60,450 nucleotides of DNA from a virus (lineage: Duplodnaviria; Caudoviricetes), in IMG/VR virus record IMGVR_UViG_3300027740_000026, positions 1-60,450 of that record. The stretch is one strand, 5' to 3'. The number at the start of each line of letters is the position of its first letter. Positions within the stretch are counted from its first letter, which is position 1. Position numbers and translations under genes: made by a program. Shown piece after piece: positions 1 to 60,450 of the stretch. A model generated the notes under the pieces. That model made no database searches. It was given only the letters and a program-made list of their open reading frames with translations, and was not told the DNA's origin.

Positions 1-148
1 CTTCCGCTTCGGATAAAAGTTGATTTATTGCATCGTCCATGTCTTTCAAAGTTATTCTGTCCATGTCATGTCTCTTTAAATTTTCTATCGTGCCATTTTT
101 GAAACTCGTCCCATACAGGATGTTTTTCTGCAGGCTGCACCTTTTTCG
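1..148 (+). repeat. Terminal direct repeat, left copy (circular assembly overlap)
   Basis: Identical to 60304-60450 except one T in a homopolymer (gtttttc vs gttttc). Confidence 0.95.
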
Positions 149-311
149 GTTCTCCGGACGAGTTCAAAAACAAAGGGCCGAACCATGGATTAAATTCAAA
201 ATTCCACCTTCTGCCATTAACAATAACCTCCCCAAAATAACGGGAGTGGGAACATTTTTTACAGTAGTCCCCTCCGCTGCAGCCACTCAAAGAATTGCAC
301 GAATTTTTCAT
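66..311 (-). CDS. Hypothetical Cys-rich phage protein
   Basis: 81-aa ORF in an overlapping leftward operon. Confidence 0.6.
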   Translation of the reverse strand: MKNSCNSLSGCSGGDYCKKCSHSRYFGEVIVNGRRWNFEFNPWFGPLFLNSSGEPKKVQPAEKHPVWDEFQKWHDRKFKET

Positions 312-568
312 AACTTATTCGCCCAGGCCATCAGTCCTCGCTTTCTGCCACAGACAGCGATCCACTTCCAGCCGTCTGAATGCTCAGGCCTGTGCAAATC
401 AACAAAGGTCGTGTCAGGCATGCGAATCAAGCCAAACGTATGAACCCTTGTCCCGTTTGAGTGCTCCCAAACTGGACCGGCAAGCTGCTTCCATCCCGGC
501 CCAGGGTGATATTTTTTTGAATGTTCGCTCACGAAAAACATCTTAGCACGTAGTGCTTGCGGCGTCAA
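308..568 (-). CDS. Hypothetical phage protein
   Basis: ORF overlapping both neighbours in the operon; start uncertain. Confidence 0.55.
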   Translation of the reverse strand: MTPQALRAKMFFVSEHSKKYHPGPGWKQLAGPVWEHSNGTRVHTFGLIRMPDTTFVDLHRPEHSDGWKWIAVCGRKRGLMAWANKL

Positions 569-758
569 GATGTTTTTTGACCAGACATTCGATTTTTACC
601 AGAGCCAGCCCCTGCGGCTTACGGGTGCCGTATTCCCATGAGAGGACCGTCCTCATAGTCACGGAGAAAAGTTTGGCAAACCGTGCCCGTCCCTCCGTTT
701 TGTTCAGCCGAGGGTACAACTTTTCCCGTAACGCCCTGATCTCTTTATTTGTTGCCAT
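543..758 (-). CDS. XRE-type HTH protein
   Basis: FAKLFSVTMRTVLSWEYGTRKP helix-turn-helix pattern. Confidence 0.75.
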   Translation of the reverse strand: MATNKEIRALREKLYPRLNKTEGRARFAKLFSVTMRTVLSWEYGTRKPQGLALVKIECLVKKHLDAASTTC

Positions 759-1074
759 TTTTTTTCTCTCCGCTACTTTTTCCTATTTGCTGATAACACA
801 GTATCATCAGCTCTTCTTCTGTCCCAAAAATACGCTTAAATTCGGCAGGGTTTCCGTGGATCGACACCTGGCCTGTCTGATGATGCTCCAGACATAAACC
901 GAATGCCTTTTTGTGGTCCCTGTTCCCATGCCGTAAAACATGATGCAGATTGCATCCCGGCACGTCATCTGGATCTTGGCCCATGTCTGCCAGTATTTTC
1001 CGGCACACCATACAGCCATGTTCCCTAATTTTTTTGTGCCACCGTTTTTGCTCGGCGGTTGGGTTGTTTGCCAT
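745..1074 (-). CDS. Ref-like (RecA-dependent) HNH nuclease
   Basis: GCMVC...LHHV...GLCLEHHQ...SIHG...FGTEEEL pattern. Confidence 0.7.
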   Translation of the reverse strand: MANNPTAEQKRWHKKIREHGCMVCRKILADMGQDPDDVPGCNLHHVLRHGNRDHKKAFGLCLEHHQTGQVSIHGNPAEFKRIFGTEEELMILCYQQIGKSSGEKKNGNK

Positions 1075-1075
1075 T

Positions 1076-1122
1076 ATTTAACAACCGCTACACCCGACAA
1101 GCGGGTGAGCTTTTTGTTATAT
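1076..1122 (+). other. attC-like site A1 (minimal 47-bp family)
   Basis: ATTTAAC-aacc-GCT[A]CACCCG-acaag-CGGGTGAGC-ttttt-GTTATAT; near-identical copies at 7909 and 59435. Confidence 0.8.
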
Positions 1123-1233
1123 TACTCAACCAATTCAACGGCTGCGGCCATTATCATCATGACCATCATGCCATCATTTTTGTTGTCGTTGCCCATTCTC
1201 AAAGCTGCCATCAAAACAGACTCTCCTTTGGCC

Positions 1234-1257
1234 TGCCGCTTACTTCAATCGTTATGC
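1234..1257 (+). other. Truncated attC (right half only)
   Basis: CCGCTTACT-tcaatc-GTTATGC; GTTATGCCC is the exact complement of GGGCATAAC at site A2. Confidence 0.6.
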
Positions 1258-1479
1258 CCATACCCGCTTGAACTCCGGGTTAGCCAAATAAACCTTTTCA
1301 GAGTTGGAGTAACGGATATTGTCGGGCGCTATTTTCATGTAATCCTTCAGGTCTTTCGTGGCTTGGGGGACAGACAGCCCGAAATAATCAACCACTGCAC
1401 TTCGGTTGATACTCCCATATTGATGCAGTAAGAAATCAATAAAGCGGAGGCGTTGTTCAACTGCATACTTTAAGGGCAT
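1252..1479 (-). CDS. Stand-alone winged-HTH resembling the N-terminus of CapW/BrxR-type WYL regulators (cassette cargo)
   Basis: QRLRFIDFLL..YGSINRS...YFGLSVPQATKDLKDY...APDNIRY....KVY...PEFK; 75 aa, no WYL domain. Confidence 0.75.
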   Translation of the reverse strand: MPLKYAVEQRLRFIDFLLHQYGSINRSAVVDYFGLSVPQATKDLKDYMKIAPDNIRYSNSEKVYLANPEFKRVWA

Positions 1480-1562
1480 AACCAGTCATCCAAGCCGACC
1501 AGGTTGAAGCGCCGTTGCCCAGCCGTGGTCTTTCGGCTGGCGGCTTAATTAAAACGTTGGCC
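1476..1562 (+). other. attC site A2
   Basis: GCATAAC-cagtc-ATC[C]AAGCCG...CGGCTTAAT-taaaac-GTTGGCC; resembles aadA-type attC. Confidence 0.9.
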
Positions 1563-1566
1563 AGAA

Positions 1567-1755
1567 TCAAATAGGTGGCTCAGTGGATATAGGAACATTA
1601 TGGTTCTGCCCATATTCCACGACAGCCGTTTTAATTTCACCCGCAGACAACCCCGTCAAATACAACCAATCAATAACCAACTCGAAGTGGTGATCCTCTG
1701 TGGAATTTCCGGGGATCATGTCGCTACTAACTCCAGGGGGTAGATTGTCGGACAT
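1567..1755 (-). CDS. Hypothetical protein (cassette cargo)
   Basis: MSDNLPPGV..IPGN ORF between GTTGGCC and GGCCAAC core sites. Confidence 0.65.
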   Translation of the reverse strand: MSDNLPPGVSSDMIPGNSTEDHHFELVIDWLYLTGLSAGEIKTAVVEYGQNHNVPISTEPPI

Positions 1756-1772
1756 AATCAACACCATTAAAG

Positions 1773-1861
1773 GGCCAACAAATTAATTAAGCAGAAGGCG
1801 AGAAGTCCCGGTGGCCTTCGGGCAAGCTCGTTTGCGCCTCTGCTTATTAAAGCCGTTATCT
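1773..1861 (+). other. attC site A3
   Basis: GGCCAAC...TAAT[T]AAGCAGA...TCTGCTTATTA...GTTATCT; R'' complements R' of A2. Confidence 0.88.
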
Positions 1862-2179
1862 TCCCCGATTGATAAAGTACAACTCATGCCCAAGCTCGTA
1901 TAATTCGTGCTCAAGCGCGACCTGTTTATCGATCAGGGCCATTGTGTTTTTCTGCTTTTCGGCAAGGGCGAACATCCGCTTTTCTTCCTCGCCAAGTGGT
2001 TTGAGTAGCTTGACGATTGTCGCGTGGTCGTCTCCATGCTGCTGCAATATTTGCTGGGCCTCAATTCTGATTTCACATATCCGGACAAGAGGATTCGCAG
2101 AGAGCAAGGCCTTTATTGCCGCCACTTTCTTCTCTACCTGGGCTATTGCTTGCCTTACAATTTTTTCTTTTGTCGTCAT
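1856..2179 (-). CDS. Hypothetical helical protein (cassette cargo)
   Basis: 107-aa ORF whose TAA lies inside R' of A3. Confidence 0.7.
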   Translation of the reverse strand: MTTKEKIVRQAIAQVEKKVAAIKALLSANPLVRICEIRIEAQQILQQHGDDHATIVKLLKPLGEEEKRMFALAEKQKNTMALIDKQVALEHELYELGHELYFINRGR

Positions 2180-2193
2180 GGCCTAGTCCTGGA

Positions 2194-2284
2194 AGATAAC
2201 AAGCGGGTCAACTCGACCGCGTGAAGATTCCGATTTTGAATCTGGTAATTCAGTGGCGCGGTCGAGTTACCCTAGTCGTTATTT
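2194..2284 (+). other. attC site A4
   Basis: AGATAAC-aagc-GGGT[C]AACTCGACCGCG...CGCGGTCGAGTTACCC-tagtc-GTTATTT; R'' complements R' of A3. Confidence 0.92.
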
Positions 2285-2300
2285 TGAGAAATAGCGTCCA

Positions 2301-2465
2301 CTATTTCCGAGAATATTTTTCACACTTTTCCGTTATCGTCCTTGACTACAGAAGGCCAGCCAACCGCAATGACGTTGAGACAATAACTGCTGCTTTTTTC
2401 AATATGCAGCCGGGTTTTCCTTTTTGAGATCCCAGCCAAACGCATTTTTTACATGGATGATCCAT
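2301..2465 (-). pseudogene. Small Cys-rich ORF interrupted by a 48-bp insert
   Basis: Removing the insert gives MDHPCKKCVWLGSQKGKPGCILKKAAVITEKCEKYSRK; the insert adds an in-frame TAG. Confidence 0.5.
2334..2385 (+). repeat. 52-bp dispersed repeat (second copy 47182-47233)
   Basis: 51/52 identical (C at 2349 vs T at 47197). Confidence 0.93.
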
Positions 2466-2471
2466 ATCAAT

Positions 2472-2825
2472 TCACGACACGATTGTTTGATTTATGCGGT
2501 CTAAGAATCTGACTCGATCTGCTCGAACCATTTCTATTGTTCCATCATCGAACTCCACAACTGCAACGGTGTAATTACCCGTTCCAGATTCGAGTTCTTC
2601 GTAGTCGTTACCCCATCCGTGGAAATCTGCCTCCCTTGTTTCTTTTAACTCTACTTTTTTTGGGTATACTCCAACCCACTCCGTGACCATCACCCGGCGT
2701 AAGTTCTTCTTTAAATTATTGGTTTCAGCAATTTCGTCGATACACTCTTGCGCCGCATCTCTATCGATTGCACTCGCAAAACTGGCCTTGCTTACATATT
2801 GTCGCAGCCTCTTAATAGCGTCCAT
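2472..2825 (-). CDS. Hypothetical phage protein
   Basis: FHGWG.DYEE...G.GNYTVAVVEFDDGTIE..RVRFLD motif seen in phage proteins; AAGGAG RBS. Confidence 0.7.
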   Translation of the reverse strand: MDAIKRLRQYVSKASFASAIDRDAAQECIDEIAETNNLKKNLRRVMVTEWVGVYPKKVELKETREADFHGWGNDYEELESGTGNYTVAVVEFDDGTIEMVRADRVRFLDRINQTIVS

Positions 2826-2981
2826 CGGTCTCCTTTTCTACACACTCCGGGCATACCCAAAGGATTTGACCATGCTCTTTGTCAAATCTTTGCACCCACC
2901 CGTCAGCAAATGCGTTCTTCGTTTCAATGACGTGTTTTGCATTTTGGTCGCAAACACGTTCAAATTTATTTGCAACGTCAC

Positions 2982-3221
2982 TCATTTGATATTCCTGATA
3001 GCGACGAAAATAGTTTCGGCAATTTCTTTGACTTGAGAATCTGACAACAATGGAAGAATGTCGTTATCAGACCTGACGTCAATTATTTCCAACCTGATTC
3101 CGTCGTCTGCATTTACAGATGCCGGAATTTTTTCTCTCCTGCCTATGTAATCCACGTCAATGAGAACACCCTGTAATTCTATTTTCATGATTCTCCTTAG
3201 CCAGCCAGTGCCTGAAGCCAC
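2982..3221 (-). CDS. Hypothetical protein
   Basis: ORF in leftward operon; true start probably MKIELQ after AAGGAG. Confidence 0.55.
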   Translation of the reverse strand: MASGTGWLRRIMKIELQGVLIDVDYIGRREKIPASVNADDGIRLEIIDVRSDNDILPLLSDSQVKEIAETIFVAIRNIK

Positions 3222-3377
3222 ATGATGACAGCTGCGTAAAACATTGCTGCCAGAAATAGACCAGAAAAAACCTCTTTTATCATTTCAACACCCTGTCCAG
3301 GAGTTCCAAAACCTCCCGAAATTCGTTGAAACTTTGGATGGCCCTATCTCTTGCTGAAACAATGGCCAATTCACGGG

Positions 3378-3695
3378 TCAACCCTCCACAAGTTTGTCTC
3401 TCAACGCCTCATTTGCCACTTCAACAATCCTGGCGATCACGTCACCTGGATCAAACCACTCAGTTCCGACAGGATCGCCGTCCTCGGAAAAATGCTCATA
3501 ATAATACGATCCGTCAGAGCAACCCGGCTGGAGCGCAACTATTTTCTCCAGGGCCTCCCTGTATTTATTAATTATTTCAGTATTTTTGAAGCTCAAAAAT
3601 GCTCCGCACAGGTCAACACAATGGCAGCTATGCTTTTTACACCCGCTCTCGGATGTGTCGCTGTGGGGGCAGGTTTTATTCCAGCATACTTCCAT
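3378..3695 (-). CDS. Hypothetical Cys-rich protein
   Basis: ORF directly downstream of the exonuclease; AGGAG RBS. Confidence 0.6.
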   Translation of the reverse strand: MEVCWNKTCPHSDTSESGCKKHSCHCVDLCGAFLSFKNTEIINKYREALEKIVALQPGCSDGSYYYEHFSEDGDPVGTEWFDPGDVIARIVEVANEALRDKLVEG

Positions 3696-3696
3696 G

Positions 3697-4323
3697 TTAT
3701 GCTCCTATCTTTTTGATCATTTCCATTGTGTCGTACATTTCCGAAATAAAAACGTCTACTGCCTGCCGAATCTCTGCAATCACTTTCCCGTCCCTGGGAA
3801 CACGCTTAATAAAGATTGGCAGGCCGGGCCAATACGAAACAAAATCGCACCATTCGCGGTCGGCAACCCACAGCTGGCCCTGGATCTGTTTGATGTGCTC
3901 GGCTGGAACTTCGTCGCGCAAAAGACAATCAAGGTGCAGATGCGGCAGTTTTGTTTTTATCTCCAGATCCCCATCGCTCCCGATGAGACCGTCAGGAGAT
4001 GCGCCGATATCATCCCCTAACTTGATGAACCCTACTTGCTGCACTTCAGCGCCGCAGGTCAAAGAGTAGAGTTGCCGCGCTGAATCCTCCATTTCCTTCC
4101 CGCGCTCCATATGTGCGTTGGTGTGTCCATCAATCACTTCTCCAGTGAGTCGCTGCCCGACAAGGGTGAGCATATAAGTCCGGCGAGTCTTCGATTCTCC
4201 GCCGCCCCTCCCTTTGGCCATGACGGTATCAAACATTGAGGCGGTGACACAGCCGGCGCGGATAGTATGCCATTCAGGCTTTCCCTGCTCAATTTGGTCA
4301 TAGATGATCCGCTCCATTCGCAC
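3697..4323 (-). CDS. YqaJ/lambda-exonuclease family recombination nuclease
   Basis: EWHTIRAGCVTAS, MERGKEME, GASPDGL, LEIKT, QIQGQLWV, CDFVSY motifs. Confidence 0.93.
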   Translation of the reverse strand: MRMERIIYDQIEQGKPEWHTIRAGCVTASMFDTVMAKGRGGGESKTRRTYMLTLVGQRLTGEVIDGHTNAHMERGKEMEDSARQLYSLTCGAEVQQVGFIKLGDDIGASPDGLIGSDGDLEIKTKLPHLHLDCLLRDEVPAEHIKQIQGQLWVADREWCDFVSYWPGLPIFIKRVPRDGKVIAEIRQAVDVFISEMYDTMEMIKKIGA

Positions 4324-5053
4324 CTCCTTTTTTCATACGGGAGATAATGCCTTCAATCGCTGTCCGGGCTTTTTTATATTGTGTGGCCGGCAAATTCTCA
4401 AACGAATCCACTTTCAGGTATTCTCCGAGGAATTTACCGAGCCACTTCTCGTCTTTGTTGAGGTTGTTGGCGGCAACCAACTCTTCAAGTTCAAAAACCT
4501 GCTCTTCCGTGATGTACTGCTCTCCCGCTCCGTGGCCATCGTCATCCATGTCCTTCGATGAAATACCCAACAGAGCAAATCCTGTATATCGTTTCAGGTA
4601 CTCTACTGAACTTCCAACAGCCTGGATTTTGTTTTTTCCCCCTGAATCATCAGGGGAGGCAGCCAGCGATGTGGTGATGCTGTGTCCCATGGAGTGGCTG
4701 AGAATCGCCGTCACAGTGATATCTCCGTTGTCGCCCTGCTTTGTGTCCCATGTAAGAGACAGGTCACAACTACCCAAAACAGGGTTAATTTCTCCCAAGG
4801 CTGCGCCCAGAGTCGCGTGGTTGTATTGTGTCGCGCCTTTCTGCGTGGCGTATTTGACTGTTTTTTCTTTGTAGATAGTAAGCGGATGCCGCTTAAATTC
4901 GGCCAGCGCAAGATGAAAAGCTTTTCTCGCCTCGTTAGCTTCGTATTCTTTTTGTATAGCTAGCAACTCTGCCAACTTCTGCGTATCAATATTGCCGGTA
5001 ATTGCCGCCTGTACCAATGGCGAGATCCCTTGAGTCGTTTGCAGTTCGTTCAT
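4298..5053 (-). CDS. ERF-family single-strand annealing protein
   Basis: YNHATL, HSMGH, SGGKNKIQAVGSSVEYLKRY, DDDG motifs. Confidence 0.9.
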   Translation of the reverse strand: MNELQTTQGISPLVQAAITGNIDTQKLAELLAIQKEYEANEARKAFHLALAEFKRHPLTIYKEKTVKYATQKGATQYNHATLGAALGEINPVLGSCDLSLTWDTKQGDNGDITVTAILSHSMGHSITTSLAASPDDSGGKNKIQAVGSSVEYLKRYTGFALLGISSKDMDDDGHGAGEQYITEEQVFELEELVAANNLNKDEKWLGKFLGEYLKVDSFENLPATQYKKARTAIEGIISRMKKGGANGADHL

Positions 5054-5069
5054 TTTCCCCCCCTTTTAA

Positions 5070-5297
5070 TTAAAAGTTGTTAATTCCAATGAAAACCCCG
5101 GCCCCACCATCAAACCGGAAATTGTATATCTGCCCGGTTGGGTTGCTGAAAATCTCTATTCCTGGCAGGTCTTTTATTGTTTCCAGGACAAAAGCATTTA
5201 CCGGATATGCGGCTGAACCGAAAAATAAAACAGGGAAAACTGATTCAGCCTCGGGTGACAAAATTTCAGCAATTCTTTTTTCTCCACGTTCTCTCAT
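5070..5297 (-). CDS. Hypothetical protein
   Basis: ORF with AGGAGG RBS in operon. Confidence 0.55.
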   Translation of the reverse strand: MRERGEKRIAEILSPEAESVFPVLFFGSAAYPVNAFVLETIKDLPGIEIFSNPTGQIYNFRFDGGAGVFIGINNF

Positions 5298-5303
5298 CCT
5301 CCT

Positions 5304-5768
5304 CTACTCAAAACCCTCTCCTTCTTTACAGCACGGGACCAATGTCACCATATATTGAGGCTCGTATTTTTTGCAGATTTTAAAGGGGTTTTTTCTTTTG
5401 CAAATATTCCCCCGGTTAATCAGGGTGAGCGCCTTTTTTATTGGCTGTTCTTTTGGTATGCAGCTTTTTTTCTTTGGTATTACTTGGCGTTTCTTCCTTT
5501 CAATCGTCAAATTTTCGACGTGGTAATCAACGCCGTCGATAAAATATATTTTGTCTGGCATTGTACCGTAATGCCACAGCCAGATTAATTTTGACAACAA
5601 ATACGATTTGTAGTTTATATGGACCCGAATATGCCCATATTTGTTCGAGACACCGCCTGCGGCTTTACCTTCCGTTATGGAGTTGTTTCTGGAATGGTTT
5701 CTGTAAACCAACCGGCCACCAGAATAATCAAACAGGTCTTTTATTTCTTTTTGTGTTATCATTTTCAA
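5304..5768 (-). CDS. Degenerate HNH homing-endonuclease-like protein
   Basis: ITQKEIKDLFDY..GRLVYR...AG...YGHIRV...YLLSKLIWLWHYG; expected DHIDG reads YFIDG. Confidence 0.65.
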   Translation of the reverse strand: MKMITQKEIKDLFDYSGGRLVYRNHSRNNSITEGKAAGGVSNKYGHIRVHINYKSYLLSKLIWLWHYGTMPDKIYFIDGVDYHVENLTIERKKRQVIPKKKSCIPKEQPIKKALTLINRGNICKRKNPFKICKKYEPQYMVTLVPCCKEGEGFE

Positions 5769-5958
5769 CCAGTTTTTCCAGGATTTTGCTCAGTCTTTGA
5801 TTCTGAGCATCTTGATTCATGTGTGCCTTTTCCCAATATGCGACAAGCTCAGGGGCAATTTTTCTGTCTTTTGCAACCCTCCACCCCATTGCAGAAATTC
5901 CGACCATGCAAACCAGGAAAGAAGCGGACACCCCAACGCAAAATCCAATCCAAAACAT
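5728..5958 (-). CDS. Small membrane protein
   Basis: N-terminal hydrophobic helix; AGGAGG RBS. Confidence 0.55.
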   Translation of the reverse strand: MFWIGFCVGVSASFLVCMVGISAMGWRVAKDRKIAPELVAYWEKAHMNQDAQNQRLSKILEKLVENDNTKRNKRPV

Positions 5959-5975
5959 AATGTACCTCCTATGGT

Positions 5976-6194
5976 TTAGCCTTTAATATCAATTCGCAGT
6001 CGGGCAGCAATTCTTTTGAACAACTCATGTTGCTTCTCCTTTGCATTAGTTGTTGTCTGGACACCCCTTGATATCACGGGTGCCACAAATCCAATTTTTT
6101 GACCGGAATCTGTATCCTTGCCCCTGGGTAAATACGCCGGGATCTTGTCTCGGCCAGTAGCAAGGCCGGTTCGGGCAGTCTTTGTCACAGACAT
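5976..6194 (-). CDS. Hypothetical protein (alternative frame MKIKDKEL... 6046-6230 may be the real gene)
   Basis: Two overlapping minus-strand ORFs; ambiguous. Confidence 0.3.
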   Translation of the reverse strand: MSVTKTARTGLATGRDKIPAYLPRGKDTDSGQKIGFVAPVISRGVQTTTNAKEKQHELFKRIAARLRIDIKG

Positions 6195-6412
6195 CGACCA
6201 GCTTTTTTAACTCTTTGTCTTTGATTTTCATAGTTGCAAAGCTCCCCTCTCCACGAGTATTTAGCACCGATGCCGGTCCTTGCGAATCCGGCTTCCCTGT
6301 GTATCCCTTTTGGGCGAGCGGGGAGAGACTCGCCACAACTGATCTTCGCGGAAATTTGCTGCACAGGCTGTCTTTCTGGCGATCCGTTTCACCGGGCAAG
6401 AAGCTCTGAATG

Positions 6413-6548
6413 AAAAATGCCCAAGCAGAACACCGCAAGTCTTTTCGCGTGGCAGCTGAAAGGAGGGAACGGTGCCCTACTTGGGCAAAGTGTGTTTTGA
6501 GTTGTCGTCTGCTGCCACGCTGACTTAGCATTACTGCTTCCCTCCTTT
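6413..6548 (-). promoter_or_regulatory. Leader RNA element: 17-bp stem whose loop is complementary to an upstream RBS and target
   Basis: Stem 6419-6435/6470-6486; loop TTCCCTCCTTT and GCTGCCACGC pair with upstream AAAGGAGGGAA (6538-6548) and GCGTGGCAGC (6511-6520); U-run follows. Confidence 0.6.
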
Positions 6549-6581
6549 TTACCACCATAAATTAAAAATGCAATAGAAATT

Positions 6582-6869
6582 TTACTCTTCTTTGGCATTA
6601 TCTTCTGCTTCTTTTAAGCAGATTGGGCACGGGTCAACATGAACAGACAATCTCCCTCGTTTTTCCTTTGTCGTGCTGAGGTTGCAGAGACCAGTTCCGC
6701 AACGATCACAATACACGTCAAATTCTACGTCAATTCTATCCGGCTGTATTTCAAAAGTTGGCATTTCATCCCCCCACGCATTGCCGACGAAGCATCGACT
6801 GCCACCCGGCAACAATAAAATCGGCATAAATTTGATATTGTGACAACTTCCCGTACCAACCAATGGCAT
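6582..6869 (-). CDS. Zn-ribbon-like small protein
   Basis: CDRCG...CPIC; likely start MPTFEI. Confidence 0.6.
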   Translation of the reverse strand: MPLVGTGSCHNIKFMPILLLPGGSRCFVGNAWGDEMPTFEIQPDRIDVEFDVYCDRCGTGLCNLSTTKEKRGRLSVHVDPCPICLKEAEDNAKEE

Positions 6870-7377
6870 ACGGATCGTTGACCTCTACAAGCAGGAATCG
6901 GCCATCAACGTTCAGACCAAAATCAATGGCCGCCGTAATTGTTTCAGGTATAGTCCATGGGAAGGCGGGTGAATAATCCCGCTCAAAATCCGAGTAGCAA
7001 AAAATACCCAGAATTTGACCATCGACAACATACGCCCGCCATTCTGCTACAAAATCCAGTATTTCAGAGGCGACCCATGGCCAGGGAGCAGGTTCAGAAA
7101 GGATTTCGCTTGCAAATCTCTTTGGGATGTCTGCTGGTTTGTAAAACAGTGGTCCAGGGGGGGCAAAGTCCCGGTAAATTCTTCTTCCCATTGGCCGTAT
7201 CCAATCGGGGTAAGGATCGCATGCCGGCCATGGGTGAAGTTTCCGGCAATATTTTACTGATCCGATAAGAATAGCCTCTGGGTCTGGATCATAGATCAAT
7301 TTGCATTTTAACCCGGCAAGTGCAAGGGCTTTATGCTCATCAGAGTTTTCCCATGATGGTTCTACGTTGACAATCAT
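6766..7377 (-). CDS. ATP-grasp protein, R2K/DUF4343-like
   Basis: EWRAYVVDGQILG, AIDFG, LLVEVND.YAIGWYG motifs. Confidence 0.75.
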   Translation of the reverse strand: MIVNVEPSWENSDEHKALALAGLKCKLIYDPDPEAILIGSVKYCRKLHPWPACDPYPDWIRPMGRRIYRDFAPPGPLFYKPADIPKRFASEILSEPAPWPWVASEILDFVAEWRAYVVDGQILGIFCYSDFERDYSPAFPWTIPETITAAIDFGLNVDGRFLLVEVNDPYAIGWYGKLSQYQIYADFIVAGWQSMLRRQCVGG

Positions 7378-7599
7378 CTTGTTTCTCCGTCGTTCCCAGG
7401 CCATTCCGGGTCGCTTGGGTCCGGGTGCCTAATCAGTTTCCGCTGATACCGGTTGTAGGCCTCGACCTCTTGCTGCAGCATTATCCGATAGTCTTGGTCA
7501 AAAACGAAATCTTCTTCGGTCATCCGGAAAACCTCTGGAGCCAAAGGCCAACAGCACAGATGATCGTGGCGCCGATGATTAATCCTGCGATTATGTCCT

Positions 7600-7878
7600 T
7601 CATTGCAGCACCCTATCCAGGAGTTCTACAATTTTTTGCAGAGCTTCAATGTCCTGCATCGCCTTTCCACGGGCCACAGCTATTGCCTCATTCTTCGTTC
7701 TCCCCACACCCCCAACATACGGGAGATATTCTTTTCCTTGGGAAAGAATGCGGCACTGATAACCGTCTTGTTTCGGATAGCCCCATCCCATGGGCCATAT
7801 TTTTCCTATGTCTTCCCCTTCAAAATTAATTCTTTCAACTTCTTTTTCCGCTTCTCGTTCTCGCGTATACTCCAGCAT
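7600..7878 (-). CDS. Hypothetical protein
   Basis: 92-aa ORF with GGAGG RBS. Confidence 0.6.
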   Translation of the reverse strand: MLEYTREREAEKEVERINFEGEDIGKIWPMGWGYPKQDGYQCRILSQGKEYLPYVGGVGRTKNEAIAVARGKAMQDIEALQKIVELLDRVLQ

Positions 7879-7908
7879 TATCGTTCCTCCAGTAAGAATT
7901 TTGTCCGC

Positions 7909-7955
7909 TCCTAACTATCGCTGCACCCGACAAGCGGGTGAGCTTTTTGTTATGG
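7909..7955 (+). other. attC-like site A5 (minimal 47-bp family)
   Basis: TCCTAAC-tatc-GCT[G]CACCCG-acaag-CGGGTGAGC-ttttt-GTTATGG. Confidence 0.82.
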
Positions 7956-7956
7956 A

Positions 7957-8634
7957 TCACGAATGGTAGTCCACGGTAACGCACAGCCAATCTGGTTTCG
8001 GGGTTATTTGCGCGGCGTAATCCTCGCGATACGTCGCGGCTTTCTCAATAAATTGATTAACTGCTGTCTTGGCTAACCCATCCCAATTTATCGGCATGTG
8101 GTTAACTCCGTTCCACTGTCCATCGCATAGCATAAACTTGGCCTCAGTGGTAGCCCCGTCATGAGATGGGGCAGCGATAATCACCCTGTGACATTTAAGG
8201 GTCTCAGGGATCTCATCAACCCTGCAAATGTCACAGGCCAGCAGGTCATTCCCGTCATACTGATTCTGAGAGTGGGCAAAGATCGGGCATGGGGTGATCT
8301 CACCGTTTTCAGTTGGGAACAGGTCGTTCCACATTTTGTCAACCATGGGGATCTGGCTGGCTGGTGAAAGCTCTTGTTTGCCACATCGCAGCCCGGAGAC
8401 CTTAACCTCTGCCGCTTTCAGGTCTTTGTAAAATTGTTCTAATTTGCTGGGGTCATATCTGCAAGACTCCTTGCTACCGGCCCATCGCCCTCCAACAACA
8501 AACCAGTCCCAGAAGGCATGGCCGGAAGCGTCTTCATCGTCGCGTTTGTTTTCATCAAAAGGATCAAGAATAGCTTCCAATGTTGCCTGGATGTTGCTTG
8601 ATGGCGGCATAATTACTTCGCAATGGTAGTGCAT
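7957..8634 (-). CDS. Conserved phage protein with WDWFVVGGRW motif (cassette cargo)
   Basis: MHY...WDW..GGRW.G...VDYH pattern; bracketed by GTTATGGA/TCCATAAC. Confidence 0.75.
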   Translation of the reverse strand: MHYHCEVIMPPSSNIQATLEAILDPFDENKRDDEDASGHAFWDWFVVGGRWAGSKESCRYDPSKLEQFYKDLKAAEVKVSGLRCGKQELSPASQIPMVDKMWNDLFPTENGEITPCPIFAHSQNQYDGNDLLACDICRVDEIPETLKCHRVIIAAPSHDGATTEAKFMLCDGQWNGVNHMPINWDGLAKTAVNQFIEKAATYREDYAAQITPKPDWLCVTVDYHS

Positions 8635-8641
8635 AGAATCT

Positions 8642-8734
8642 CCATAACAATCGGTTCAACGCAGATGGCGGGATCTGCTGTTGAGTTTTAAATTTTCTTC
8701 GGTGGCCCGCCACTGGTTAACCGAAGCGTTAGGA
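8642..8734 (+). other. attC site A6
   Basis: CCATAAC-aat-CGGTT[C]AAC[G]CAG...CTGGTTAACCG-aagc-GTTAGGA; two extrahelical bases. Confidence 0.92.
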
Positions 8735-9184
8735 GGAGCAATGCCCCGTTCCGCCTCCACAATGCCCGGCCATGGCCTGAATAAATTTGTCCATCTTGCG
8801 CAACAACCTTGTGTATCTCTCAACAAGATTTATCCCGTCAAGGTGTTCAATCAGAGCGTAGAAGGTGTCTTTCCGATCGTGGCATATCTCCGGCACTGAG
8901 GTCGTCACAAAAACCTTCAGCTCCGTCTTGGCTTTTATCTGCCTCACACAGGCTAATAGTTCGTCAAGGTATAGGCACGGTTCGCCGCCCAAAAACAGCA
9001 CGTCGTCTAGCCCCTTGGCGTTGCTTACAACCGTTTCTACTATCGCCGCAACATCGGGCTTTGTGAGGCCCAGCCCATCGAAGCGACGGTCAATGCAGTG
9101 GGCGCATTTGTTGTCGCACGCACTCGTAAAATGGACATCAAACGAGTTATATATTCCGTCGCAACAGTTACAACTAAGTTTCAT
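8729..9184 (-). CDS. Radical SAM protein, probably truncated (cassette cargo)
   Basis: CDNKCAHC (CxxxCxxC) and FLGGEP; only 151 aa; TAA inside R' of A6. Confidence 0.8.
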   Translation of the reverse strand: MKLSCNCCDGIYNSFDVHFTSACDNKCAHCIDRRFDGLGLTKPDVAAIVETVVSNAKGLDDVLFLGGEPCLYLDELLACVRQIKAKTELKVFVTTSVPEICHDRKDTFYALIEHLDGINLVERYTRLLRKMDKFIQAMAGHCGGGTGHCSS

Positions 9185-9191
9185 AAAAACC

Positions 9192-9278
9192 TCCTAACAA
9201 TAAAATTAACCTGACGGGGTTGATCCGTCCGTTTTTTGCGGGTAGTTCTCGGCCCGCAGGTTATTTAAAGCGTTATGC
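9192..9278 (+). other. attC site A7
   Basis: TCCTAAC...AAAT[T]AACCTG...CAGGTTATTT-aaagc-GTTATGC; CCTCCTAAC complements GTTAGGAGG of A6. Confidence 0.9.
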
Positions 9279-9358
9279 TCTAAACACCACTATCGCCATT
9301 GGCATCCAAAGGCCGTTTAATTGCCCCTTAAAAGTCACTTTAAAATATCTTGCCTCCA

Positions 9359-9387
9359 TTTGTACGACATAAAATACAGCGTGTCAA
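9359..9387 (-). promoter_or_regulatory. Leftward sigma70-type early promoter
   Basis: TTGACA-17-TACAAA on the minus strand. Confidence 0.65.
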
Positions 9388-9451
9388 CAAAAAAAACACT
9401 GGGTATGCAAAAAAATATATTTCACGCAAAATTTCGTTCAGTTTTTTTGCC

Positions 9452-9480
9452 TTGACTTTTTTGCCAAACGAGTTTTTAAT
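9452..9480 (+). promoter_or_regulatory. Rightward sigma70-type early promoter
   Basis: TTGACT-17-TTTAAT. Confidence 0.55.
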
Positions 9481-9569
9481 ATTATGTAATCATTGGTGCG
9501 TGGCTGCCGACCCTGTGCAAGTCGGCGGTGCAAAAAAGAGAGAGCAAAATGCCTTTATCTATACAGATT

Positions 9570-9672
9570 CAATCCTCCGTAATTCTGAGTTGCGCTCGCG
9601 GCGTTTCGGTTATGGGTTTTTCTCTCTGGCCCACAATCTGCATGGCAGAATTACGGAGGATTGTTCTTTTTT
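9570..9672 (+). promoter_or_regulatory. Leader hairpin/attenuator before the replication initiator
   Basis: Perfect 18-bp inverted repeat 9570-9587/9646-9663 followed by a T-run. Confidence 0.7.
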
Positions 9673-9687
9673 CTGTTGAATCAAACA

Positions 9688-9954
9688 ATGGATAAGAAAT
9701 TAAAATCTATCTTTGATAACCACACGTTAGGACCAACAACTAAATTGGTCTATATTTATTTAGTACAAATGGCAAACAAAGACGGTGAGTGCTGGCCAAA
9801 TTACGAGCATATCATGGCTGCGTGTGGAATTACGAGTAAGGCCACTGTATCTAAATCACTTAAAGAGCTGACTTCCGCAGGGGAAATTGTGGTATTCAGA
9901 AAATCAAACGGTTTTAGGCATTCAAACAGGTATGGAATATTGCCGTGTCGATAG
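9688..9954 (+). CDS. Winged-HTH replication initiator-like protein
   Basis: KLVYIYL...ANKDGECWPNYEHI...CGI.SKATVSKSLKEL...G...SNRY; adjacent to iterons. Confidence 0.8.
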   Translation: MDKKLKSIFDNHTLGPTTKLVYIYLVQMANKDGECWPNYEHIMAACGITSKATVSKSLKELTSAGEIVVFRKSNGFRHSNRYGILPCR

Positions 9955-10063
9955 TTCATTTTTTGAACCTTCGATAGTTCATTTTTTGAACTATCGAAGG
10001 TTCATTTTTTGAACCTTCGATAGTTCATTTTTTGTGCGATTGGATAGTTCATTTTTTGAACCG
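9948..10063. repeat. Putative replication origin: five ~23-bp iterons
   Basis: TCGATAGTTCATTTTTTGAACCT-like units at 9948, 9971, 9994, 10017, 10041 with a GTTCA/TGAAC dyad (degenerate in copy 4); followed by AT-rich TATATAAAGACCT repeats. Confidence 0.85.
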
Positions 10064-10132
10064 TATATATAAAGACCTTATATAAAGACCTAAAGACAGG
10101 CTAGCCAAGGAAGAAAATTTTAAGAGGGCCAA

Positions 10133-11680
10133 GTGAAACAATTTCGGATCGAGCATACAATTTTATCATCTGGCCCTGGATTCAATTTGAGGGACTACCA
10201 GAAAAGGGCCGTTGCCGAAATACGTTCTTCTTTGGCTGCTGGATCTCGGCGTGTTGTGATGGTAATGCCTACGGGCTCGGGCAAGAGCGCGACTTTTGCC
10301 GAAATAACCAAGCTGGCCCTGGCGAAAGGCAAGCGTGTTCTGTTCCTGGTTCACAGGAGAAATTTGGTTGATCAGACCCGGCAGGCGTTTGCCTATCATG
10401 GCGTGACAGAGACAGGCATAATCATGTCAGGCTATGAAACTGCACTGAATGAGCCTGTCCAGTTGGCGACCTACCAAACCTACGGGCGGCGGATCAAGTT
10501 GGAAGACGGCGAAACGGCGTTTAATTTCCCAGCCGACCTGATTTTAGTCGATGAAGTCCATAGGGGCGTGTCTCAGGGATACGTGGACATTTTCAGCCAT
10601 TATCCAGAAGCCGTTATTGTCGGATGCACAGCAACTCCGACGAGAGCAGACGGTCGGGGTCTGGGTGAAGTGTTTGACTCATTGGTTGATGTCGTTGACA
10701 CACAATCGCTGACTGACAACGGATATCTCGCCCCATGCCGTTATTTTGCCCCAAGTGTTCCCAATCTTGATCAGATTAAAATAGTCAGGGGTGATTACGA
10801 CGTTAAAGAGTTGGATAAACGGATGAACCAGGCCAAGCTTGTTGGCGATGTGGTGCAAAACTGGTTGCGGCTGGCAGCAGATAGGAAAACTATAGTGTTT
10901 GCCGTGTCTGTCGCCCATTCAAAAGCCCTTGCCGCTGAATTTAACAGACACGGCATATCGGCATATCATCTGTCCGCCAAAAGTACCGACGAGCAACGGG
11001 ACTACGCATTCAGAGAGATGGAGCGTGGAAATATCCAGGTGATTTGCAACTGCGCTTTGTATCAGGAGGGCATGGATGTGCCTGACATATCCTGTGTTGT
11101 GATGGCAAGGCCGACAAAAAGCCTGGGGCTCTGGCGCCAATGTGGCGGACGAGGTTTGAGACCAGCACCAGGAAAGGACCTGATGTTATTGGATCATGGC
11201 GGTTGCATCGAGGAAAACGGGTTACTGACTGACCCTGTGGAATGGAGTTTGGACGGGAAAAAGAAGGCATGGAGAAAAGCAAAAAAAAGGAAACCGGCGG
11301 AGAAAAAAGACCTCATTTGTTCGGCCTGCTCCCTGATTTTCTCCGGGTCCGCGAAATGCCCTGACTGCGGCAATGAAGCAAAAAGTTTTGGGAAAAAAGT
11401 TGAGGTAATTGACGCGGATCTGTCCGAAATTGGCGGCAAAAAAAAGGCCACAATGGAAGAAAAGCTCAAATTTTACGGGATGTTGCGTCATTATGCGAAA
11501 TTGAAGGGGTATAAAGACGGATGGTGTTATCACAAATACAAAGAGCGGTTCGGGGTGGCTCCGAAAAACGGTATCAGCCCGCCATGTATCCAACCTGATC
11601 ATGCGTTTTACTCGTGGATGAAACATTTGACGATAAAATACCTGAAAAGTAAGGAGCGTCATGCCGAGAATCGAATTTGA
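10133..11680 (+). CDS. SF2 (DEAD-like) DNA helicase with C-terminal Zn ribbon
   Basis: LRDYQ, PTGSGKS, DEVH, TATP, EGMDVP, QCGGRGLR, CSAC..CPDC. Confidence 0.95.
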   Translation: MKQFRIEHTILSSGPGFNLRDYQKRAVAEIRSSLAAGSRRVVMVMPTGSGKSATFAEITKLALAKGKRVLFLVHRRNLVDQTRQAFAYHGVTETGIIMSGYETALNEPVQLATYQTYGRRIKLEDGETAFNFPADLILVDEVHRGVSQGYVDIFSHYPEAVIVGCTATPTRADGRGLGEVFDSLVDVVDTQSLTDNGYLAPCRYFAPSVPNLDQIKIVRGDYDVKELDKRMNQAKLVGDVVQNWLRLAADRKTIVFAVSVAHSKALAAEFNRHGISAYHLSAKSTDEQRDYAFREMERGNIQVICNCALYQEGMDVPDISCVVMARPTKSLGLWRQCGGRGLRPAPGKDLMLLDHGGCIEENGLLTDPVEWSLDGKKKAWRKAKKRKPAEKKDLICSACSLIFSGSAKCPDCGNEAKSFGKKVEVIDADLSEIGGKKKATMEEKLKFYGMLRHYAKLKGYKDGWCYHKYKERFGVAPKNGISPPCIQPDHAFYSWMKHLTIKYLKSKERHAENRI

Positions 11681-12590
11681 AAAAATCAAGGACGAGGCTC
11701 GGGGCCGCTGGCGTGGAATTTTCGCGCATCTCGGGATCGAAGTTGGCGACGGCAGACATACAATATGCCCGATATGTCAGAAGGCCTCTAAATTTCGCTG
11801 TGACGATAAAACAGGGGCTGGGGAATGGATCTGTACCTGTGGGGCTGGAGACGGCTTAAAATTGATTATGGAGGCCTTAAACGTCGATTTTGTGACTGCC
11901 GTCGAAATGATCATCCCGATAGTCGGGATAGTCGAGCCCACCGAGCGGGAGGAGAAAAAAACATTTTCGGCGGAACAGGCCCGGAAAATATTTGTGGGCG
12001 CGGTTAGGGCGTCACATCAAAATGCGGCGGGCCAATACCTACGCAATAGAGGCCTGAGGGCGTGTCCGGAAACGCTCTGGTATCACGAAAAAATGTGGAA
12101 CGTCCATTCAAAAACTCATTTGCCGGCAATGGTCGCATGCGTGACAAATAAATCCGGGCAGGTGACAAATCTACACCAGACATTTTTGACGCCGGATGGC
12201 CAAAAAGCCGGGATCGAAAAACCAAAAATCTTGACGATGAATTTTGACAAAACTGACCCAACTGGTCGGGCAATCAGACTGTTCCCCCCGGAACATGAGT
12301 GCGTTGGGATCGCTGAGGGGATTGAGACAGCCCTGGCGTGTTATGAGATGCACGGTATACCAACCTGGGCGGCTGTGTCAGCGTCATGGATGATCGGCTG
12401 GGAGCCCCCGGAAGGGATACCGTTGCGGAAAGTGTATATTTTTGGGGACCGGGACAACAGTTTTACCGGGCAGGCGGCAGCGTATCAATTGGCGCACAAG
12501 CTCAAGGTCCGGCGCAAAATTGATGTTGAGGTCCAACTGCCACCAGAGGGTGATTGGCTGGATGAGCATGTCAAGAGGACTGAAAAATAA
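11661..12590 (+). CDS. Primase (Zn-binding plus Toprim domain)
   Basis: HTICPIC..FRCDD...WICTCGAGDG; IAEGIETAL; IFGDRD; DWLD. Confidence 0.9.
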   Translation: MPRIEFEKIKDEARGRWRGIFAHLGIEVGDGRHTICPICQKASKFRCDDKTGAGEWICTCGAGDGLKLIMEALNVDFVTAVEMIIPIVGIVEPTEREEKKTFSAEQARKIFVGAVRASHQNAAGQYLRNRGLRACPETLWYHEKMWNVHSKTHLPAMVACVTNKSGQVTNLHQTFLTPDGQKAGIEKPKILTMNFDKTDPTGRAIRLFPPEHECVGIAEGIETALACYEMHGIPTWAAVSASWMIGWEPPEGIPLRKVYIFGDRDNSFTGQAAAYQLAHKLKVRRKIDVEVQLPPEGDWLDEHVKRTEK

Positions 12591-12601
12591 AGGAGGTGGA
12601 A

Positions 12602-12904
12602 ATGAGAATAGGCATGGAAATCAACATAAACGTTGATAAAATCGATAAGTCCAGGATTTTTAAAGGGAAAAAAGGGTCGTATTTAAACCTCACGGTTTTT
12701 GTCGATACCGAAAAAAAAGGTGAGTATGGGGACAATGGCACTGTATCTCAATCTGCAAGCAAAGATGACCGGGCTGCCAAAAAAAAGATGCCGATAATCG
12801 GCAATGCGAAAGTTTTTTTTATCGTTGAGTCTGCGGGAGAGGCGCAAAAAAGCGATGAACCTCCCGTGCCCGAACCCACAATGGGCGACGAAGTCCCTTT
12901 CTAA
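12602..12904 (+). CDS. Putative ssDNA-binding protein
   Basis: Follows the primase; acidic C-terminal DEVPF tail. Confidence 0.55.
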   Translation: MRIGMEININVDKIDKSRIFKGKKGSYLNLTVFVDTEKKGEYGDNGTVSQSASKDDRAAKKKMPIIGNAKVFFIVESAGEAQKSDEPPVPEPTMGDEVPF

Positions 12905-12931
12905 AAAAAACACAGCGTGTGAAAAAAACTG

Positions 12932-12960
12932 TTGACATCATATCTAGTCGGGTGTAAGAT
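12932..12960 (+). promoter_or_regulatory. Sigma70-type promoter
   Basis: TTGACA-17-TAAGAT with A-rich upstream element. Confidence 0.75.
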
Positions 12961-12993
12961 GAGTCATACTCAAAATTAACGGAGGGGGAAAAA

Positions 12994-13254
12994 ATGGCAA
13001 ATCATAAAACAGTAAACGAAATTATCGGCACAACCAGACAGCGGGTACCTCGGATTAATCTCCGAGGGGTTGCGGTGCCTCGCGGTACTGCGACTGTTTC
13101 AACCCCGATTGGCCCCGTAACCTGTGAGCTGGTTTCGTGCGGGCATCGGGGAGGGTGTCTTAAAGCCCCCCACGCGATGGCGCTGTTTTTTGTCGGCGGG
13201 GAGCGGGTAACAAAGACAGAGCTGGCAAAAATGCTTGTAAACAAAGCGGGATAA
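12994..13254 (+). CDS. Hypothetical early protein
   Basis: GGAGG RBS downstream of the promoter. Confidence 0.65.
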   Translation: MANHKTVNEIIGTTRQRVPRINLRGVAVPRGTATVSTPIGPVTCELVSCGHRGGCLKAPHAMALFFVGGERVTKTELAKMLVNKAG

Positions 13255-13391
13255 TCCCGCCGCAAATCAAAGCCAATGACCAAGCCTGCCAAACGGATTA
13301 AGTCTGTTGGCAGGCTGACTTGATTGATTAGTCAATTTATGAGAGTTGAGAGTTAAGTTTATACTAATTAATTTAAAAGGAGATTACGATT

Positions 13392-13757
13392 ATGAAAACA
13401 ACGTACCAATTGGGAGTAGCAACGATAATTTTGGAAGGGATCGGACAAGAAGACCCATGTGACGGAAATTTGGTTGTGGTTAAGGCCACAATCTGCCTTC
13501 CCTCAAAAAAGGGGTATCTGGCCGAGGAGCTGCATTTTGGTTCCCGCCTCATTCTCGCGAGGGAACAGCTCACGGGAAGCTGGGGAAGGGACATTGGGAA
13601 CAGAAATTACAGGGGAAAGTGGATAAGCTTTACTGGAAAAACCTGGAAGGAAGCTAAGTACGAAGCAGCAGAATGGGCAAGGGAAGAAGTAGGAAAACTT
13701 ACTTCTGCCCTGGCGGAAAGAGAAGCGGCACTGAAAGCCGCTGGGAACTGGGAGTGA
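13392..13757 (+). CDS. Hypothetical early protein
   Basis: AAGGAG RBS; 121 aa. Confidence 0.7.
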   Translation: MKTTYQLGVATIILEGIGQEDPCDGNLVVVKATICLPSKKGYLAEELHFGSRLILAREQLTGSWGRDIGNRNYRGKWISFTGKTWKEAKYEAAEWAREEVGKLTSALAEREAALKAAGNWE

Positions 13758-13945
13758 TCCCGACCACGAAATTAACCCCTGAGCTGGCCCGGCAGCTCTT
13801 GATCGGCGGAGACCTGGACCGGGAAGAGATCGCAAAACTCAGGGGGCGGATCGAAGACCTGCTGAGAAAGAACCCGGCTGTGCTCTACCGCATTGCCGGG
13901 GAACTGGCAGCAGACGGTCAGATCAGGATTGACGATCTGATTTAA
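13754..13945 (+). CDS. Hypothetical protein
   Basis: GTGA start/stop overlap with the previous gene. Confidence 0.6.
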   Translation: MIPTTKLTPELARQLLIGGDLDREEIAKLRGRIEDLLRKNPAVLYRIAGELAADGQIRIDDLI

Positions 13946-13966
13946 GAAAAAAAGGAGGAAACGGCA

Positions 13967-14284
13967 ATGGGAGAAATGATAGACAGTGCTATGCGTTTGC
14001 GCTCAGCGGATTTTGTAGTCCGCTGGGAACAAGAATGGGATGTCTGCGCTGTGCAGGCATGGATGCAACCGAAGCAGATGAGCTATGTCGGTAATGTGCA
14101 ATGTACCGATCACGCAGTTTACATGGAGGGTCCCGCTGTAGAAAGGATTTTGTCTGAGTTCCCAAGTGCTATCCCCCGGCGTGGCTGGGGCGGCGCGTAC
14201 TGCCCTGGGATTGTTGACAAAACAACCGGACGGTGGATGTCGGGTTTTGGTTTGACCCAGAGCCGGGCAATCGGGGATATCTGA
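13967..14284 (+). CDS. Hypothetical protein
   Basis: AGGAGG RBS. Confidence 0.6.
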   Translation: MGEMIDSAMRLRSADFVVRWEQEWDVCAVQAWMQPKQMSYVGNVQCTDHAVYMEGPAVERILSEFPSAIPRRGWGGAYCPGIVDKTTGRWMSGFGLTQSRAIGDI

Positions 14285-14365
14285 TCTGAGCCGCCAAGAG
14301 TCAAGTTTGCTCATAAAGAGCACGGCATAAGCCCGAAAGTCAACCTGGATTGATATGAAGCGAGC

Positions 14366-14455
14366 AGACTACGACCAGGGTGAGCTGACCGGGCCACTCA
14401 AACTACAATAAAAAAACAGGCGGTTCCCCGGTTCTGCTCTACCCGCTTGTTATGC
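14366..14455 (-). other. Degenerate attC site B1
   Basis: Minus strand GCATAAC-aagc-GGGT[A]GAGC...GCTCACCC-tggtc-GTAGTCT (R' has lost a T). Confidence 0.7.
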
Positions 14456-14498
14456 GGCGGTTGCCGGTAAAATTATTTTCCAACCCCTTTTATTTTGC

Positions 14499-14527
14499 TT
14501 GCAATTCCGAACAATGTACGGTAAGGT
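14499..14527 (+). promoter_or_regulatory. Cassette promoter with palindromic operator
   Basis: TTGCAA-17-TAAGGT; CCGAACAATGTACGG in the spacer. Confidence 0.7.
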
Positions 14528-14600
14528 GTATTTAACAAAGGCGGCAGTTAACCGCCGTCGGACTTGGCCGAACCAAGGAATGAGTATCTGGAGAAATGAC

Positions 14601-14801
14601 ATGAAAATCGGTGATCGATTTGACGGTCAAACCAGAGACGGTGGGATTGAAAACCCGACCTCCCAGCCGATGGTATTTACCACATACCAGGGCTGGGAGG
14701 CGGGGGACCAGGAGCTAACGCTCCCTCCCCACAGCGCAACCAAACTGGTGAGTAGTGGATCACCGGCTTGTTGCGCACGTCTCGAAGTCGTAGCTCTGTA
14801 A
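14601..14801 (+). CDS. Small unknown protein (candidate anti-defence, cassette cargo)
   Basis: GGAG RBS; lies between promoter and HTH gene. Confidence 0.65.
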   Translation: MKIGDRFDGQTRDGGIENPTSQPMVFTTYQGWEAGDQELTLPPHSATKLVSSGSPACCARLEVVAL

Positions 14802-14916
14802 AGAGTCACGACTTCGGCCACTGAATAAGATTCGGGGCGATACCTGGCCTGGCAACAGAACGAAGGTTTTAAAAGTTATTTTTATAGCAGCGCCTGACCC
14901 GACTAGAGGGGATTAC

Positions 14917-15120
14917 ATGACCAACAAGGAGTTTCAGGCCCAGCAATCACGGCTGGGCCTCACGAATGAACAGACAGCCGCCATTCTCCGCGTGTCGATC
15001 AGGACTGTGGAGAAATGGCGGCAGGGAGTGCGGGGCGAGATACCAGGGCCGGTGGTCGTGGTTTTTTCCCTGCTTGAGCATTACCGCAGTGCAATTTCAT
15101 GGCTGCGGGGTGACACATAA
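14917..15120 (+). CDS. XRE HTH autoregulator (Aca-like)
   Basis: LGLTNEQTAAILRVSIRTVEKWRQG..IPGPV; paralogue of 15571-15774; TAA inside attC B2. Confidence 0.85.
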   Translation: MTNKEFQAQQSRLGLTNEQTAAILRVSIRTVEKWRQGVRGEIPGPVVVVFSLLEHYRSAISWLRGDT

Positions 15121-15176
15121 CGACCAGCATCACCGGACCGCTGCTTTTGCGGTTCCGCGTGCATGCGAGGTTATGT
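15115..15176 (-). other. attC site B2
   Basis: Minus strand ACATAAC-ctcg-CAT[G]CAC[G]CGG...CCGGTGATG-ctggtc-GTTATGT. Confidence 0.85.
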
Positions 15177-15218
15177 GGCGGGTGCCGATAAATTATTTTT
15201 CAACCCCATTTTATTTGC

Positions 15219-15248
15219 TTGACACAACCGTACATTGTGCGGTATAAA
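15219..15248 (+). promoter_or_regulatory. Cassette promoter with palindromic operator
   Basis: TTGACA-18-TATAAA; CCGTACATTGTGCGG matches the inverted operator at 14507 at 14/15. Confidence 0.75.
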
Positions 15249-15313
15249 GAATGAAAGAGCGGCAATCACGCCGCCCACAAACAGCCGGTTTTATCCGGCG
15301 AAAGGAGAACGAC

Positions 15314-15574
15314 ATGAGTACAGATAAAAGATTTTTTGACGTAGCGTCCAGCATGGCCGCGAGAAGAATTTCCTCCCTCTTCACGAGGGGGGAGCTGGTC
15401 ACATCCCATGATGGGATGGTGGACCAGTACCGGGGAAACACCCCGGTGAGGTCTTTTGGTGACCTCGGTCAAATTTTCCCGGTATTTCACCGGGAAGCAT
15501 ACCGGGAACTCCGAATACGGGCCGGAGTTCCCGCCAGTAAAGCCACGTGGGAGTGGCACCAGGTGGTAAAATGA
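15314..15574 (+). CDS. Small unknown protein (candidate anti-defence, cassette cargo)
   Basis: AAGGAG RBS; ATGA-coupled to the HTH gene. Confidence 0.7.
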   Translation: MSTDKRFFDVASSMAARRISSLFTRGELVTSHDGMVDQYRGNTPVRSFGDLGQIFPVFHREAYRELRIRAGVPASKATWEWHQVVK

Positions 15575-15774
15575 CACCGGACGAGTTCAAGGCCAAGCAA
15601 GCCGCGCTTGGCCTGACCAACTTCGACGCCGCCACAGTCCTCCGTGTTTCCGTGCGGACGGTGGAGAAATGGCGGCAGGGCACAAGAGCAGTGCCGGGGC
15701 CAGTGGTAGTGATTTTCTTCCTGCTGGCCAAATATAAAGGGGCGATCCGGTACCTACTGGATCGAGACACATAA
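15571..15774 (+). CDS. XRE HTH autoregulator (Aca-like)
   Basis: LGLTNFDAATVLRVSVRTVEKWRQG..VPGPV; TAA inside attC B3. Confidence 0.85.
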   Translation: MTPDEFKAKQAALGLTNFDAATVLRVSVRTVEKWRQGTRAVPGPVVVIFFLLAKYKGAIRYLLDRDT

Positions 15775-15833
15775 CGCTCCGGCTCACTGGTGCCGCGCAG
15801 TTTGCGGCTTCCGCGTGTAGCCGGTTGTTACCC
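15769..15833 (-). other. attC site B3
   Basis: Minus strand GGGTAAC-aa-CCGGCT[A]CAC[G]CGG...CCAGTGAGCCGG-agc-GTTATGT. Confidence 0.9.
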
Positions 15834-15889
15834 TGGCTAGCCACAAAACCAGGGCAACAAAAAATAATTAATTAATATCATTTTTTCTA

Positions 15890-15917
15890 TTGACTCCCTC
15901 TGATATTGTGGTATTAT
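15890..15917 (+). promoter_or_regulatory. Cassette promoter
   Basis: TTGACT-16-TATTAT with extended TG. Confidence 0.65.
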
Positions 15918-15967
15918 TAAATCAAAGGGAGGGCAATAAAGCACTCTCACAAAACAGGGAGCAAAAC

Positions 15968-16159
15968 ATGAAAACTTACAAAGAAATGTACGAAGAAGCT
16001 GCTGCTAAAACAAACTTTGTATACAAAGGGTATACAAAAGGCAACGCCCTTTCTCTGTACGTTGACGAAAAATACGGGGTGAATGCGGCGGCGGACAATG
16101 CCGCTCATGACGCTCTTTGTGAAGTTGTATCAACAATGAGTTTTGACGATGAAGAGTAA
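15968..16159 (+). CDS. Small protein with acidic tail (candidate anti-defence, cassette cargo)
   Basis: GGGAG RBS; 63 aa ending FDDEE. Confidence 0.7.
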   Translation: MKTYKEMYEEAAAKTNFVYKGYTKGNALSLYVDEKYGVNAAADNAAHDALCEVVSTMSFDDEE

Positions 16160-16340
16160 GAAAGGCGGCAATAGACCAGGGGCCGGGAGACCGGCCCTAA
16201 AACCCGACGAAAAGCCGAAAGATATTTCCCTTCGCTTGCCCCGCGATCTGGTCGAAAAGCTGGACGCGATGGAAGGAAGCCGGGCAAAGCTGATAATTGC
16301 AGCCTGTCGAGCCTACTACAAGATTCGCCCGGCAGGGTAA
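16149..16340 (+). CDS. Ribbon-helix-helix DNA-binding protein
   Basis: GGNRPGAGRP + ISLRLPRDLVEKLD...SRAKLI; TAA inside attC B4. Confidence 0.8.
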   Translation: MKSKKGGNRPGAGRPALKPDEKPKDISLRLPRDLVEKLDAMEGSRAKLIIAACRAYYKIRPAG

Positions 16341-16424
16341 CATTCAGCATAATCAGCGGCGGTCTGTGAACCCCGTTAAAATCACCGCGCGTCCCCGCCG
16401 TCTGCGTTGATGCGCTTGTTAGCA
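16335..16424 (-). other. attC site B4
   Basis: Minus strand TGCTAAC-aagc-GCAT[C]AAC[G]CAG...CTGATTATGC-tgaat-GTTACCC; CAGGGTAAC complements GTTACCCTG of B3. Confidence 0.9.
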
Positions 16425-16448
16425 AGCAAAACCACGGAGGGAATATCC

Positions 16449-16973
16449 ATGGAATTTTTATACCTGGCCGCAATTGATGTGGCTAAGAGAGCGCACAAAG
16501 ACCAGCGGCGGAAGTACACCAACGAGCCGTACATTGTCCACTCATTCGCCGTGGCTGGACTGGTTGCCTCAGTGACGGAAGATGATGACATGGTTATTGC
16601 TGCCATCCTGCATGATGTCGTTGAGGATAGTCCGATAGAGCTGAAAACCATCCGTGGCATATTCGGGGTTAGGATAGCCCAAATGGTTGACGACCTTACG
16701 GACGTTTCCAGGCCAACTGATGGTAACAGGGCCAAAAGGAAAGAGCTTGATTTTGAGCACACGGCCAAAGCCAGCCCGGAAGCGAAAACGGTTAAGTTAG
16801 CTGACTTGATTGACAACACCAAGAGCATTTGGGCTTTTGATAAGAACTTTGCACGTAAGTACATGCACGAAAAAAGGCGATTACTCGAAGTGCTGCAAGA
16901 AGGGGACACCTTTCTTTACGCCTTGGCGCACGAGATGACTCAAAAATACTTTGAAACAGGTGAAATATGCTGA
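16449..16973 (+). CDS. HD-domain (p)ppGpp-hydrolase-like protein (small alarmone hydrolase/Mesh1 type)
   Basis: AH..QRRK....PYIVH, AAILHDVVED, VKLADLIDN. Confidence 0.9.
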   Translation: MEFLYLAAIDVAKRAHKDQRRKYTNEPYIVHSFAVAGLVASVTEDDDMVIAAILHDVVEDSPIELKTIRGIFGVRIAQMVDDLTDVSRPTDGNRAKRKELDFEHTAKASPEAKTVKLADLIDNTKSIWAFDKNFARKYMHEKRRLLEVLQEGDTFLYALAHEMTQKYFETGEIC

Positions 16974-17008
16974 TTGTAAAAATGCTGTTCGGTAGTCACC
17001 TGATGTGA
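16967..17008 (+). pseudogene. Orphaned original N-terminus of the nucleotidyltransferase
   Basis: MLIVKMLFGSHLM*; shares TGTTCGGTAGTCACCTG with 17643-17659. Confidence 0.75.
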
Positions 17009-17051
17009 TCCGTTGTTGACTTTTCCACCAGATTCATGTACTCATTTAAGA

Positions 17052-17630
17052 ATGAAACATAATGATAAATGGAGTTGGAACTGGTCGAAAGAACACGTTG
17101 GCATGAAAATAGGACGGCTTACGTTAATAGAGCCTCTACCTGAACGTCCTGAAAATCGTTGGAGATGTATATGCCAGTGTGGGAAAGATATCGTTGCTCG
17201 GTGGTCAGCATTGAAACGCGGAATAACTAAATCCTGCGGTTGTTTAAAGAGCGAAACTACAGTGCAAAAAAACAAGCGCGGATTTAAGGGGAGAGGGGAG
17301 TTGTCGGGGACTTACTTTAGTCAGATTCGGTACCAGGCTAAAAAAAGAAATCTTGAGTTTAGCATTACTGTTGATGATCTGTGGGACTTATTCTTGGCGC
17401 AAAAAGGAAAATGTGCAATTTCCGGCATGGACATTTTCTTAACACCAGGGACTAAGAGAGGTCACCCCACAAGTGCAAGTTTAGATAGGATCAATTCAAC
17501 TAAAGGGTACGCATTAAATAATGTCCAGTGGGTTCATAAGCATATCAATATTATGAAAAACTCTCAATCAATGGAGGAATTTCTTTATATATGCAAAAAG
17601 ATTGCTGCGTTTCAAGCAAAGAAAACATAA
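17052..17630 (+). CDS. Free-standing HNH homing endonuclease
   Basis: WRCICQCG...KSCGC N-terminus; CAISG...SLDRINSTKGY..NVQWVHKHINIMK. Confidence 0.88.
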   Translation: MKHNDKWSWNWSKEHVGMKIGRLTLIEPLPERPENRWRCICQCGKDIVARWSALKRGITKSCGCLKSETTVQKNKRGFKGRGELSGTYFSQIRYQAKKRNLEFSITVDDLWDLFLAQKGKCAISGMDIFLTPGTKRGHPTSASLDRINSTKGYALNNVQWVHKHINIMKNSQSMEEFLYICKKIAAFQAKKT

Positions 17631-18601
17631 TCATGCGTTGTGTGTTCGGTAGTCACCTGTACGGCACATCTACCCCCGCCAGCGACAAAGACTTTAAAGG
17701 GGTGTCCCTGCCAACATGGGAGCAGGTGGCGCTTGGAAGAATACCAAAGCACGCTGAGAATACCTCAACGGGGCAAGCGCACAGCAAGAACACCGCGCAA
17801 GATGTGGACACGGAAATTTTCGGATTGCATGAGTTTGTGAAACTCGCCTGTGAAGGGCAAACCGTGGCGATGGACATGCTACACGCCCCCGCCGATATGC
17901 TTATTTCTGTAACCCCGTTATGGGCCGAAATCCAGAAGCACAAGGCCAAGTTTTACAGCAAAAATATTCACTCGTTTATCGGGTACGCCATGGGCCAAGC
18001 CGCTAAATACGGGGTGAAGGGTAGCAGACTGAATGATGCAAAGGCCGTTTTAAGTTGGCTTGAAAGTCAACCAGAATCCGCGAAATTGGCAGATTGCGAC
18101 CTTGGCACATTCCCGGCGGGGGAACATATTAGGCTGATTGAGTCTGACGACCCGCTGAAACAAAACCAATACGATGTCTGTGGCAAAAAGATACAGCTTA
18201 CCAGTCGGGTGCAATATGCGTATAACATTGTGTCGCATTTTTATAAGAACTACGGCGAAAGAGCAAGGCAAGCAGCCTGTGACGAAGGGGTTGATTGGAA
18301 GGCAATAAGCCACGCATTTAGAGCCGCTTACCAAATGCGAGAACTTTTTGTCTCTGGGACGATAACTTTCCCACGCCCAGAAGCGAAACTGCTGACAGAT
18401 ATAAAAACTGGCAACATGAAATACCGTGATGCGGCCCCAATGCTGGAAGACATTATTGACGAAGTAAAGGGGCTGAAAGATCGGTGTGAGTTCCCTGAAC
18501 AGCCGGATAGGAACTTTTGGGATTCTTTCATTTTGCGCATTGTAGAGGAGGTCATTGTTCCGAATCTTCGCAAGGCTGATAGCGGAATTTCTGCTTGCTA
18601 A
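17591..18601 (+). CDS. Pol-beta superfamily nucleotidyltransferase (phage type)
   Basis: FGSHLYGTSTPASDKDFKGV (GS..DxD); DWKAISHAFR; ITFPRP; start may be 17633; TAA inside attC B5. Confidence 0.88.
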   Translation: MQKDCCVSSKENIIMRCVFGSHLYGTSTPASDKDFKGVSLPTWEQVALGRIPKHAENTSTGQAHSKNTAQDVDTEIFGLHEFVKLACEGQTVAMDMLHAPADMLISVTPLWAEIQKHKAKFYSKNIHSFIGYAMGQAAKYGVKGSRLNDAKAVLSWLESQPESAKLADCDLGTFPAGEHIRLIESDDPLKQNQYDVCGKKIQLTSRVQYAYNIVSHFYKNYGERARQAACDEGVDWKAISHAFRAAYQMRELFVSGTITFPRPEAKLLTDIKTGNMKYRDAAPMLEDIIDEVKGLKDRCEFPEQPDRNFWDSFILRIVEEVIVPNLRKADSGISAC

Positions 18602-18685
18602 CGCCAATGGTAACCAGCGGCGGCCACGGAGCTTGACGACGAGCAACGCTGCTCCCCGCCGTCTGCGTTTACCCGCTTGTTAGTC
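18596..18685 (-). other. attC site B5
   Basis: Minus strand GACTAAC-aagcg-GGT[A]AAC[G]CAG...CTGGTTACC-attggc-GTTAGCA; TGCTTGCTAAC complements GTTAGCAAGCA of B4. Confidence 0.9.
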
Positions 18686-18695
18686 TGCCCGACCG

Positions 18696-18730
18696 CCGAC
18701 AACTCAGAGATGGGTTGATCGGCCTTTTTT
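18696..18730 (+). terminator. Rho-independent terminator closing the cassette array
   Basis: GCCGACAACTC/GGGTTGATCGGC hairpin plus T6. Confidence 0.65.
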
Positions 18731-18779
18731 ATTTGTATTTTGCTGTAAAATGTTATAATATTTTAAAAAAGGTCAAAAA

Positions 18780-18893
18780 ATGGACGAATATAGCGGCACA
18801 ACATTCATTTTATTTTATATTTTGGCCGTCCTGCTGGCGGTTTTATTCCTAATTTATTTTGCAGATCCGGCTGAGGCGATTGCCCTGGTGTGA
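18780..18893 (+). CDS. 37-aa membrane peptide
   Basis: MDEYSGTTFILFYILAVLLAVLFLIYFADPAEAIALV downstream of TGnTATAAT; GTGA overlap with next gene. Confidence 0.5.
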   Translation: MDEYSGTTFILFYILAVLLAVLFLIYFADPAEAIALV

Positions 18894-19141
18894 GTCGGGA
18901 TGCAGAGGTGCAAAAATATCTCGGTGATATTCTGCAGTTTCAAAATTTCCGGGGAGATCCGGTCCTGATTGCAATCAAAAAATGTCTGACGGATGAGGAA
19001 CGGTATATCTATTTTGCTCATTATCTCGATTGCAGGACGCAGGGAGACATAGGCAGAGAGTACGGAGTATCAGCGAGCAGCATCAGTCAAAAAATTGCCG
19101 GGATGAATCGGCGGATTTCGAGAGAGGTACGGAGAAAGTGA
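18890..19141 (+). CDS. Sigma70 region-4-like HTH protein (possible late regulator)
   Basis: LTDEERYIY...YL...TQGDIGREYGVSASSISQ. Confidence 0.7.
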   Translation: MSRDAEVQKYLGDILQFQNFRGDPVLIAIKKCLTDEERYIYFAHYLDCRTQGDIGREYGVSASSISQKIAGMNRRISREVRRK

Positions 19142-19401
19142 GCTACACCCCTGCAGACAGAGTTACGTTGGAAAAAGTGTGGAACTGGTGCGAAAAGAAT
19201 GAGTCGGACGCTCTGGCAGAAGCATATTTTGAGGTATGTACGACAGTTGGGGCGTTAGATCCTCAGGTTTTGTGCCACAGGGCGGCAAAACCATATTGGG
19301 CGAAGGCCTATGCTATTAAAAGGGCCGCGATAAAAACGAGAGATTTGATCGGAGAGCTTATTTTGCGTGAGATCAAAATAGAGTCGAAGCAGGGGGCCTG
19401 A
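19138..19401 (+). CDS. Hypothetical protein
   Basis: GTGA overlap; directly precedes terS. Confidence 0.55.
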   Translation: MSYTPADRVTLEKVWNWCEKNESDALAEAYFEVCTTVGALDPQVLCHRAAKPYWAKAYAIKRAAIKTRDLIGELILREIKIESKQGA

Positions 19402-19404
19402 CAC

Positions 19405-20016
19405 ATGGGTGAAAATAAAAAAAGGAGAACGAAACCAGGGACGAAGCCAGAGCACAGGTACGAGGCATTTGCAAATTTTTATATCGCTAATGGCGAAAAT
19501 GCTACCCAGGCCGCTATCTCAGCAGGGTACAGTCCGAAAACCGCATATTCGCTGGGCCAGAGACTGCTGAAACACGTTGAGGTGCGGGCAATGATCGAGT
19601 CAAGACGGGAAGAGTTGCGGCAAAAATATCGGCTCACATCAGATGATGTTATCAGGTCGATTCACAACGAGCTCTATTTCGACCCGGCAAAACTTTACGA
19701 CGAAAACGGCGATTTTCTGGCAATCAAGGATTTGCCGGAAAACATACGCCTCGTTTTGTCAGGCATAGAGCAGACCTCGGCGACAAAAGGGCTGGGCGAG
19801 AAAGCCATGATTGAGTATATCACCAAATTGAGATGGCCGCCTAAATTTCAGGCTAGGGAACAGGCCATGAAATTCCTGGGCATGTTCGAAAAAGACAACC
19901 AGCAGAAGCACATTTTCACTGAGATCAGCCGGGAAAAACTAAAACTAATGGCTGAACAGATCGAATCCCACCTGCATAATTCAGAACTAAAACTCATCAA
20001 GGGCGGGAATGGATAA
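19405..20016 (+). CDS. terS: Terminase small subunit
   Basis: NATQAAISAGYSPKTAYSLGQRLL. Confidence 0.92.
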   Translation: MGENKKRRTKPGTKPEHRYEAFANFYIANGENATQAAISAGYSPKTAYSLGQRLLKHVEVRAMIESRREELRQKYRLTSDDVIRSIHNELYFDPAKLYDENGDFLAIKDLPENIRLVLSGIEQTSATKGLGEKAMIEYITKLRWPPKFQAREQAMKFLGMFEKDNQQKHIFTEISREKLKLMAEQIESHLHNSELKLIKGGNG

Positions 20017-21451
20017 CCCAGCGATAGCAGCGCAAGACCCTGCGGAATTAAGGGAGCTTTTGCATGCGATCCGGTCGCAGCTATCTCGCGAGGTGATTGC
20101 CGATTTTAAACCCTACAAAAAACAAGCTGATTTTTTTAGGGAGGGGTCCACGCACAGAGAAAGACTGCTGCGGGCTGGCAATCAGTGTGGGAAAACATAT
20201 GCCATGGGCGCAGAGGTATCCTATCACCTGACCGGCGAATACCCGGAATGGTGGGAAGGAAAGAAATTCCCGCGAAGCATAGTTTGTTGGGCAAGCGGGG
20301 AAACTGGCGAGATGGTCCGTGATAATGCTCAGAGAGTTCTTTTGGGCCAGGTTGATGAAATGGGAACAGGAATGGTTCCGGAAAGGTGTCTGACAAATAA
20401 TTTTGGCCGAGCGAGCGGTATTTCAGATTTGTTTGATTATATAAAGGTCAAGCATGTCAGTGGTGGTCACTCATTACTCAGATTCAAATTTTACGCCCAG
20501 GGTAGGAAAAAATGGCAGGGGCCTCCTGTTGATCTGGTTTGGTTTGATGAGGAGCCCCCGGAGGATATTTACGACGAGGGATTGGCTCGGACTATCGCAA
20601 CTGGAGGCATAGTGGCACTCACATTTACGCCCCTGCTGGGCATGTCCTCGGTTGTGTTGAGATTTTTGGACGCAAAGCACAGAACTGCGGCGCGGTCTGA
20701 CACTAATATGACCATCCACGACGCTGAGCATATTCCGGAAAAGGAGCGCCAGGAGAAAATCGATTCTTTTCCGGATCATGAGCGGGAGGCACGGGCAAAA
20801 GGAACTCCAGTCATGGGTTCAGGCCGCATTTTTCCAATAGCGGAAAGCAGGATTATTGTCGCTCCATTTCAATGTCCTGATTTGTGGCCGGTGATCGGCG
20901 GCATAGATTTCGGGTGGGAACATCCAACAGCTGCTGTGAAACTCGTCTGGGACAGAGATTCTGATGTCGTCTACGTGGTCCAGGCGTATAGGGAGAAGGA
21001 AAAACCAGTTGTTCTTCATGCCCACGCCCTGAAAGCGTGGGGTCCTCTTCCGTGGGCCTGGCCGCATGATGGACTACAGCACGACAAAGGTGCAGGAATT
21101 CAGCTCGCAGCTCAATATAGAGCTGAAGGGTTGGAGATGATAGAGCACCATGCTAAGTTTTCAAAGGAATCAGACGAGACCAAAAACAACAAGGTCAGCG
21201 CAACGAGCGTAGAGGCCGGGTTGTCGATGATGTTGGATAGAATGCAGACCGGAAGGTTAAAGGTTTTTTCTCATCTGGAAGATTGGTTCGGAGAGTTCAG
21301 GCTATATCACCGAAAGGATGGGAAGGTCGTGAAGTTGGCGGAGGATCTGATTTCAGCTACTCGCTACGCAATGATGATGCTGCGGTATGCTAAGGTGATG
21401 GAAGAGAAAAAACATTCTCCGAGACCACCCCGGAACTGGCGCGTCGCGTAG
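20009..21451 (+). CDS. terL: Terminase large subunit (P22 gp2-like)
   Basis: AGNQCGKT, VWFDEEPP, TFTPLLG, GIDFGWEHP, WPHDG, DLISATRYA. Confidence 0.95.
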   Translation: MDNPAIAAQDPAELRELLHAIRSQLSREVIADFKPYKKQADFFREGSTHRERLLRAGNQCGKTYAMGAEVSYHLTGEYPEWWEGKKFPRSIVCWASGETGEMVRDNAQRVLLGQVDEMGTGMVPERCLTNNFGRASGISDLFDYIKVKHVSGGHSLLRFKFYAQGRKKWQGPPVDLVWFDEEPPEDIYDEGLARTIATGGIVALTFTPLLGMSSVVLRFLDAKHRTAARSDTNMTIHDAEHIPEKERQEKIDSFPDHEREARAKGTPVMGSGRIFPIAESRIIVAPFQCPDLWPVIGGIDFGWEHPTAAVKLVWDRDSDVVYVVQAYREKEKPVVLHAHALKAWGPLPWAWPHDGLQHDKGAGIQLAAQYRAEGLEMIEHHAKFSKESDETKNNKVSATSVEAGLSMMLDRMQTGRLKVFSHLEDWFGEFRLYHRKDGKVVKLAEDLISATRYAMMMLRYAKVMEEKKHSPRPPRNWRVA

Positions 21452-21578
21452 TATGCGAAATTACATACGAGATGGAAGGAAAAAGATTGTGTCCACCCGG
21501 TGGACATAGCTGACTAATTGCATGAAATTATTAACCTTTTCAAAAGTATGCTTTTAGGCATAAAAGGGACTGGAAATC

Positions 21579-22085
21579 ATGAGAATTGGGCTGGCAGGAA
21601 GCGGTGGAACAGGAAAAACTGAGTTGAGCAGGGCGTTGTCTCGCGGGTTGAAAGTATCGAGGATAAAAGATGGCGTGAGGGTCTGGGCGGGCGAGAACAG
21701 AAGGATGCAGACAGAAATTCTTGAGCAAAAAATCAACCAGGAGTTGGCGACAGAATCCTACGTTGCGGACGGAACCAGCATAGACGCAATGGCCTGCGCG
21801 TTACGTTGGCTGGGCAGAGAGCCTGATATTAACGAGTGGATGTCTGAGTACGTTCCGAAGTGCTTACGGCATGCAGTTGAGGCATACGATATGATTTTTG
21901 TTCTGCCGTGGGGCGTGTTCCCAGCTGATATGCCGTGGTATCAACTGGAGATCCAGTTGTTGATTGAGGGGACTATTTTGAATCATCCAGTGTTGCATAG
22001 CAAATCGAGGGTAGTTCTTGAAAAATCGGTTGCCGGGCGGTATGATGAGATTATTTCTTTGATTTCATCGCCAAACCTCCGATAA
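21579..22085 (+). CDS. P-loop NTPase/kinase (AAA_28/NadR-like)
   Basis: RIGLAGSGGTGKT Walker A; YDMIFVLP. Confidence 0.7.
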   Translation: MRIGLAGSGGTGKTELSRALSRGLKVSRIKDGVRVWAGENRRMQTEILEQKINQELATESYVADGTSIDAMACALRWLGREPDINEWMSEYVPKCLRHAVEAYDMIFVLPWGVFPADMPWYQLEIQLLIEGTILNHPVLHSKSRVVLEKSVAGRYDEIISLISSPNLR

Positions 22086-22093
22086 GATTATAG

Positions 22094-24178
22094 ATGAACT
22101 ATTATCAAATGTCAGGATATCCGGACCCATCTGAAACGGGCAGCGAGTTGCAGCTGTCAACGTTCACGAAATGGTTTGACGAGATCAGCAACCAGCCCGC
22201 ATGGAGAGCAAAAGCGGACCGCGAGGCCGATTACTACGACGGCAACCAGCTGGATTCCGAAATTCTGGCGGCTCAAAAGCTGCTGGGAATTCCATCGTCT
22301 ATAGAGCCGCTGATTGGACCGACGATTGACGCTGTTCTGGGCATGGAGGTCAAAAGTAGATCTGACTGGCGCGTTGTTCCAGAAATTGGCGGGGACGAAA
22401 TAGCCCTGGCATGCAATGAAAAACTCAATAAGGCCGAAAAAAGAAGCCATGCAGATGCAGCATGCTCTGAAGCGTATGCGTCTCAGATTAAGGTTGGTCT
22501 CGGATGGGTCGAGGTAAGCAGAGACCCTGATCCGTTTAATTTTCCATATCGCTGTGAAAGCATCCACCGCAATGAAATCTGGTGGGACTGGCTGGCAAAA
22601 AAAAGAGACCTGACAGACGCACGGTATCTCATTCGGAGGAAATGGCTGAACGTATCGCAAGCGAAGCTGATGTTTCCAGGAAAAACCGATCTGCTGGATA
22701 CGGTTGGCAATGGCTGGGCCGGGATTGATCTCGGGCAGATTTCTGAGGGCGGCTCATCGACTGATTTAGCGATGAGCTACACGCATGAAAGAGGTTGGTC
22801 GATCGAAGAAATGGAGTGGCTGGACACACTGAACCGGAGAATATGTTTGTTCGAGGTCTGGTATCGGGTTTGGGAGCGGGTAATCTGTCTCAAAGCTCCC
22901 GATGGCAGGGTGATTGAGTATGACCCAAACAATCCGAATCATGTGGTAGTGGTGGCAAATGGACTCGTTACACCAGTTGAGGCGATTGTGGGCCGTGTTC
23001 GGCAGGCATGGTTTGCCGGGCCGCATAAATTGTCAGATGAGCCGTCACCATATAAGCACAGATATTTCCAATATGTCCCCTTTTGGGGTAAACGAGAAGA
23101 CAGGACAAACGTACCATATGGGATAATCCGGGGGATGATGTATCTCCAAGATGAGGTCAACGCTCGGATCTCAAAAATGCAATGGATACTGTCAGCTGTT
23201 AGAGTAGAGAAGACAGACGGCGTTGTCAAGGATATGAGCGATCATGAGCTGGCAAACGAAATTTCCAGGCCTGACGCTATTATCACGCTGGATGCAAATG
23301 AAATGGCACGGCCAGGAGCAAGATTTGACGTAAGCCGTGACGTGCAGCTGAACCAGCAGCAATATCAGCGTTTGGTTGATGCAAGAGAGGGGATTCGGCG
23401 GACTGGTGGAGTTTTCAATGCTTTTTCTGGCAACTCAGAAGGGCAACCTGATTCTGGAGTTGCACTCAACACACTGGTTCAGCAGAGCATCCAAACGTTG
23501 GCTGACATCAACGATAATTTTAAAGACGCCAGGGCGCAAGTTGGCGACATGCTGTTGTCTATGATTTTGGAGGATATCGGGAAAAACCGAGAGGAAGTCC
23601 GGATCAAAGGTGATATGGTCCGCGATGAAATGGTCGTCGTCTTAAACGAAGAAGTAGACGGCAAACTGAATAACGATGTCCAGAGGGCAAAACTGAAGGT
23701 TGAGATCGAAGAAGTCCCGAGCACATCAACATTCAGAGCCCAGCAGTTGCAGGTTGTAACAGCGGCGCTGAAACATATGCCGCCTAAATATCAAGCGGCG
23801 ATCATGCCGTTCATGTTTGCTCTGATGGATTTGCCAGACCGGGATCAACTAATTGAGGCAATTAAAAAAGTTGATGAGCAAATGACTCCTGAACGATTAC
23901 AGGAAGTAATAGACCAGGCCGTTGAGGAGGCATTGCTGAAAGCTCAGATACAGCTCAAGCAAGGCGACCTGGAAATAAAAAACAGACAGGTTGATCTCTC
24001 TGAGCGGAAAGTTGTTCTGGAAGAGATGGCGGCATTGAAAGACGAGGTATTCAAAGGGATGCAGGCGTTGAAAACATCGATTGAGGCTGGAAACATTGTT
24101 GCAATGAACCCGGCTTCTGCAATAATTGGAGATAGGTTGATTGATGCGGCGCAAAATTTGAACGAAAGAGGACAATAA
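22094..24178 (+). CDS. Portal protein (P22-like)
   Basis: 694 aa after terL; DYYDGNQL, GLGWVEV, YVPFWG.RED..VPYG.IR. Confidence 0.9.
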   Translation: MNYYQMSGYPDPSETGSELQLSTFTKWFDEISNQPAWRAKADREADYYDGNQLDSEILAAQKLLGIPSSIEPLIGPTIDAVLGMEVKSRSDWRVVPEIGGDEIALACNEKLNKAEKRSHADAACSEAYASQIKVGLGWVEVSRDPDPFNFPYRCESIHRNEIWWDWLAKKRDLTDARYLIRRKWLNVSQAKLMFPGKTDLLDTVGNGWAGIDLGQISEGGSSTDLAMSYTHERGWSIEEMEWLDTLNRRICLFEVWYRVWERVICLKAPDGRVIEYDPNNPNHVVVVANGLVTPVEAIVGRVRQAWFAGPHKLSDEPSPYKHRYFQYVPFWGKREDRTNVPYGIIRGMMYLQDEVNARISKMQWILSAVRVEKTDGVVKDMSDHELANEISRPDAIITLDANEMARPGARFDVSRDVQLNQQQYQRLVDAREGIRRTGGVFNAFSGNSEGQPDSGVALNTLVQQSIQTLADINDNFKDARAQVGDMLLSMILEDIGKNREEVRIKGDMVRDEMVVVLNEEVDGKLNNDVQRAKLKVEIEEVPSTSTFRAQQLQVVTAALKHMPPKYQAAIMPFMFALMDLPDRDQLIEAIKKVDEQMTPERLQEVIDQAVEEALLKAQIQLKQGDLEIKNRQVDLSERKVVLEEMAALKDEVFKGMQALKTSIEAGNIVAMNPASAIIGDRLIDAAQNLNERGQ

Positions 24179-24669
24179 TGAAAATAAGCACAGCTACGTT
24201 ACTGTTTGTATTCATTTATTCGCTGTCATTTGCAGGAATGACATGCAATGACAGCGGCAGTGTTGTGGGCGGAACGTTTGACCAGGGGACTTTCAATACC
24301 GTTCAGATGGTAACATGCAGGTTTGATACTACACCAGGAACGGCATCAACAACTATTCCGATGTCATCCTTTTTAAGGATGCACGATAGATGGGTCTATT
24401 CATTTTTCATTGATCCGTTAACGCCAGGCCCGACAAATGATAGCGATGTCAGTATTGTTGATAGTCGAGGCGTTACAATAATTTCTGCAACGGGCAATGG
24501 GGCTGATGTCCTGGACAATACAGCAACAAATGGCCCAATATTTGGGGATGGTCCAGGCGGCACAAATTATTATCCATGGGTTCATCAGTCATTCCCGTGG
24601 ACAATTTCAGTGATAAATAACGCTGTCAACAATTCCGGTTTTCTGTTATACATGGAAGCTGGTAAATAA
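24178..24669 (+). CDS. Virion-module protein with signal peptide
   Basis: MKISTATLLFVFIYSLSFA; beta-rich body. Confidence 0.65.
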   Translation: MKISTATLLFVFIYSLSFAGMTCNDSGSVVGGTFDQGTFNTVQMVTCRFDTTPGTASTTIPMSSFLRMHDRWVYSFFIDPLTPGPTNDSDVSIVDSRGVTIISATGNGADVLDNTATNGPIFGDGPGGTNYYPWVHQSFPWTISVINNAVNNSGFLLYMEAGK

Positions 24670-24707
24670 GCGGTAAGCGCGAGAAAACTTAAAAATAGGA
24701 GAAAGAA

Positions 24708-25742
24708 ATGAAAACAAAACTCGCAGTAATGTTGTCCGTGCTTATTTCCATATGCACTGGGATGAGCGCGCAGGCCTTGGAATTAACAAGGGGAACAAGT
24801 CTCGCTGTCTATGATGATGCGACAGCGGCAACAACTGAGCCGGTATTCAACGTGTCGTGGCGTGACAACGTATTTACAAACGAATACGGAGATCAAAAGG
24901 TTGTGCCAGGTGGCAATCGCGGATCTCTCACTGGAACGACAGCGGTTACAATGGCAGCTGCCCCTGGAGCTGATTATGTAACAAGGACCATTGAAAGCAT
25001 CACTGTTTTCAACTCCGACACTGCAAGCAGGCGGGTGTCAGTTCGTGCGGTCAATAGCAGCACCAACTACAAAATTGTAACCGTAACCCTGGCGGCAAAC
25101 GATTCATTGCAGTACAGCCGGTCTGCTGGATGGTCTGTTGTCATTCCGGTTGACAACGATATCAGCGCCGACCAGCTACTTACGACTGATACACAGCTGC
25201 AACTCAGGGACACTGCTATTTATATCAACTCCGGGGCTGATGGCCGGATGAATTTGGTCGCAGACGGGGAGATTGATATTTCCGGTGGCCTGATTGATAT
25301 TAACGGCGGAACAAATGAATCAGTGCAAATCACTCCAGGCTCCGGTGCCATTTTGGATCTGGACTCCTCTGTTATTGCCAGACCACAGGCAGGCCCGACC
25401 GCAAAAACAACTGCGGCAACCCTGACGGCATCTGAGATGCTAAGTGGGATCATCACTGGGACATTCAGCGGGAGCGGAATTGAGGCGTATACCATGCCAG
25501 CCGGAACCGACATGGATGCAGGAATCCATTCTGATTTTGGTATAAACGATTCGTTTGAGTTGACATTTCTGAATTTGAGCACCAACAACAACGACACGAT
25601 TGCGCTGACCGCAAACACCGGGTTTTCGCTGGTCGGCAACACAAATGTTTATTCGGCAAACGATTCGACAAATGACAGCAGCGCCACCCTGAGGGTCAGG
25701 AAGTCTGCCGCGAACACGTTTATCGGGTACAGGATCGACTAA
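24708..25742 (+). CDS. Virion-module (decoration/fibre-like) protein with signal peptide
   Basis: MKTKLAVMLSVLISICTGMSAQA; Thr/Ala/Gly-rich. Confidence 0.65.
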   Translation: MKTKLAVMLSVLISICTGMSAQALELTRGTSLAVYDDATAATTEPVFNVSWRDNVFTNEYGDQKVVPGGNRGSLTGTTAVTMAAAPGADYVTRTIESITVFNSDTASRRVSVRAVNSSTNYKIVTVTLAANDSLQYSRSAGWSVVIPVDNDISADQLLTTDTQLQLRDTAIYINSGADGRMNLVADGEIDISGGLIDINGGTNESVQITPGSGAILDLDSSVIARPQAGPTAKTTAATLTASEMLSGIITGTFSGSGIEAYTMPAGTDMDAGIHSDFGINDSFELTFLNLSTNNNDTIALTANTGFSLVGNTNVYSANDSTNDSSATLRVRKSAANTFIGYRID

Positions 25743-25859
25743 ATGACACCGGAAGAACAACGGGAAGTCATTGAAACGCTGAAAATACTGGAGAGCATTA
25801 AACGTAGACTGTTGAAACTGTTAAATAAATAGCCTAAATTCCAAGGTTGAAATGGAAAC

Positions 25860-25896
25860 AAAGGCCCACCTGGGAGAAATCCCGGTGGGCCTTTTT
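25860..25896 (+). terminator. Hairpin terminator before the scaffold gene
   Basis: AAGGCCCACC...GGTGGGCCTTTTT. Confidence 0.65.
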
Positions 25897-25910
25897 GCGT
25901 TTCTGGCAAC

Positions 25911-25978
25911 CGCTCCCCGGCGATAAGGGGTGTTAGAAACGATAAAAACTCCTACCACGCTCCCCGGCGATAAGGGGT
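25911..25978 (+). repeat. 21-bp direct repeat in the scaffold leader
   Basis: CGCTCCCCGGCGATAAGGGGT at 25911 and 25958. Confidence 0.85.
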
Positions 25979-25991
25979 AAAAGGAGAAACG

Positions 25992-26957
25992 ATGAAAGAT
26001 ATAGATTACTACCTGGACCCAGAGCATGCAGAAGAATGGGAAAAACTGACAGAAGAAGAGCAAGCCGCCATTTATACCGGCAGCGCAACAGAAGAAAATC
26101 AAGAACCAGCGCCTGAGTCAGAAGAAGAGCCCACGGAAGAAAAACCGGCTGGGATTCAGGCGAAGAATGGGAAGGACATTATCCCGTTTTCCCGTCTTGA
26201 AGAGCAGACAGAGAAGGCGAAGGCGGCAGAAGCAAAGATTGCTGATCTTCAGCAGACTATTTCTCAGCAAAGCGAAATGCTGAAAGCATTGCAGCAAGCC
26301 GAAGAGAAACCGGCCGAAGAAAGGAAGGAATCTGTTGTCTCTGTCCTCGACAAGTATGAAGGAGAATATCCCGAGCTTGTCGAAGACCTGCGACCGTTGC
26401 TGGAGAGCAGCATTTCGTCTGTCGTAGCAACACTCCGAGAGGAAATCAACGGGCTTAAAAATCAGTTGCAGGAAACGAATTCCAAGGTGGCAAGGAGCGA
26501 AAGTGAACAAGAAGCAGAACGTGCCGCCGAATGGAACAGGACGCTGGAAGAGTTCTGGGCTGACAAAAAAAATGATGTTTTCAGGAAAGATGTCAACCCT
26601 GGATTATTCAACATGCTCGATGCGACTGTAAAAGCCCTTGCTCAGGAGGATGTTTCCTTTGATACCCCCATTCAATACATGGAAGAGGGTGTCAGAAGGG
26701 TAAAGGAAAGTTTTCCGTCTTTTTCTGCGCTTTTTGAGGTTACAAATCCTGCTTTGAACGTCAAGGAAAAGGCTGAAGAAAAAATATCAGCTGTCAGCAG
26801 GAAACATCCTGTCAGCTTGTCAGATGCTCCAGGATCTACGTCTATTCATCATGACGAAACAGAAGCAATGTTGCAGATGAGTTTTTCTGAGGCAGAGCGA
26901 AATTTTGCAAATCTAACACCCGACCAGATTGACGAAAGACTTTCTCGGGTACTGTAA
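25992..26957 (+). CDS. Capsid scaffolding protein
   Basis: Acidic coiled-coil directly before the capsid gene; KNGKDIIPFSRL. Confidence 0.75.
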   Translation: MKDIDYYLDPEHAEEWEKLTEEEQAAIYTGSATEENQEPAPESEEEPTEEKPAGIQAKNGKDIIPFSRLEEQTEKAKAAEAKIADLQQTISQQSEMLKALQQAEEKPAEERKESVVSVLDKYEGEYPELVEDLRPLLESSISSVVATLREEINGLKNQLQETNSKVARSESEQEAERAAEWNRTLEEFWADKKNDVFRKDVNPGLFNMLDATVKALAQEDVSFDTPIQYMEEGVRRVKESFPSFSALFEVTNPALNVKEKAEEKISAVSRKHPVSLSDAPGSTSIHHDETEAMLQMSFSEAERNFANLTPDQIDERLSRVL

Positions 26958-26969
26958 GGAGAAAAGAAA

Positions 26970-28268
26970 ATGGCTTTAACAAACGTAGCATACGGGAGCG
27001 ATCAGGCTCTCACACTTCAAAGCGCCGGGCTTTTTGCATCGTGCATGCAGAGACCGACAACCCTCAATCGACTGGCCGGCAAGATGCCACAGCAGGCACA
27101 GGCTGAGTCAGACTTGAGATTTCAGTCAAAAGGGACGTATCCCATCGTTCGCGTCAAAGATCTTCAGCGGATGGCTGGTGACAACGTGACGTTCGATCTC
27201 ATTTACCCCATGGGCGGAAAGCCGATCATGGGTAGCAACTATGCCGAAGGGCGTGGGTATGCGATGAAGTTTGACCAGGATTCCTGCAAAATCAACCAGA
27301 CGCGTTACCCCATTTCAGCTGGCGACACCATGAGCCAGCAGAGGACAGTACACCAACTGCGCAGTCTGGCCCGGAATCAGGGGTACAATTATATGGCACG
27401 TCTTGATGATCAGAAGTTGATGGTGCATCTTGCCGGCGCTCGCGGTTTTCATGAAGGCGGCGAGTGGGTTGTTCCGCTCGCGTCCGATTCTGATTTTGCG
27501 ACGATCATGGTTAATACGGTTCGCGCTCCGTCTAACAACAGGCATTTTTTGTCAACCGGATCAAGCATTGAGTCGTTCAATGCCAATGGTGCTGAGGTAG
27601 GTATACAGTCAACTGATGTTATGAATACCACCGTTATTGACGCTGTGCGGACATGGCTGGACGGTACGCATTTCCCGCCTCCGCCTGTTGTGTTCGAGGG
27701 CGACCAAATGGCGCAGGACGCACCTATCCGGGTACTGTTGGTGTCCAGTGAGCAGTACACATCAATCGTACAATCAACCAATTTCCGGTCTTTGCAGGCA
27801 ACGGCCATGAGTCGTGCGGCGGCTGCGAAGAACAACCCTATTTTTATGGGCGAAGCCGGTTTGTGGAATGGCATCCTGATTGTTAAAATGCCGAAGCCAA
27901 TCAGGTTTTATGCCGGAAACGCCATTAACTGGTGTGCCTCAGCGACATCTTCGACCGAAACGACAACCGATCTTGTTCCCGCTGCTTTCGGAACTGACTA
28001 TGCCGTTGATCGCGCCCTGTTGTTGGGTGGGCAGGCTGTAGTTCAGGCGTTTGGTAATTACCGAACCACGGACGGCAAGAAGATGAATGGCCCGTATTTT
28101 ATGAGCGAAAAGTCTCTTGACCATGGAGACAAGCTGGAAATTCTGCTGGGGGCAATCGACGGCATCTCCAAGATTCGGTTTACATTCGACCATGGAGACC
28201 AGGAAGAACCAACAGATTTCGGAGTCGTGGCCATTGATACGGCTGTCAGGCTGTTGAACGGCGTGTAA
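26970..28268 (+). CDS. Major capsid protein, N4-gp56/DUF4043-like
   Basis: DLQRMAGDNVTFDL, HLAGARG, NPIFMGEAGLWNGIL, RALLLGGQA, DFGVVAID. Confidence 0.9.
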   Translation: MALTNVAYGSDQALTLQSAGLFASCMQRPTTLNRLAGKMPQQAQAESDLRFQSKGTYPIVRVKDLQRMAGDNVTFDLIYPMGGKPIMGSNYAEGRGYAMKFDQDSCKINQTRYPISAGDTMSQQRTVHQLRSLARNQGYNYMARLDDQKLMVHLAGARGFHEGGEWVVPLASDSDFATIMVNTVRAPSNNRHFLSTGSSIESFNANGAEVGIQSTDVMNTTVIDAVRTWLDGTHFPPPPVVFEGDQMAQDAPIRVLLVSSEQYTSIVQSTNFRSLQATAMSRAAAAKNNPIFMGEAGLWNGILIVKMPKPIRFYAGNAINWCASATSSTETTTDLVPAAFGTDYAVDRALLLGGQAVVQAFGNYRTTDGKKMNGPYFMSEKSLDHGDKLEILLGAIDGISKIRFTFDHGDQEEPTDFGVVAIDTAVRLLNGV

Positions 28269-28302
28269 TTCACCTCAAAAGAGCATTAAAGGAGTAAAAA
28301 TC

Positions 28303-28791
28303 ATGGCAGATATCAAAAAGGACAATATCAGTCCTACCAATCAGAAAATGTTTGGCGGCGCTCAATACGGGAACGCTACCAAACTTGAATTCCACCTGGA
28401 GTCGAATTCAAGTGGTGTTATTTTGAACAGCGATACCGCGACAGCGGCTCAGATTGCCGATGTCATCGTGCTTGGCCTTGTGCAGGCAGGAACCAGACTC
28501 CTCGATTCGCTGGCGATCATATCCAACGCATTCACTGCGGCAGCGACCGGCGACATTGGATTCAGGTATGCGGATGGGGTTGATGATTCTGGCGTTCCGG
28601 AAGATGACGACTATTTCAACAACAACCTCGACCTGGCAACAGCCGGAAGAACGCGGGCCGCAAACACAGCGGTAACACCAGTAACCCTGCCTAAGGATGC
28701 ACATATTATCCTGACGTTGGCCGGGGCCGCCTTAGATGAGGTCGGGGTTCTCGATCTCGTTTTAGATGTTGAGTTGAAAGGCGCGCCGTAA
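28303..28791 (+). CDS. Capsid cement/decoration protein
   Basis: Position after MCP; beta-rich 162 aa. Confidence 0.6.
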   Translation: MADIKKDNISPTNQKMFGGAQYGNATKLEFHLESNSSGVILNSDTATAAQIADVIVLGLVQAGTRLLDSLAIISNAFTAAATGDIGFRYADGVDDSGVPEDDDYFNNNLDLATAGRTRAANTAVTPVTLPKDAHIILTLAGAALDEVGVLDLVLDVELKGAP

Positions 28792-28801
28792 AAAAAACAA
28801 T

Positions 28802-28833
28802 CCGCTCCCGGATTACATGCCGGGAGCGGCTTT
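28802..28833. terminator. Hairpin after the capsid genes
   Basis: CCGCTCCCGG/CCGGGAGCGG flanked by an A-run and TTT. Confidence 0.6.
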
Positions 28834-28849
28834 GATAAAGGAGTTGCAA

Positions 28850-29455
28850 ATGTTTAAAAGAATAGAACCAATCAAAGCACTCATCATTGGCGGCAACAAG
28901 GTGGAGAATGTCGTTGCGACAATGGTAAACGAGCAAGGTGCCGTTGCCCACATTGTAAACGACGATTCGGTTTATAGGTTGTTCATAGAAAAAGACGGGG
29001 CAGTGGAGCAGGCCCACGACATTTTTGTTGAAGCTGTTGTCGCAATGGCGGAACATTCCGGGATGACGCAGAAGAGGGCGGATTTCGTTCAGGTTAAACA
29101 TATCGGGAAAAGAACTCAGCAGTTTGACCCATTGTTCGATACCGGATACTGGACAAAGGATCAGGTCAAAAATGTCCCGGCTGATAAAGCAATCAAGATG
29201 TGCGGTGCGTTCAGGGGCGTTTTTGAAATTGTAAGGCAAAGAGCTTCTGAGAGCGTCGAGGATGTTGCCGTTATCCATAATAAGCCGGTCGTTGATAATG
29301 AGGCCCTTGATTTCATCAGTCACCAGACGGATGTGAAGGTTTTACGGGAGTATGTCTGGAATAATTTCCAACAGAAATTAGATCACAGGATGGGTCTTGC
29401 AAAAGCCAAGGAAAAAGCAATCATGCTGCTTGACCAGTACGGACTGCCTGAATGA
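28850..29455 (+). CDS. Hypothetical virion morphogenesis protein
   Basis: AAGGAG RBS; operon position. Confidence 0.6.
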   Translation: MFKRIEPIKALIIGGNKVENVVATMVNEQGAVAHIVNDDSVYRLFIEKDGAVEQAHDIFVEAVVAMAEHSGMTQKRADFVQVKHIGKRTQQFDPLFDTGYWTKDQVKNVPADKAIKMCGAFRGVFEIVRQRASESVEDVAVIHNKPVVDNEALDFISHQTDVKVLREYVWNNFQQKLDHRMGLAKAKEKAIMLLDQYGLPE

Positions 29456-30063
29456 AAGCAAGCGAACTGTTAGAAAAAATTATTCCTCGGATTTCCAAAA
29501 TGGAAAACACGAGTGGGTTTTCTTTTCTTGATGCTGTTAATAGGACAGCGGATATTTTTTTCGACAGGCTGCACAGGCGGAAGTCTGAACTGGCAACGGC
29601 AAGGTTTGAGGATGAAACGTTTGATGAAGAATTCCACTATTTCGGATCTGATTTCAGGGGGTTTGTTACTCCGGTAAAAATAGAAGATGAGTCCGAGAAC
29701 AAGATCGAACTCACAGAAACTAAATACGGGAGCGAAGAGACAGAAGGAAACGCTCCTGAAACATACCGGCTTTCAGGCCCTTTTGAAGTTCAGTTCTCCC
29801 CGAAACCTGAATCCGATACATACGACCAGGAATATTTGTTTCTTGGATCGTATTACTCTCATCCGGGCAGTTTTTCTTTGTCGGACGAACTCCCGTGGGA
29901 AGGACTATTTGATACAGAATTTGAAGATGCTGTAATTTTGATCCTGTCTCTTGCAAATCAGCAATTATTGACTGACGCAGTTATTGAAGAGATAGGGAAA
30001 AAGACAGATCTGCGCATTTCAAACCGCAGGGAAACGCCACGCCACTCAAAATGCTACTGGTAA
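29452..30063 (+). CDS. Putative head-tail adaptor
   Basis: Size and synteny. Confidence 0.45.
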   Translation: MKASELLEKIIPRISKMENTSGFSFLDAVNRTADIFFDRLHRRKSELATARFEDETFDEEFHYFGSDFRGFVTPVKIEDESENKIELTETKYGSEETEGNAPETYRLSGPFEVQFSPKPESDTYDQEYLFLGSYYSHPGSFSLSDELPWEGLFDTEFEDAVILILSLANQQLLTDAVIEEIGKKTDLRISNRRETPRHSKCYW

Positions 30064-30066
30064 CCC

Positions 30067-30684
30067 ATGGCCATAACAGCACAGAACGTAATCGATAGGA
30101 CAGAGGATCTGTTGAATGATTCCCAAAACGACAGGTGGACCGTTGAGTTTCATCTTAATGGGGTAAACGAAGCCCAGAGAGAAATAGTCAAACTTGACCT
30201 GAGCGCAAATGCTGTCAGGGAAAACCTCAAGCTTGTCGAGGGCGTACACCAAGCTCTGCCGGCAGACAGTCTTGGACTGGTTGCAATCGTTCGGAATATG
30301 GGTCAGACAGGATATACTCCTGGCAAGAGACCGTATCCTGTTACGAGAAAATTCATTGAGGATATGTTCCCTGATTGGTACGAGCAAGACGCCGACGTCC
30401 CGGTATTATTTTACTCCTACTCAAAGGAAGATGAGCGATACAGTTTTGATGTGTTTCCGCCTGCACCTGCTCCAGGGTTGAAGGACTGGTATGTTGAAAT
30501 CAAGCATGGCGAAATTCCAGCCACTATTTCCGAAAGTGGAAGTATTTTGAACGACAGATATGATCTCGCAATAATCGAATACCTTTTATATCGGGCGAAA
30601 TCAAAACTCACCGAGACTCAAAGCGTGGCTGAGGCAGTGTTGCATCTTGAGAGATTTGAAAAGCTTGTGATTTCAAGGGTGTAA
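30067..30684 (+). CDS. Putative adaptor/tail tubular protein (DUF6682-like)
   Basis: LLND....RWT......NEAQREIV...L..GVHQALP....VRN; FDVFPP; YLLYRA. Confidence 0.65.
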   Translation: MAITAQNVIDRTEDLLNDSQNDRWTVEFHLNGVNEAQREIVKLDLSANAVRENLKLVEGVHQALPADSLGLVAIVRNMGQTGYTPGKRPYPVTRKFIEDMFPDWYEQDADVPVLFYSYSKEDERYSFDVFPPAPAPGLKDWYVEIKHGEIPATISESGSILNDRYDLAIIEYLLYRAKSKLTETQSVAEAVLHLERFEKLVISRV

Positions 30685-30685
30685 A

Positions 30686-31240
30686 ATGCCGGTAACGCAT
30701 AGGGGTAGCAATGTCACTTGGCGAGATGCCAACGTAATACACCGGCCATCAAGCAGAACTTTTTATATGCCGTACCCTATTATGCTGGGTATCGACATGG
30801 AAATAGTAAGCGCCGAGATGAGTATCCTTGGCACTGTTGATGAGAGAACGAATAAAAATGACAGAGATCCAGGTGACGGAATGATAAGACTGGCGCAAAA
30901 AGTAAGGCAGAACGCACACTGTTTCCCATATGTGATTCCGAAAGACAGAGACGGAGATGCACTCTCTGTTGACGCCATAGAATCTGTTACATGGTCAATT
31001 TTTGATAGTGACGATGTCGTCGTTGGGACTGAGGACAATGCGATAACGGCTCCTGACGATCAAGGCAGATGGGTGGCAAATGTGACACCAACCTACACCG
31101 ACCTGACAGGAACACGAGCTGAAAGGAAGGTAATAGTCTTCACTGTAACATTTTCGGGAACAATAGGTGGGGTCAACTACACAGACCTGACTGCAAAAAT
31201 TCAGGGTAAATTTACGGTAACGCCAGTCACAGGAGAATAA
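30686..31240 (+). CDS. Hypothetical virion protein
   Basis: Operon position; beta-rich C-terminus. Confidence 0.55.
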   Translation: MPVTHRGSNVTWRDANVIHRPSSRTFYMPYPIMLGIDMEIVSAEMSILGTVDERTNKNDRDPGDGMIRLAQKVRQNAHCFPYVIPKDRDGDALSVDAIESVTWSIFDSDDVVVGTEDNAITAPDDQGRWVANVTPTYTDLTGTRAERKVIVFTVTFSGTIGGVNYTDLTAKIQGKFTVTPVTGE

Positions 31241-31241
31241 A

Positions 31242-33644
31242 ATGAAGAAAATAGCAATGTGTATAATGCTTTTGTTAGTTTCAAAAACGTCATATGCACA
31301 AGATCCGAGTATTTACGCTGCAACTTGTTTGACTGGCGGGGCTGCATGTCTTGACGCAATTGATGTTTATTATCCTGATAGTTACAACCAGACAATCAGG
31401 CTTCAGGACGGAGATGTTGCCAGCGTAATAGCTGTGGCAAGCAATGATTCATATATGTACCGCTATGATTCAGATTCCGGCCTTTCCGAGTCAAGTCCCG
31501 ATGTGATTAAGCCTGACTACACAAATGCTGTTGCTTATTCTGGAGCCGGGCGTTGGCTTCTGGTTGGATTCACGGCGAAAAATATTACTGTTAGAGACAG
31601 CTTGAGCACTGTCGATGCGACAATTTCCGGGACTGCTGATATTACTACAGGTTTCTTTGATAGTCTTAACAACGCTGTACTGCTATCTCAAAAATATCCA
31701 TCTGGAATATGTTCAGCTGTAACCGGTATTGGATCAACAGAGACAACCGTTTTTATTGATTCAGTTGTGAATGATTCAGGCAGTTGCACAATCCCGTCAA
31801 CAATGGAAATAATTCCAATAAATGGCGGATATCTCGGGGGAGCAGGAACGGTCAATTTTGACGGCGGGAAAATAACAGCCGGAAATGTTCGCGTTTTTGG
31901 TGACAATCTGACTATAAGTGGAAACGCGGATATCCAGTGGGCATCTCCAGCATGGTTTGGATCGACATGCAACGACTCAACGAATGACTCAGCCGCTTTG
32001 AACGCTGTTCTTTCTTTTAACAAAGCTGTAATGATACCTCCAGATTGCGTATATGACTACAACGAAAACCTGACTGTTCAGAATGGACAACGCTTATTAG
32101 GGTCTGGCGGATCTGTTTTGAATAAACAAGGAACATATTTCCTATCTATTGGTGGCGCTGTTGGGAACAAGAATGATGTCGGTGTGGATAATATCCATTT
32201 CCGGCATGAAGGATCTTATGCCGCAGGATCTTATGCGATAGGCTGCGGGCAATGCGATGATGTTGTAATACAAAATTGCAAGTTTTCAGGGGATAACCAA
32301 TATCATCTTTATTTTGCAGATAACGGAGAAACAAGAAACCCTGATAAGACATACACTTCTAATATCAGCGTTCTTAACAATTTATTTGAAGGGAATAACA
32401 ATAGCCGTGCCATCCCCATATTTTTCCAAGGGGTATATGGCGGAGAGATTGCTTGGAATAGAATCAGTGATCAGGGAGAATCAGGACTTGCCGCCTCATC
32501 GCAACCGTTCGGGACGCAACTTTTATGGACTTGGAATGTAAGTGTCCATGATAACACATATACTCATGTGGGTCGTGAAGCAATTCAGGTCGGGTCGAAT
32601 TGCAGATACAATGCTATCTCAGGCAATCACATAGACAGAGTTGGAGATGGTGGAATTGTATTTGCTCAAGAACATAATTGGGATGGTACCGAATATGATT
32701 TTCTTGGTGCGACTGCAGGTGTTGACGATGCTTCTAGATACAACGCTGTCTTTGGCAACACAATAACAAAGACAGCAGCAGCTGGCATATCATTCAATTA
32801 CGCAAGTCCATACAATTCAGTTTCCAGCAATGTTGTCATTAACTACGGCACAGATTTGAGTTTTGATGATGCTTCTATGGGTGTAAGTTCGATTTTCCAT
32901 TCTGGTGTTTATTTCGGAACAATTATGGGAAACACTGTGACAGGAAATGTCTTTATCCACGATAACGATTCTTCAGTGTCTACTAAGCATGGCATTTATA
33001 TCGGTTCGAGTGAGGATACCTACCAAAGTGCCAACGCATACCATCCGGCAGGAATGATATCAGGGAATATATACAGAGGTCTTTCAAATAACATAAAAAT
33101 TGCAGCGCCGGTCAGCTCTCGTGTTTCGTGGGTTGATATCCGAGAAGGCCCAAAAATAAACGTAGCCAGCGCTGATTTTGATACATGGTCAGCTGGGCTG
33201 CCTGGAGTTGATAATGATGCCGGGATTGTCAGCTGGCAAGAATCAGGGTATTTTGAAAGAAAAGCCGATTGTATGTATATTGGGGATAACTGCTCTCAGA
33301 CAAATGACTCCGGTTATGGTCAGATGGTTCTAACGATAAAAGAGAATCAGAATAAATCTGTTATAGAGGCCGGATGTTGGACAAAGATAGTCGATAACGA
33401 TTCTTCTCCAACTGGTGTTCTTACTTTGTTCTACCAATCCCCAGGTGATGATATAAACCCCGGAGTCGTAACGGTGTTTACGAATACATCATGGGAGTGG
33501 AAAAATATACGCTTATTAACGGACGCTGCCCCTGACACAAACAGGACAATTTTCAGGATGGGAGCAGGGGCAGGGGATAAAGTAAAATTTGACGATTGCA
33601 CGGTAACCCTCAGAAAATATAACGACAATCAAACTGGCGAATGA
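31242..33644 (+). CDS. Tailspike-like parallel beta-helix protein with signal peptide
   Basis: WFG...D..NDSAALNA entry motif; repeated ISGN/VFGN/VTGN rungs; N-terminus MKKIAMCIMLLLVSKTSYA. Confidence 0.8.
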   Translation: MKKIAMCIMLLLVSKTSYAQDPSIYAATCLTGGAACLDAIDVYYPDSYNQTIRLQDGDVASVIAVASNDSYMYRYDSDSGLSESSPDVIKPDYTNAVAYSGAGRWLLVGFTAKNITVRDSLSTVDATISGTADITTGFFDSLNNAVLLSQKYPSGICSAVTGIGSTETTVFIDSVVNDSGSCTIPSTMEIIPINGGYLGGAGTVNFDGGKITAGNVRVFGDNLTISGNADIQWASPAWFGSTCNDSTNDSAALNAVLSFNKAVMIPPDCVYDYNENLTVQNGQRLLGSGGSVLNKQGTYFLSIGGAVGNKNDVGVDNIHFRHEGSYAAGSYAIGCGQCDDVVIQNCKFSGDNQYHLYFADNGETRNPDKTYTSNISVLNNLFEGNNNSRAIPIFFQGVYGGEIAWNRISDQGESGLAASSQPFGTQLLWTWNVSVHDNTYTHVGREAIQVGSNCRYNAISGNHIDRVGDGGIVFAQEHNWDGTEYDFLGATAGVDDASRYNAVFGNTITKTAAAGISFNYASPYNSVSSNVVINYGTDLSFDDASMGVSSIFHSGVYFGTIMGNTVTGNVFIHDNDSSVSTKHGIYIGSSEDTYQSANAYHPAGMISGNIYRGLSNNIKIAAPVSSRVSWVDIREGPKINVASADFDTWSAGLPGVDNDAGIVSWQESGYFERKADCMYIGDNCSQTNDSGYGQMVLTIKENQNKSVIEAGCWTKIVDNDSSPTGVLTLFYQSPGDDINPGVVTVFTNTSWEWKNIRLLTDAAPDTNRTIFRMGAGAGDKVKFDDCTVTLRKYNDNQTGE

Positions 33645-35662
33645 TTTTATTAAATATACAAGTCCCACGAGGGACAATGCCGCGACTTGAAGGCAGTCTT
33701 ATACCGGCAAACTACGCGCAGGAAGCGCAGAATTGCATTCTTTCAAACGGGACGGTAACCCCTTTTGACGGGACAACATCAGTAGACACTCCGACAAAAG
33801 CCGGGACAAAAGAGACAATCTATAAGTTTAATGATTCATTTTGGTTTCACTGGACAGATATCATTGATTGCGTCAGGGGGCCTGTTTCTGACGATGATGA
33901 CGAGGTAACATACTGGACAGGCGACGGCGTTCCAAAGCTTACAGACACGTCCATAGCGACAGCAGGTGCCGGGACAGACTATCCGAATGATTCTTATACC
34001 CTTGGCGTTCCGCAGCCTGACACGCCATCAGCGGCAGTAAGCGGGACTCTTGATTCAGTAAGCATAGCGATAGACAGGTCATATCTGGTTACGTTTGTGT
34101 GTGAGGCCGGGATATCTTCTCCGGAAGAAATGGAAGGTCCGCCCAGCCTTCCCAGCAATATTGTCCTGGCTGATGACGCTCTTGATGCTGCAATTCTCCT
34201 GGCGAACGAAATACGGTCCGACTTCATCAACCATGCCGCAAGCGCACGGCATGGAGCAGGAAATCAAAGCACTGCAGCAATGCCTGTCGCAGCATATAGC
34301 ATTACCTCTCTTCTCGCTTTGGGGGCTGTTGAACTTACTCTCTACGCAGCGCACAATGCTGACGCTATAGCTGCTGCTCCTACATGGCACTCAGCGCAAG
34401 AACTTCCGAGCAACGCATTGACATCCGCAGTCGCTCCGACGACTTTGGAGGAATGCGTTGCAAGGTTGAACGATCTTAAGGCAAAACACAACACCCATGA
34501 AGCATTAGCGACAGCGCATACAGGCGCATCGGTAACGGCGGATCAGGTTTCAACAAATAACGCGACCTACGTCACAGTGACGATTCCTGAATTCCCGTCC
34601 GGTGACTACAATTTTACGGCGAAAAGAATTTACAGAACCCAGGACACCGGCCAAGCAGGGACAACGGAATATCAATACGTTGGTGAAGTCACTGGAGATA
34701 TTCTTACTTACGATGATTATATCCCGTCGATATCGCTTGGTGACGAAATCAAAACAACAGAATGGGATGGCCCGCCTTCCGGGATGCACAGCATAAGAAT
34801 TCATCCGAACGGTTTTGGCGTGGGCGCGGACGGGATGGCCTTATGCACTTCAGTCGCCTATCAACTCCATGCCTGGCCGACATCCTATCAAAGGAAAGTA
34901 GATTACCCGATAGTTGGGATAGAAATATTCGGGAGCTCCATCTTGGTTGTTACGACAGCCAAACCGTATATTTTTACTGGATCTGAACCAGACAATTTGG
35001 CGAAAGAAAAGACAGAGATCATGGAATCTTGCACAAGCAAGAAAAGCATTACTGCCGGAAGGGGTGTTGCCTTTTACGCATCCCCATCAGGGATTATGAT
35101 GATTGGCCCTGGCGCGGCAAAAAATATTACAGAAGACGTGATGGGAACAGAAGCGTGGACAGACCTTGATCCAACATCAATCATCGGAGCATTTCATGAC
35201 GGAAGGTATCATGGTTTTTATGACAACGGCACAGAACAGGGCGGGTTTATTTTAGACCCAGCCACGGAAGAATTGACGTGGACAGATACCTACGCAACAG
35301 CAGCTTTTGTTGATGAGGAAGATGACACGCTCTATTTGATGGTTGGAAATAATATAGTTTCATGGAATACAAACTCAAATTCTCCAATGACTGCTACTTG
35401 GAAAAGCCGAAAAGAAATAGTAAGTGCTCCCGTTAATCCTGGTGTTGCACAGGTCAGGTCAAACGCTTATCCGGTCACTTTTAAATTGTATGCCGAAACA
35501 AACGGCTCTATGACTCTCAAAAAAACAAAAACAGTGTCTGACAGTCAGCCTTTTTGGTTGCCTTCTGGATATCTGTCGGACACTTTCGAGGTCGAAATAA
35601 CAGGGAGCTTCAAATCTTGTTATGTCGCTGAAACGATCAGAGACTTGAAAGGTGTAAAGTGA
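33641..35662 (+). CDS. Tail tubular/nozzle protein
   Basis: YWTGDGVPK, EGPPS.PS, KRIYRT, HAWP..Y, YASPSG, TWKSR, PFWLPSG. Confidence 0.75.
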   Translation: MILLNIQVPRGTMPRLEGSLIPANYAQEAQNCILSNGTVTPFDGTTSVDTPTKAGTKETIYKFNDSFWFHWTDIIDCVRGPVSDDDDEVTYWTGDGVPKLTDTSIATAGAGTDYPNDSYTLGVPQPDTPSAAVSGTLDSVSIAIDRSYLVTFVCEAGISSPEEMEGPPSLPSNIVLADDALDAAILLANEIRSDFINHAASARHGAGNQSTAAMPVAAYSITSLLALGAVELTLYAAHNADAIAAAPTWHSAQELPSNALTSAVAPTTLEECVARLNDLKAKHNTHEALATAHTGASVTADQVSTNNATYVTVTIPEFPSGDYNFTAKRIYRTQDTGQAGTTEYQYVGEVTGDILTYDDYIPSISLGDEIKTTEWDGPPSGMHSIRIHPNGFGVGADGMALCTSVAYQLHAWPTSYQRKVDYPIVGIEIFGSSILVVTTAKPYIFTGSEPDNLAKEKTEIMESCTSKKSITAGRGVAFYASPSGIMMIGPGAAKNITEDVMGTEAWTDLDPTSIIGAFHDGRYHGFYDNGTEQGGFILDPATEELTWTDTYATAAFVDEEDDTLYLMVGNNIVSWNTNSNSPMTATWKSRKEIVSAPVNPGVAQVRSNAYPVTFKLYAETNGSMTLKKTKTVSDSQPFWLPSGYLSDTFEVEITGSFKSCYVAETIRDLKGVK

Positions 35663-36369
35663 GTTTAAAACCTGAACTCGCAAGATTGTCTCAGCACCCG
35701 AAACCACACGAGATTGCTGATAGGATCAATCGTCTTATCCAATGGGTAACGAAGATAGGAAGCCTGCCGTCAAACAATGATGCTGTAACGGCGGAAAACC
35801 TTGTTAATTCAGGTTCCCACAGGTACAGAGAAAAGCAACTCGAATTTGTTTTGGCAAGCGGCGTTCCGCAAACTCCAACTGGTGTGGTTGCGGTAGGAAC
35901 ACATAACGGGATTTTCATTTATTGGAATTACCCGACATATGATGGCCATTGGTATACGCAGATAATAAGAAATACCTCGGAGAGTATTAACGGGGCGACC
36001 TTGATAGGCGTAGCAAACACGAGAACATTTGAAGACCCGCTCGTCAATGTTTCTCCTTTTTCGACATATTTTTATGGCATCAGGCATGTAAATAGGCTTG
36101 GCACTCCAGGGCCATACAGGGTTGTATCAGCAAGTTCAGTTTTTTACCCTGAATTTTTCAACAGGTTGACAATAACCTCCGTTGATTATACAGGCACACA
36201 GGTTGATCAAATAAATTACAGTGGAGGTTATAAAATAGTTATTTCTTATTATCCAGGAACGACGAAGGTGTCAACCGCTGAATACTACGATAGTGACGGT
36301 GTAACTGTGTTGGCGACATTAACGCTTACTTACTCCGGAGATGACCTGAGTACCGCTGTTTGGAGTTAA
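35659..36369 (+). CDS. Tail-associated protein (FnIII-like segment)
   Basis: PQTPTGV....IFIYW...YFYGIRHVN. Confidence 0.55.
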   Translation: MSLKPELARLSQHPKPHEIADRINRLIQWVTKIGSLPSNNDAVTAENLVNSGSHRYREKQLEFVLASGVPQTPTGVVAVGTHNGIFIYWNYPTYDGHWYTQIIRNTSESINGATLIGVANTRTFEDPLVNVSPFSTYFYGIRHVNRLGTPGPYRVVSASSVFYPEFFNRLTITSVDYTGTQVDQINYSGGYKIVISYYPGTTKVSTAEYYDSDGVTVLATLTLTYSGDDLSTAVWS

Positions 36370-36373
36370 AATA

Positions 36374-37174
36374 ATGGACGCCGTAATTCTTGCATATCTA
36401 GTTCAGATTCTTGGAAGATCAACAAGTAACGATTATTTGGCAAGCATAGTCTCTTCTGTCCTTGGCGTTTTATCTTTATATGGTGACGGATCAGATGGCG
36501 ACAGCACCATAGCAGCAAGCGCTAATATATCTGGCGGGATATACCAATACGAAAACCTGACCATCGATGCAAACCAGACTTTATCTGTAACCCCGTCAAC
36601 TGGATCATTGATACTTTTTGTCAATGACACGCTGACGCTTGGCGCGAATGCGGTAATATCAGTAAAAGGAGCGCAAAATAATGGTGGGAATACCTCTAAC
36701 GGTGGGGCTGGTATCTGCGAAGTATGCGGATGTGGAGGAAGCGATGGCACCCGTACTGGGGGGGGGATTTCCGCTAGATTTTTAGGGTACGCCGATTACC
36801 CAACAACAGGAGCAACGTCAGCCGGAGCAGCGGCAGCAGATAATTTTTCGATAATAGATCAGATAGCAACCGTATTGTGGCTAGCAAAGAACGGCAAATT
36901 ATACAGCGCGGGAGGTGGCGGAAATGGAGCTAACTCTGGTGGAGACGGGTCGTCAGCCTTAATAATTTTCGCAAGAAATTATGTGCAGGGCGCAGGTGCA
37001 TCATTAACGGCTTCAGGAAACGCTGGGGCTGGGGCAGCAGCAGCAGGTGGTGGAGGTGGAAGTTTTGTAATGTTATTTTCGCCAGGAGCAACAGCAACTC
37101 TTACAGCAAGCGGTGGCTCTGGTTTTGGGGGTGGTTATGCCGGAGGAGCAGGAACAACTTTACAGATATCATGA
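36374..37174 (+). CDS. Gly-rich tail fibre-like protein
   Basis: GDGSDG and GGGGG repeats. Confidence 0.6.
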   Translation: MDAVILAYLVQILGRSTSNDYLASIVSSVLGVLSLYGDGSDGDSTIAASANISGGIYQYENLTIDANQTLSVTPSTGSLILFVNDTLTLGANAVISVKGAQNNGGNTSNGGAGICEVCGCGGSDGTRTGGGISARFLGYADYPTTGATSAGAAAADNFSIIDQIATVLWLAKNGKLYSAGGGGNGANSGGDGSSALIIFARNYVQGAGASLTASGNAGAGAAAAGGGGGSFVMLFSPGATATLTASGGSGFGGGYAGGAGTTLQIS

Positions 37175-37554
37175 TACACGCAAAACTTGATAAAGAGTGG
37201 CAATGGATAAAACCTCGTGTCGAAAAAGCAAGGACGCGAAGTCAGAAGCATCGCTGGACCGTAGACGGGATATACAACATCATAGCTTCCGGGGAAGCGT
37301 CTTTGTATATCAACGATGCCCGCAATAGTTTTGTTGTTTTGCGCCCGGTAATTGACAGGGAAACAGGGGAAAGAGGAGCTTCTGTTGTTGTCCAGTTTTT
37401 TGAGAACATCGAAGAAGGGAAAAAACTAATCGAAGAAATGCGAGAAATTTTGAAAGAATCTGATATCCGGTTTGTCATTATGACCAGTTCGTTTCTTGGT
37501 TTCTCAAGAATGGGCTGGGAAATTGAAGAAATAGTCTACAGGCGGAGGGTTTAA
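37171..37554 (+). CDS. Hypothetical protein (GNAT-like position in podovirus tail operons)
   Basis: 127 aa before ejection genes; GFSRMGW. Confidence 0.5.
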   Translation: MIHAKLDKEWQWIKPRVEKARTRSQKHRWTVDGIYNIIASGEASLYINDARNSFVVLRPVIDRETGERGASVVVQFFENIEEGKKLIEEMREILKESDIRFVIMTSSFLGFSRMGWEIEEIVYRRRV

Positions 37555-37556
37555 AT

Positions 37557-38141
37557 ATGTGTGGCGGCGGTGATGCTCCAGAAATAAAAGAAACGGCTCA
37601 AGACAAAGCTCTTGCGGATGTGACAATGGAGCAATGGAACAGATACAAAGAGGTTTTCGTTCCTATTGAAGAAAGGTACATGGCTGAAGACATGCGCATG
37701 ACACCGGCTGATGAATCAAAAATAGCCGCCCAGGTAAGCGCTGGTGTCGGGCGGCATGTTTCTTCAGAACGTGACAAAATAATAAGCGGCATGGCCTCTC
37801 GGGGTGTTGATCCGACAAGCGGTGCCGGGAAGGCCGCTGTCGGTGATATAGGTATCGACCAAGGGAACATAGCTGGAACTGCGATGGCAAGAGGGGCGCA
37901 GGCTGTTGACGATCAAACGCTGCTCAACACGCAAAATGCGATTAATCGTGGTCGTGGTGTGGCGGAAGAGGCAACGAGAGATATGTCAACCCTGTCTCGT
38001 GATGCCACAGCAGAGGCAATAGACAGAGCATACGAAGGCGAAGAAGACAGGGACGCCGCCATAAGCACAGCTGCAACAGCGGCAGGGATGGGACTTGCCG
38101 GGTGGAAAAATATGAACAAAGGAGGTCCAGCAGGTGGATAA
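37557..38141 (+). CDS. Internal virion/ejection protein
   Basis: MCGGG start; Ala/Gly-rich helical. Confidence 0.65.
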   Translation: MCGGGDAPEIKETAQDKALADVTMEQWNRYKEVFVPIEERYMAEDMRMTPADESKIAAQVSAGVGRHVSSERDKIISGMASRGVDPTSGAGKAAVGDIGIDQGNIAGTAMARGAQAVDDQTLLNTQNAINRGRGVAEEATRDMSTLSRDATAEAIDRAYEGEEDRDAAISTAATAAGMGLAGWKNMNKGGPAGG

Positions 38142-38802
38142 AGAATTTATTCAATCGCTTATAGATTCTGGCATTGCAAAACCTCCAGAGGATACAACAA
38201 CGTCGAAAGATCCTTCCGTGTGGAATTATGGAGAAGTCGGCGGGCAAACGCCGGTTTTTAATCCGACGACAGGAAGGTGGGAACTGCCGATGTCTGGCGG
38301 AGAATATTATCAGGATAGCGACCCTGGAGAAAGCTATCAGTATAAAAATCAGACACCCCCTGTTTTCGATCAGGCCACAGGGAAATACGTCCAATATGAT
38401 CCGTTTTCTAAGTCTTTGGTCGGGTTCGGCGAGGTCGGTGGCGGCAAGGCCAGCGATATAATGGCAAAAGTCACACGGGAAGAATGGGCAGATTACATGA
38501 AAAGATTTTTCCCGTTGGAAGAAGAACTGATAGCCTCGTACAAAAACCCCGAAAAACTCGAACAGCGAGTTGGCATATCGAAAGACCTTTCAAACGCAGC
38601 TTTCGACACTGCCCAACAGACCTCAGAGCGTGAAGCGAAAAGATACGGGATTGAATTAAAAGACGATCCGACATATCAAAGGAAGTTGTCTATGGAAAAG
38701 ACAGCTGGCGAGATAGATGCTGGGAACGAAACGAGAAGGCATATGAAAACTATTGACCAAAAAATAATGACTGGCGGTCTTGGTGGGAGGGAATTAATAT
38801 GA
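38134..38802 (+). CDS. Internal virion protein
   Basis: TREEWADY..RF.P.EE.L; synteny. Confidence 0.6.
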   Translation: MDKEFIQSLIDSGIAKPPEDTTTSKDPSVWNYGEVGGQTPVFNPTTGRWELPMSGGEYYQDSDPGESYQYKNQTPPVFDQATGKYVQYDPFSKSLVGFGEVGGGKASDIMAKVTREEWADYMKRFFPLEEELIASYKNPEKLEQRVGISKDLSNAAFDTAQQTSEREAKRYGIELKDDPTYQRKLSMEKTAGEIDAGNETRRHMKTIDQKIMTGGLGGRELI

Positions 38803-39188
38803 GTCTTCTAGGTCTTGGAAGAAATTACAGGAATGTCGCCATGGGCGGGATGAGGACAATGGCGGATAACCAGACTGCAAGAGATAGAGCAAATGAAGGG
38901 ATTAAGTCCGGCAGGAAGGAAGCCAGAAACTCTATGATGTCTCAAGCAGCAGGAATGGGAATGAAATATGCTCTCGGCAGCATGGGTGCCGGTGCAGGTG
39001 CCGGTGCAGGTGCAGGTGCCGGTGCAGGTGCAGGTGCCGGTGCAGGTGCCGGTGCAGGTGCCTCGGCGGGGATGATGGCAGGTGCTCCATATATGATGAT
39101 GGCCCCAATGATAGTGAGTGCTCTTGGTGAAGACCCAAACGACATAAGGAATTACAACCTCGCATATTTTTTGTCTAATCTCTTTTAA
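38799..39188 (+). CDS. Internal virion protein with (GA)n tract
   Basis: MSLLGLG start; Gly/Ala/Met-rich. Confidence 0.6.
   Translation: MSLLGLGRNYRNVAMGGMRTMADNQTARDRANEGIKSGRKEARNSMMSQAAGMGMKYALGSMGAGAGAGAGAGAGAGAGAGAGAGAGASAGMMAGAPYMMMAPMIVSALGEDPNDIRNYNLAYFLSNLF
38985..39062 (+). repeat. Coding hexamer tandem repeat GGTGC(A/C) x13
   Basis: Directly visible; encodes (Gly-Ala)13. Confidence 0.9.
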
Positions 39189-39201
39189 ATGGAATTTAAT
39201 A

Positions 39202-40467
39202 ATGGCTAGGAATTACCTTAACGATGCTATCCGGGGATACGGAATTGTAAACGATATGTTCCGGCAAGAAACTCGTGATAAACAGTCAGAAGAAGACAGG
39301 GCCAGAGAAATAAAAAGGCAAGAGATGCTTGACAGACAAACAGAAGAAGACAGGGCAATGAAAAAAACATTGTTCGGACAACAGCAAGAACAGCTTGCCA
39401 CCACAAAAAAAGAATCTACTGCAAAAGCGTCAGGACGGGCCGCAATGTTTGACGTAATTATGCGGCAATATGGCCCGGAAATAAAAAACAATCCGAACGT
39501 AACAAGCAAGGTCAGTCACTTGCTTAACCCGGAGACCGCAGCAAAAATGAGTGTCTTGGGTGATACTATAGGCGCGAGTCTTAATTCAAAACAAATGCCT
39601 TCCCAGAAAGACATTGTTGACTACCTGAATACGGCATGGTCCCCGAATCTTTCAGCAAGGGGCGCAAGACAAGGATATTCTGAATTTAATGTCCACAGTG
39701 TCAATCAGGCACCGGTGGGCGGTAAGTTGATGATTTCTTTCGCAGGCACAGAAAAAGACGGGACAAAGAAAATTGTCCCGATGACTACCGGCGCAAGTCG
39801 TGACGATAACGATATAGCGCTGCTTGACATAGACACAATGCTGAAAGAATACGTCCAGTCTCATGCTGCTGTCAAGGATGTGCTGAAAGCTGCTGTTGAG
39901 GCTGGTGATATGACATTCCTTGATAACTTCCAGGATTACAGGAAAAAACTTATTGATGTCCGAGAAAAGCAGATTGCCAGGGCTGAAAAGGAAAAAGGAA
40001 AAAAAGAACCATCTTCTAAACCATATATAGAAACAGTTCTTCGTGACGGCAAACCAACGAAAGTAATGTTTGACCCAACAGGAAAGGAGCTCGCTGTGCT
40101 TGGCGAGGTTGAATCATCGAAGAAGTCCGAATCAGCAAAGACAGAAAAGCGAAATCTCCCGGCAAAAGTGCTTGAGGATATGTGGTCTGCATCTTATGAG
40201 GCAGCAGAAAAAGCCGCTGAAGACTTAGATGATGGAGCTTTGTGGTCAGGCACCGAAGAGGCAAAGAAAGCCTTTAAGCTTGCTGGCGGGAAAAAAATGT
40301 GGATAATGAAAGAAGCGCGGAAAAATTTTGATGCTGCTTCTTTAGAAACGCCAGGCAATTCAAACGGCAATTCAAACGGCAGTCCAAACGGCAAGATCGA
40401 CTACCGCAAGTACCTAGGACAGCAGCAAGAACAGCCTGCCATGGCCAGGGCGCACAACGGGAAATAG
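39202..40467 (+). CDS. Internal virion/ejection protein
   Basis: 421-aa charged helical protein before the giant gene. Confidence 0.6.
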   Translation: MARNYLNDAIRGYGIVNDMFRQETRDKQSEEDRAREIKRQEMLDRQTEEDRAMKKTLFGQQQEQLATTKKESTAKASGRAAMFDVIMRQYGPEIKNNPNVTSKVSHLLNPETAAKMSVLGDTIGASLNSKQMPSQKDIVDYLNTAWSPNLSARGARQGYSEFNVHSVNQAPVGGKLMISFAGTEKDGTKKIVPMTTGASRDDNDIALLDIDTMLKEYVQSHAAVKDVLKAAVEAGDMTFLDNFQDYRKKLIDVREKQIARAEKEKGKKEPSSKPYIETVLRDGKPTKVMFDPTGKELAVLGEVESSKKSESAKTEKRNLPAKVLEDMWSASYEAAEKAAEDLDDGALWSGTEEAKKAFKLAGGKKMWIMKEARKNFDAASLETPGNSNGNSNGSPNGKIDYRKYLGQQQEQPAMARAHNGK

Positions 40468-40468
40468 A

Positions 40469-43400
40469 ATGCTCGAAGAATTTGTCGAATTATATCAAGA
40501 TCCCGGTTTTAACTCCCTCTCTCAGCAAGACAAAGAGAAAGTGTTCCGTGGATACTTTGAGGATAATGTTGATCGTGAGTTTTTCAGCCTGCCACCAGAA
40601 CAACAGGAAATAGCCAGGACAAACTTTGTCAGGGAGCAAACACTTCCTGAACCAGAGCCGACCGTTCTTGGCGAGGCCGGAAAAGCTGCCAGTGCTATTG
40701 TCCCGAAGTGGCTTGGAACTTTGGGTTCTGGAGTCGAGGCTTTTGGCGAGGGTGTAAGCAAGGCCGGGGCTGAAGACATTGGAGGGAAAATATCCGACAT
40801 CGGAGCTGGGTCAAAAAAATATTGGGGCCAGAAGGTAGAAGGTCTTGCAGCTCATCCAGACATTCAAGGGGCAATTCTTGACAAACCATCCCTCGCCGTT
40901 GACCCGAAGTGGTGGGCATACAACACCATTGATATGGCAGGAAGTCTGATTCCGACCATTGCCGGTTATGCCATTGGCGGGAAACCTCTTTCCGGTGCGG
41001 TAGGCGGTTCCATGGAAGCTTCGCAAACATGGGATGACATGCGGAAAGCCGGGGTATCTCCAGAAAAAGCAGGCGCCGCAGCCTTGGCGGTTGGAGTTGG
41101 AACAGGTATCCTGAACGCTCTTGGCGTTGATAAAATGCTTACGAAAAGAGCCGGTGCTGGTTTCGCAAGCAAGGTGAAGAATTTTCTTATTTCCGGGACA
41201 TGGGAAGGCGGGACAGAATGGGCGGAAGAACCATTTGTCGCCGTTGTTGAGGGTATAACACAAGGGAAGCCGTGGCAGGAAATAGCCCAAGACGTAAAAA
41301 AGAGAACGAAAGAGGGGTTCAACGTCTTTCCTCCTTCCATGCTTCTTGGCGGTATTGGAGGGTCATCAACTAGACCAACCGAGAAGCCTAAAACAGCGGA
41401 AACAGGAGAAAAAACACAGGAAGCAAGCCGTGTTCAGCAGCCGGTGACTTCTGAAAAAATACTGTCTTCTCTCAAAGAATCTCTTTCTGAAGGGCAGATA
41501 TCACCAGATGAAGTCCGAGCCAACATCAATGAGTTCGCGGAACAAGGTGTGACTCCTGAACAGGTCGAAGCTGTTATCCGAAGTTTCAAGCCAGAACAAC
41601 CAATCCAGCAAAGAGCCGACGAGACGACACCTGCGGCCAGAAGGGCAACGGAATCTCAGTTCAAGGCACAGCAGGAACTAAAAGAGCAGCCCGGTTGGAT
41701 GCAAACCGACAAGCCAGCCAGAGACGATTCTGATTTTCTCCAACAGATGCAGAAATCGAGGGAGTATGCCAAGGCTAAAAATCAGCCCGGCGCATCGTTA
41801 AGGTTTGAGGGTGAATTTGATCCCAATCAGGTTGTATCCGGAGAAGATGGCCTGCCGCTATTATTTAAAAACCCTATCTTGGCAATTCGATATGCGCAAA
41901 AGAACGCACCAGGAGCGAAGTGGCTGAAAACAGACAATGGTGTTGTGCTTATCGGTGGGAAAAAACCGGAACAAAAATCAGTGGAAGCCACGCAACACGG
42001 GAAAATCAGACAGCAAGAGCTTCGTGACGTTGTAGACGCTGACCCGTTAAATGCGGTTGCAAGGGAAATTCAAAAAGAGGGCGGGATCAGGCTTACCGAT
42101 GATATTAAAAATACTTATAGCGCCGATACCAGGAACCAACTCAACAAGCGTTATCCCGGCCTGTTCAGCAACAACGGGAAAATTTACGGAGATGAAGCAG
42201 CGGAGAAAGCAGGCTTTGAGTCGCTTGACTCTTTCGTGGAAGCACTGAAAACCTCCAAAACAAAAAGTGAAATCGGCAAACTGGCAAGAGAACCAGATTT
42301 AAGCCATATAGACGATATTGTAAAAGCAGGGCTTGAGCCAACAGTTGACGCTTTAGGGCGCCCGGCAAAAATGAGGGCTATCGACCTTGCTCTTGGCGAT
42401 GAGGTGCAGGCCAGCGGCGATGATGTCCCGGCAGACAGATACACAGTTAAAGGGATTGACAAGGCTGGTCGCGTCGTTCTGGAAGATGGCGTTGAAGTCC
42501 GGGTTGACGCCGACACAGAACTTGACGTAGAAGGGCGCAAGCGATCTGGCAAAGATTTTGACGAAAACAACCTGCTTCCTTTGAGAAAAGGAGAGGAAGC
42601 TGAAGACCCATTTTCTTATGAACAAGGCAACATAGAACCGAATGAGAAAGAAATTACCGGTAGTGGTAGAGAAGCGGAAGGGGCGGTGGATGGTAAAAGT
42701 GTTGTGGGCGCAGTTGGAGAGAGGCCCGTTCAAAAACCTGAGCGAAGCCGTGCTGTGCGGGCTGACGATGCTCCCGGAAAGGGTGTTCAAGGCGTAGAGC
42801 CATGGCAAAACAGCGATCTTGCCACCAGTCCGAACATTTCTCCATCCAGAGTGACGGCAAAGAAACAGGCGGACGGGAAATACGGCATGGTGTTTATTGG
42901 CACCGGCAATGAGGTGTTTCCTGGTGAGCGGTTTTCTTCAGTGAAAGAAGCTCGGGATTTCTTTAAGGTTCAGCAAGCAAAAGCACAGGCCGCTACTCTC
43001 TCCGCACAGGGCGCGAGTACAGAGAGTGGCCTGACTCCACAAGGAGCTATCAAGGCCAAGCCGAGCCCGACGGGCGAATCGGCTACTTATAACCCTTTCA
43101 GAAATAAGGCTGAAAAGGCACGGAAGAAATATGAGTCAATGAGCGGGAGGACTGTGCGCGACGATGCAATGGAAAAATCGTTTCCATTAGGCGCAGGGTT
43201 TGGGCGAGGGACGCAGCGTAGCCGAGACAAAGCCATTGATTCCAGCGTTGCCCGTGCAACCCGTATAGTTGAAGCCAGGCGGGAAATGGACCAGCTTGAA
43301 GCCCAGGCCGACGCATACGACCGAGGGGAAATCACGGCGCAGGGACGAAGAACAAAAAGCGAGAAGCTTGTGGTTGCCGAGAAAGAACTTCGCAGGCGAG

Positions 43401-46400
43401 AAAAGATGTTGCCGATTATCAACCGGCCCGATGGCGCTACGGTGATCACCAGGGAGCAATGGAACAAAACCCATGCTGACTACAAAGCTATTTCCGTTTC
43501 CCGTGATGGTACATACCGATATAGAAGCATGATTATTAACGGGGCATTGACTCCGGTGTTTATGACGGATGCGAAGGAGACTGGACTACCAAAGACGAAG
43601 GCTTCCCAAGTAAACAAAACCCCGGAATCTTTAACTAAGCAACCAGTTAAGGAAAGTCAAGTGGGCTCCGACACGGATCAGGCTGCTTCGGAGACTCTGT
43701 TGAGTGCGCCTGGTTCAACAACCCAACCTCCAACGCCTGTAACAGATGGTCAGCCGGTCAGGGCAAACGAGAAACCCACCGCGTCTGTAAAGGTTCCATC
43801 GGGCGCACCAGTGGGGGTTGGGGCTGTTGCTTCGACGCCAGAAGAAACATACCCCACGTCAGGCGAAAAGGTTGATGGGCGCACGGTTAGACAAACGGTT
43901 CCCAACCTGTCGTCAATTGAATCCTCAATCCCAGATGGGGAAGAACTCGCGGGTGTCCGGGAAGTTCAAATGTCCCTGTTTACCCTTGATGAATCACCAC
44001 TTGCCACCGATGCTCGCACAAAAAAGCTCGCGGAGGAAATTAGGGCATCTGGAGAGATTTCCCCGCTGATTGTCGGGGTGGATAGCAAAGGGCCTTATAT
44101 CATTGAGGGAGCGCACAGATACGATGCGCTAAAAATCCTCAGGGCCAAGTCGTTCCCGGCAGTGGTGGTAATCGACAATGAAGCAATTGAGGCCAAGACC
44201 GTAACAGCCCCAGCAATCAAACAACAGTCAAGCAAAGAAGCCGAACCAGATCAGCAAGTTGCACCATCAACCCCAGACGATGCCGGATTAAAATCAAGTA
44301 AGCCTGCCTCCGAGATGACCGCCGCAGAGCTGCTTCGTGCCGCCGCTGATAAAATGGATGGTAAGGCAGAAAAACGCTCAGATGCTGAAACGGCCACAGA
44401 AGATACCGCCAAACAAGCCGAACAGACCGAAGAGAAAGCCGTTACCGAGAAAACGACAAAATCCGCTGCTGATTTGTCAACTAAGGATGACATAACCGGC
44501 GATAAACAGGAAGCAATCACTTTGCCGCCTGGTAATTTCAGCCGTGAAAAATTGACCATTACAAAGCGAGGCCGCAAGTGGTTCGAGGCAACTCGCGAAG
44601 GGAAAACCTACCCGGTAAAGGTTGAAATAAACGAGACAAGCACAGGTTGGGAAGTTGGGCAGACATATCCAACCCCAGCAAATATCGATGTGAACTCGTC
44701 AAGATATGGGGCAACTACGACCATATACCCGTTATCTGATAACCAAGAGCGAGAGTCAAAAAGAGTATCGACAATTCCAGAGATAAAAAAATGGCTTGCG
44801 TTTGTCGAAGAGAAAGCACCGGACTATATTTATCAGAATGGCGTTGATAAGCTGAAAAGCCTTGGGATTGACGATCATCCTGAGTTGCAAGCAAGGCTTG
44901 ACGCTGCCATCGATTCGGTGAAGGTGGCAAAGAAAAAAGCAGCGACGGCAAAGGACGAAGCCAAAAAAGCCGAGGCAGCAATACCAAGAATATACTTGAG
45001 CGTTCCATATGAAGACCGGGCTATCGCAAAACGGAACGGTGCCAAGTTTGACGGAGACAGGTCGCAATGGTATGTGACCGGCTCTGTGCCGGAAGGATTA
45101 AAAAAGTATGGCACTGACGGCCCTGGTGGGAGTGGCGTCTTGCCAGATGAGCAGTTTCGCATTGGTGGCGGGCAAGGCTATGGATGGCGTGAGATGCACC
45201 CCGGCGAGACAATGCGCAACCCCCGCGACGCAGGGCCTAAGTATATCACCATTATATCCGCATCAAAGAAGTATTTCCGGGATGACGGTATGTCGTTCGG
45301 CGTTGGAGACGAGCAAGGATATGTTTTCTCGGCGATAGCAAGGGAGGCAACCGAAGAAGAATCCGCACCGTTGCGCACGAAGGAAGCGGCAAGCGCGGAG
45401 AAAAAGAGAGCGAAGAAAGCATTACAAGGAATAGCCGCCGAAATCCAAAAAGACGGCGAGCGGCCCGATGGCTCAAATGTGACGGGAGGTACACATTACT
45501 CCGACACGCAGAACATCTATGGTGGCGGAGAATGGTTTACCATCGGCGATGAATATATCTGGTACGTCAAAAATAACGGGATGGACGGTGATAATTGGAG
45601 CAGCAACAATGTCAGCACCGGTGGGGCTGGCGGTATTGGGTGGCGAGTGCCGTTTGACGAGAAGCTGGCCGAGAGGATAAAAAAAGAGTCCGCCATAGCA
45701 TCCCCAAGCAAAGACGCTTCGCTCTATTCCCATGCCGCCCAAACCTACGCCACCACTCCCGCAGAAGTAGAAGCAGAACTCCGCAAGTCTTTCCTTGGCA
45801 AAGGCACCGACAACCTGATCAAGCGGGATAAGCTGGAAGTTGTGCGGACTGAGACCGGTTTGCCTGATTGGATCGGGCGGGCGTTGAAGAGTGTTATGCA
45901 CAGGAGATACAAAAGAGATACCCCGATGAGCGATTGGGGGCACGCTCTTTTCGCGGACGATGGCGATTCCGTTAAGCATTATGGCGACTTCCATTATACG
46001 GTTGACACCGCCAGGTTGGGCGACAAGCTGGTTTATGCTGACTCTAATGAGTTTACGAATGCCCTGCGGTCTGCCCTGGACGAGTACGGCGATGATTACG
46101 GACTTAATTCATACCAGCAGGACGGACAGACGAGAGAGGAACTTATTGAAGCTCTTGTTGACGAAGCAAACCCTGACGATATTGTAAATAGTGCCGGCAT
46201 ATGGGACTCCGATCTTGTGGAGCTGGTATGGAATAAGGTAATGGAGCCGAATGGCTGGACGGTCGTCAAGACTGATGACGGCGGCATTGCTTTTGAAGAG
46301 TCTGATATCAACCCACTCTACTCCAAAGACGGCACCATAGTCGGCGCCTACGATCCCAAGGGCGGTAAAGACGGTAAGGGTGGCAAAATCTGGTTGGTCG

Positions 46401-49400
46401 CTGATAAGATCGCCAAAGGACAAGCTGCCGGTGTTGCGTTGCACGAAGTTTCACATGCCTTACTTTTGAGCGACGAGAAGTACATGGCCGCCCGTGCCAA
46501 GATCGAAGCTGACTTTGAACGACTGGAAAAAATCGGCCACAAGGCGGTAAAGGCGGCGTTTGCTCGGGTGCCGGAAGACACCCCGGCAGAGTTCCGCACC
46601 ACGGAAGGCATAGGGTATTTCCTCGAAAATGCCGCGAACAAGCCGCAACCCCTTTACAAGCGCATCATTTCCGCAATCAAGATGGCCCTTATGAGGCTTG
46701 GAATCCCCACCACCAGGATGACCGAGGCTGATTTTGTGACGCTCTTCACGGCTGGCGCAAGAAATTGGGCCAGGAAGACCGACCAATTTGCCGAAGCCGG
46801 GAATATGGTCGGCGATACCGTCCCGGCAATGTTGAGCCAGATGGCAAAAGAGTTCGGTATCAGTATTGAAGAGGCGCGGAGTCTTAAAGCTGGGTGGACC
46901 GATAGGCGAGTAGACAACGAGATCCAATATGCGGCATATGATGACGGGAGGACGAAAGCCGTTATAGGCTTTGTAAACCCGCAAGATTTTGTTTTAGCAA
47001 CAACGCCGAGCAAAACGTCAGCGGCCTCTATTTCAGAGTCAGCGAAGCCGCTTGACATCGACAAGATGAGGAAAGAATCCCAATCCCCATATCTGGTTGT
47101 TGAAGAAGACGAACATATCATCGACCACGAAGGGCGTCACAGGATGTCAGCACTGGCAAAAGCCGGTGTTACTTCTGCCCCTATCGTCCTTGACTATAGA
47201 AGGCCAGCCAACCGCAATGACGTTGAGACAATAGAACTTGAGGGGCAGTCTTTCGAGTTTGGCGGGACCGGCAAGACCTTAACGGTCTCCGGCGTTATTC
47301 CCCTTACGTTTGAAAACAAAACCCGCCTGAAACAGTTAATGGGAGAAACCGACATCCGGTACAGCAAGCAGCGAACAGAATCAGAAATGAAAGAACTCGG
47401 ACTAAGGAGGCACAATGGACATCAACCTTTGGCGGAAAAACTTGGCAAAATTATCGGGCAAAAGGTCACGGCCTGGCGTTTGCCTGACGCCATTTATCGA
47501 CAAGATCGCAAGGGGCGAGTTGACACTACAGGAAGTCCTCGGGGGGAACATGAATTCGCCGGGAGACTTGCCGACATCTTCAAAAAGAGAATCGTCTGGG
47601 TAGAAATCACAGGAGGGATAAACGGGGTTGTATTGATGCGTGATAAATTGATGCGCGACACGATCTTCGTAAACGTCTTTGCCGACAAACCAGCTCATGT
47701 AATCTTTGGGCATGAACTGTCACACCATATCGAGCAAGACACCCCTGAATTATTTGACGCCCTTTACGAAGCTATTGAGCCCCTCATAAAAAATACCGAA
47801 ACGTACAAGACAACACGGGATATCAACCTCAGCGACAAGGGTGTGAAAAAAGAGATCATAGGCGATCTGCTTGGTGACAATTTCAATAATCCTGCATTTT
47901 GGCAAGCGGTGGAAGCTCATACCGAGAAGGGAAAATTTAGGCGGCTGATTGACAAGGTGGTTGCGTGGTTGGATGGGGTGCTGGCTCATTTTACCGACTT
48001 TGGGTCTTCGCAGTTTGTAGATGATACTCAAGAGGCGAGGGACTCCCTTGCTTTTATCGTTGCAGAATACGGCGTTTCCCGGCGCGAAGATGGCAGGTGG
48101 GGTAACGGAGAAGTCCGGTACAGCCAAGCCGAAATACAGGAAGCGGCCAAAGCCATCTATTCCAAGCTCGAACAGGTAGCAGCCTCAGCATTCCAAGGTA
48201 TGAAAGCGCAGTCCGTTTTGAACTTCCTCAACAAGCAAGGTGTGAAGAAAACTGAAATCGAAGCGACCGGGCTTGACGCATGGATCAAAGCCAAGAAGCC
48301 TGCCGACAAGGTAAGCCGTGGCGAACTCCTGGACTTCGTGAAGGCCAACACCGTTGAGCTTGAGGACGTGGTGCTGGGGGGAGGTTTAACAGCGGATGAG
48401 CAGAAAGAACGAAAAAGCCTAATCGCGGAGGAGCAAAATCTTGGCAGGGAGATAGGAAAGATAGAGAGAGAGCAAGATGAATTAATTGACGATCAAGAAG
48501 AGGTCGTAGTTAATGGTGTTGGTTTTGCCGTTGGAAGATCTGGTCAGGTGTTATACGACAACAAAATGTTCGAGTACAATAAGGCCGAGGAAGAGTATGT
48601 AAACTCTTTGGGCGAAGATAATATTGACAGCATACAGGCGAGTATTTTTAGGGAAAAAGGTGGAGCCAAGAAAGACCATCGCAGGGAGGCAGAAGAAAGA
48701 CAAAAAACATATTCGACAGAGCGTTATCGGGAACGCTTTGAAGCGAGAAATAAAAAACCGAAAAAGTCAGATCTATTTAATTACAATATTGTGCCGGAAA
48801 AGATATTGCGAGAAACCCTCGCCAAAAATGAACTATCCCGTCTATTGAATCTTGCACAAAAAGAAAAAGATTTGCTGACTCGCAAAGAAAATCTCATACG
48901 GAAAAAGACTCAAATATCGCGCAAAATAGGGTCGTTCAAGGAAGACGACACCCACTTCTCCCAGTATGTCGAGCCGGGGGGAGTTGAAGGCTCGTACCGG
49001 GAGATGTTTGTCACGGCACCCCCAAGTAATGCCGAAGGAACAAGGAGTGATTTAAGAAAACTCAGAGAGTCATTTGAAGAAAAATATGGGGAAGATTTCA
49101 CAGTATCCATGTTGTCGGCTACCGAAAAAACTGAATATGAGTCACTTGGTAGAACAGCAGGCAGGCGGCAATCCACTTGGCAAGACGGCCACTCCCAATA
49201 TTCGGACGTAAAAAATCCTGTAATAAGAATTAGATTTAACACGGTAGAGGCGGACGGCAAGAAAATTCTCCGCATCGAGGAAATGCAGGGGCCTAACCCG
49301 GACAACCAAGCCAAGATGCCCACACACCTCCTGGACAACATCTACAACTTGGGAGTCAAGCGCATCCTGGCCTACGCCAAGGAGAACGGCTTTGACGGGG

Positions 49401-52366
49401 TGGCTCTTGCTACCAAAGACAATCTTTCACCGGGTGAGACTCAGGCTGCAAGGTGGGGGACAGAACGAGTTGACTGGAAAAAGGACGGAGATGGCTTCAT
49501 TGTCAGCGTAAAAGAACAGGAAGGCGGTGACGCTGGAGGGATAGACATAGAAGGGGAGGCCAGGCGGCGCGGTGTGCTTTTGGAAAAGAAAGGCATCACG
49601 GTTACTTCAAAAGAAGAGTTGATGTCTGCCCTAAAAAGAGGCTTGCGTGAAGATAAATCTCAAAAGGTAGCCGACGCGATATGGTCAAGGATGCAAGCGG
49701 AGAAAGAGGGTACTTACAAGCCGCGCCTTGAATCGTTTAAGAAGCTTTATGACGAAGGGATTATCCCCATGCTGGAAGCCTACGGCAAAGGGAAGATGGA
49801 GGAGGCGGAAGTCGTTCTTGAAAAAGGCGGGATGAGGCCCCACCCAGACGGGATGATGGTAGAGACAGCGGAAGAGCGCGTTACCATGCCATACCTGCCA
49901 ATCAGCCCGGCAACCCCGTCAAGATTCCCGATGTTTTCCAGGCAGAAACAAGGACCGCTCGACCGATATAAAGAGCTTGTCAAAACCTTGCGAGACGATA
50001 AGGTAGATATCTACGAGAAGCAAAAAGCACTTGAAACCCACATCAAGAAAGCATTGCCTCCTGTTGAGCGATTTCGGGTAATCCATCTTATCAAGAACAT
50101 TGCCAAACCAGAGACAAAAGAGGGCCGAGAAAAAGCCCTTGCCTTGGCGATTGAGAAGGTTGAAGAGGCCCACGAGAAAAAACAAAGCGTGCTGTCAAAG
50201 ATTCTTGACGACAAAGCTATTCTTGCCAGGCGCCGGGAGAACATTAAAAACATCCGTGACTATCTTGGTCTGACCGATAACGACATGAAAAAGGTCAGCA
50301 AAAAAGATATCCGGTTGATGAGTGACCCTGAATTCAAGAAGTTCAAGATTGATCTTTACAATCTGGCTGTTGACTTCGCAGAGCACAAACAGGCAAAACT
50401 CGAACTGATGGATATTATCTACCGGAAGCAGTTAAGGGATGTGGAGAATCTTCAGAAAGCAATGGAACTGCCGACCATCTCAAAGATGACAAAAGAGCAG
50501 CTTGAAGAGTTTGCCGAAATCCTTGACCGGTATGAAATAGACGACAGGTTTCTAACCCAAAGACAGCTTGAGACTGTAGACGCTACTGATTTGAAGGGAA
50601 TTAAGACGTGGCGCGAAGCAATGGAAAAGCTTGCGGAAGAGACCGGTCATTCCGTTGAAGAATTGAGCAAGATAAAAGTTGATGGATGGGACGGGTTCAC
50701 CTGGGACACCCGTCTTGCCATGAAGAATCCGTTTTATAAAATGATGGTTGAGGAGATCCACAAAAACCTGCTTAATGCACAGGCCGCTTCATTTGGCGTG
50801 GAAGACAGGTTCCGCAAGCTCTATAAAGCAGCATGGAAAAGCAGACCACGAAAGCTGATTGACCGCCTTATTCCAACAGATGAGCGTGTTTTTGATTTCA
50901 TTGAATCTGGGATGGCGAACAGTGAAGACATGACGCCGGCAGAAATTGACCTGGCTCATTTCATCCAGAAATACTTTGCTGACGCTCTCACCAACCTCAT
51001 TGAGACCAAAGTCCTTGAAAAAGGCCGGGAGAATTACTTTGTCCACATGAGGCGGTCGTTTCTTGAGACATGGAAAGACGATGGCCTGATGTCCGCATTC
51101 AAGAATATGTTCAAGTCTCAGGAGCAAGACCAGGCTGTCTTTGAAATTCTTGATGACGATACCGGGAACATCCTTCCGCTACAAAAGTTTTTTCAGTTTA
51201 GCCTGCGGAGAACTGGAGCCTTAACGCCTACAAAGAATATCGGCAAGGCATTCATGACTTACGTCCATACTTTCGAGAAGAAAAAAGCATTGGACGCCAC
51301 TTTCCCAAAAATGATGATTTACGCTCAATCTTTAACCCCTGAGACTTACACACCAAGAGGCCTTGAAACAGACAGGAGCCTGCTTAAATTCACCAAGCAA
51401 TGGCTGAATAACAAGAAGGGCAGGCGCTTGAGTTTTGACGGCAGGATCAAGCAGGGCGGCAGACTGGACACGACCATAGTCGGCATGAGAACATTTACCA
51501 CACTGCTCGATCTTGGCTTAAATATTCCGGTCGGGGTTGCTTCGTTCGTCGGAGAGCAGACCACAAACTTTGCCATGATGGGAACAAAGGCATGGGCTAA
51601 GGGCGCGGCCAGGATGAACACCACGAAGGGCAAGCTCTTCTTGATGAAATATAAGAACTTCACGGGCCGGTCAATGTGGGAAGAATTCACAGATCCAGGA
51701 AAGGAAATAACCGAACGGTTGTCAACTGGAATATTCGGACTTTTCCACACTGCTTCCGTGGCTGCAAACAAGCAGTATTTGCTCGGAATGATTACCGATG
51801 AAGAATACAACAGCGGGAAAATCAGCGACAAAAGACTGGCGCAACTCAAAATAGATATGGGCCGACTGAGAATGGTGCCTGGAACTTCTTCTCTGGTTGG
51901 TTCAACATCTTTGGGTAGTGCTGGCGTACAATACAAGAAGTGGGCGGTGCCCATTCTCGGTCAAACCGTAGAAGATGCCAGCAAGTTGATAAAGGACATT
52001 AAAGGAAGGAAGAAAGGAGCCTTGTCAACAACTGAGGCAAAAGAGCTTTACAGGATTATAGGTTTAACATCAACCGTCCTTATTGCATTGTCTATGCTTA
52101 GTGGCGACGATGACGATGATTTTATGGGGCAAATCGGGTCAAAGACTCAAAGAGAATCGTTGACACTACTGCAAGCTTTAGACCCGAAAATATGGCTTTC
52201 CACGCCAAGAACGTTGAAATTCTTGAATGATCTTGGTAATAATATACATGCCGTCATCAAGATGGAAAAATATAAAACAAAAGAAGGATATAAAGGCGTT
52301 GAAGGCTTAAAACGCCAGCTTTCTCCGCACATCTACAAGCAAATTAAAAAAGGACTGGAGGAATAA
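40469..52366 (+). CDS. Giant (3965 aa) polyvalent internal virion/ejection protein
   Basis: Two ParB-like motifs (IIEGAHRY; DHEGRHRM), DUF5710-like (YLSVPYEDR..AK..GAKFD...WYV), two HExxH motifs (HEVSH, HELSH). Confidence 0.85.
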   Translation: MLEEFVELYQDPGFNSLSQQDKEKVFRGYFEDNVDREFFSLPPEQQEIARTNFVREQTLPEPEPTVLGEAGKAASAIVPKWLGTLGSGVEAFGEGVSKAGAEDIGGKISDIGAGSKKYWGQKVEGLAAHPDIQGAILDKPSLAVDPKWWAYNTIDMAGSLIPTIAGYAIGGKPLSGAVGGSMEASQTWDDMRKAGVSPEKAGAAALAVGVGTGILNALGVDKMLTKRAGAGFASKVKNFLISGTWEGGTEWAEEPFVAVVEGITQGKPWQEIAQDVKKRTKEGFNVFPPSMLLGGIGGSSTRPTEKPKTAETGEKTQEASRVQQPVTSEKILSSLKESLSEGQISPDEVRANINEFAEQGVTPEQVEAVIRSFKPEQPIQQRADETTPAARRATESQFKAQQELKEQPGWMQTDKPARDDSDFLQQMQKSREYAKAKNQPGASLRFEGEFDPNQVVSGEDGLPLLFKNPILAIRYAQKNAPGAKWLKTDNGVVLIGGKKPEQKSVEATQHGKIRQQELRDVVDADPLNAVAREIQKEGGIRLTDDIKNTYSADTRNQLNKRYPGLFSNNGKIYGDEAAEKAGFESLDSFVEALKTSKTKSEIGKLAREPDLSHIDDIVKAGLEPTVDALGRPAKMRAIDLALGDEVQASGDDVPADRYTVKGIDKAGRVVLEDGVEVRVDADTELDVEGRKRSGKDFDENNLLPLRKGEEAEDPFSYEQGNIEPNEKEITGSGREAEGAVDGKSVVGAVGERPVQKPERSRAVRADDAPGKGVQGVEPWQNSDLATSPNISPSRVTAKKQADGKYGMVFIGTGNEVFPGERFSSVKEARDFFKVQQAKAQAATLSAQGASTESGLTPQGAIKAKPSPTGESATYNPFRNKAEKARKKYESMSGRTVRDDAMEKSFPLGAGFGRGTQRSRDKAIDSSVARATRIVEARREMDQLEAQADAYDRGEITAQGRRTKSEKLVVAEKELRRREKMLPIINRPDGATVITREQWNKTHADYKAISVSRDGTYRYRSMIINGALTPVFMTDAKETGLPKTKASQVNKTPESLTKQPVKESQVGSDTDQAASETLLSAPGSTTQPPTPVTDGQPVRANEKPTASVKVPSGAPVGVGAVASTPEETYPTSGEKVDGRTVRQTVPNLSSIESSIPDGEELAGVREVQMSLFTLDESPLATDARTKKLAEEIRASGEISPLIVGVDSKGPYIIEGAHRYDALKILRAKSFPAVVVIDNEAIEAKTVTAPAIKQQSSKEAEPDQQVAPSTPDDAGLKSSKPASEMTAAELLRAAADKMDGKAEKRSDAETATEDTAKQAEQTEEKAVTEKTTKSAADLSTKDDITGDKQEAITLPPGNFSREKLTITKRGRKWFEATREGKTYPVKVEINETSTGWEVGQTYPTPANIDVNSSRYGATTTIYPLSDNQERESKRVSTIPEIKKWLAFVEEKAPDYIYQNGVDKLKSLGIDDHPELQARLDAAIDSVKVAKKKAATAKDEAKKAEAAIPRIYLSVPYEDRAIAKRNGAKFDGDRSQWYVTGSVPEGLKKYGTDGPGGSGVLPDEQFRIGGGQGYGWREMHPGETMRNPRDAGPKYITIISASKKYFRDDGMSFGVGDEQGYVFSAIAREATEEESAPLRTKEAASAEKKRAKKALQGIAAEIQKDGERPDGSNVTGGTHYSDTQNIYGGGEWFTIGDEYIWYVKNNGMDGDNWSSNNVSTGGAGGIGWRVPFDEKLAERIKKESAIASPSKDASLYSHAAQTYATTPAEVEAELRKSFLGKGTDNLIKRDKLEVVRTETGLPDWIGRALKSVMHRRYKRDTPMSDWGHALFADDGDSVKHYGDFHYTVDTARLGDKLVYADSNEFTNALRSALDEYGDDYGLNSYQQDGQTREELIEALVDEANPDDIVNSAGIWDSDLVELVWNKVMEPNGWTVVKTDDGGIAFEESDINPLYSKDGTIVGAYDPKGGKDGKGGKIWLVADKIAKGQAAGVALHEVSHALLLSDEKYMAARAKIEADFERLEKIGHKAVKAAFARVPEDTPAEFRTTEGIGYFLENAANKPQPLYKRIISAIKMALMRLGIPTTRMTEADFVTLFTAGARNWARKTDQFAEAGNMVGDTVPAMLSQMAKEFGISIEEARSLKAGWTDRRVDNEIQYAAYDDGRTKAVIGFVNPQDFVLATTPSKTSAASISESAKPLDIDKMRKESQSPYLVVEEDEHIIDHEGRHRMSALAKAGVTSAPIVLDYRRPANRNDVETIELEGQSFEFGGTGKTLTVSGVIPLTFENKTRLKQLMGETDIRYSKQRTESEMKELGLRRHNGHQPLAEKLGKIIGQKVTAWRLPDAIYRQDRKGRVDTTGSPRGEHEFAGRLADIFKKRIVWVEITGGINGVVLMRDKLMRDTIFVNVFADKPAHVIFGHELSHHIEQDTPELFDALYEAIEPLIKNTETYKTTRDINLSDKGVKKEIIGDLLGDNFNNPAFWQAVEAHTEKGKFRRLIDKVVAWLDGVLAHFTDFGSSQFVDDTQEARDSLAFIVAEYGVSRREDGRWGNGEVRYSQAEIQEAAKAIYSKLEQVAASAFQGMKAQSVLNFLNKQGVKKTEIEATGLDAWIKAKKPADKVSRGELLDFVKANTVELEDVVLGGGLTADEQKERKSLIAEEQNLGREIGKIEREQDELIDDQEEVVVNGVGFAVGRSGQVLYDNKMFEYNKAEEEYVNSLGEDNIDSIQASIFREKGGAKKDHRREAEERQKTYSTERYRERFEARNKKPKKSDLFNYNIVPEKILRETLAKNELSRLLNLAQKEKDLLTRKENLIRKKTQISRKIGSFKEDDTHFSQYVEPGGVEGSYREMFVTAPPSNAEGTRSDLRKLRESFEEKYGEDFTVSMLSATEKTEYESLGRTAGRRQSTWQDGHSQYSDVKNPVIRIRFNTVEADGKKILRIEEMQGPNPDNQAKMPTHLLDNIYNLGVKRILAYAKENGFDGVALATKDNLSPGETQAARWGTERVDWKKDGDGFIVSVKEQEGGDAGGIDIEGEARRRGVLLEKKGITVTSKEELMSALKRGLREDKSQKVADAIWSRMQAEKEGTYKPRLESFKKLYDEGIIPMLEAYGKGKMEEAEVVLEKGGMRPHPDGMMVETAEERVTMPYLPISPATPSRFPMFSRQKQGPLDRYKELVKTLRDDKVDIYEKQKALETHIKKALPPVERFRVIHLIKNIAKPETKEGREKALALAIEKVEEAHEKKQSVLSKILDDKAILARRRENIKNIRDYLGLTDNDMKKVSKKDIRLMSDPEFKKFKIDLYNLAVDFAEHKQAKLELMDIIYRKQLRDVENLQKAMELPTISKMTKEQLEEFAEILDRYEIDDRFLTQRQLETVDATDLKGIKTWREAMEKLAEETGHSVEELSKIKVDGWDGFTWDTRLAMKNPFYKMMVEEIHKNLLNAQAASFGVEDRFRKLYKAAWKSRPRKLIDRLIPTDERVFDFIESGMANSEDMTPAEIDLAHFIQKYFADALTNLIETKVLEKGRENYFVHMRRSFLETWKDDGLMSAFKNMFKSQEQDQAVFEILDDDTGNILPLQKFFQFSLRRTGALTPTKNIGKAFMTYVHTFEKKKALDATFPKMMIYAQSLTPETYTPRGLETDRSLLKFTKQWLNNKKGRRLSFDGRIKQGGRLDTTIVGMRTFTTLLDLGLNIPVGVASFVGEQTTNFAMMGTKAWAKGAARMNTTKGKLFLMKYKNFTGRSMWEEFTDPGKEITERLSTGIFGLFHTASVAANKQYLLGMITDEEYNSGKISDKRLAQLKIDMGRLRMVPGTSSLVGSTSLGSAGVQYKKWAVPILGQTVEDASKLIKDIKGRKKGALSTTEAKELYRIIGLTSTVLIALSMLSGDDDDDFMGQIGSKTQRESLTLLQALDPKIWLSTPRTLKFLNDLGNNIHAVIKMEKYKTKEGYKGVEGLKRQLSPHIYKQIKKGLEE

Positions 52367-52370
52367 AAAA

Positions 52371-53207
52371 ATGTTGAAAACTTTGGCAATGCTGCCGGTT
52401 GTTCTTTTTCTTGCGACAACTTCTTTAGCGGGGATGTTGCCTGGAATGCCTCCGCAACCATATGTTATGGGGGCTGATTTTGATTCCCATGTCGCAGAGC
52501 AAGCAAATGACAGCAACACGGGACATATCCAAACCGCAACCGCCGCTCAGGCAACGACAGGAACAAACGATAGCGTTGCTTTGGTTCCTTCCAATATCGG
52601 CTCAATATCCCACAACGGCCTTGCCAATGTTAAAGATGCCAACGACACTGTTTCTGGCCATATTCAAACCGCCACAGACGCACAAACAGCCGCAGGGACA
52701 AACGATTCTGTGGCTGTAACGCCAGCAGGTTTAGCATCGGTAGGATTTATAACAGCGGTATCAAATGATACTACCCCTCAAGCTGGCGGCAATCTTGATA
52801 TGCAAAGTTTTAATATTGATAATGCTGGTATTGTTGATGCAGACCGCTATAAGTCAGGCTCAGGCAGCGTCATCAACAAAAGTGAAAACGACTCAGTAGA
52901 CGCTGCTTACGACGGTGCCTTTGTCCAGATCGGAAATGATTCACCCGACAACATGCGCCTGACATGGATAGTGTCAGAGTTTCATGCCGGTTCACAGGGT
53001 ATCTTCTGCCCACCAGACAAAGACCTTACCCTATACTACGATATCACCGGGGGAAACTTTAATTACAACGGAACCCCACTGGATGATAATGACGCCCTCC
53101 AGCACAGCAACGACAGCCGGGAGTGCATAGGCTGGATCTTTAATGATTCTAACACATGCCTTATCAAATCAGGTCAGGGTGGCCTGGCCGATGCAGGGGC
53201 GATATAA
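52371..53207 (+). CDS. Tail fibre-like protein with signal peptide
   Basis: MLKTLAMLPVVLFLATTSLA; twice GHIQTAT.AQ..GTNDSVA; DTTPQAGGNLD. Confidence 0.7.
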   Translation: MLKTLAMLPVVLFLATTSLAGMLPGMPPQPYVMGADFDSHVAEQANDSNTGHIQTATAAQATTGTNDSVALVPSNIGSISHNGLANVKDANDTVSGHIQTATDAQTAAGTNDSVAVTPAGLASVGFITAVSNDTTPQAGGNLDMQSFNIDNAGIVDADRYKSGSGSVINKSENDSVDAAYDGAFVQIGNDSPDNMRLTWIVSEFHAGSQGIFCPPDKDLTLYYDITGGNFNYNGTPLDDNDALQHSNDSRECIGWIFNDSNTCLIKSGQGGLADAGAI

Positions 53208-53956
53208 TGAGAATATTATCCATAATCCTTGCAGTCCTTCTTTTCTGCTCCAATGCAGATGCCGGGGTCCTGACAAGAAATTTCTCCCTGTTCATGGGGG
53301 GAACAGGTGGCAATGACGAGTATACAATGCTCTTACTCCCCATGGATGGAACAGATGGATCAATTTCTTTCCCTGATTCATCCTTTGGCGGGGTTAATTC
53401 ACCCCATACTGTAACCGCTGCTGGTAACGCTCAGGTAGATACGGCCATAGCCGAGCCGTGGGGGACAAATAATGGGGTTGGGCTGTTTGACGGGACTGGT
53501 GACTATTTAAGCATTCCGGATAGTGCGGATTTTACTTTTACTTCAGATTTTACGATTGATTTTTGGGCGTATGTATCTTCAAGTTTTCCAAGTGCAAACC
53601 CTTATTTGATACATTCTCTTAATGGCATCAGTGATGTTGCAATACAGTATAGGAATTCAGACACCCCCGATCATTTAAGCTTTATCATAGATGGAGTTCA
53701 GACGGATTGTACTGCTCCATCTTTAAATGCGTGGCATCATATCGCCCTAGTTCGTAGTGGTGGAATAAATACTCTTTATTCTGACGGGGTGGCATTGGGC
53801 AGTATAGCAGACTCAGATACTCTGATTATGACTTCCATACACATAGGCTCTAATGTAAATCCGGTATCCAATAATTTTAACGGTAAACTTGATGAATTTC
53901 GTGTTTCAAAAGGGATTGCTCGGGAAATAAAAGTGCAGTCTTACCCCTATGATTAA
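53207..53956 (+). CDS. LamG/concanavalin-like fibre domain protein with signal peptide
   Basis: LLLPMDG.DGS..F.D, FDGTGDYL, FTIDFW, WHHIALVR, LDEFRVSKGIAR; MRILSIILAVLLFCSNADA. Confidence 0.8.
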   Translation: MRILSIILAVLLFCSNADAGVLTRNFSLFMGGTGGNDEYTMLLLPMDGTDGSISFPDSSFGGVNSPHTVTAAGNAQVDTAIAEPWGTNNGVGLFDGTGDYLSIPDSADFTFTSDFTIDFWAYVSSSFPSANPYLIHSLNGISDVAIQYRNSDTPDHLSFIIDGVQTDCTAPSLNAWHHIALVRSGGINTLYSDGVALGSIADSDTLIMTSIHIGSNVNPVSNNFNGKLDEFRVSKGIAREIKVQSYPYD

Positions 53957-53965
53957 GGAGAAAAT

Positions 53966-54583
53966 ATGAAAAAAGTAATGTTGAAAATAATGTTCGTCAT
54001 TTTGCTGATAGCAACCCCGGCATGGGCTGAGTTTTGCACCGTCGATGACGTGTGTTATCAGTCCGGTAAAACTGTGCAAGTCGGTAAGCACAAGTACACC
54101 AAGGAGGCCGCAAACCAGATAGGGCTCTATGAAGTAAGCCGAGTATGCGAGTATCCTGAGTGCAGCACTGTCGTAGAATCATCCAGCCTGGTCGGGAACA
54201 AGATTGTGAAGAAATTCGCCCAGAAGCCATGGGCCGAGATTGTGTCACAGAAGACAGCGGAGAATAAAACCGCCTGCGACGCTGTAATCTTCCAATCGTG
54301 GGTTGACACCGAGACTGGAGTTGTTTTACCGAACTCCACGGTGAACCAGCTTGGAATCCTAGCAACCGGCCAAGGGAATACCGATCATGTGGTCGAACGC
54401 CTCGACGGAACAACCAGCCGATGGGACGTGAAAATCACTCCAGGCAAGGCCAAGGCGGTCATTGAGGAGTATCGGGTCTTTACCGATACTAACCAGACAA
54501 CACTTGATACCAAGAATGAGGCATGTCGTGCGTGTGCGGCATATGATTATAACTGTCTGAGTGCATGTACCTGGGAGCCGTAA
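53966..54583 (+). CDS. Cys-rich fibre-assembly-like protein with signal peptide
   Basis: MKKVMLKIMFVILLIATPAWA; several Cys pairs. Confidence 0.6.
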   Translation: MKKVMLKIMFVILLIATPAWAEFCTVDDVCYQSGKTVQVGKHKYTKEAANQIGLYEVSRVCEYPECSTVVESSSLVGNKIVKKFAQKPWAEIVSQKTAENKTACDAVIFQSWVDTETGVVLPNSTVNQLGILATGQGNTDHVVERLDGTTSRWDVKITPGKAKAVIEEYRVFTDTNQTTLDTKNEACRACAAYDYNCLSACTWEP

Positions 54584-54588
54584 ATACT

Positions 54589-54903
54589 ATGAATGCCCCC
54601 TTTTATAATTTCCTATTAACAGTTATGCGAGAATTTGGCCCTTACGCATTGGTATGTATCGGACTATGTATCGTTGTCTGGTATCAAGAAAGGAAGATTG
54701 GTAGTATTTTCAAAGCGTTTCTCGCCATGCAGAATAAACACGATGCCGACAGGGATGATTGGTTCTCCTCAAAAGAAAAGGGTGGGGAGCTACACGCTGA
54801 TAGATTAACAGAACTTCACAAAACAACTCTTGACCACATAAAGGAAAGTGCGACCAAAATTTCAGAATTGACGGTTGCGGTAAATGCCTGTTCAAGGAGA
54901 TGA
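54589..54903 (+). CDS. Putative holin
   Basis: Single TM helix; immediately upstream of the endolysin. Confidence 0.55.
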   Translation: MNAPFYNFLLTVMREFGPYALVCIGLCIVVWYQERKIGSIFKAFLAMQNKHDADRDDWFSSKEKGGELHADRLTELHKTTLDHIKESATKISELTVAVNACSRR

Positions 54904-55310
54904 AAAGAGTTGCGATACTTGCGCTCATAATCATTTTCGTTGGGATGCCTGTCGTGACGCAGAAACAAAACTTGTTTGTTGGAGATATAGACTTGATAAC
55001 ACAGAAAAAACAGAGCAAATTCGCAAGGATGTACGCCAGGCTGATACTTCACGCAGAGATCCTTGGATATGAAGTAACTCTTGGGGATACTTTCAGAGAT
55101 GACAGGGCAACGTTCCCTTATGAAGAAGCTCCGAGATTGCACCACTTGAAGTTAGCGGGGGATTTAAACCTATTCAAAGATGGCGTTTATCTCTCGACAT
55201 TTGACGATCATTTGCCACTTGGTTTATATTGGGAATCTATAGGGGGCTCGTGGGGAGGACGGTTCCATGACCCTAATCACTACTCACTTGAGCATGAGGG
55301 AATGAAATGA
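54900..55310 (+). CDS. Endolysin, M15 metallopeptidase with N-terminal anchor
   Basis: LHHLKLAGDLNLF, WESIGGSWGGRF.DPNHYS. Confidence 0.85.
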   Translation: MKRVAILALIIIFVGMPVVTQKQNLFVGDIDLITQKKQSKFARMYARLILHAEILGYEVTLGDTFRDDRATFPYEEAPRLHHLKLAGDLNLFKDGVYLSTFDDHLPLGLYWESIGGSWGGRFHDPNHYSLEHEGMK

Positions 55311-55621
55311 AGACTTGGTTTGTTTTATATGTTTGTGCTTGTTTTGTAATTTCAGGATGTTCAACAAAACTCGCTGGCTACTGCGAACCGGGAGAGAAAA
55401 AATTGATCGATGTCCTAAACCCATTGAATGGGGAAACTTACACAGTTGACGACTGCTTGAAGGCTGAGAGGGCATTCTCAGCAGATGGCGAGATTTTCAT
55501 CTATGACAATCGCCAACAGGCTACGCCGATTGAGGAGACCAACGCAGTCCAGAGGGCGTTGAGAATAATCGTTCCTGTTGGCATTACCGGGGCCGCTGGA
55601 GTTGCTGCTGCAGGGATGTAA
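55307..55621 (+). CDS. Lipoprotein, candidate unimolecular spanin
   Basis: Lipobox ISGC plus hydrophobic C-terminus IIVPVGITGAAGVAAAGM. Confidence 0.55.
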   Translation: MKTWFVLYVCACFVISGCSTKLAGYCEPGEKKLIDVLNPLNGETYTVDDCLKAERAFSADGEIFIYDNRQQATPIEETNAVQRALRIIVPVGITGAAGVAAAGM

Positions 55622-55622
55622 A

Positions 55623-56042
55623 GTGATCGACCGCAAGCATATCCATTACCGGAAGGGCTACAAATATCAGTCGGCAGAAAGTTTCATCTGCCACGTCAAT
55701 ATATTCCCAGACTTTGATATTATCACAGAATTTATTCAGCTCCGCACAGATGGAACTTTGTTTATCCGCAAAGGTTATGCTTGGGATGGAGCAAGCGGCC
55801 CAACATATGACGACAGGTACAACATGCGAGGGAGTCTGGTACATGATGCTTTGTACCAGCTTATTCGTCATGGTTTAATCAGAATTGAGAATAGGGAAGT
55901 TGTTGATGAGGAGTTTTACCTTATCATCATTGAAGATGGCATGAACAGTTTTCGGGCTTGGTACTATTGGAAAGCTGTTGGATTGTTTGGCAACAGCTCC
56001 GCAGATAAAAAAGCGATCAAAAAGATTTACGAGGCTCCTTGA
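55623..56042 (+). CDS. DUF1353-like protein
   Basis: GYAWDGASGP, SLVHDALYQ, RAWYYWKAV..FG. Confidence 0.75.
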   Translation: MIDRKHIHYRKGYKYQSAESFICHVNIFPDFDIITEFIQLRTDGTLFIRKGYAWDGASGPTYDDRYNMRGSLVHDALYQLIRHGLIRIENREVVDEEFYLIIIEDGMNSFRAWYYWKAVGLFGNSSADKKAIKKIYEAP

Positions 56043-56108
56043 TTTCCCGCCACTCCATTTTTGGTTCAATCAGGTTTCAGCACGGCAAACCACGTTTTTT
56101 TCGTTTCG

Positions 56109-56315
56109 TTACGCCTCATAGAGAAGTGGGTACTTCGGTACATCGCAGAATGACTTTTTGGGACATACCGAGCACATTTCTTCGTTAAAAATCGGTCCAC
56201 CGTCGCATGCGCAATCTGGCTGACTTTCTGGGCCGGTTAGTTGCCCACAGTCCAAACAACAGCAATCGATTTTCACATATTCATCTTTTATATTCCGGTC
56301 ACTCATAATCACCAT
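56109..56315 (-). CDS. Small Cys-rich protein
   Basis: ORF at the end of the leftward arm. Confidence 0.5.
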   Translation of the reverse strand: MVIMSDRNIKDEYVKIDCCCLDCGQLTGPESQPDCACDGGPIFNEEMCSVCPKKSFCDVPKYPLLYEA

Positions 56316-56623
56316 CCAGTGAACTCAGGAAATTTAGCAAGCTTCTTTAGTGGAATGCAAATGCAATATTCCCATTCTGGTTCTTCGCTATCGTCAGAAA
56401 TGAATGGATTGAAAATTCCAACAAACTCCACTCCGCTTGGGTCATTTTTATTCTCTTTCAGCAAGATAAACCAGCCGGAATATTCTTCTTCGACAGAGAG
56501 GTTGTTTATGTCCGTGAGCACATTCCTCAGAGATCTTTGGACATTCATAATCTTTATGCGGTCCTGCTTTCTTTCTTCTTTCTCTTGCAGCAAAGCAAGT
56601 TGGAGCGCTATTTTTTGATTCAT
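56309..56623 (-). CDS. Hypothetical protein
   Basis: ATGA-coupled operon. Confidence 0.55.
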   Translation of the reverse strand: MNQKIALQLALLQEKEERKQDRIKIMNVQRSLRNVLTDINNLSVEEEYSGWFILLKENKNDPSGVEFVGIFNPFISDDSEEPEWEYCICIPLKKLAKFPEFTGW

Positions 56624-56820
56624 GTCTTTTCCTCTAAAATTTTTGTTGAAAGATAATGCCTACAAATTTTGTCGTGAAATACTGGCCTGGTCATGCCCCC
56701 GTAAGTGGCTTTACGAAATGAACAAACTACTAGATGAACACATCTTGTGCAAGAAGCAATAGTCTGGCTTGCTACTTTATCGGTTCCCTCTATCCCTATT
56801 GCCACCTCTATCCCTGCCAT
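56620..56820 (-). CDS. Small Cys-containing protein
   Basis: GGAGG RBS; CxxC..C motif. Confidence 0.55.
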   Translation of the reverse strand: MAGIEVAIGIEGTDKVASQTIASCTRCVHLVVCSFRKATYGGMTRPVFHDKICRHYLSTKILEEKT

Positions 56821-57136
56821 ATCTCCACCTCCGTTGTTATTTTGTTGAAAAATACTTGACTTTTAAAGAGGTCACGAAGTAGATTTATTTTATTCTCCAT
56901 TCCCTCCCGTTAAGCCCCCGGTGTGCAAATGCTGGGGGCTTTTTAATTCCCATCCACGTTTTACAATTTTTGCCCGATACCCTTCTGTACTGCATGCATC
57001 GAGGTGGAGATTAACTATCCTTCTTATCGCTGCCTCCCGCGTTTTTTCGCTGGGTGCAATACCAAACAGCATATATACCAAATACGCCGCCACATATACC
57101 CCCTACAATATAGAACATAACGAAAACGAGGAAACC

Positions 57137-57670
57137 ATGACTGAAAATACTATCGCCGCTATCATCGGAGGCATGGTTGGAGGGCTTACTGGAGGGCTTT
57201 TCGGCATCGCTGGAACACTGATAGGTGTTTATTGGGGGAATATAAAATCCCGACAAACATCTTTGGAATCTATTTCGGCTTCCAACAAAAACGCCATCGA
57301 TATTATGCGGAGGGAAAATTTTAACACCGCCGCCGCCAAGCTCCGAGCCGCCTTCGCCCCAGCACAATCGAAGATCATTACCGAATTCTACGCCGATGGA
57401 CGCAAGCTCAGGGATTTTTTCTATGAGGAGATTTCTATCCACGCTGCGGCAATTGAGGAGTTCAGGCCGTTCGTCAGCGATAACATTGCTTACCAAAAAG
57501 CATGGGATGATTATCAAAAGACAATAAACCATGAAAGAGGGACCAATAACGAAGAATATCTTTGGACATCCAATGTGTTTGAAACCGAAGAAGGGATTAT
57601 CCCCCCGAATTTTACGGGAGCCATTATTGATAAGATTGAAAAAATTCTTCATATTGCATCTCCAAATTAA
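57137..57670 (+). CDS. Membrane-anchored unknown protein, opposite strand to neighbours (moron-like)
   Basis: GAGG RBS; N-terminal Gly-rich TM helix; followed by an attC left arm. Confidence 0.75.
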   Translation: MTENTIAAIIGGMVGGLTGGLFGIAGTLIGVYWGNIKSRQTSLESISASNKNAIDIMRRENFNTAAAKLRAAFAPAQSKIITEFYADGRKLRDFFYEEISIHAAAIEEFRPFVSDNIAYQKAWDDYQKTINHERGTNNEEYLWTSNVFETEEGIIPPNFTGAIIDKIEKILHIASPN

Positions 57671-57682
57671 ATGAACTTCATC

Positions 57683-57855
57683 ACCCAACAAGCGGGTAGA
57701 GAGGGACGCGGGGAAACGTCCGATTTCCAAGCGGGGTTCATTGGCCCGCGCTCGCCCCCTCCGGGGGCTTGCCTCCCCCGAGGGCTCACTGCGCGGTTTT
57801 AGGGTTATAATTCTACTCCAAGCAAGGCGGCAACCGGTGATGCTGGTCGTTATAT
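57683..57855 (+). other. Chimeric/degenerate attC site C1
   Basis: Left arm ACCCAAC-aagc-GGGT[A]GAG (B1-type) and right arm CCGGTGATG-ctggtc-GTTATAT (B2-type) do not pair with each other. Confidence 0.65.
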
Positions 57856-58053
57856 TTTCACCCACCCTGGACAATCGGGCTTGGTGTATTTGTTGACACT
57901 GTTGCGCCTCGGCATATCTCCGCGATAGTCACCAAAGCAATGAGGCAGCGCCACCTCCGGGTAGTTGCACTTGGCAGATGATTCCAGTTTCCTTTTGCCG
58001 CTGGCCGTCCTCTGCCACTCCGAATAACCACAATTCACACAGTTTTTAACCAT
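57850..58053 (-). CDS. Small Cys-rich protein (cassette cargo)
   Basis: Bracketed by GTTATATTTT/AAAATATAAC; TAA inside R'. Confidence 0.7.
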   Translation of the reverse strand: MVKNCVNCGYSEWQRTASGKRKLESSAKCNYPEVALPHCFGDYRGDMPRRNSVNKYTKPDCPGWVKI

Positions 58054-58070
58054 CTTCGGTGCCTCCCAAA

Positions 58071-58120
58071 ATATAACAATGCCAATTAACGCAGACGCCT
58101 AGCTGGTTATGGCGCTACGA
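58071..58120 (+). other. Degenerate attC site C2
   Basis: ATATAAC...GCCAATTAACGCAG/CTGGTTATGGC; R' missing. Confidence 0.55.
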
Positions 58121-58392
58121 ATACGGTCAAGGCGACCAAGGACGCTTCTCGTAGAGACAAAGCTGTCTTTGAGCCACGCGCCTTTATCGTCATACTGCGC
58201 TTTAATGTAGTAACACCCGATTCTGTCGGCCCTTACCGCTTCTTCGAGGTCTTTAAGGGCTTTACCCATGGCCCCGCAGTCAGAAGCATCTCCGGCTATA
58301 AAACCCGCCCGGAATATCGCTCGCACCATGTCATTGAACGATAATGGCAGCCTGCGAAAATCGTTGCATTGCTCGTCTGTCAACATATTCAA
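58099..58392 (-). CDS. Hypothetical protein
   Basis: LTDEQCNDFRRLPLSFNDMVRAI. Confidence 0.6.
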   Translation of the reverse strand: MNMLTDEQCNDFRRLPLSFNDMVRAIFRAGFIAGDASDCGAMGKALKDLEEAVRADRIGCYYIKAQYDDKGAWLKDSFVSTRSVLGRLDRIRSAITS

Positions 58393-58778
58393 TCTCCTGT
58401 AAATCTAATTCTTACCTCTCCGCCCTTGACAACTTCATCACGTAAAAAAGGGTGGCCGACAAAACGCCTGTCATTGACCCCTATGGCGTCGGCTATTCCA
58501 TCCATCAAGTTTTTGCAGGCACTATAGCAATTGTCGGCATCACGGAGCCGCTTGTCTGGTGGGTAAAAATCAATAAACAAATGTATTTTACCATCTCCAA
58601 AAATGACCGGACTTTTCGCAAATGCAACCTTCGTCAACAACTCCCCTGTTCGCCTGTATGCCTTCGCTGCCCTGCTTTTTACAGCCCAATGGCACCGTGA
58701 ATTAGGGCTCAACTCTTTTGGAAACCACGGATATGAGATTTCAATCAAAACAAGTTCCCTTTTTTTTCTCGTTTTCAA
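58389..58778 (-). CDS. RusA-like Holliday junction resolvase
   Basis: LSPNSR.HW, FYPPDKRLRDADN...K...DGIADAIGVND. Confidence 0.85.
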   Translation of the reverse strand: MKTRKKRELVLIEISYPWFPKELSPNSRCHWAVKSRAAKAYRRTGELLTKVAFAKSPVIFGDGKIHLFIDFYPPDKRLRDADNCYSACKNLMDGIADAIGVNDRRFVGHPFLRDEVVKGGEVRIRFTGD

Positions 58779-58781
58779 GCT

Positions 58782-58964
58782 TCAATGTTTTGTCTTCCCT
58801 AAAACCTTGTCACAAAGACTGACAACATGCTCTGGGACAAGGGTTTTACATTCAGGATAATAGTCAATATCGAACTTTGCCCATGTCCTGATTACTTTCA
58901 AGGCACTCTCATAATTACGTGCCTTTTTTTGTTGCCTTTTCCAATACGCTTTATTTATGATCAT
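58782..58964 (-). CDS. Hypothetical protein
   Basis: 60-aa ORF in operon. Confidence 0.5.
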   Translation of the reverse strand: MIINKAYWKRQQKKARNYESALKVIRTWAKFDIDYYPECKTLVPEHVVSLCDKVLGKTKH

Positions 58965-58966
58965 TT

Positions 58967-59428
58967 TTATGCCGGATCTCCGCGAAGCATTCTTTTTTTT
59001 GCTTCAATTACCATCTCTTCAACTGTCAGTCCAATTTGATCGGCGCACCACTGGAAAAATTTCGTCATCCATTCTTGCCGGTCATTTCCTTTTAATTTGT
59101 CAAACGCCATCGACCTGTACTGCAATTGCACGCCGCCATCAGGCCTAACAAATACCATGGACGGATCAACAAAATGTGTGCCAACCTTACACGACATTTT
59201 CACACCGTCGAATGTTTGGTGGCATGGATTGTTCGAGTTTTCGAGAACCAGCTTGTAACACGCATGTAAAAGTCCAGACTGCTCTATGATTTTCCGTGTT
59301 GGTTTTGATACGGATGTTATGCGGACCTTCACAAGTTGATTCGTTGCCAATTCAGAAGCAAGAATTCTTTCATCTTCTTCTGAAAAAGGCTTCAAATAGC
59401 CTCTATACTGACAAATGAATGGTTCCAT
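58967..59428 (-). CDS. NinB/DUF1367-like protein
   Basis: R...Q..LLHA, RSMAFDKL; located beside the RusA-like gene. Confidence 0.55.
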   Translation of the reverse strand: MEPFICQYRGYLKPFSEEDERILASELATNQLVKVRITSVSKPTRKIIEQSGLLHACYKLVLENSNNPCHQTFDGVKMSCKVGTHFVDPSMVFVRPDGGVQLQYRSMAFDKLKGNDRQEWMTKFFQWCADQIGLTVEEMVIEAKKRMLRGDPA

Positions 59429-59434
59429 CGTTTT

Positions 59435-59481
59435 TCCCAACGACCGCTGCACCCGACAAGCGGGTGAGCTTTTTGTTAGAT
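59435..59481 (+). other. attC-like site C3 (minimal 47-bp family)
   Basis: TCCCAAC-gacc-GCT[G]CACCCG-acaag-CGGGTGAGC-ttttt-GTTAGAT. Confidence 0.82.
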
Positions 59482-60018
59482 GCGAGAAATACCAAAATCC
59501 CGCGCCTTGATTTTCACCATACGCCCGTCGTCGCGCCACCAGACAACGCCCTCGATATCCCGGCAAGCCCCGAACCATTCTCGCAGGGCATCGAACGTCC
59601 GGGGGGCGTCAACCGTTCGTGTCCCGTGAGGAATCAAGGTGTGCTTCTCGAAGCGTTCAGGGTTCCCCTGCACCTTCGGCCCGACAAGCTCATACGTCCC
59701 GTCCGCTTCGTTGCCGTGAAATGCCTCGCGGTGCCAACGGTCTTCCGGGCCGTCACCAACCGGCAACCATCCCTGCTGCTTCCCCGTCACCTCGTCTACG
59801 TCGTTCGCGGGCTCGAAGTCCGGCGGGGGCGTCTTGCCCGGCTTCACCTCGAACCGCTTGAACAGTTTCCCGCCGCGCACCATGCAGCACGTTCCGTCCC
59901 ACTTGCGGGTTGCGCGGCCTTCGCCAGCGATTACCCATTCGGCACCGGGCACAACCTCATTGCGCACGTTCCGGTCGCCATCGTAGTTTCGAGCGAAAAG
60001 AGAAATGATCTTCTTCAT
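59476..60018 (-). CDS. RNA-ligase-like protein (DUF5565-like), GC-rich cassette cargo
   Basis: ATRKWDGT (KxDG), TYELVG, EGVVW, KIK motifs; TAA inside R' of C3. Confidence 0.75.
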   Translation of the reverse strand: MKKIISLFARNYDGDRNVRNEVVPGAEWVIAGEGRATRKWDGTCCMVRGGKLFKRFEVKPGKTPPPDFEPANDVDEVTGKQQGWLPVGDGPEDRWHREAFHGNEADGTYELVGPKVQGNPERFEKHTLIPHGTRTVDAPRTFDALREWFGACRDIEGVVWWRDDGRMVKIKARDFGISRI

Positions 60019-60044
60019 GCCAATCCTCCGTTGTTGTGCTGGGC

Positions 60045-60100
60045 ATCTAACCCAGCGTTGTAGCTGACGGCTTCGCCGCAGCTAAACTTTTTTGTTAGCA
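60045..60100 (+). other. attC site C4
   Basis: ATCTAAC-ccagc-GTT[G]TAGCTG-acggcttcgccg-CAGCTAAAC-tttttt-GTTAGCA; GCATCTAAC complements GTTAGATGC of C3. Confidence 0.92.
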
Positions 60101-60367
60101 ATCATTCATCCGCTTATTGATCAGTTCCATCACCTGGGACAAACCGTGTTCCCGGCCCCGTTCAAATTCATCCTGGTCCTCAACCGGGCTGTCAGCATAA
60201 AGCAGGTCAGTTTGGGCTCTAAGCCCCAAATAAGCGCGGTTCCGCCAGCGAATTAGACGTTTGGCCAACTCGGTGCATTCTTTATCAAATCCGGGTTGTG
60301 GCGCTTCCGCTTCGGATAAAAGTTGATTTATTGCATCGTCCATGTCTTTCAAAGTTATTCTGTCCAT
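60095..60367 (-). CDS. Hypothetical protein
   Basis: MDRITLKDMDD...; TAA inside R' of C4. Confidence 0.6.
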   Translation of the reverse strand: MDRITLKDMDDAINQLLSEAEAPQPGFDKECTELAKRLIRWRNRAYLGLRAQTDLLYADSPVEDQDEFERGREHGLSQVMELINKRMNDC

Positions 60368-60450
60368 GTCATGTCTCTTTAAATTTTCTATCGTGCCATT
60401 TTTGAAACTCGTCCCATACAGGATGTTTTCTGCAGGCTGCACCTTTTTCG
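60304..60450 (+). repeat. Terminal direct repeat, right copy
   Basis: Matches 1-148. Confidence 0.95.

What the first reader, a model, noticed from the sequence alone, without database searches (positions are those of the whole stretch)
1076..60100. Phage accessory genome built from integron-type attC gene cassettes, with no integrase of its own
Seen: 17 attC-like sites in five clusters (1076-2284, 7909-9278, 14366-18685, 57683-58120, 59435-60100). Intact ones show R''(..AAC), an L'' box with an extrahelical base usually 9 nt after AAC, a variable stem, L' and R'(GTT..). The core site opening each cassette is the reverse complement of the one closing it, and the pair differs between cassettes: GTTATGCCC/GGGCATAAC, GTTGGCC/GGCCAAC, GTTATCT/AGATAAC, GTTATGGA/TCCATAAC, GTTAGGAGG/CCTCCTAAC, GTTATGT/ACATAAC, GTTACCCTG/CAGGGTAAC, GTTAGCAAGCA/TGCTTGCTAAC, GTTATATTTT/AAAATATAAC, GTTAGATGC/GCATCTAAC. 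Established: this is the footprint left when circular cassettes integrate at G|TT via IntI. I recognise no tyrosine recombinase in the complete genome. Inference: the phage uses a host integron integrase to load and shuffle early accessory genes, as a phage-side cassette system.
Basis: partly seen in the sequence, partly recalled or inferred. Interest (0 to 1): 0.95.

Follow-up and report, generated by a model that had tools for sequence, protein, structure and literature searches.

The report
Reversed integron cassette arrays in phage
A complete soil phage genome keeps about a dozen small accessory genes in genuine integron-type swappable cassettes, built back to front and with no recombinase of its own, so it probably borrows its host's integron integrase; phage cassette arrays are already published, but this layout is not.

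Summary
The window is a complete, integrase-less tailed-phage genome. A covariance model trained only on 24 bacterial and plasmid attC sites finds 11 sites here at E <= 1.1e-5. It also finds three 47-nt minimal sites at E 0.03-0.05. A model trained on 7 phage sites ranks all 4 attC sites of plasmid R46 as its top hits in 50 kb. It gives 0 hits in 997 kb of other phage loci. Core sites of neighbouring attCs are complementary over 6-11 nt in 9 of 9 cassettes, against a mean of 4.0 for 173 non-neighbour pairs. Three or four of the 17 claimed sites are degenerate remnants.

The same attC family lies beside intI in uncultured deltaproteobacterial genomes. No cargo is shared with them.

Unlike bacterial arrays, every cassette gene runs antisense to its attC, and attC polarity flips at a likely replication origin. 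I found no excision junctions and no close relatives, so trans-acting host IntI remains an inference.

Phage attC clusters (CALINs) are published (Qi 2023). This scan has also noted reversed phage arrays on other DNA.

The parts
1076..1122 (+). Minimal 47-nt attC-like hairpin (S1), first site of array 1, next to the Ref-like nuclease gene 745-1074(-)
   Evidence: R2 18.7 bits, E 0.031. Bottom-strand fold -11.6 kcal/mol, z -5.5. Near-identical copies at 7909 and 59435. On the + strand it also reads as a terminator-like hairpin.
1124..1257 (+). Degenerate remnant (S2) that supplies the GTTATGCCC core site opening cassette c1
   Evidence: No model hit. No hairpin fold, z +0.73. Inferred only from the 9-nt core-site pair 1251-1259 / 1474-1482.
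1252..1556 (+). Cassette c1: reversed ORF 1252-1479(-), 75 aa, plus attC S3 (1476-1562)
   Evidence: S3: R2 33.0 bits, E 1.1e-5. The ORF runs from an ATG inside the R'' box to a TAA that is the complement of the TTA after the crossover G.
1557..1855 (+). Cassette c2: reversed ORF 1567-1767(-), 66 aa, plus attC S4 (1773-1861)
   Evidence: S4: R2 50.7 bits. Core pair GTTGGCC/GGCCAAC, 7 nt.
1856..2278 (+). Cassette c3: reversed ORF 1856-2179(-), 107 aa, plus attC S5 (2194-2284)
   Evidence: S5: R2 52.8 bits. R1 gives 71.7 bits on + against 9.0 on -. Fold z -6.0. Core pair 10 nt.
7909..7955 (+). Minimal attC-like hairpin (S6), first site of array 2
   Evidence: R2 17.7 bits, E 0.054. Fold z -3.0.
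7950..8728 (+). Cassette c4: reversed ORF 7957-8634(-), 225 aa, of a widespread phage protein family, plus attC S7 (8642-8734)
   Evidence: S7: R2 63.8 bits. Core pair 8 nt. 242 homologues at E <= 1e-5. In 24 viral loci holding a homologue, only 1 had an attC-like hit within 4 kb.
8729..9272 (+). Cassette c5: reversed radical-SAM ORF 8729-9184(-), 151 aa, plus attC S8 (9192-9278)
   Evidence: S8: R2 53.4 bits. Pfam Radical_SAM and Fer4_12. Core pair 9 nt.
9948..10081 (.). Five 23-nt iterons between the divergent gene blocks, just upstream of the helicase gene: likely replication origin, across which attC polarity flips
   Evidence: Direct-repeat family D1. Cumulative GC-skew minimum at 8-10 kb. 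Helicase 10133-11680 and primase 11661-12590.
14366..14455 (-). attC B1, last site of array 3; its R' core reads GT-A (one T missing)
   Evidence: R1 53.6 bits, not in R1's training set. R2 50.9 bits. Its R' extension matches the complement of B5's R'' extension apart from one missing T and one mismatch over 13 nt.
14372..15120 (-). Cassette c11: own promoter-like block, ORF about 14601-14801(+), HTH ORF 14917-15120(+), plus attC B1
   Evidence: HTH_23 E 3.5e-5. Core pair 6 nt. Paralogue of c6.
15121..15774 (-). Cassette c6: ORF 15251-15574(+), HTH ORF 15547-15774(+), plus attC B2 (15115-15176)
   Evidence: B2: R1 24.8 bits, not in training. R2 32.9 bits. Core pair 8 nt.
15775..16340 (-). Cassette c7: sigma-70-like promoter at 15890, two small ORFs (15890-16159, 16143-16340, +), plus attC B3 (15769-15833)
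   Evidence: B3: R1 36.6 bits, not in training. R2 37.5 bits. Core pair 9 nt. 87.6% identical over 475 nt to another viral contig, L090. Variant contigs in runs X1-X3 lose homology one base past the AAC at 16341. Promoter match 10 of 12.
16341..18601 (-). Cassette c8: HD phosphohydrolase 16407-16973(+), HNH endonuclease 17013-17630(+), nucleotidyltransferase 17591-18601(+), plus attC B4 (16335-16424)
   Evidence: B4: R2 65.4 bits. Pfam HD_4 and RlaP. PHROGs 990, 3322 and 388. Core pair 11 nt.
18596..18685 (-). attC B5, first site of array 3 on the top strand (likely the resident site)
   Evidence: R2 70.3 bits, E 1e-14. 79-86% identical to attC sites in five bacterial MAGs.
57683..57856 (+). 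Degenerate attC remnants D1 and D2
   Evidence: D1: R2 14.4 bits, E 0.34, no attC-type fold. D2: a 20-nt 3' half identical to that of B2, read.
57850..58120 (+). Fossil cassette c9 (reversed ORF 57850-58053, 67 aa), followed by D3, a 5' half attC
   Evidence: 10-nt core pair GTTATATTTT/AAAATATAAC read. D3: R2 9.7 bits, no fold.
59435..59481 (+). Minimal attC-like hairpin (E1), first site of array 5
   Evidence: R2 18.6 bits, E 0.033. Fold z -2.35.
59476..60100 (+). Cassette c10: reversed RNA-ligase-like ORF 59476-60018(-), 180 aa, plus short attC E2 (60045-60100)
   Evidence: E2: R2 35.3 bits, E 3e-6. Fold z -2.9 with two bulges on the 3' arm of the bottom strand. Pfam RLIG1. phrog_14301 E 5e-70. 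Core pair 9 nt.

Best explanation
WHAT IT IS. These are genuine integron-type gene cassettes. The complete 60.3-kb tailed-phage genome, which has no integrase, holds four to five clusters of attC sites (CALINs).

UNIT STRUCTURE. Each unit is one cargo segment of 1-3 genes plus one attC hairpin: AAC core, 5-nt spacer, 3 bp, one bulged base, stem, 6-nt spacer, GTT core.

FOOTPRINT (shown). The sequence after each G|TT is complementary to the sequence before the AAC of the next site. That is the mark left when a circular cassette with a self-paired attC is inserted at G|TT.

MECHANISM (inferred). The phage has no recombinase. During infection, an integron integrase of the host most likely did the insertions. 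The host would be an uncultured deltaproteobacterium-like lineage whose own integrons use the same attC family. IntI would pair folded bottom strands of a resident phage attC and a cassette attC, and perhaps first act at a GWT-type secondary site.

ORIENTATION (shown). The cargo genes are phage-type. All of them run antisense to the attC top strand, the reverse of bacterial arrays. They are therefore read with the phage's own transcription, and each gene's TAA is usually the complement of the TTA right after the crossover point.

WHY REVERSED (inferred). If replication starts at the iterons near 10.0 kb and runs both ways, the reversed layout puts every recombinogenic bottom strand on the lagging-strand template. 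That is the orientation shown in Vibrio cholerae to favour attC folding and excision. Only sites in that orientation recombine well, and only cargo facing the phage's transcription is kept.
For: 1. RECIPROCAL MODELS
- R1, trained on 7 phage sites, ranks the 4 of 4 attC sites of plasmid R46's class 1 integron as its top four hits in 50 kb. All are on the gene-sense strand (E 5e-6 to 9e-4); the next hit has E 0.83.
- R1 finds three untrained phage sites (E 5e-11, 1e-6, 1e-3).
- R1 gives 0 hits at E <= 0.01 in 996,972 bases of 80 other phage loci, with default filters.
- R2, trained on 24 bacterial and plasmid sites, gives 11 window hits at E <= 1.1e-5.

2. FOOTPRINT. Adjacent pairs match over 6-11 nt (mean 8.6, n=9). 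The 173 non-adjacent pairs have mean 4.0. Bona fide bacterial arrays show the same 7-10 nt matches.

3. RESIDENT SITE. B1's R' extension mirrors B5's R'' extension over 13 nt, apart from one missing T and one mismatch. This is expected if all four cassettes went into one resident attC.

4. NO RECOMBINASE in a complete genome.

5. SAME attC FAMILY IN BACTERIA
- Seven bacterial MAG contigs hold it; five are labelled Deltaproteobacteria or Desulfobacteraceae.
- IntI lies above the 265-bit cut-off in 4 of 5 MAGs tested and in 0 of 14 control genomes.
- In L107 and L108 the arrays lie beside intI with the top strand pointing away from it.

6. ORIENTATION
- The antisense ORF is the longest in 8 of 9 window intervals. 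The sense ORF is the longest in 17 of 17 bacterial intervals.
- All 6 Pfam-supported cassette ORFs are antisense.

7. MODULARITY
- Cassette c7 recurs at 87.6% identity in an unrelated 171-kb viral contig.
- It also recurs in contigs of three runs from two studies. There homology stops one base after the AAC core and a different attC-like sequence follows.

8. NOT A CHIMERA. Contigs of runs X1 and X2 bridge arrays and core genes at even depth of 11.5-18. These runs may be the source sample.

9. LITERATURE
- IntI1 recombined 5 of 6 attC sites from virulent phages (Qi 2023, section 3.4).
- A bottom strand on the lagging-strand template favours folding and excision (Richard 2024, passages).
- IntI inserts cassettes at GWT genome sites (Loot 2023, sections read).
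Against: - No junction of excision, deletion or circle at a core site was seen in the contigs of three runs. The two joints found (15897>16178 and 16739>14371) rest on one contig each with 21-35 nt sides.
- No close relative was available to show precise gain or loss. Best TerL identity is 64% among the top 80 loci from viral contigs and from metagenome contigs.
- No cargo is shared with the five IntI-bearing MAGs, so exchange with bacterial integrons is not shown.
- The host is unknown, and the link to those MAGs rests on attC similarity alone.
- The three minimal sites score below the 20-bit threshold used by Qi et al. They also read as plain terminator-like hairpins on the + strand.
- B1's R' core lacks a T, and 3-4 sites are decayed. 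Parts of the system may therefore be fossils.
- R2's training sites were picked with R1, so the two models are not fully independent. The R46 sites and the position beside intI are the independent anchors.
- GC skew follows transcription as well as replication, so the origin call is tentative.
- In five other viral contigs with this attC family, gene orientation is mixed: by the longest-ORF rule, sense in 7 and antisense in 5 of 12 intervals.
Confidence: 0.7

Rival explanations
1. Fossil arrays. Pieces of bacterial integron arrays, or single cassettes, entered an ancestor of this phage. Entry was by IntI once, or by illegitimate or Erf/RecE-mediated recombination. They are now fixed, ordinary phage genes, and the hairpins survive only as intergenic terminators or RNA structures. 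Nothing is loaded or shuffled today.
For: - No excision junctions in three runs.
- 3-4 sites are decayed, and B1's crossover core is mutated to GT-A.
- The phage encodes its own RecE-like exonuclease, Erf-like annealing protein and Ref-like nuclease. These could move DNA through short homologies such as conserved attC arms.
- Loot et al. note that attC sites are easily lost by replication slippage, which domesticates cassettes.
Against: - Eleven sites keep full structure, with 93.7% of cells paired and compensatory changes.
- Arrays sit at four to five separate places.
- The cargo is phage-type and absent from the MAGs tested. All of it faces the phage's transcription, which wholesale capture from bacterial arrays (sense genes in 17 of 17 intervals) would not give.
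- The outer ends of array 3 rebuild one site, which points to site-specific insertion inside the phage.
- Cassette c7 occurs in other contexts, with homology ending at the core.
Confidence: 0.2
2. The hairpins are substrates of a different enzyme that recognises hairpins. It could be encoded by the phage (an unrecognised family) or by another mobile element. The likeness to attC would then be convergent or only partial.
For: - Most early genes have no family match.
- The minimal 47-nt site is so far found only in viral contigs: 3 other contigs and 0 of 5 MAGs.
- Earlier notes of this scan describe phage cassette systems that sit beside Xer-like recombinases on other DNA (unchecked here).
Against: - The sites are 79-86% identical over their full length to attC sites lying beside intI in bacteria.
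- They score up to 70 bits with a model trained only on bacterial and plasmid sites.
- No tyrosine or serine recombinase domain is seen in six frames at E <= 10.
Confidence: 0.07
3. Chance or ordinary intergenic terminators. The core-site pairs are coincidental, or the contig is a chimeric assembly of phage and bacterial integron DNA.
For: - Short AAC...GTT palindromes are common. A crude palindrome scan gave 27 candidates against 14 in shuffles.
- Simple 7-mer inverted pairs are no more frequent than in shuffles.
- The terminator-like scan is enriched generally: 47 against 25.
Against: - Model hits are confined to the five clusters and are strand-specific.
- There are 0 hits in 997 kb of other phage DNA.
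- Core-site matching is specific to neighbouring sites.
- Independent contigs bridge arrays and core genes at even depth. A second study holds an identical 246-nt piece across the B3 junction.
Confidence: 0.03

Closest known systems
CALINs (clusters of attC sites lacking an integron integrase) in bacteriophage genomes: Qi, Rajabal, Ghaly, Tetu and Gillings 2023, Front Microbiol, PMC9892861. I read the abstract, sections 2.1 and 3.4, and passages with Tables 1-2; supplements are closed.
   Same: attC sites and cassettes lie in phages that have no IntI, including virulent phages. The proposed use of a bacterial IntI is the same. IntI1 recombined 5 of 6 tested phage attC sites.
   Different: - Published examples are small. 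Each has at least 2 sites, and TJE1 has 3 attC sites and 4 ORFs. The supplementary tables, which I could not see, may hold larger ones.
[quoted passage not shown] It does not state gene direction relative to attC.
- Here there are 11-14 sites in four to five arrays spread through the early and accessory regions of one complete genome.
- Here every cargo gene is antisense to its attC and polarity flips at the likely origin.
- Three arrays are headed by one shared minimal site.
Chromosomal integrons of uncultured Deltaproteobacteria-labelled MAGs
   Same: - Same attC family: exact 27-nt degenerate motif, 79-86% identity over whole sites.
- Same architecture and same 7-10 nt core-site footprint.
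   Different: - The MAGs have intI beside the array, and their genes are sense to attC in 17 of 17 intervals.
- The phage has no intI and its genes are antisense.
- No shared cargo.
Class 1 integron attC sites (plasmid R46, NC_003292)
   Same: Same R''/L''/L'/R' layout, with the bulged base at the same model position. The phage-trained model recovers 4 of 4 sites.
   Different: - Low sequence identity (24.6-33.3 bits).
- R46's sites are 60-70 nt; most phage sites are 87-93 nt.
- R46's cargo is antibiotic-resistance genes in sense orientation behind Pc.
Cassette insertion at secondary genome sites (attG) and single attC sites (SALINs): Loot et al. 2023 bioRxiv 10.1101/2022.09.11.507474. I read the abstract, the introduction, one results section and the discussion.
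   Same: It offers a demonstrated way for IntI to place a first cassette in DNA that has no att site. It also explains later decay of attC sites.
   Different: - It was shown for bacterial chromosomes, not phages.
- The arrays here start with an attC-like site rather than a bare GWT junction.
Orientation of the Vibrio cholerae chromosomal integron relative to replication: Richard et al. 2024 Sci Adv, PMC13108822 (passages read)
   Same: It links attC polarity to replication. A bottom strand on the lagging-strand template gives high excision.
   Different: - The native bacterial array has bottom strands on the leading-strand template, the quiet state.
- The phage, if its origin is at about 10 kb, has all of them on the lagging-strand template, the active state.

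Membership tests
attC recombination site | Imperfect palindrome bounded by inverse core ...AAC (R'') and core GTT... (R') | tested here: met
   AAC and GTT are invariant in the 7-site alignment. The R helix pairs in 96.4% of cells in the 14-site alignment.
attC recombination site | Inner L''/L' helix with extrahelical base(s) on one arm, giving strand asymmetry | tested here: met
   - The bulge sits at column 16, ninth base after AAC.
- Folds of bottom strands show the bulge on the 3' arm.
- Model scores are strand-specific: S5 scores 71.7 bits against 9.0.
- The identity of the bulged base varies. That canonical sites prefer G and T is recalled, not tested.
attC recombination site | Structure conserved while sequence varies (compensatory changes) | tested here: met
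   41 cells with changes on both sides, against 12.0 in shuffles (0 of 500). Covariation score 0.461 against 0.110. The alignment is fitted to the model.
attC recombination site | Recognised by a covariance model of accepted attC sites | tested here: met
   - R2 (24 bacterial and plasmid sites): 11 hits at E <= 1.1e-5.
- Reciprocal test: R1 finds 4 of 4 R46 sites.
- IntegronFinder's own model and HattCI were not available.
attC recombination site | Recombined by an integron integrase as a folded bottom strand | not testable with these tools
   Needs an attC x attI conjugation assay, as in Qi 2023.
Integron gene cassette | The first bases after G|TT are complementary to the R'' of the cassette's own attC (circular-intermediate footprint) | tested here: met
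   9 of 9 adjacent pairs match over 6-11 nt, against mean 4.0 for 173 other pairs. The same pattern is seen in arrays beside intI.
Integron gene cassette | Usual form: promoterless gene in sense orientation followed by its attC | tested here: not met
   - Genes are antisense in 8 of 9 intervals, and all 6 Pfam-supported ORFs are antisense.
- At least cassette c7 has a promoter-like site.
- This is a usual feature, not a defining one. That reversed cassettes with their own promoters, such as toxin-antitoxin cassettes, are known in bacteria is recalled.
CALIN (cluster of attC sites lacking integron integrase) | At least two attC sites close together and no intI nearby | tested here: met
   - Clusters of 3, 2 and 5 solid sites, plus one solid site at 60045.
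- Spacing within clusters is under 2.3 kb.
- No intI anywhere in the genome.
Complete integron | intI gene, attI site and Pc promoter next to the array | tested here: not met
   No TIGR02249 or PF00589 match at E <= 10 in six frames of the complete genome. attI was not searched for, since it has no general model.

The most novel reading that the evidence does not exclude
Some phages run a phage-side integron.
- They keep dedicated landing pads: the shared 47-nt minimal attC that heads three arrays here and recurs in three other viral contigs but in none of five IntI-bearing MAGs.
- They hold their accessory and likely anti-defence genes as reversed cassettes.
- Every recombinogenic bottom strand then lies on the lagging-strand template on both sides of the origin, while the genes still follow phage transcription.
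- The host's SOS-induced IntI becomes a gene-shuffling engine for the phage.
- Because the cargo is phage-type but the attC sites are host-type, phage genomes would also be places where new cassettes are made. The origin of integron cassettes is an old open question.
Probability: 0.3. Interest if true: 0.85.

Novelty: new variant of a known kind. Interest (0 to 1): 0.64.

Why it matters
Integrons are known as bacterial devices for stockpiling and shuffling genes, including phage-defence genes. If phages carry matching cassette arrays served by the host's own integrase, the same enzyme feeds both sides of the arms race, and phages become a route for cassette traffic between bacteria.

This genome is a clean, complete test case:
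- 11 well-formed sites
- exact footprints
- a resident site that can be reconstructed
- a candidate landing pad
- a reversed layout that makes a specific, testable prediction about replication and attC folding

It also bears on where cassettes come from, because ordinary phage genes are here joined to host-type attC sites. The basic phenomenon is already published, so the value lies in the scale and the layout.

Tried and rejected
- NAIVE COUNTS. All GTTxxxx/xxxxAAC inverted 7-mers within 4 kb are no more frequent than in shuffles: 335 on the + strand, against a mean of 467 for both strands of shuffles. This says nothing about the sites, so I replaced it with the adjacency test.
- CRUDE PALINDROME SCAN. 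An anchored-palindrome scan was neither sensitive nor specific: 27 candidates against 14.4 in shuffles. I dropped it for covariance models.
- Rfam has no matching family at gathering scores.
- MEGABLAST of bases 1-20000 against GenBank phages gave no match.
- CLOSE RELATIVES. Among the best 80 TerL-related loci kept from viral contigs and from metagenome contigs, identity is at most 64%. Loci holding homologues of the 225-aa protein are not syntenic. Cassette gain or loss between relatives could therefore not be tested.
- LAID CONTIGS of runs X1-X3. There were no joints at core sites. Parts without cover in X3 are not interpreted. The 16% word share of X3 turned out to be short identical pieces at depth 2-4.
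- TERMINATOR READING. The three minimal sites do look like + strand terminators. The 87-93-nt sites do not, and terminators cannot explain the core-site footprint.
- OUTER-END COMPLEMENTARITY was looked for in arrays 1, 2 and 5 and not found (by eye). It is present only in array 3.
- DNA of 1000-9400 against five MAGs gave nothing.
- PRINT SEARCHES for a reversed phage cassette layout turned up only Qi et al. 2023 as a direct precedent. The listings show nothing on reversed orientation in phages, but subscription journals and supplements were not searchable.

Full report
WHAT THE WINDOW IS

It is one IMG/VR virus record of 60450 bases, rated 100% complete by CheckV. Its first 148 bases repeat its last 147 with one homopolymer difference, so the assembly closes on itself.

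It is a tailed phage. Annotated genes:
- helicase 10133-11680 and primase 11661-12590
- small terminase 19405-20016 and large terminase 20009-21451
- portal 22094-24178
- internal virion protein 33641-35662
- RecE-like exonuclease 3697-4323(-), Erf-like annealing protein 4298-5053(-) and Ref-like nuclease 745-1074(-)

Genes run on the minus strand in 1-9300 and 56300-60450 and on the plus strand in between. Six-frame searches found no tyrosine recombinase (PF00589), no integron integrase (TIGR02249) and no serine recombinase (PF00239) at E <= 10. The same searches rang in 13-14 of 14 control genomes.

ARE THE SITES attC SITES?

I aligned seven of the longer hairpins in one orientation. The consensus fold gave:
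- a 4-bp outer helix (TAAC/GTTA)
- a 4-nt against 5-nt internal loop
- a 4-bp helix with compensatory changes
- one bulged base, the ninth after AAC
- a 3-bp helix, then an inner stem

Model R1, built from these seven sites, was tested in four ways.
- In the window it found three further, untrained sites: 14366-14455, 15769-15833 and 15115-15176, with E 5e-11, 1e-6 and 1e-3.
- Its scores were strongly strand-specific: 71.7 bits against 9.0 for the same site on the two strands.
- On 50 kb of plasmid R46, which carries intI1 and four cassettes, its four best hits were exactly the four intergenic attC positions. All lay on the strand of the cassette genes, at E 5e-6 to 9e-4. The fifth hit had E 0.83.
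- On 996,972 bases from 80 loci of other phages it gave no hit at E <= 0.01, with default filters.

I then built model R2 from 24 sites taken only from bacterial MAG integrons and R46 and ran it over the window with filters off.
- Eleven hits had E <= 1.1e-5.
- The three 47-nt minimal sites followed at E 0.03-0.05.
- One remnant scored E 0.34, and noise began at about E 1.5.
- R2's training sites were chosen with R1, so R2 is not fully independent. However, the R46 sites are known attC sites, and the MAG sites lie in arrays beside intI.

On the 14-site alignment, 93.7% of cells pair, against 71.8% in shuffles and 26-44% in slid controls. There are 41 double-sided changes, against 12 in shuffles. 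The alignment is fitted to the model.

The sites claimed at about 1124-1257, 57683-57856 and 58071-58120 neither score nor fold. They are remnants.

THE CASSETTE FOOTPRINT

I compared the R' extension of each site (GTT and what follows) with the complement of the R'' extension of every other site.
- The nine neighbouring pairs match over 7, 10, 8, 9, 9, 11, 9, 8 and 6 nt.
- The 173 other pairs average 4.0 nt, and only 4 reach 7.
- A site's own two ends match over only 2-5 nt, with one exception caused by paralogous cassettes.
- Arrays beside intI in bacteria show the same 7-10 nt matches.

B1's R' extension mirrors B5's R'' extension over 13 nt, apart from one missing T and one mismatch. Removing the four cassettes of array 3 at their crossover points would therefore leave one self-paired attC. 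This argues that the cassettes were inserted inside the phage, one after another, into a resident site.

ORIENTATION

R1 and R2 hit the gene-sense strand in R46. They hit the strand pointing away from intI in two MAG integrons, L107 (intI at 12673-13620 of the locus) and L108. In those bacterial arrays the longest ORF between sites is on the attC top strand in 17 of 17 intervals.

In the phage the reverse holds.
- The longest ORF is antisense in 8 of 9 intervals.
- All six cassette ORFs with Pfam support are antisense: radical SAM, RLIG1, two HTH, HD_4 and RlaP.
- The ninth interval holds two antisense ORFs, one of them an HTH.
- In 9 of 11 cassettes the TAA of the reversed gene is the complement of the TTA that follows the crossover G. 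The start codon or ribosome-binding site often lies in the R'' box. The units are thus maximally compact.

Top strands are + in the minus-strand gene blocks and - in the plus-strand block, so polarity flips between 9278 and 14366.

That interval holds five 23-nt iterons at 9948-10081, just upstream of the helicase gene. The cumulative GC-skew minimum lies there too. If this is a bidirectional origin, every attC bottom strand lies on the lagging-strand template. Richard et al. (passages read) state that this orientation favours attC folding and excision, and that the native Vibrio cholerae array has the opposite, quiet orientation. This step is inference. Skew also follows transcription, and the replication mode is unknown.

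WHERE THE SITES COME FROM

A 27-nt degenerate motif shared by sites B4, B5 and S7 occurs in the following.
- Ten stretches of nine other IMG/VR contigs. Several hold arrays of 2-8 sites. None of the five searched has a tyrosine recombinase, but those five are only 47-71% complete.
- Seven contigs of bacterial MAGs. Five are labelled Deltaproteobacteria or Desulfobacteraceae, one Nitrospira and one Pseudomonadota.

Four of five MAGs tested encode integron integrases above the 265-bit cut-off. No control genome does. One intI is on the same 47-kb contig as the motif.

Phage sites B5, B4 and B3 are 79-86% identical over their full length to sites in all five MAGs. Nothing else in 14300-18750 or 1000-9400 matches them, and no cassette protein matches the bacterial loci fetched. 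The hairpins are therefore host-type and the cargo is not.

THE CARGO
- The 225-aa protein of cassette c4 has 242 homologues. In 24 viral loci that hold one, an attC-like hit lies within 4 kb in only 1. Elsewhere it is an ordinary phage gene.
- Other cargo matches phage families: RNA ligase phrog_14301, phosphohydrolase phrog_990 and nucleotidyltransferase phrog_388.
- Three cluster-3 cassettes carry a small gene plus an HTH or similar regulator. At least one has a strong promoter-like site.

EVIDENCE OF MOBILITY
- Cassette c7 is 87.6% identical over 475 nt to part of an unrelated 171-kb viral contig. Neighbouring cassettes there show the same reversed layout and 10-nt footprints.
- Contigs in three runs from two studies hold a c7 variant (21 differences in 442 nt in run X3). 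Its homology stops at 16342, one base past the AAC core. It then continues with a different attC-like sequence.
- Against this, no deletion or circle junction at a core site was seen. The two joints reported rest on single contigs with short sides.
- Runs X1 and X2 may be the source sample. They show even depth of 11.5-18 and contigs that bridge arrays and core genes, which argues against a chimeric assembly. Run X3, from another study, holds short identical pieces, including one across the B3 junction.

THE MINIMAL SITE

The 47-nt hairpin has AAC, a 4-nt spacer, 3 bp, a bulge, 6 bp, a 5-nt loop and GTT.
- It heads arrays 1, 2 and 5 on the top strand, where attI would sit in an integron.
- Copies in three other viral contigs score 18.0-32.3 bits with R2, and one has self-complementary core sites.
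- It was not found in five MAGs with up to 2 mismatches.
- It may be a phage landing pad, but on the + strand it is also a plausible terminator. Its status is open.

COMPARISON WITH WHAT IS KNOWN

Qi et al. 2023 screened 10,705 phage genomes and found 3 complete integrons, 1 In0 element and 17 CALINs. They showed that IntI1 recombines 5 of 6 attC sites from three virulent phages. The kind is therefore known.

What I did not find in print (searches; supplements closed):
- a complete phage with this many sites in several arrays
- the systematic reversed gene orientation
- the polarity flip at the origin
- the shared minimal head site

This scan's own earlier notes describe reversed phage arrays on other DNA. 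Those are unchecked leads, not support.

VERDICT

This is a new variant of a known kind. I put 0.7 on cassettes inserted by a host IntI in trans, 0.2 on fossil arrays, and the rest on other enzymes or artefact.

Noticed in passing
window 2334-2385 and 47182-47233: A 52-nt piece of the giant 3965-aa virion gene is copied (51 of 52 identical) into the early region, about 50 nt from attC S5. Logan contigs break at 2334-2379, as expected for a repeat.
   Followed up: partly
window 16986-17002 and 17643-17659; ORF 17013-17630(+): An HNH endonuclease gene (phrog_3322, phrog_374) sits between the HD and nucleotidyltransferase genes inside cassette c8. It is flanked by an exact 17-nt direct repeat (0 such pairs in 100 shuffles). 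It looks like a homing-endonuclease insertion that split a coupled gene pair.
   Followed up: partly
window 9948-10091: Five 23-nt iterons (partly palindromic) and a 13-nt tandem duplicate lie just upstream of the helicase gene, at the switch of gene strands and the GC-skew minimum. This is a likely replication origin.
   Followed up: partly
window 40469-52366(+): A single 3965-aa ORF whose only Pfam match is a 32-residue DUF5710 stretch. It is the largest gene of the phage and its function is unknown.
   Followed up: no
window 14453-15120 and 15173-15774: Two paralogous cassettes share a near-identical upstream block with promoter-like elements and a terminal HTH gene, but carry unrelated small first genes. 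The layout resembles regulator-guarded anti-defence loci.
   Followed up: no
L216 4715-4763(+) and 7514-7562(-): A distant phage contig (40.8 kb) with RecE-like and Erf-like homologues carries two copies of the minimal site in opposite orientation. One copy has self-complementary core sites.
   Followed up: partly
G002 (30.5-kb viral contig; loci L082, L088): Eight attC hits: six on + at 9.2-17.5 kb and two on - at 24.2-26.3 kb. Polarity flips here as well, but most ORFs between sites are sense. It may be a phage with canonical cassettes, or a bacterial integron fragment classed as viral.
   Followed up: no
window 6766-7404(-): An ATP-grasp protein of the R2K clade (Pfam R2K_2, R2K_3) lies in the early region, outside the cassettes.
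   Followed up: no

What the first reader, a model, noticed from the sequence alone, without database searches (positions are those of the whole stretch)
1076..18685. Cassette ORFs are antisense to attC, and attC polarity flips across the replication origin
Seen: by extrahelical-base position, the attC top strand is + in the left arm (genes on -) and - in the right arm (genes on +). Stop codons therefore sit in R' read backwards (1252, 1856, 8729, 15120, 15774, 16340, 18601, 57850, 59476, 60095), and R'' can supply the start or RBS (GTTATG at 1479; GTTAGGAGG before 9184). This mirrors bacterial cassettes. Established: IntI recombines the folded bottom strand, which folds best on the lagging-strand template; large chromosomal integrons avoid that orientation. 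Inference: with bidirectional replication from ~10 kb, every bottom strand lies on the lagging template while genes stay co-directional with forks. These would be a phage-adapted inverted cassette class, and promoterless members would be silent from Pc in a host integron.
Basis: partly seen in the sequence, partly recalled or inferred. Interest (0 to 1): 0.85.

Follow-up and report, generated by a model that had tools for sequence, protein, structure and literature searches.

The report
Mirror-image integron cassettes in a phage
A complete 60-kb phage genome carries at least ten genuine integron recombination hairpins (attC sites) that point the opposite way, relative to the genes beside them, from those in bacteria, suggesting that some phages keep a mirror-image version of the bacterial gene-cassette system.

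Summary
The window is a circularly assembled ~60.3-kb phage with no integrase. It has 10 strong and about 6 weak or degenerate attC sites among its small early genes.

- **Strand assignment.** A covariance model built from the phage sites finds 11 of 11 class 1 integron attCs on the cassette coding strand. A model built only from class 1 attCs finds 11 phage sites and gives the same strands.
- **Polarity in the window.** The attC top strand is antisense to the genes in both arms: 10 of 10 cassettes, and 13 of 14 sites with 1 ambiguous. It flips where gene direction flips, a point that brackets an iteron origin.
All ten listed stop codons lie in a GTTA; eight of these belong to a detected attC.
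- **Wider pattern.** The same attC family is antisense at 35 of 41 sites in viral records, but sense at 17 of 21 sites in bacterial MAGs and in a true integron. Exceptions exist: one phage with sense cassettes, including an EcoRI restriction-modification pair, and the published phage TJE1.
- **Untested part.** The lagging-strand argument has no support here. GC skew is driven by coding, not replication.

Verdict: a real, new variant of phage CALINs. Why the polarity is reversed remains unresolved.

The parts
9189..9281 (+). attC, top strand '+'. The complement of R'' (GTTAGGAGG, 9190-9198) is the ribosome-binding site of ORF 8729..9184.
   Evidence: R2 59.9 bits, E 3e-13; R3 35.0 bits; sequence
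8639..8737 (+). attC, top strand '+'. Three single-base bulges on the AAC arm: GTT[C]AAC[G]CAG[A], with 6 bp between the first and last. R' GTTAGGA holds the stop of ORF 8729..9184.
   Evidence: R2 80.5 bits; R3 49.9 bits; fold; 97-99% identical over 88 nt to sites in L029, L056, L052, L040 and L023, whose flanks are unrelated
7906..7958 (+). Short (about 45 nt) attC-like hairpin of a 3-copy family, with one bulge on the AAC arm. Weak call.
   Evidence: Repeat family D4; R2 E 0.55; R3 E 1.7; fold
2191..2287 (+). attC, top strand '+'.
   Evidence: R2 56.6 bits; R3 26.3 bits
1770..1864 (+). attC, top strand '+', two bulges. R' GTTATCT holds the stop of ORF 1856..2179.
   Evidence: R2 65.6 bits; R3 31.0 bits
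1473..1565 (+). attC, top strand '+'. The complement of R'' (GTTATG) supplies the start codon of ORF 1252..1479.
   Evidence: R2 29.2 bits, E 4e-5; R3 32.5 bits; the ORF is 73% identical in protein to one in L022 with the same geometry
1073..1125 (+). Short attC-like hairpin, D4 family.
   Evidence: R2 E 0.002; R3 16.7 bits on '+' against 11.4 on '-'
1251..1257 (+). Orphan R'-like GTTATGC holding the stop of ORF 1252..1479. No hairpin detected beside it.
   Evidence: Sequence; no model match there
60042..60103 (+). Short attC, top strand '+'. R' GTTAGCA holds the stop of ORF 60095..60442.
   Evidence: R2 E 0.006; R3 32.2 bits on '+' against 11.0 on '-'
59432..59484 (+). Short attC-like hairpin, D4 family. 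R' GTTAGAT holds the stop of ORF 59476..60018.
   Evidence: D4; R2 E 1.9; R3 E 0.73
58068..58123 (+). Truncated attC-like hairpin. Weak call.
   Evidence: R2 E 0.07; R3 E 9.2; fold
57680..57855 (+). Degenerate composite. An R''-L''-like start (57680-57777) is followed by an orphan L'-R' half-site (57834-57853) identical in 20 of 20 bases, inverted, to that of attC 15112-15179. GTTATAT at 57849 holds the stop of ORF 57850..58053.
   Evidence: R2 E 0.05; repeats I10, I17, I20
14363..14458 (-). attC, top strand '-', with a variant R' (GTC in place of GTT).
   Evidence: R2 66.2 bits, but only 10.3 bits with R3; 94% identical to L032 3760-3840
15112..15179 (-). attC (60 nt), top strand '-', three bulges. 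R' holds the stop of ORF 14917..15120.
   Evidence: R2 46.1 bits; R3 16.6 bits
15766..15836 (-). attC (63 nt), top strand '-'. R' holds the stop of ORF 15547..15774.
   Evidence: R2 56.9 bits; R3 28.4 bits. In L013 only its R' and the start of L' remain.
16332..16427 (-). attC, top strand '-'. R' holds the stop of ORF 16143..16340. With the HD-domain ORF that follows it forms a unit that recurs elsewhere.
   Evidence: R2 75.1 bits; R3 34.6 bits. Window 16346-16892 is 80% identical to L032 1464-2009, where the ORF lies between two attCs.
18593..18688 (-). attC, top strand '-'. R' holds the stop of ORF 17591..18601.
   Evidence: R2 75.2 bits; R3 37.0 bits
9948..10081 (.). Five 23-24-nt iterons, the putative replication origin. 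They lie between the HTH_36 gene (9661..9954) and the SF2 helicase (10133..11680) and primase (11661..12590).
   Evidence: Repeat family D2; Pfam. Function as an origin is inferred.
57137..57670 (+). The only ORF of the '-' arm that lies on '+'. It is sense to the attC polarity of that arm, so it has the canonical cassette geometry.
   Evidence: Codon score 30.7 for 56921..57670; sequence; no family found

Best explanation
**What it is.** The window is a complete phage with a P22-type portal and no integrase. Its early and accessory genes are organised as integron-type cassettes, that is, clusters of attC sites with no integrase (CALINs), on both sides of its replication module.

**What the hairpins are.** They are genuine attC sites: R box, unpaired central spacer, L box, and 1-3 extrahelical bases on the AAC arm.

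**What differs.** The cassettes are the mirror image of bacterial ones.
- Read along the gene's sense strand, each unit is: attC (bottom-strand sequence), then a ribosome-binding site or promoter, then the ORF, then TAA.
- The predicted IntI crossover (G|TT in R', which reads TAA|C on the sense strand) falls just after the stop codon of the gene upstream.
- The bottom strand, the one IntI recombines, is therefore the coding strand.

**Why polarity flips.** Because this attC-ORF polarity is fixed within each cassette and cassettes are read in the direction of their arm, attC polarity flips wherever gene direction flips. In this window that point brackets the iteron origin.

**How it would work (inferred).** Recombination would need a host IntI acting in trans.

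**Shown:** site identity, strand, geometry, and the link with viral records.
**Inferred:** that IntI acts on these sites, and why the polarity is reversed.
For: **Controls for the strand call.**
- Model R1, built from 9 window sites, finds the single attC of R100 as its top hit, on the aadA1 strand (36.5 bits; sequence).
- In four other class 1 integron loci, 10 of 10 matches at E<=1 lie on the cassette coding strand, just downstream of annotated cassette genes.
- The converse model R3, from 7 class 1 attCs, gives the same strands in the window.

**The same attC family in true integron context is canonical.** In L048 an IntI (47% identical to IntI1) is divergent from a sense ORF 4759..5175 that is followed by attC 4680-4767. 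L031 is arranged likewise.

**Window polarity.** 10 of 10 cassettes are antisense. 13 of 14 sites are antisense and 1 is ambiguous. Pfam or PHROG hits support the called strand for radical SAM, HD, RlaP, RNA-ligase-like, HTH, Ref and RusA ORFs.

**Survey of the family**:
- Viral records: 4 sense / 35 antisense / 2 ambiguous.
- MAG loci: 17 / 2 / 2.
- By record or locus: 2 sense and 6 antisense viral, against 11 and 2 bacterial; Fisher p=0.018.

**Cassettes behave as modules.**
- The attC-plus-HD-ORF unit recurs in L032 between two attCs.
- The 15840-16314 cassette recurs at 87.6% identity in a 171-kb viral record (L013).
- Near-identical attCs sit in unrelated flanks.
- Contigs from the source sample and from one other study diverge from the window at 16342, 14371, 14451 and 18597, which are attC ends (contigs only).

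**No recombinase in the phage.** Searches for TIGR02249, PF00589 and PF00239 found nothing.
Against: - No recombination was observed, and no host or host IntI is known.
- Two of the three strand-selectivity features described for mobile-integron attCs are absent. Top-strand GC skew is >=0 in 9 of the 10 strong sites (-0.04 to +0.12). The bottom strand is not more stable: mean difference about +0.1 kcal/mol, range -1.0 to +1.9, from unconstrained DNA folds. Nivina 2016 reports a purine-rich bottom strand that is 2.1 kcal/mol more stable.
- Six of the 16 sites are weak or shorter than the known 57-141 nt range.
- The survey is of one attC family, fetched with one pattern. Sites within a record are not independent. 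The bacterial loci come from 4 MAGs, and I picked 10 regions out of their 35 matches, though before looking at any ORFs.
- Coding strand in other records rests on a codon-usage score that miscalled 1 of 11 control sites.
- Sense polarity occurs in phages: G005 (6 '+' and 2 '-' sites, each sense to its local genes) and TJE1 (3 of 3).
Confidence: 0.6

Rival explanations
1. **The first reader's cause.** The inverted polarity is selected because, with genes co-directional with forks leaving the iteron origin in both directions, it puts every bottom strand on the lagging-strand template. There it folds readily, which makes phage cassettes highly recombinogenic.
For: - Bottom strands on the lagging template raise attC folding and excision (Loot 2017, passages). 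Inverting the V. cholerae array raised excision from below 7e-5 to 3e-2 (Richard 2024, passages).
- Iterons, HTH_36, helicase and primase sit exactly at the divergence point.
- All 16 sites lie within about 14 kb of it, with the polarity this idea requires.
Against: - The replication mode is unknown.
- GC skew follows gene strand and codon position 1, and changes sign at 56 kb rather than opposite the origin.
- The flip is equally explained by fixed cassette polarity plus the need for expression.
- Phages G005 and TJE1 have the opposite polarity.
- In relative G004 all 11 sites share one strand on both sides of the helicase gene. No iterons were found in the 13 kb held.
Confidence: 0.25
2. **Stop-codon capture (my proposal).** A stop codon TAA followed by C reads GTTA on the antisense strand, which is a minimal IntI target.
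- In tightly packed phage operons it is the main target that does not disrupt a gene.
- An attC-bearing circle inserted there lands just after the stop, with its top strand antisense to the gene.
- Two such insertions after consecutive genes turn the gene between them into a mobilisable antisense cassette.
- Polarity then follows gene direction with no selection needed.
For: - IntI inserts cassettes at short 5'-GWT-3' genomic sites, with no strand or replication bias (Loot et al. preprint, passages).
- The stop is exactly the TTA of R' at 45 of 105 antisense sites across all loci, and at 8 of 16 in the window.
- The same attC sequence, loop included, sits in many unrelated flanks.
Against: - The mirror coincidence also occurs in sense cassettes, where it is not at the crossover: the stop is the TAA of R'' TAAC at 10 of 46 sites. 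The excess is therefore moderate.
- No 'empty site' pair was found.
- It is not known whether circles made of an attC alone exist.
Confidence: 0.2
3. **Polarity barrier.** Bottom-strand synapsis fixes the orientation in which a cassette inserts. Cassettes swapped between phage arrays and bacterial integrons therefore end up antisense to the local promoter. Mirror polarity would keep bacterial defence cassettes silent in the phage, and phage genes silent at Pc.
For: - The lone cassette of canonical geometry in the window (ORF 57137..57670 with the attC-like 57680-57777) shares the arm's top strand and so opposes the arm's genes.
- Of the six loci with sense cassettes that I looked at by Pfam, five carry restriction-modification or methyltransferase genes: L007 (EcoRI R and M), L039 (HindVP and a C5 methyltransferase), L049, L047, and weakly L038. 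L026 gave no hit.
Against: - In phage G005 the EcoRI pair is sense to the phage's own genes.
- Right-arm cassettes seem to carry their own promoter-like sites, e.g. 12932-12960 and 15890-15917. Such sites are not enriched overall: 11 found against 11.5 expected.
- Selection for a barrier is hard to picture acting at the level of single acquisitions.
Confidence: 0.1
4. **Not IntI substrates.** The hairpins are the phage's own regulatory elements, such as terminators, RNA processing sites or mRNA stabilisers, or a MITE-like repeat that merely resembles or derives from attC. The polarity would reflect a function at the RNA level.
For: - The phage has no integrase.
- The D4 family folds as a 6-bp GC stem followed by a T run on '+'.
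- Terminator-like sites are enriched in 9.1-19.2 kb: 27 found against 12.6 expected.
- Attachment-site copies are near-identical across records.
Against: - A model made only from class 1 attCs finds them at up to 49.9 bits.
- The bulges have the canonical positions, and where three are present the 6-bp spacing.
- The same family occurs beside IntI genes.
- At the RNA level the two polarities give nearly the same hairpin, so an RNA role does not explain a polarity bias.
- Five of six attCs from virulent phages were recombined by IntI1 in Qi 2023 (section read).
Confidence: 0.1

Closest known systems
[quoted passage not shown] 2023, Front Microbiol, PMC9892861 (outline, passages and section 3.4 read; supplements not seen)
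   Same: attC sites with no IntI in integrase-less phages, flanking small ORFs and methyltransferases. Their phage attCs were recombined by IntI1. My model R3 recovers their TJE1 sites and one P12002L site.
   Different: - They report 17 CALINs, each required to have at least two attCs. This genome has 10 strong plus about 6 weak sites, in two arms.
- The text I read says nothing on ORF-versus-attC polarity or on replication.
- TJE1 is sense at 3 of 3 sites. The P12002L site is antisense.
- Their supplementary tables S1 and S2 could hold polarity data that I could not see.
Canonical integron cassettes and attC strand rules: Nivina et al. 2016, PMC5027507 (passages read)
   Same: R''/R' boxes, unpaired central spacer, L box, 2-3 extrahelical bases on the AAC arm of the top strand, 6 bp between the first and last of them, and a crossover in R'.
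   Different: - ORFs lie on the bottom strand, so the attC precedes its ORF in the sense direction.
- No purine-rich or more stable bottom strand.
- That paper states that cassettes facing the promoter had never been observed in mobile or chromosomal integrons.
Orientation of chromosomal integron arrays relative to replication: Loot et al. 2017, PMC5371416, and Richard et al. 2024, PMC13108822 (passages read)
   Same: The same logic applies: the template strand that carries the bottom strand sets folding and excision rates.
   Different: - There, 25 of 30 chromosomal arrays keep bottom strands on the leading template, with sense ORFs.
- Here bottom strand equals coding strand, which would be the lagging template only if genes run with the forks. 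That is untested.
Toxin-antitoxin cassettes of chromosomal integrons
   Same: Cassettes that do not depend on Pc because they carry their own promoter (stated in Richard 2024).
   Different: - That many of them are reverse-oriented is my recollection, not checked here.
- They are a minority within sense arrays, whereas here the whole array is antisense and the left-arm members appear to lack promoters.
attG insertion of cassettes outside integrons (SALINs, CALINs): Loot et al. preprint 10.1101/2022.09.11.507474 (passages read)
   Same: A route by which attC-bearing cassettes can enter a genome that has no attI, at 5'-GWT-3'.
   Different: It was shown in E. coli chromosomes. Neither phage targets nor a link to stop codons is described in the passages I read.
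Promoter-stem-loop (PeSL) mobile regulatory cassettes of T4-type phages (recalled from memory; no paper opened)
   Same: Repeated intergenic stem-loops that bound small early genes, proposed to shuffle them.
   Different: As I recall, those act through homologous recombination and have no R/L boxes or extrahelical bases. Not tested here.

Membership tests
Integron attC recombination site | Inverted core boxes R'' (RYYYAAC) and R' (GTTRRRY) that pair as the R box | tested here: met
   AAC/GTT pair in 9 of 9 seed sites at the two inner columns. Of the 14 window sites scripted, 12 had an R' located by the script; 11 of these begin GTT and one (14363-14458) reads GTC. No R' was located at 57680-57777 or 58068-58123.
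Integron attC recombination site | L box pairing separated from the R box by an unpaired central spacer, kept by compensatory change | tested here: met
   Helix 2: 18 pairs, 13 with changes on both sides, 80.7% of cells paired. Shifted-partner controls gave 30-45%.
Integron attC recombination site | 2-3 extrahelical bases on the AAC arm of the top strand. On the bottom strand the first is usually G and the last T, with 6 bp between them. | tested here: met
   - 8639-8737 reads GTT[C]AAC[G]CAG[A].
- Bulges fall on the 5' arm of the assigned top strand in the folds of the strong sites.
- Some sites show only one bulge (2191-2287 and the D4 family).
Integron attC recombination site | Length 57-141 bp | tested here: inconclusive
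   The ten strong sites are about 60-91 nt. Five weak ones are about 45-54 nt, below the range.
Integron attC recombination site | Recognised by a covariance model of bona fide attC sites, on one strand | tested here: met
   R3, from 7 class 1 attCs, gives 11 matches at E<0.05, up to 49.9 bits. IntegronFinder's own model was not available.
Integron attC recombination site | Bottom strand purine-rich and more stable than the top strand | tested here: not met
   Top-strand GC skew is >=0 in 9 of 10 strong sites. Mean stability difference is about 0. This is a statistical trait of mobile-integron sites, not a strict criterion.
Integron attC recombination site | Recombined by an integron integrase at G|TT of R' | not testable with these tools
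   Indirect only: contigs of other genomes diverge at attC ends, and the family occurs beside IntI genes.
CALIN (cluster of attC sites lacking an integron integrase) | At least two attC sites close together, with no intI nearby | tested here: met
   for the sites. No IntI, tyrosine recombinase or serine recombinase anywhere in the record.
Canonical integron gene cassette | ORF on the attC top strand, with the attC 3' of its ORF | tested here: not met
   0 of 10 window cassettes are sense. Controls gave 4 sense, 0 antisense, 2 ambiguous. One possible exception is ORF 57137..57670.
Complete integron | intI, attI and Pc next to the array | tested here: not met
   No intI. attI and Pc were not searched for.

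The most novel reading that the evidence does not exclude
A widespread group of environmental phages runs a mirror-image cassette system that draws on the same attC pool as bacterial integrons and uses host IntI in trans.
- Phage genes become cassettes when attC elements insert at TAA|C stop codons.
- The recombinogenic bottom strand is then the coding strand. It is the non-template strand in transcription, and the lagging-strand template when genes run with the forks, so early-gene cassettes would turn over fast.
- The reversed polarity also means that cassettes swapped with bacterial arrays arrive silent.

This would be a phage counterpart of the integron, and a visible route by which new cassettes are made.
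Probability: 0.3. Interest if true: 0.85.

Novelty: new variant of a known kind. Interest (0 to 1): 0.72.

Why it matters
- **Scale.** Integron cassettes are regarded as bacterial, read from Pc, with the ORF on the attC top strand. Phage CALINs are known only as small clusters.
- **What is new.** A whole phage genome here has its accessory genes packaged as cassettes of reversed polarity. The same attC family shows that polarity in most viral records, and the canonical one in bacterial genomes.
- **Implications if IntI acts on these sites.**
  - Phages and integrons share a recombination currency.
  - Host SOS-induced IntI could shuffle phage early genes, possibly counter-defence genes.
  - Polarity becomes a readable mark of where a cassette was formed.
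- **Open question it touches.** It gives a concrete handle on how cassettes arise, through the stop-codon capture idea.
- **Replication-strand theory.** It offers a natural test case for that theory of cassette dynamics.

Tried and rejected
- **Rfam**, whole window at gathering thresholds: 0 matches. Rfam holds no attC family.
- **Megablast** of 10-30 kb against the phage collection: no match.
- **Constrained-fold energy scan**: dominated by length and branched folds, so not used.
- **Anchored arm-alignment scan**: real sites scored only marginally above shuffles, so not used as evidence.
- **The search for related loci** with the helicase protein: 18 pattern matches, none confirmed. Relatives were reached through attC pattern scans instead.
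- **Longest-ORF polarity calls**: too noisy, since known antisense window cassettes came out ambiguous. Replaced by codon-usage scores.
- **GC skew as a replication marker:** rejected, because it is driven by coding.
- **Iterons in relative L014:** none found, so the origin argument could not be tested in a second phage.
- **Promoter scan:** not enriched, 11 found against 11.5 expected. Single promoter-like sites are mentioned only as such.
- **Read laying**: contigs only, and two of the three runs may be the source sample. It gave one weak skip joint (15897>16178, shorter side 21 nt) and one 'goes back' joint from a diverged relative. I draw nothing from these beyond the divergence points at attC ends. 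There was no raw-read evidence of excision circles.
- **Run X3** held only a 0.11 share. No habitat is inferred from it.
- **PH101 and MW202573** from Qi et al. were not examined.
- **Literature.** Four searches found no paper on ORF-versus-attC polarity in phages. This covers the held library only. The supplements of Qi et al. were not seen.

Full report
**What the window is.**
- Bases 1-126 repeat at 60304-60429, and the record is a virus record rated complete. It is therefore a circularly assembled genome of about 60.3 kb.
- Pfam finds small and large terminase, a P22-type portal, an SF2 helicase, a primase and an HTH_36 protein.
- Codon-usage scores and family hits place genes on '-' from 56.1 kb through the junction to 9.2 kb, and on '+' from 9.66 to 56.0 kb.
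- Five 23-24-nt iterons (9948-10081) lie between the HTH_36 gene and the helicase, just right of the divergence point.
- No integron integrase, other tyrosine recombinase or serine recombinase was found.

**Are the hairpins attC sites?**
- By eye, several intergenic palindromes have the full attC layout. For example, 8645-8732 has a TAAC...GTTA R box, a short unpaired spacer, an L box, and three single-base bulges on the 5' arm, GTT[C]AAC[G]CAG[A], with 6 bp between the first and last.
- That matches the rule in Nivina 2016. Extrahelical bases sit on the same arm as 5'-AAC-3' in the top strand. On the bottom strand the first is usually G and the last T. A 6-bp stem separates them.
- Nine sites aligned well. 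The 22 proposed pairs are 83% paired against 65% in shuffles, and 13 pairs change on both sides.
- Model R1, and the broader R2 built from 36 sites in 12 sources, find 10 sites in the window at E<1e-4 and six more at E 0.002-1.9. None lies in the late region from 19 to 56 kb.

**Is the strand call right?** This is the crux, because the R boxes are symmetric.
- R1 run on 50 kb of plasmid R100 puts the one known attC (aadA1) first, on the aadA1 strand.
- On four other class 1 integron loci, all 10 matches at E<=1 are on the cassette coding strand, directly after annotated cassette genes.
- Conversely, model R3, built only from 7 class 1 attCs, finds 11 window sites at E<0.05 with the same strands.
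- In metagenome contigs that carry this attC family beside an IntI gene (L048, 47% identical to IntI1; L031), the modelled top strand has the canonical relation to intI. The first cassette ORF of L048 is sense.

**Polarity in the window.**
- All '+'-top sites lie in the '-' gene arm, and all '-'-top sites in the '+' gene arm.
- 10 of 10 cassettes between adjacent sites are antisense by codon score, whereas class 1 controls are 4 sense, 0 antisense and 2 ambiguous.
Eight are in the R' of a detected site, and two (1252, 57850) are orphan R'-like motifs.
- The complement of R'' gives the start codon at 1477-1482 and the ribosome-binding site at 9190-9198.
- On the sense strand each unit reads: attC, then a ribosome-binding site (left arm) or a promoter-like stretch (right arm), then the ORF, then TAA, with the predicted crossover at TAA|C.

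**Beyond the window.** Pattern scans with the conserved L'' arm brought in 8 viral stretches, 4 MAG contigs and 39 metagenome stretches. R1 or R2 found arrays in most of them.

Per-site polarity, taken from flanking ORFs within 400 nt:

| Source | Sense | Antisense | Ambiguous |
|---|---|---|---|
| Viral records | 4 | 35 | 2 |
| Bacterial MAG loci | 17 | 2 | 2 |
| Unclassified metagenome contigs | 15 | 67 | 3 |
| Class 1 integron controls | 10 | 1 | 0 |

- Six of eight viral records are wholly antisense.
- By record or locus, the contrast between viral and bacterial gives p=0.018. Per site it gives p=4e-9, but sites within a record are not independent.
- Of the six loci with sense cassettes that I examined, five carry restriction-modification or methyltransferase genes: an EcoRI pair, HindVP with a C5 methyltransferase, a 1051-aa fusion, an N4/N6 methyltransferase, and weakly L038. 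L026 gave no hit.
- The EcoRI pair sits between two attCs just after the connector genes of a phage, G005, whose 8 sites are all sense to their local genes.
- Of the published phage CALINs, TJE1 is sense at 3 of 3 sites, and the one P12002L site found is antisense between two methyltransferase genes.
- Antisense polarity is therefore the majority state for this attC family in viral records. It is not a law for phages.

**Signs of modular exchange.**
- The attC at 8644-8731 is 97-99% identical, loop included, to sites in five contigs whose flanks are unrelated. The 16346-16421 type matches about 40 loci.
- The attC plus HD-domain ORF recurs at 80% identity in L032 as a single-ORF cassette between two attCs, and in L019 without the attC.
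- The 15840-16314 cassette recurs at 87.6% identity in a 171-kb viral record, where only R' and the start of L' of the upstream attC survive.
- Contigs from the source sample and from one other study share single cassettes or attCs and diverge at 14371, 14451, 16342 and 18597, which are attC ends. These are assemblies, so repeat-induced breaks cannot be excluded.

**Why reversed?**
- At the RNA level the two polarities give almost the same hairpin. The asymmetry that remains is which DNA strand is the recombinogenic one, and where the crossover lies.
GC skew gives no help: it changes sign at both gene-strand switches and comes from codon position 1.
- The flip itself follows from fixed cassette polarity plus the need for expression.
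- I add two alternatives.
  - Stop-codon capture: TAA followed by C is a GTTA target on the antisense strand. The stop is the TTA of R' at 45 of 105 antisense sites. The mirror figure for sense sites is 10 of 46.
  - A polarity barrier to expression after exchange. The lone sense cassette at 57137..57670 fits this, but G005 does not.
- Against strong bottom-strand selectivity, these sites lack the purine-rich, more stable bottom strand of mobile-integron attCs.

**Verdict.** The 'phage-linked inverted class' is supported for this attC family. The replication cause is open. Four literature searches found only Qi et al. 2023 on phage attCs, and the parts I read do not treat polarity. Their supplements were not available.

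Noticed in passing
window 2334-2385 and 47182-47233: A 52-nt repeat, 98% identical and on the same strand. One copy lies in a 185-nt non-coding gap of the '-' arm. The other lies inside the 3965-aa ORF 40469..52366. Transcription of the '-' arm through the first copy would give an RNA antisense to the giant late gene (D6).
   Followed up: no
window 40469-52366: A single ORF of 3965 aa takes up a fifth of the genome. No family search was run on it.
   Followed up: no
window 16407-18601 and 59476-60018: The cassette cargo includes an HD phosphohydrolase, an HNH/endonuclease VII-like protein, an RlaP-type nucleotidyltransferase ('RNA repair pathway') and an RNA-ligase-like protein. This set looks like RNA repair, possibly a counter to host nucleases that cleave tRNA.
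   Followed up: partly
window 57137-57855: A lone '+' ORF (177 aa, hydrophobic N-terminus) sits in the '-' arm. It is followed by a degenerate attC-like stretch, then by an orphan L'-R' half-site identical in 20 of 20 bases to that of attC 15112-15179. This is the only cassette in the window with canonical polarity.
   Followed up: partly
L007 6617-8755 (phage G005): An EcoRI endonuclease and EcoRI methylase pair is bounded by two attCs in sense polarity. It is inserted directly downstream of the phage's head-tail connector genes.
   Followed up: partly
L022 1827-2442: A 48-aa C-terminal remnant of an integron integrase (65% identical to IntI1 residues 283-330) lies next to antisense cassettes. 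One of them is a 73% protein homologue of window ORF 1252..1479, with the same start-in-R'' geometry.
   Followed up: partly
L013 1140-1170: A deleted attC: only R' and the start of L' remain in front of a cassette that is 87.6% identical to window 15840-16314. This shows that hairpins are lost and leave orphan R' motifs like those at window 1251 and 57849.
   Followed up: yes
G008 (MAG labelled uncultured Nitrospira sp.): 22 matches to the attC model at E<=0.001 in a 2.1-Mb MAG, scattered over many contigs, with one cluster of five on C36, all of sense polarity. This is a possible host lineage or cassette reservoir for the family.
   Followed up: partly
window 14917-15120 and 15547-15774; 14470-14501 and 15190-15221: Two paralogous HTH ORFs each end in the same 10-nt stretch, which includes R'. 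Each is followed by an attC and a repeated 32-nt promoter-like stretch (88% identical). This suggests a duplicated cassette.
   Followed up: no

Follow-up and report, generated by a model that had tools for sequence, protein, structure and literature searches.

A hairpin repeated three times in the early region of a soil phage

The stretch of DNA analysed here (the window; 60,450 nt) is a complete soil phage genome of about 60.3 kb with a circular junction. In the early, leftward operon of this phage lie three copies of a 47-nt site, hp1 (hp1-A, hp1-B and hp1-C; Table 1), all on the + strand and each containing a 34-nt core that a motif search recovered with no mismatch. The three positions named by the initial annotation were found to be the starts of this 47-nt site, AAC box included, and the single variable position that it reported is the bulged base, A in hp1-A and G in hp1-B and hp1-C, which is the sole variation of the core among the three copies. 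No further core matches were found in the window at up to three mismatches, and none of 100 dinucleotide shuffles of the window gave any match (zero expected by chance); repeat detection returned the same three copies as a 44-nt family with 86–100% identity. The 34-nt core interrupts the assembly graph of a public run that may stem from the source sample, and its depth there is 33 versus about 14 in the flanks, which fits a true multi-copy repeat. The contigs of two DNA runs gave only such graph breaks at the repeat, with no interpretable excision or insertion joint.

Table 1. Sites and genes at and around the hp1 copies (positions in the window)
Feature	Position	Strand	Evidence
Ref-like RecA-dependent nuclease, first gene on AAC side of hp1-A	745..1074	-	PF16786 E 1e-9; phrog_1588 E 1.9e-18
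hp1-A, minimal attC-like, 47 nt	1076..1122	+	architecture scan; class 1 attC model 16.8 bits, E 0.028, full-length
Core of hp1-A, 34 nt	1086..1119	+	motif search
attC-like site	1476..1562	+	class 1 attC model 15.7 bits, local alignment; sequence read directly
attC-like site, 89 nt	1773..1861	+	strict rule; class 1 attC model 11.2 bits
attC-like site, 91 nt, 12-bp upper stem	2194..2284	+	strict rule
YqaJ exonuclease	3697..4323		
Erf	4298..5053		
92-aa gene, first of ~5.6-kb site-free block, AAC side of hp1-B	7600..7878	-	ORF
hp1-B, 47 nt	7909..7955	+	architecture scan; class 1 attC model 12.1 bits, E 0.85, within control noise
Core of hp1-B, 34 nt	7919..7952	+	motif search
225-aa gene of no known family, single-gene cassette on GTT side of hp1-B	7957..8634	-	ORF
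attC-like site, 93 nt, weaker call	8642..8734	+	relaxed rule only
Radical-SAM-like gene, single-gene cassette between sites 8642 and 9192	8729..9184	-	PF04055 E 4.5e-7
attC-like site, 87 nt	9192..9278	+	strict rule; class 1 attC model 12.7 bits
153-aa gene, first gene on AAC side of hp1-C	58967..59428	-	ORF
hp1-C, 47 nt	59435..59481	+	architecture scan; class 1 attC model 10.2 bits, E 3.3, within control noise
Core of hp1-C, 34 nt	59445..59478	+	motif search
RNA-ligase-like gene, single-gene cassette	59476..60018	-	phrog_14301 E 4.9e-70; PF17720 E 1.2e-10
Canonical 56-nt attC, next after hp1-C	60045..60100	+	class 1 attC model 35.6 bits, E 3.6e-8

On their AAC sides all three hp1 copies close multi-gene blocks (of 4, 5 and about 20 genes), whereas none of the six longer sites in the table does so, each closing a one-gene cassette or one gene plus a 30-aa ORF. 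On the GTT side, runs of small cassettes are found at two hp1 copies and one cassette at the third. The Ref-like identity proposed for the gene beside hp1-A was borne out; a NinB-like neighbour, also proposed, was not confirmed, the genes adjoining hp1-B and hp1-C on the AAC side giving no Pfam or PHROG family match. The site-free block next to hp1-B includes the genes for Erf and the YqaJ exonuclease. The RNA-ligase-like cassette lies between hp1-C and the 56-nt site, antisense to the attC top strand, and the TTA in the R' box of hp1-C (GTTAGAT) is the complement of the TAA stop of this gene; the TAA stop of the radical-SAM-like gene is likewise the TTA of an R' box. The 225-aa gene has a homologue, 45% identical, in the metagenome contig L037.

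Architecture of hp1 and comparison with integron attC sites

Read from the AAC side, hp1 opens with an R'' box that ends in AAC and is followed by 4 nt of spacer. The stem comprises 3 bp (GCT/AGC), a single extrahelical base and 6 bp (CACCCG/CGGGTG) and is closed by a loop of 5 nt; a T-rich spacer, also of 5 nt, then leads to the R' box, which starts with GTT. The inverted core boxes are present in all three copies (R''/R': ATTTAAC/GTTATAT, TCCTAAC/GTTATGG and TCCCAAC/GTTAGAT for A, B and C, respectively), and the two spacers, which in attC sites usually have 5–6 nt on each arm, are unpaired or nearly so in DNA folds. Both strands form a hairpin, with energies for hp1-A of -11.6 (- strand) and -10.8 (+ strand) kcal/mol that were equalled in 0 of 200 shuffles. 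The first extrahelical base follows the 3-bp helix in all copies (A or G on the + strand in the window, and C, T or G on the sense strand among the homologues described below). The stem ends after 6 bp with no second bulge; where attC sites have their second extrahelical base, a conserved T on the bottom strand 6–8 nt from the first, the bottom strand of hp1 has a T that is unpaired as part of the loop. In this arrangement the + strand of hp1 is attC-top-like and the - strand bottom-like; applying the extrahelical-base rule makes the - strand of the window the bottom (recombinogenic) one, and the genes have this same strand as their sense strand.

The class 1 integron attC sites of a phage P1 record, MH445380 (aadA1, cmlA1 and estX), have the boxes, spacer, 3-bp helix, R''-L'' extrahelical base and 6-bp helix as in hp1. 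The L box of cmlA1 and estX, GCT-G-CA...TG-AGC, is the same as that of hp1, and the CCG-A-C of the aadA type at the second extrahelical position is also found in hp1. There are differences too: the class 1 controls measure 60–86 nt, the hp1 stem ends in its 5-nt loop where they carry a second extrahelical base, the spacer has 4 rather than 5 nt on one arm and is T-rich on the other, and the hp1 loop is pyrimidine-rich on the bottom strand; furthermore, hp1 has antisense genes and lies in a replicon without integrase. According to excerpts of Bouvier (2009) and Nivina (2016), attC sites generally have two or three bulges, against the one of hp1, and the former adds that it is non-essential, and of little consequence, which base stands at the first extrahelical position and that the terminal structure may be as short as 3 nt. 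Excerpts of the latter describe a 6-bp stem following the first extrahelical base, link a short terminal structure to easier extrusion from the duplex, and give a known length range of 57–141 bp. At 47 nt in the window, and 49–50 nt in the homologues, hp1 is shorter than any attC described in these excerpts, in agreement with the shortness pointed out by the initial annotation. The extrahelical base had also been placed one position early, and the spacer on the AAC side is indeed 4 nt versus 5 nt in five control sites (aadA1, qacH, aadA2, psp and cmlA1, whose spacers are 5 and 6 nt); estX and dfrA were parsed with spacers of 4 and 4 nt and a 4-bp helix, which we take as a slip equivalent to 5 nt plus 3 bp.

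Rule-based and covariance-model controls

A strict rule was defined as AAC, a spacer of 3–7 nt, 3–4 bp, one extra base on the 5' arm, and at least 6 bp, followed by a spacer of 3–7 nt and GTT. It recovered all seven cassette junction sites of the two class 1 integrons in MH445380 and matched nothing else in that 50 kb; in 50 kb of P1 backbone there was no match. The window gave eight matches, all with the top strand on +, seven of them in the left arm, compared with a mean of 0.3 (maximum 3) among 200 shuffles of the window and a mean of 0.04 (maximum 2) among 500 shuffles of the left arm. One rule match (16005–16146), inside a right-arm ORF, is a probable false positive. A relaxed rule gave five matches in the 50-kb control with a shuffle mean of 2.5, a background too high for use alone. 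The structural call of the initial annotation, a minimal attC variant among diverse attC sites, survives these controls.

We also built our own covariance model from four aadA-type class 1 attC sites; a MAFFT alignment of all seven control sites misaligned the 3' arms and was not used. The best match of this model in 50 kb of control DNA was 15.3 bits, and the window copies, at 16.8, 12.1 and 10.2 bits, lie at about this noise level, the model resting on four sites. The same model gave the true cmlA1 attC 35.0 bits, the true estX only 6.8 bits, and missed dfrA. Scores of 14.1–24.8 bits were obtained for eight of ten hp1 homologues in other contigs, five of the ten exceeding the control maximum of 15.3 bits. 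Two further matches of the model in the window (58454–58494 and 5036–5097) are probable false positives.

Two integrase-less arrays and their reversed genes

The diversity asserted for the other attC sites was confirmed, since the six longer sites (56–93 nt) are unlike one another in sequence and lie on the same strand as hp1. By its score of 35.6 bits on the class 1 model, the 56-nt site next to hp1-C is an unambiguous, textbook attC. Its - strand folds into the order of elements seen in the bottom strand of aadA1, namely an R box with an unpaired spacer, a 3-bp helix and a bulge, then 6 bp and another bulge, and lastly a terminal stem (4 bp versus 6 in aadA1) with a GAA loop. The L box of the site at 1476 agrees with the aadA type over eight bases (C-AAGCCG-A-C); the strict rule missed this site because of one mismatch in its 3-bp helix.

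On the + strand, and counting across the circular junction, the sites fall into a cluster of six (59435, 60045, 1076, 1476, 1773 and 2194) and a cluster of three (7909, 8642 and 9192), membership resting on our own rule and model calls. IntegronFinder, as excerpted from Cury (2016), uses the term CALIN for two or more attC sites that share a strand, are spaced by less than 4 kb and have no integrase nearby; both clusters fit this description, and neither has a PF00589 match. No tyrosine recombinase (PF00589) was found in the window, nor in three other genomes or contigs bearing the hp1 core (G001, G002 and G003). The early leftward operon of this complete phage of about 60.3 kb is punctuated by these two CALIN-like arrays.

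Within these arrays hp1 probably represents, in our view, a 47-nt minimal form of the integron attC, a class of structure-specific recombination sites, although this is held with reserve. Its repetition, its architecture and its place in an array beside a clear attC are direct observations, as are its occurrence in otherwise unrelated phages and the mosaic junctions at it, the latter being the only, indirect, sign of recombination; recombination itself, the enzyme and any acceptor role are inferred. Counting against this reading are the lack of an integrase, the noise-level model scores, the length of 47 nt, the single bulge and the antisense genes. The R'' box and the adjoining spacer are also unlike among the three window copies, and these differences, which exchange at R' alone does not explain, likewise count against it. 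In favour of it, identity among the three copies begins at most 3 nt from the predicted crossover AA|C.

The gene strand is where the earlier picture failed, for the attC top strand is + and the genes lie on -. Genes are on the bottom strand at all nine left-arm sites and in all four cassettes of each of two other contigs (L011 and L017), the reverse of the controls, in which the cassette genes are on the top strand in 7 of 7 cases. For three of these genes, encoding the RNA ligase, the radical SAM enzyme and a methyltransferase, homology backs the reversed orientation. If such cassettes were inserted at a host attI, their genes would face the integron promoter.

Arrays of attC without integrase are known in phages, and IntI1 recombined five of six tested sites, according to an excerpt of Qi (2023, Front Microbiol, PMC9892861). 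The phage CALIN in that excerpt resembles the present case in having attC arrays without intI and a DNA methyltransferase cassette (here, in L017). As far as the excerpt goes, the present case differs in three respects, although sites as short may also occur in the published arrays: the phage is a complete, uncultured one from soil that has the arrays in its early operon; every ORF runs in reverse, with its TAA stop inside the R' box; and one very short site type is repeated and common to unrelated phages.

Homologues in other phages and metagenome contigs

The hp1 core was found in two copies in a complete, otherwise unrelated phage of 40.8 kb (G002), in G001 and G003, and in seven further distinct metagenome contigs, with one to three copies per genome. 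It is the sole nucleotide similarity between the window and G002, and the core lies at mosaic junctions in these unrelated phages. Because the search used the exact core as its query, the invariance of the core among the homologues is partly circular. Partner attC sites occur on the same strand at cassette spacing, for example at 27, 245, 509 and 838 in L011 and at 366, 1102, 1420 and 1682 in L017, and the best scores of partner sites in hp1-bearing contigs are 29.6–32.7 bits. A cassette of L017 carries the DNA methyltransferase.

Among 185,579 species-representative bacterial and archaeal genomes the exact core was matched only once, inside a coding region of an actinobacterial MAG. No donor integron for hp1 is known, which counts against the attC reading; the same search leads us to reject a CRISPR-repeat mimic, a host attB and a host repeat, the MAG coding match being the only exception.

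The initial annotation predicted that the flank on the R'' side would be conserved and that on the GTT side variable, and this was found in both informative contig pairs: the AAC-side flank is common (92% over 387 nt and 86% over 213 nt) and the GTT-side flanks are unrelated. Homologues at internal array positions had been named as evidence against a special site, and the outcome was divided. The L011 homologue comes last in a tight series of four sites, and the cassette that it closes holds one gene of 66 aa; those in G001, L012, L016 and L017, with their partner sites on the GTT side, are the first among the visible sites, contig ends limiting the view on the AAC side in L016 and L017.

Alternative explanations

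The special role first proposed for hp1 was that of an attI-like landing pad, that is, a preferred resident acceptor at the edge of a backbone module, with insertion on the GTT side. Sites of the attI type are recombined as double-stranded DNA and are adjacent to intI. Hp1 resembles them in tending to the edge of cassette runs and in having variable DNA on its GTT side: the window copies close the multi-gene blocks described above, the GTT side is where the cassette runs are found in the window, G001, L012, L016 and L017, and both copies in G002 divide a promoter-proximal region from long operons. Moreover, extrusion from the duplex should be easy with a loop of only 5 nt, judging from excerpts of Nivina (2016). 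However, the conserved-AAC, variable-GTT pattern in both informative pairs is that of any attC, and it does not discriminate, since every cassette brings its own attC along with its gene. The claim that each copy is the first site of its array holds for hp1-B and hp1-C; it fails for hp1-A, which is third of six under the 4-kb rule when the circular junction and the 56-nt site are counted, and the L011 homologue, last of four, closes a single-gene cassette. In addition, hp1 is a palindromic hairpin of attC rather than attI type, and intI is neither adjacent to it nor present in the genome. The landing-pad proposal is partly supported, and a dedicated acceptor is unlikely. The Vibrio VCRs, homogeneous attC sites from sedentary chromosomal integrons, which measure about 120–130 nt, have a long terminal structure and lie beside the integrase in one chromosome, offer another comparison: there too one attC type is joined to many unrelated genes, whereas hp1 is scattered over unrelated phages.

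On the + strand, hp1 has a GC-rich stem of 9 bp followed by TTTTTGTT, was flagged by a terminator scan, and with this stem and T-run is like an intrinsic terminator, the genes being on the - strand. A purely transcriptional or RNA-level site with a coincidental or vestigial likeness to attC is unlikely; it could be a + strand terminator insulating the early operon against antisense read-through, or a sense RNA hairpin that modulates the adjacent terminator of the relatives. Eight of ten homologous contexts beyond the window have a second hairpin directly after the first as read in the sense direction; it is mostly AGCGCCC/GGGCGCT with a T-run and has AGC in common with the first stem, which would permit a 3-bp switch. 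The orientation to the downstream gene is constant in 13 of 13 phage-type contexts, and attC sites are reportedly weak terminators themselves (Qi 2023, PMC9892861, in excerpt). However, the + strand T-run is poor in several homologues, the window copies have no second hairpin, and no Rfam family matches at gathering score. Unlike an intrinsic terminator, hp1 opposes the genes and carries conserved AAC/GTT boxes and a fixed bulge. A terminator needs neither boxes at a set spacing nor a bulge placed precisely 3 bp into the stem. Such features nevertheless recur in unlike neighbouring sites, of which one is, by its model score, an unambiguous attC, and the rule that captures them has a near-zero background. 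A transcriptional role for the + strand terminator form and for the second hairpin of the homologues is plausible. An identical core at mosaic junctions would also suit a selfish or passive intergenic repeat (MITE- or REP-like), or a linker for Erf/exonuclease recombination, either of them without a site-specific recombinase, and the window does encode both Erf and YqaJ. This is very improbable: no transposase, HUH or RAYT-type gene was found among about 46 ORFs tested, each genome has one to three copies only, three direct repeats of 34 nt would invite deletion by homologous recombination, and the attC architecture and the arrays would be left unexplained.

Several other identities were discarded. 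Promoter hairpins for an N4-like virion RNA polymerase were considered, and the giant ORF of 3965 aa gave no polymerase match, its only matches being DUF5710, a sub-threshold ProQ-C-like match and a weak ParB-like match. An antiterminator site of the lambda nut-like or RAT-like kind was retained only within the RNA-level alternative, as the window and G002 have no regulator in common and no antiterminator family was found among the ORFs tested. A sigma-70 promoter matched weakly at hp1-A only, and promoter-like sites were 10 versus 15 expected.

Proposed mechanism and implications

If hp1 acts as a minimal attC, its bottom strand would fold when replication exposes single-stranded DNA or through extrusion of a cruciform, a route that the very short loop should favour. 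The folded strand could be bound by an integron integrase supplied by the host, with strand exchange in the AAC triplet (G|TT on the top strand), and gene modules would thereby be exchanged or inserted on the GTT side.

Beyond hp1 itself, we tentatively raise the possibility, which we hold to be less than even, that phages of this soil community share an integrase-less 'reverse cassette' system with a minimal attC docking site. In such a system an attC would stand before each early accessory or anti-defence gene (for RNA ligase, radical SAM enzyme, DNA methyltransferase and Ref nuclease) as read along the sense strand, and the R' box of this attC would provide the TAA stop of the upstream gene. 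The minimal attC of 47–50 nt found in unrelated phages would be a common site of docking and exchange bordering backbone modules, and either a host integron integrase acting in trans or an unrecognised single-strand recombinase would operate it.

The architecture of hp1 suggests that phages may swap accessory genes at such sites. If hp1 recombines, the known minimum for a natural integron substrate would drop to a single extrahelical base with a 6-bp stem and a 5-nt loop, and hp1 would be a compact natural test case for structural rules derived from synthetic sites. Structure-guided site-specific recombination would then add to the mosaicism of phage early regions beside homologous and illegitimate exchange, and integron biology would be linked to the traffic of phage accessory and anti-defence genes. 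The uniformly reversed genes are not predicted by integron models and would need their own explanation, such as cassette origin, transcription polarity or replication strand. If hp1 does not recombine, it would serve as a warning that structure-based attC calls in phages can catch regulatory hairpins.

Relatives of the phage

A megablast search of the window phage against a phage collection gave no match. Relative loci found by protein-seeded searches are 33–45% identical and all lack the motif. The portal protein is about 45% identical to the portals of F116-like Pseudomonas phages.

A probable minimal attC-type site

We regard it as fairly probable, and as the best-supported account, that hp1, a 47-nt hairpin site present in three copies in the window, is a minimal attC-type site within phage-borne attC arrays without an integrase, where a host integrase would recombine it. 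An exact-string scan of the window located a 34-nt core at three positions, with no fourth copy at up to three mismatches and no match in 100 shuffles, and the coordinates in the initial annotation proved to be the starts of the full 47-nt sites. A repeat search grouped these copies into a 44-nt family, and beyond about 45 nt their flanks are unrelated; in a sequencing run possibly made from the source sample, breaks in the assembly graph fall at the 34-nt core, where depth is about twofold. Each copy occupies a short gap between genes of the minus strand and is parsed as R'' (7 nt), 4 nt, GCT, an extra base, CACCCG, ACAAG, CGGGTG, AGC, TTTTT and R' (7 nt). The predicted fold of both strands has a 9-bp stem, one bulge and a 5-nt loop, and AACAA/TTGTT pairing lengthens the stem of hp1-A.

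The features of the textbook attC were combined into a rule for sites of 35–160 nt. It calls for an R'' box that ends in AAC, a spacer of 3–7 nt and a helix of 3–4 bp; a single additional base on the 5' arm then precedes a stretch of 6 bp or more, a further spacer and an R' box that starts with GTT. The control was 100 kb of the phage P1 isolate MH445380, named in Qi 2023 (PMC9892861) as the carrier of two class 1 integrons, and its cassette junctions were read from this sequence. In the 50 kb with the integrons, the rule retrieved all seven junction sites (estX, psp, aadA2, cmlA1, aadA1, qacH and dfrA) and nothing else, the top strand being the gene sense strand at each; in the 50 kb of P1 backbone it retrieved none. 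The window yielded eight sites, all with the plus strand as top strand, against a mean of 0.3 in the shuffled window (maximum 3, n = 200), and the left arm, the region of minus-strand genes, seven against 0.04 (maximum 2, n = 500). One of the eight, inside a right-arm ORF, was treated as a false positive. The L box GCT-G-CA...TG-AGC is common to hp1 and the true cmlA1 and estX sites, and the CCG-A-C of hp1 agrees with aadA-type sites at the position of their second extrahelical base.

Judged against the best control match, a class 1 covariance model, trained on four aadA-type sites only, is not significant for the three window copies of hp1 taken alone (Table). The minus strand of the site at 60045 folds into an R box, a spacer, 3 bp, a bulge, 6 bp, a bulge, a terminal stem and a GAA loop, the same succession as in the aadA1 bottom strand, where the terminal stem has 6 bp instead of 4 bp; the site at 1476 has an aadA-type L box.

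Intergenic palindromes, with sense-direction ends CGCTTGTTA(G), also occur in the right, plus-strand operon, and some contain nested AAC/GTT pairs with a sense-strand bulge in the 3' arm. The palindrome at 15769, the only one of these to pass even a relaxed rule, has the stem base GCTCAC...GTG-T-AGC in common with the 47-nt site.

Table. Sites and other features, with scores of the class 1 covariance model
Feature	Sequence	Position	Strand	Bits (E-value)	Remarks
hp1-A	window	1076-1122; core 1086-1119	+	16.8 (0.028)	rule site; cluster 1
hp1-B	window	7909-7955; core 7919-7952	+	12.1 (0.85)	rule site; cluster 2
hp1-C	window	59435-59481; core 59445-59478	+	10.2 (3.3)	rule site; cluster 1
attC site	window	60045-60100	+	35.6 (3.6 × 10-8)	rule site; cluster 1
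attC site	window	1476-1562; match 1482-1556	+	15.7 (0.065)	cluster 1
attC site	window	1773-1861	+		rule site; cluster 1
attC site	window	2194-2284	+		rule site; cluster 1
attC site	window	from 8642	+		cluster 2
attC site	window	9192-9278; match 9198-9272	+	12.7 (0.55)	rule site; cluster 2
Rejected site	window	16005-16146	+		rule site
Palindromes	window	14447; 15769-15833; 16383-16422; 18644-18683			right operon
HTH_36 gene	window	9661-9954	+
Repeat array	window	9948-10081
Helicase gene	window	10133-11680	+
3965-aa ORF	window	40469-52366	+
52-nt repeat	window	2334-2385; 47182-47233
True cmlA1 site	control			35.0 (1.1 × 10-8)
True estX site	control			6.8 (7.7)
True dfrA site	control				unlisted at E up to 10
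Best match	50-kb control			15.3 (0.069)
Minimal attC	L011	27-76		31.5
attC site	L011	245-299
attC site	L011	509-567		32.7
hp1 homologue	L011	838-887
hp1 homologue	L017	366-414			second hairpin
Methyltransferase cassette	L017	409-1080
attC sites	L017	1102-1166; 1420-1484
attC site	L017	1682-1736		29.6
Second-hairpin example	L012	1008-1057
Second-hairpin example	L018	2108-2156
24-nt match	L010	4202-4225
Unrelated hairpin	L037	3681-3715
Clusters follow the 4-kb rule; the window sites at 1476, 1773, 2194, 8642 and 9192 are attC-like calls, that at 8642 by a relaxed rule only. L011, L012, L016, L017 and L018 are metagenome contigs, and L010 belongs to the MAG.

Homologous sites in other contigs

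Exact-core scans, by which invariance of the core among homologues is not independent evidence of selection, found hp1 in three other virus contigs, namely a 25-kb contig with one copy (G001), a complete phage of 40.8 kb that has terminal repeats and carries two copies on opposite strands (G002) and G003, and in seven metagenome contigs distinct from one another and from the virus records. The single match in species-representative genomes is an exact 24 nt from an actinobacterial MAG, in a GC-rich stretch that appears to be coding; its flanks are not attC-like. At the nucleotide level the window and G002 have nothing but the motif in common, and matches between their proteins are distant (23–35% identity). 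Eight of the ten homologous copies are listed by the class 1 model with E-values of 5 or less, and the scores of five copies lie above the control maximum (24.8, 20.1, 20.1, 19.0 and 16.2 bits). L011 and L017 each carry four attC sites on one strand, and G001, L012 and L016 each have one further site on the same strand as hp1; the distances between sites in these contigs are those of cassettes. No tyrosine recombinase was matched anywhere in the window genome, and none is encoded in the three virus contigs.

The first L011 site is a second, 50-nt minimal attC (CAT-G-CAGCCG-ACAAG-CGGCTG-ATG), with a loop identical to that of the 47-nt site and a compensatory change in the stem. In L037, a GC-rich hairpin of unrelated sequence, with no T-run on either strand, follows a 45%-identical homologue of a 225-aa gene (window 7957-8634).

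attC biology and phage CALINs (clusters of attC sites lacking an integrase) are already known, the latter as described in Qi 2023 (PMC9892861). New relative to these are sites that are shorter than the published range, have a single bulge, are common to unrelated phages and lie in arrays of uniformly reversed genes.

Reversed orientation of the genes

In the class 1 control integrons the gene lies on the attC top strand in all seven cassettes, whereas in the phage arrays the top strand is antisense to the genes: at nine of nine left-arm sites, in four of four cassettes in both L011 and L017, and at one right-arm site obtained with the relaxed rule, which has the opposite polarity. Orientation was verified by homology for the RNA ligase (E = 4.9 × 10-70), the radical-SAM-like gene and the DNA methyltransferase of L017 (phrog_67, E = 6.5 × 10-50), whose cassette adjoins the hp1 homologue and echoes the methyltransferase cassettes reported for phage CALINs in Qi 2023. 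Thus attC precedes its gene in the sense direction, and at four well-supported genes G↓TTA (predicted crossover arrowed) supplies, through its TTA, the TAA stop of the gene upstream. Cassettes facing the promoter are not observed in integrons, according to a statement in Nivina 2016, and a limited literature search that left aside the supplements of Qi 2023 found no description of attC arrays with uniformly reversed genes. The gene orientation is a real difference from integrons.

Flanks, arrays and possible roles

The initial annotation took hp1 for a candidate landing pad that would accept incoming cassettes, and predicted that the R''-side flank would be kept while the GTT-side flank varies. 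Such a pattern was seen in two pairs among 13 phage-type contexts, with a common AAC-side (sense-downstream) flank (92% over 387 nt in one pair, 86% over 213 nt in the other) and unrelated GTT-side flanks, and the reverse in none. However, ordinary attC sites give this pattern too, since each cassette consists of a gene and the attC belonging to it, and the one that follows begins after G↓TT. As to the claim that hp1 is the first site of each array, under the 4-kb clustering rule of Cury 2016 hp1-B and hp1-C do head their clusters, but hp1-A is the third in its cluster. On its AAC side, each window copy closes a block of several genes (4, 5 and about 20, with Erf and the exonuclease in the largest); a cassette closed by any of the six longer sites contains a single gene, or a single gene and a 30-aa ORF. 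Unlike the window copies, hp1 of L011 is the last of four sites and closes a 66-aa cassette. That hp1 is a special acceptor, which goes beyond the attC account, seems to us quite improbable.

The main alternative, a purely transcriptional hairpin, draws on the plus strand of hp1, a canonical terminator in a terminator scan. Moreover, of the ten homologous contexts in other contigs, eight have a second hairpin after the first in the sense direction, in most cases AGCGCCC/GGGCGCT with a T-run; it is formed from the R'' box and spacer, has its AGC in common with the first stem, and could be a sense terminator or a folding switch. The window copies are without it, retaining just a GTT or GTTGGG remnant. 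The terminator likeness and the second hairpin make a transcriptional role possible, alone or beside recombination; an exclusively transcriptional role is, in our judgement, unlikely.

Genome setting

The window, the whole virus record, is estimated to be complete. Bases 1–148 recur at 60303–60450, with a shift of one base in register near 124–126, and this terminal overlap of about 148 nt implies a unit of about 60.3 kb, circular or permuted; because of a 1-nt indel at one record end, the ORF that ends at 60095 is frameshifted. Minus-strand genes occupy 56.1–60.4 kb and 0–9.2 kb and encode Ref-like nuclease, YqaJ exonuclease, Erf, ATP-grasp, radical-SAM-like and RNA-ligase-like proteins. Plus-strand genes, from 9.66 to 56.0 kb, encode an HTH_36 protein, helicase, primase, HD and RlaP proteins, terminase, portal, capsid and a 3965-aa product, and the portal shares about 45% identity with the portals of F116-like Pseudomonas phages.

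Between the HTH_36 and helicase genes there are about five 23–24-nt units (TCGAWRGTTCATTTTTTGAAC-like), some in inverted pairs, which are probably iterons, i.e. a replication origin. The 3965-aa ORF, located after the tail genes, matches DUF5710 (E = 2.6 × 10-8), a ProQ-C-like domain (below the cut-off) and, weakly, ParB-like sequences, but no PHROG family, and its product may be a polyvalent virion protein. A 52-nt direct repeat (98% identity), at which the assembly graph is broken too, has one copy among the early genes of the minus strand and a second within this plus-strand ORF, so that the early transcript would be complementary to the mRNA of the giant gene over 52 nt.
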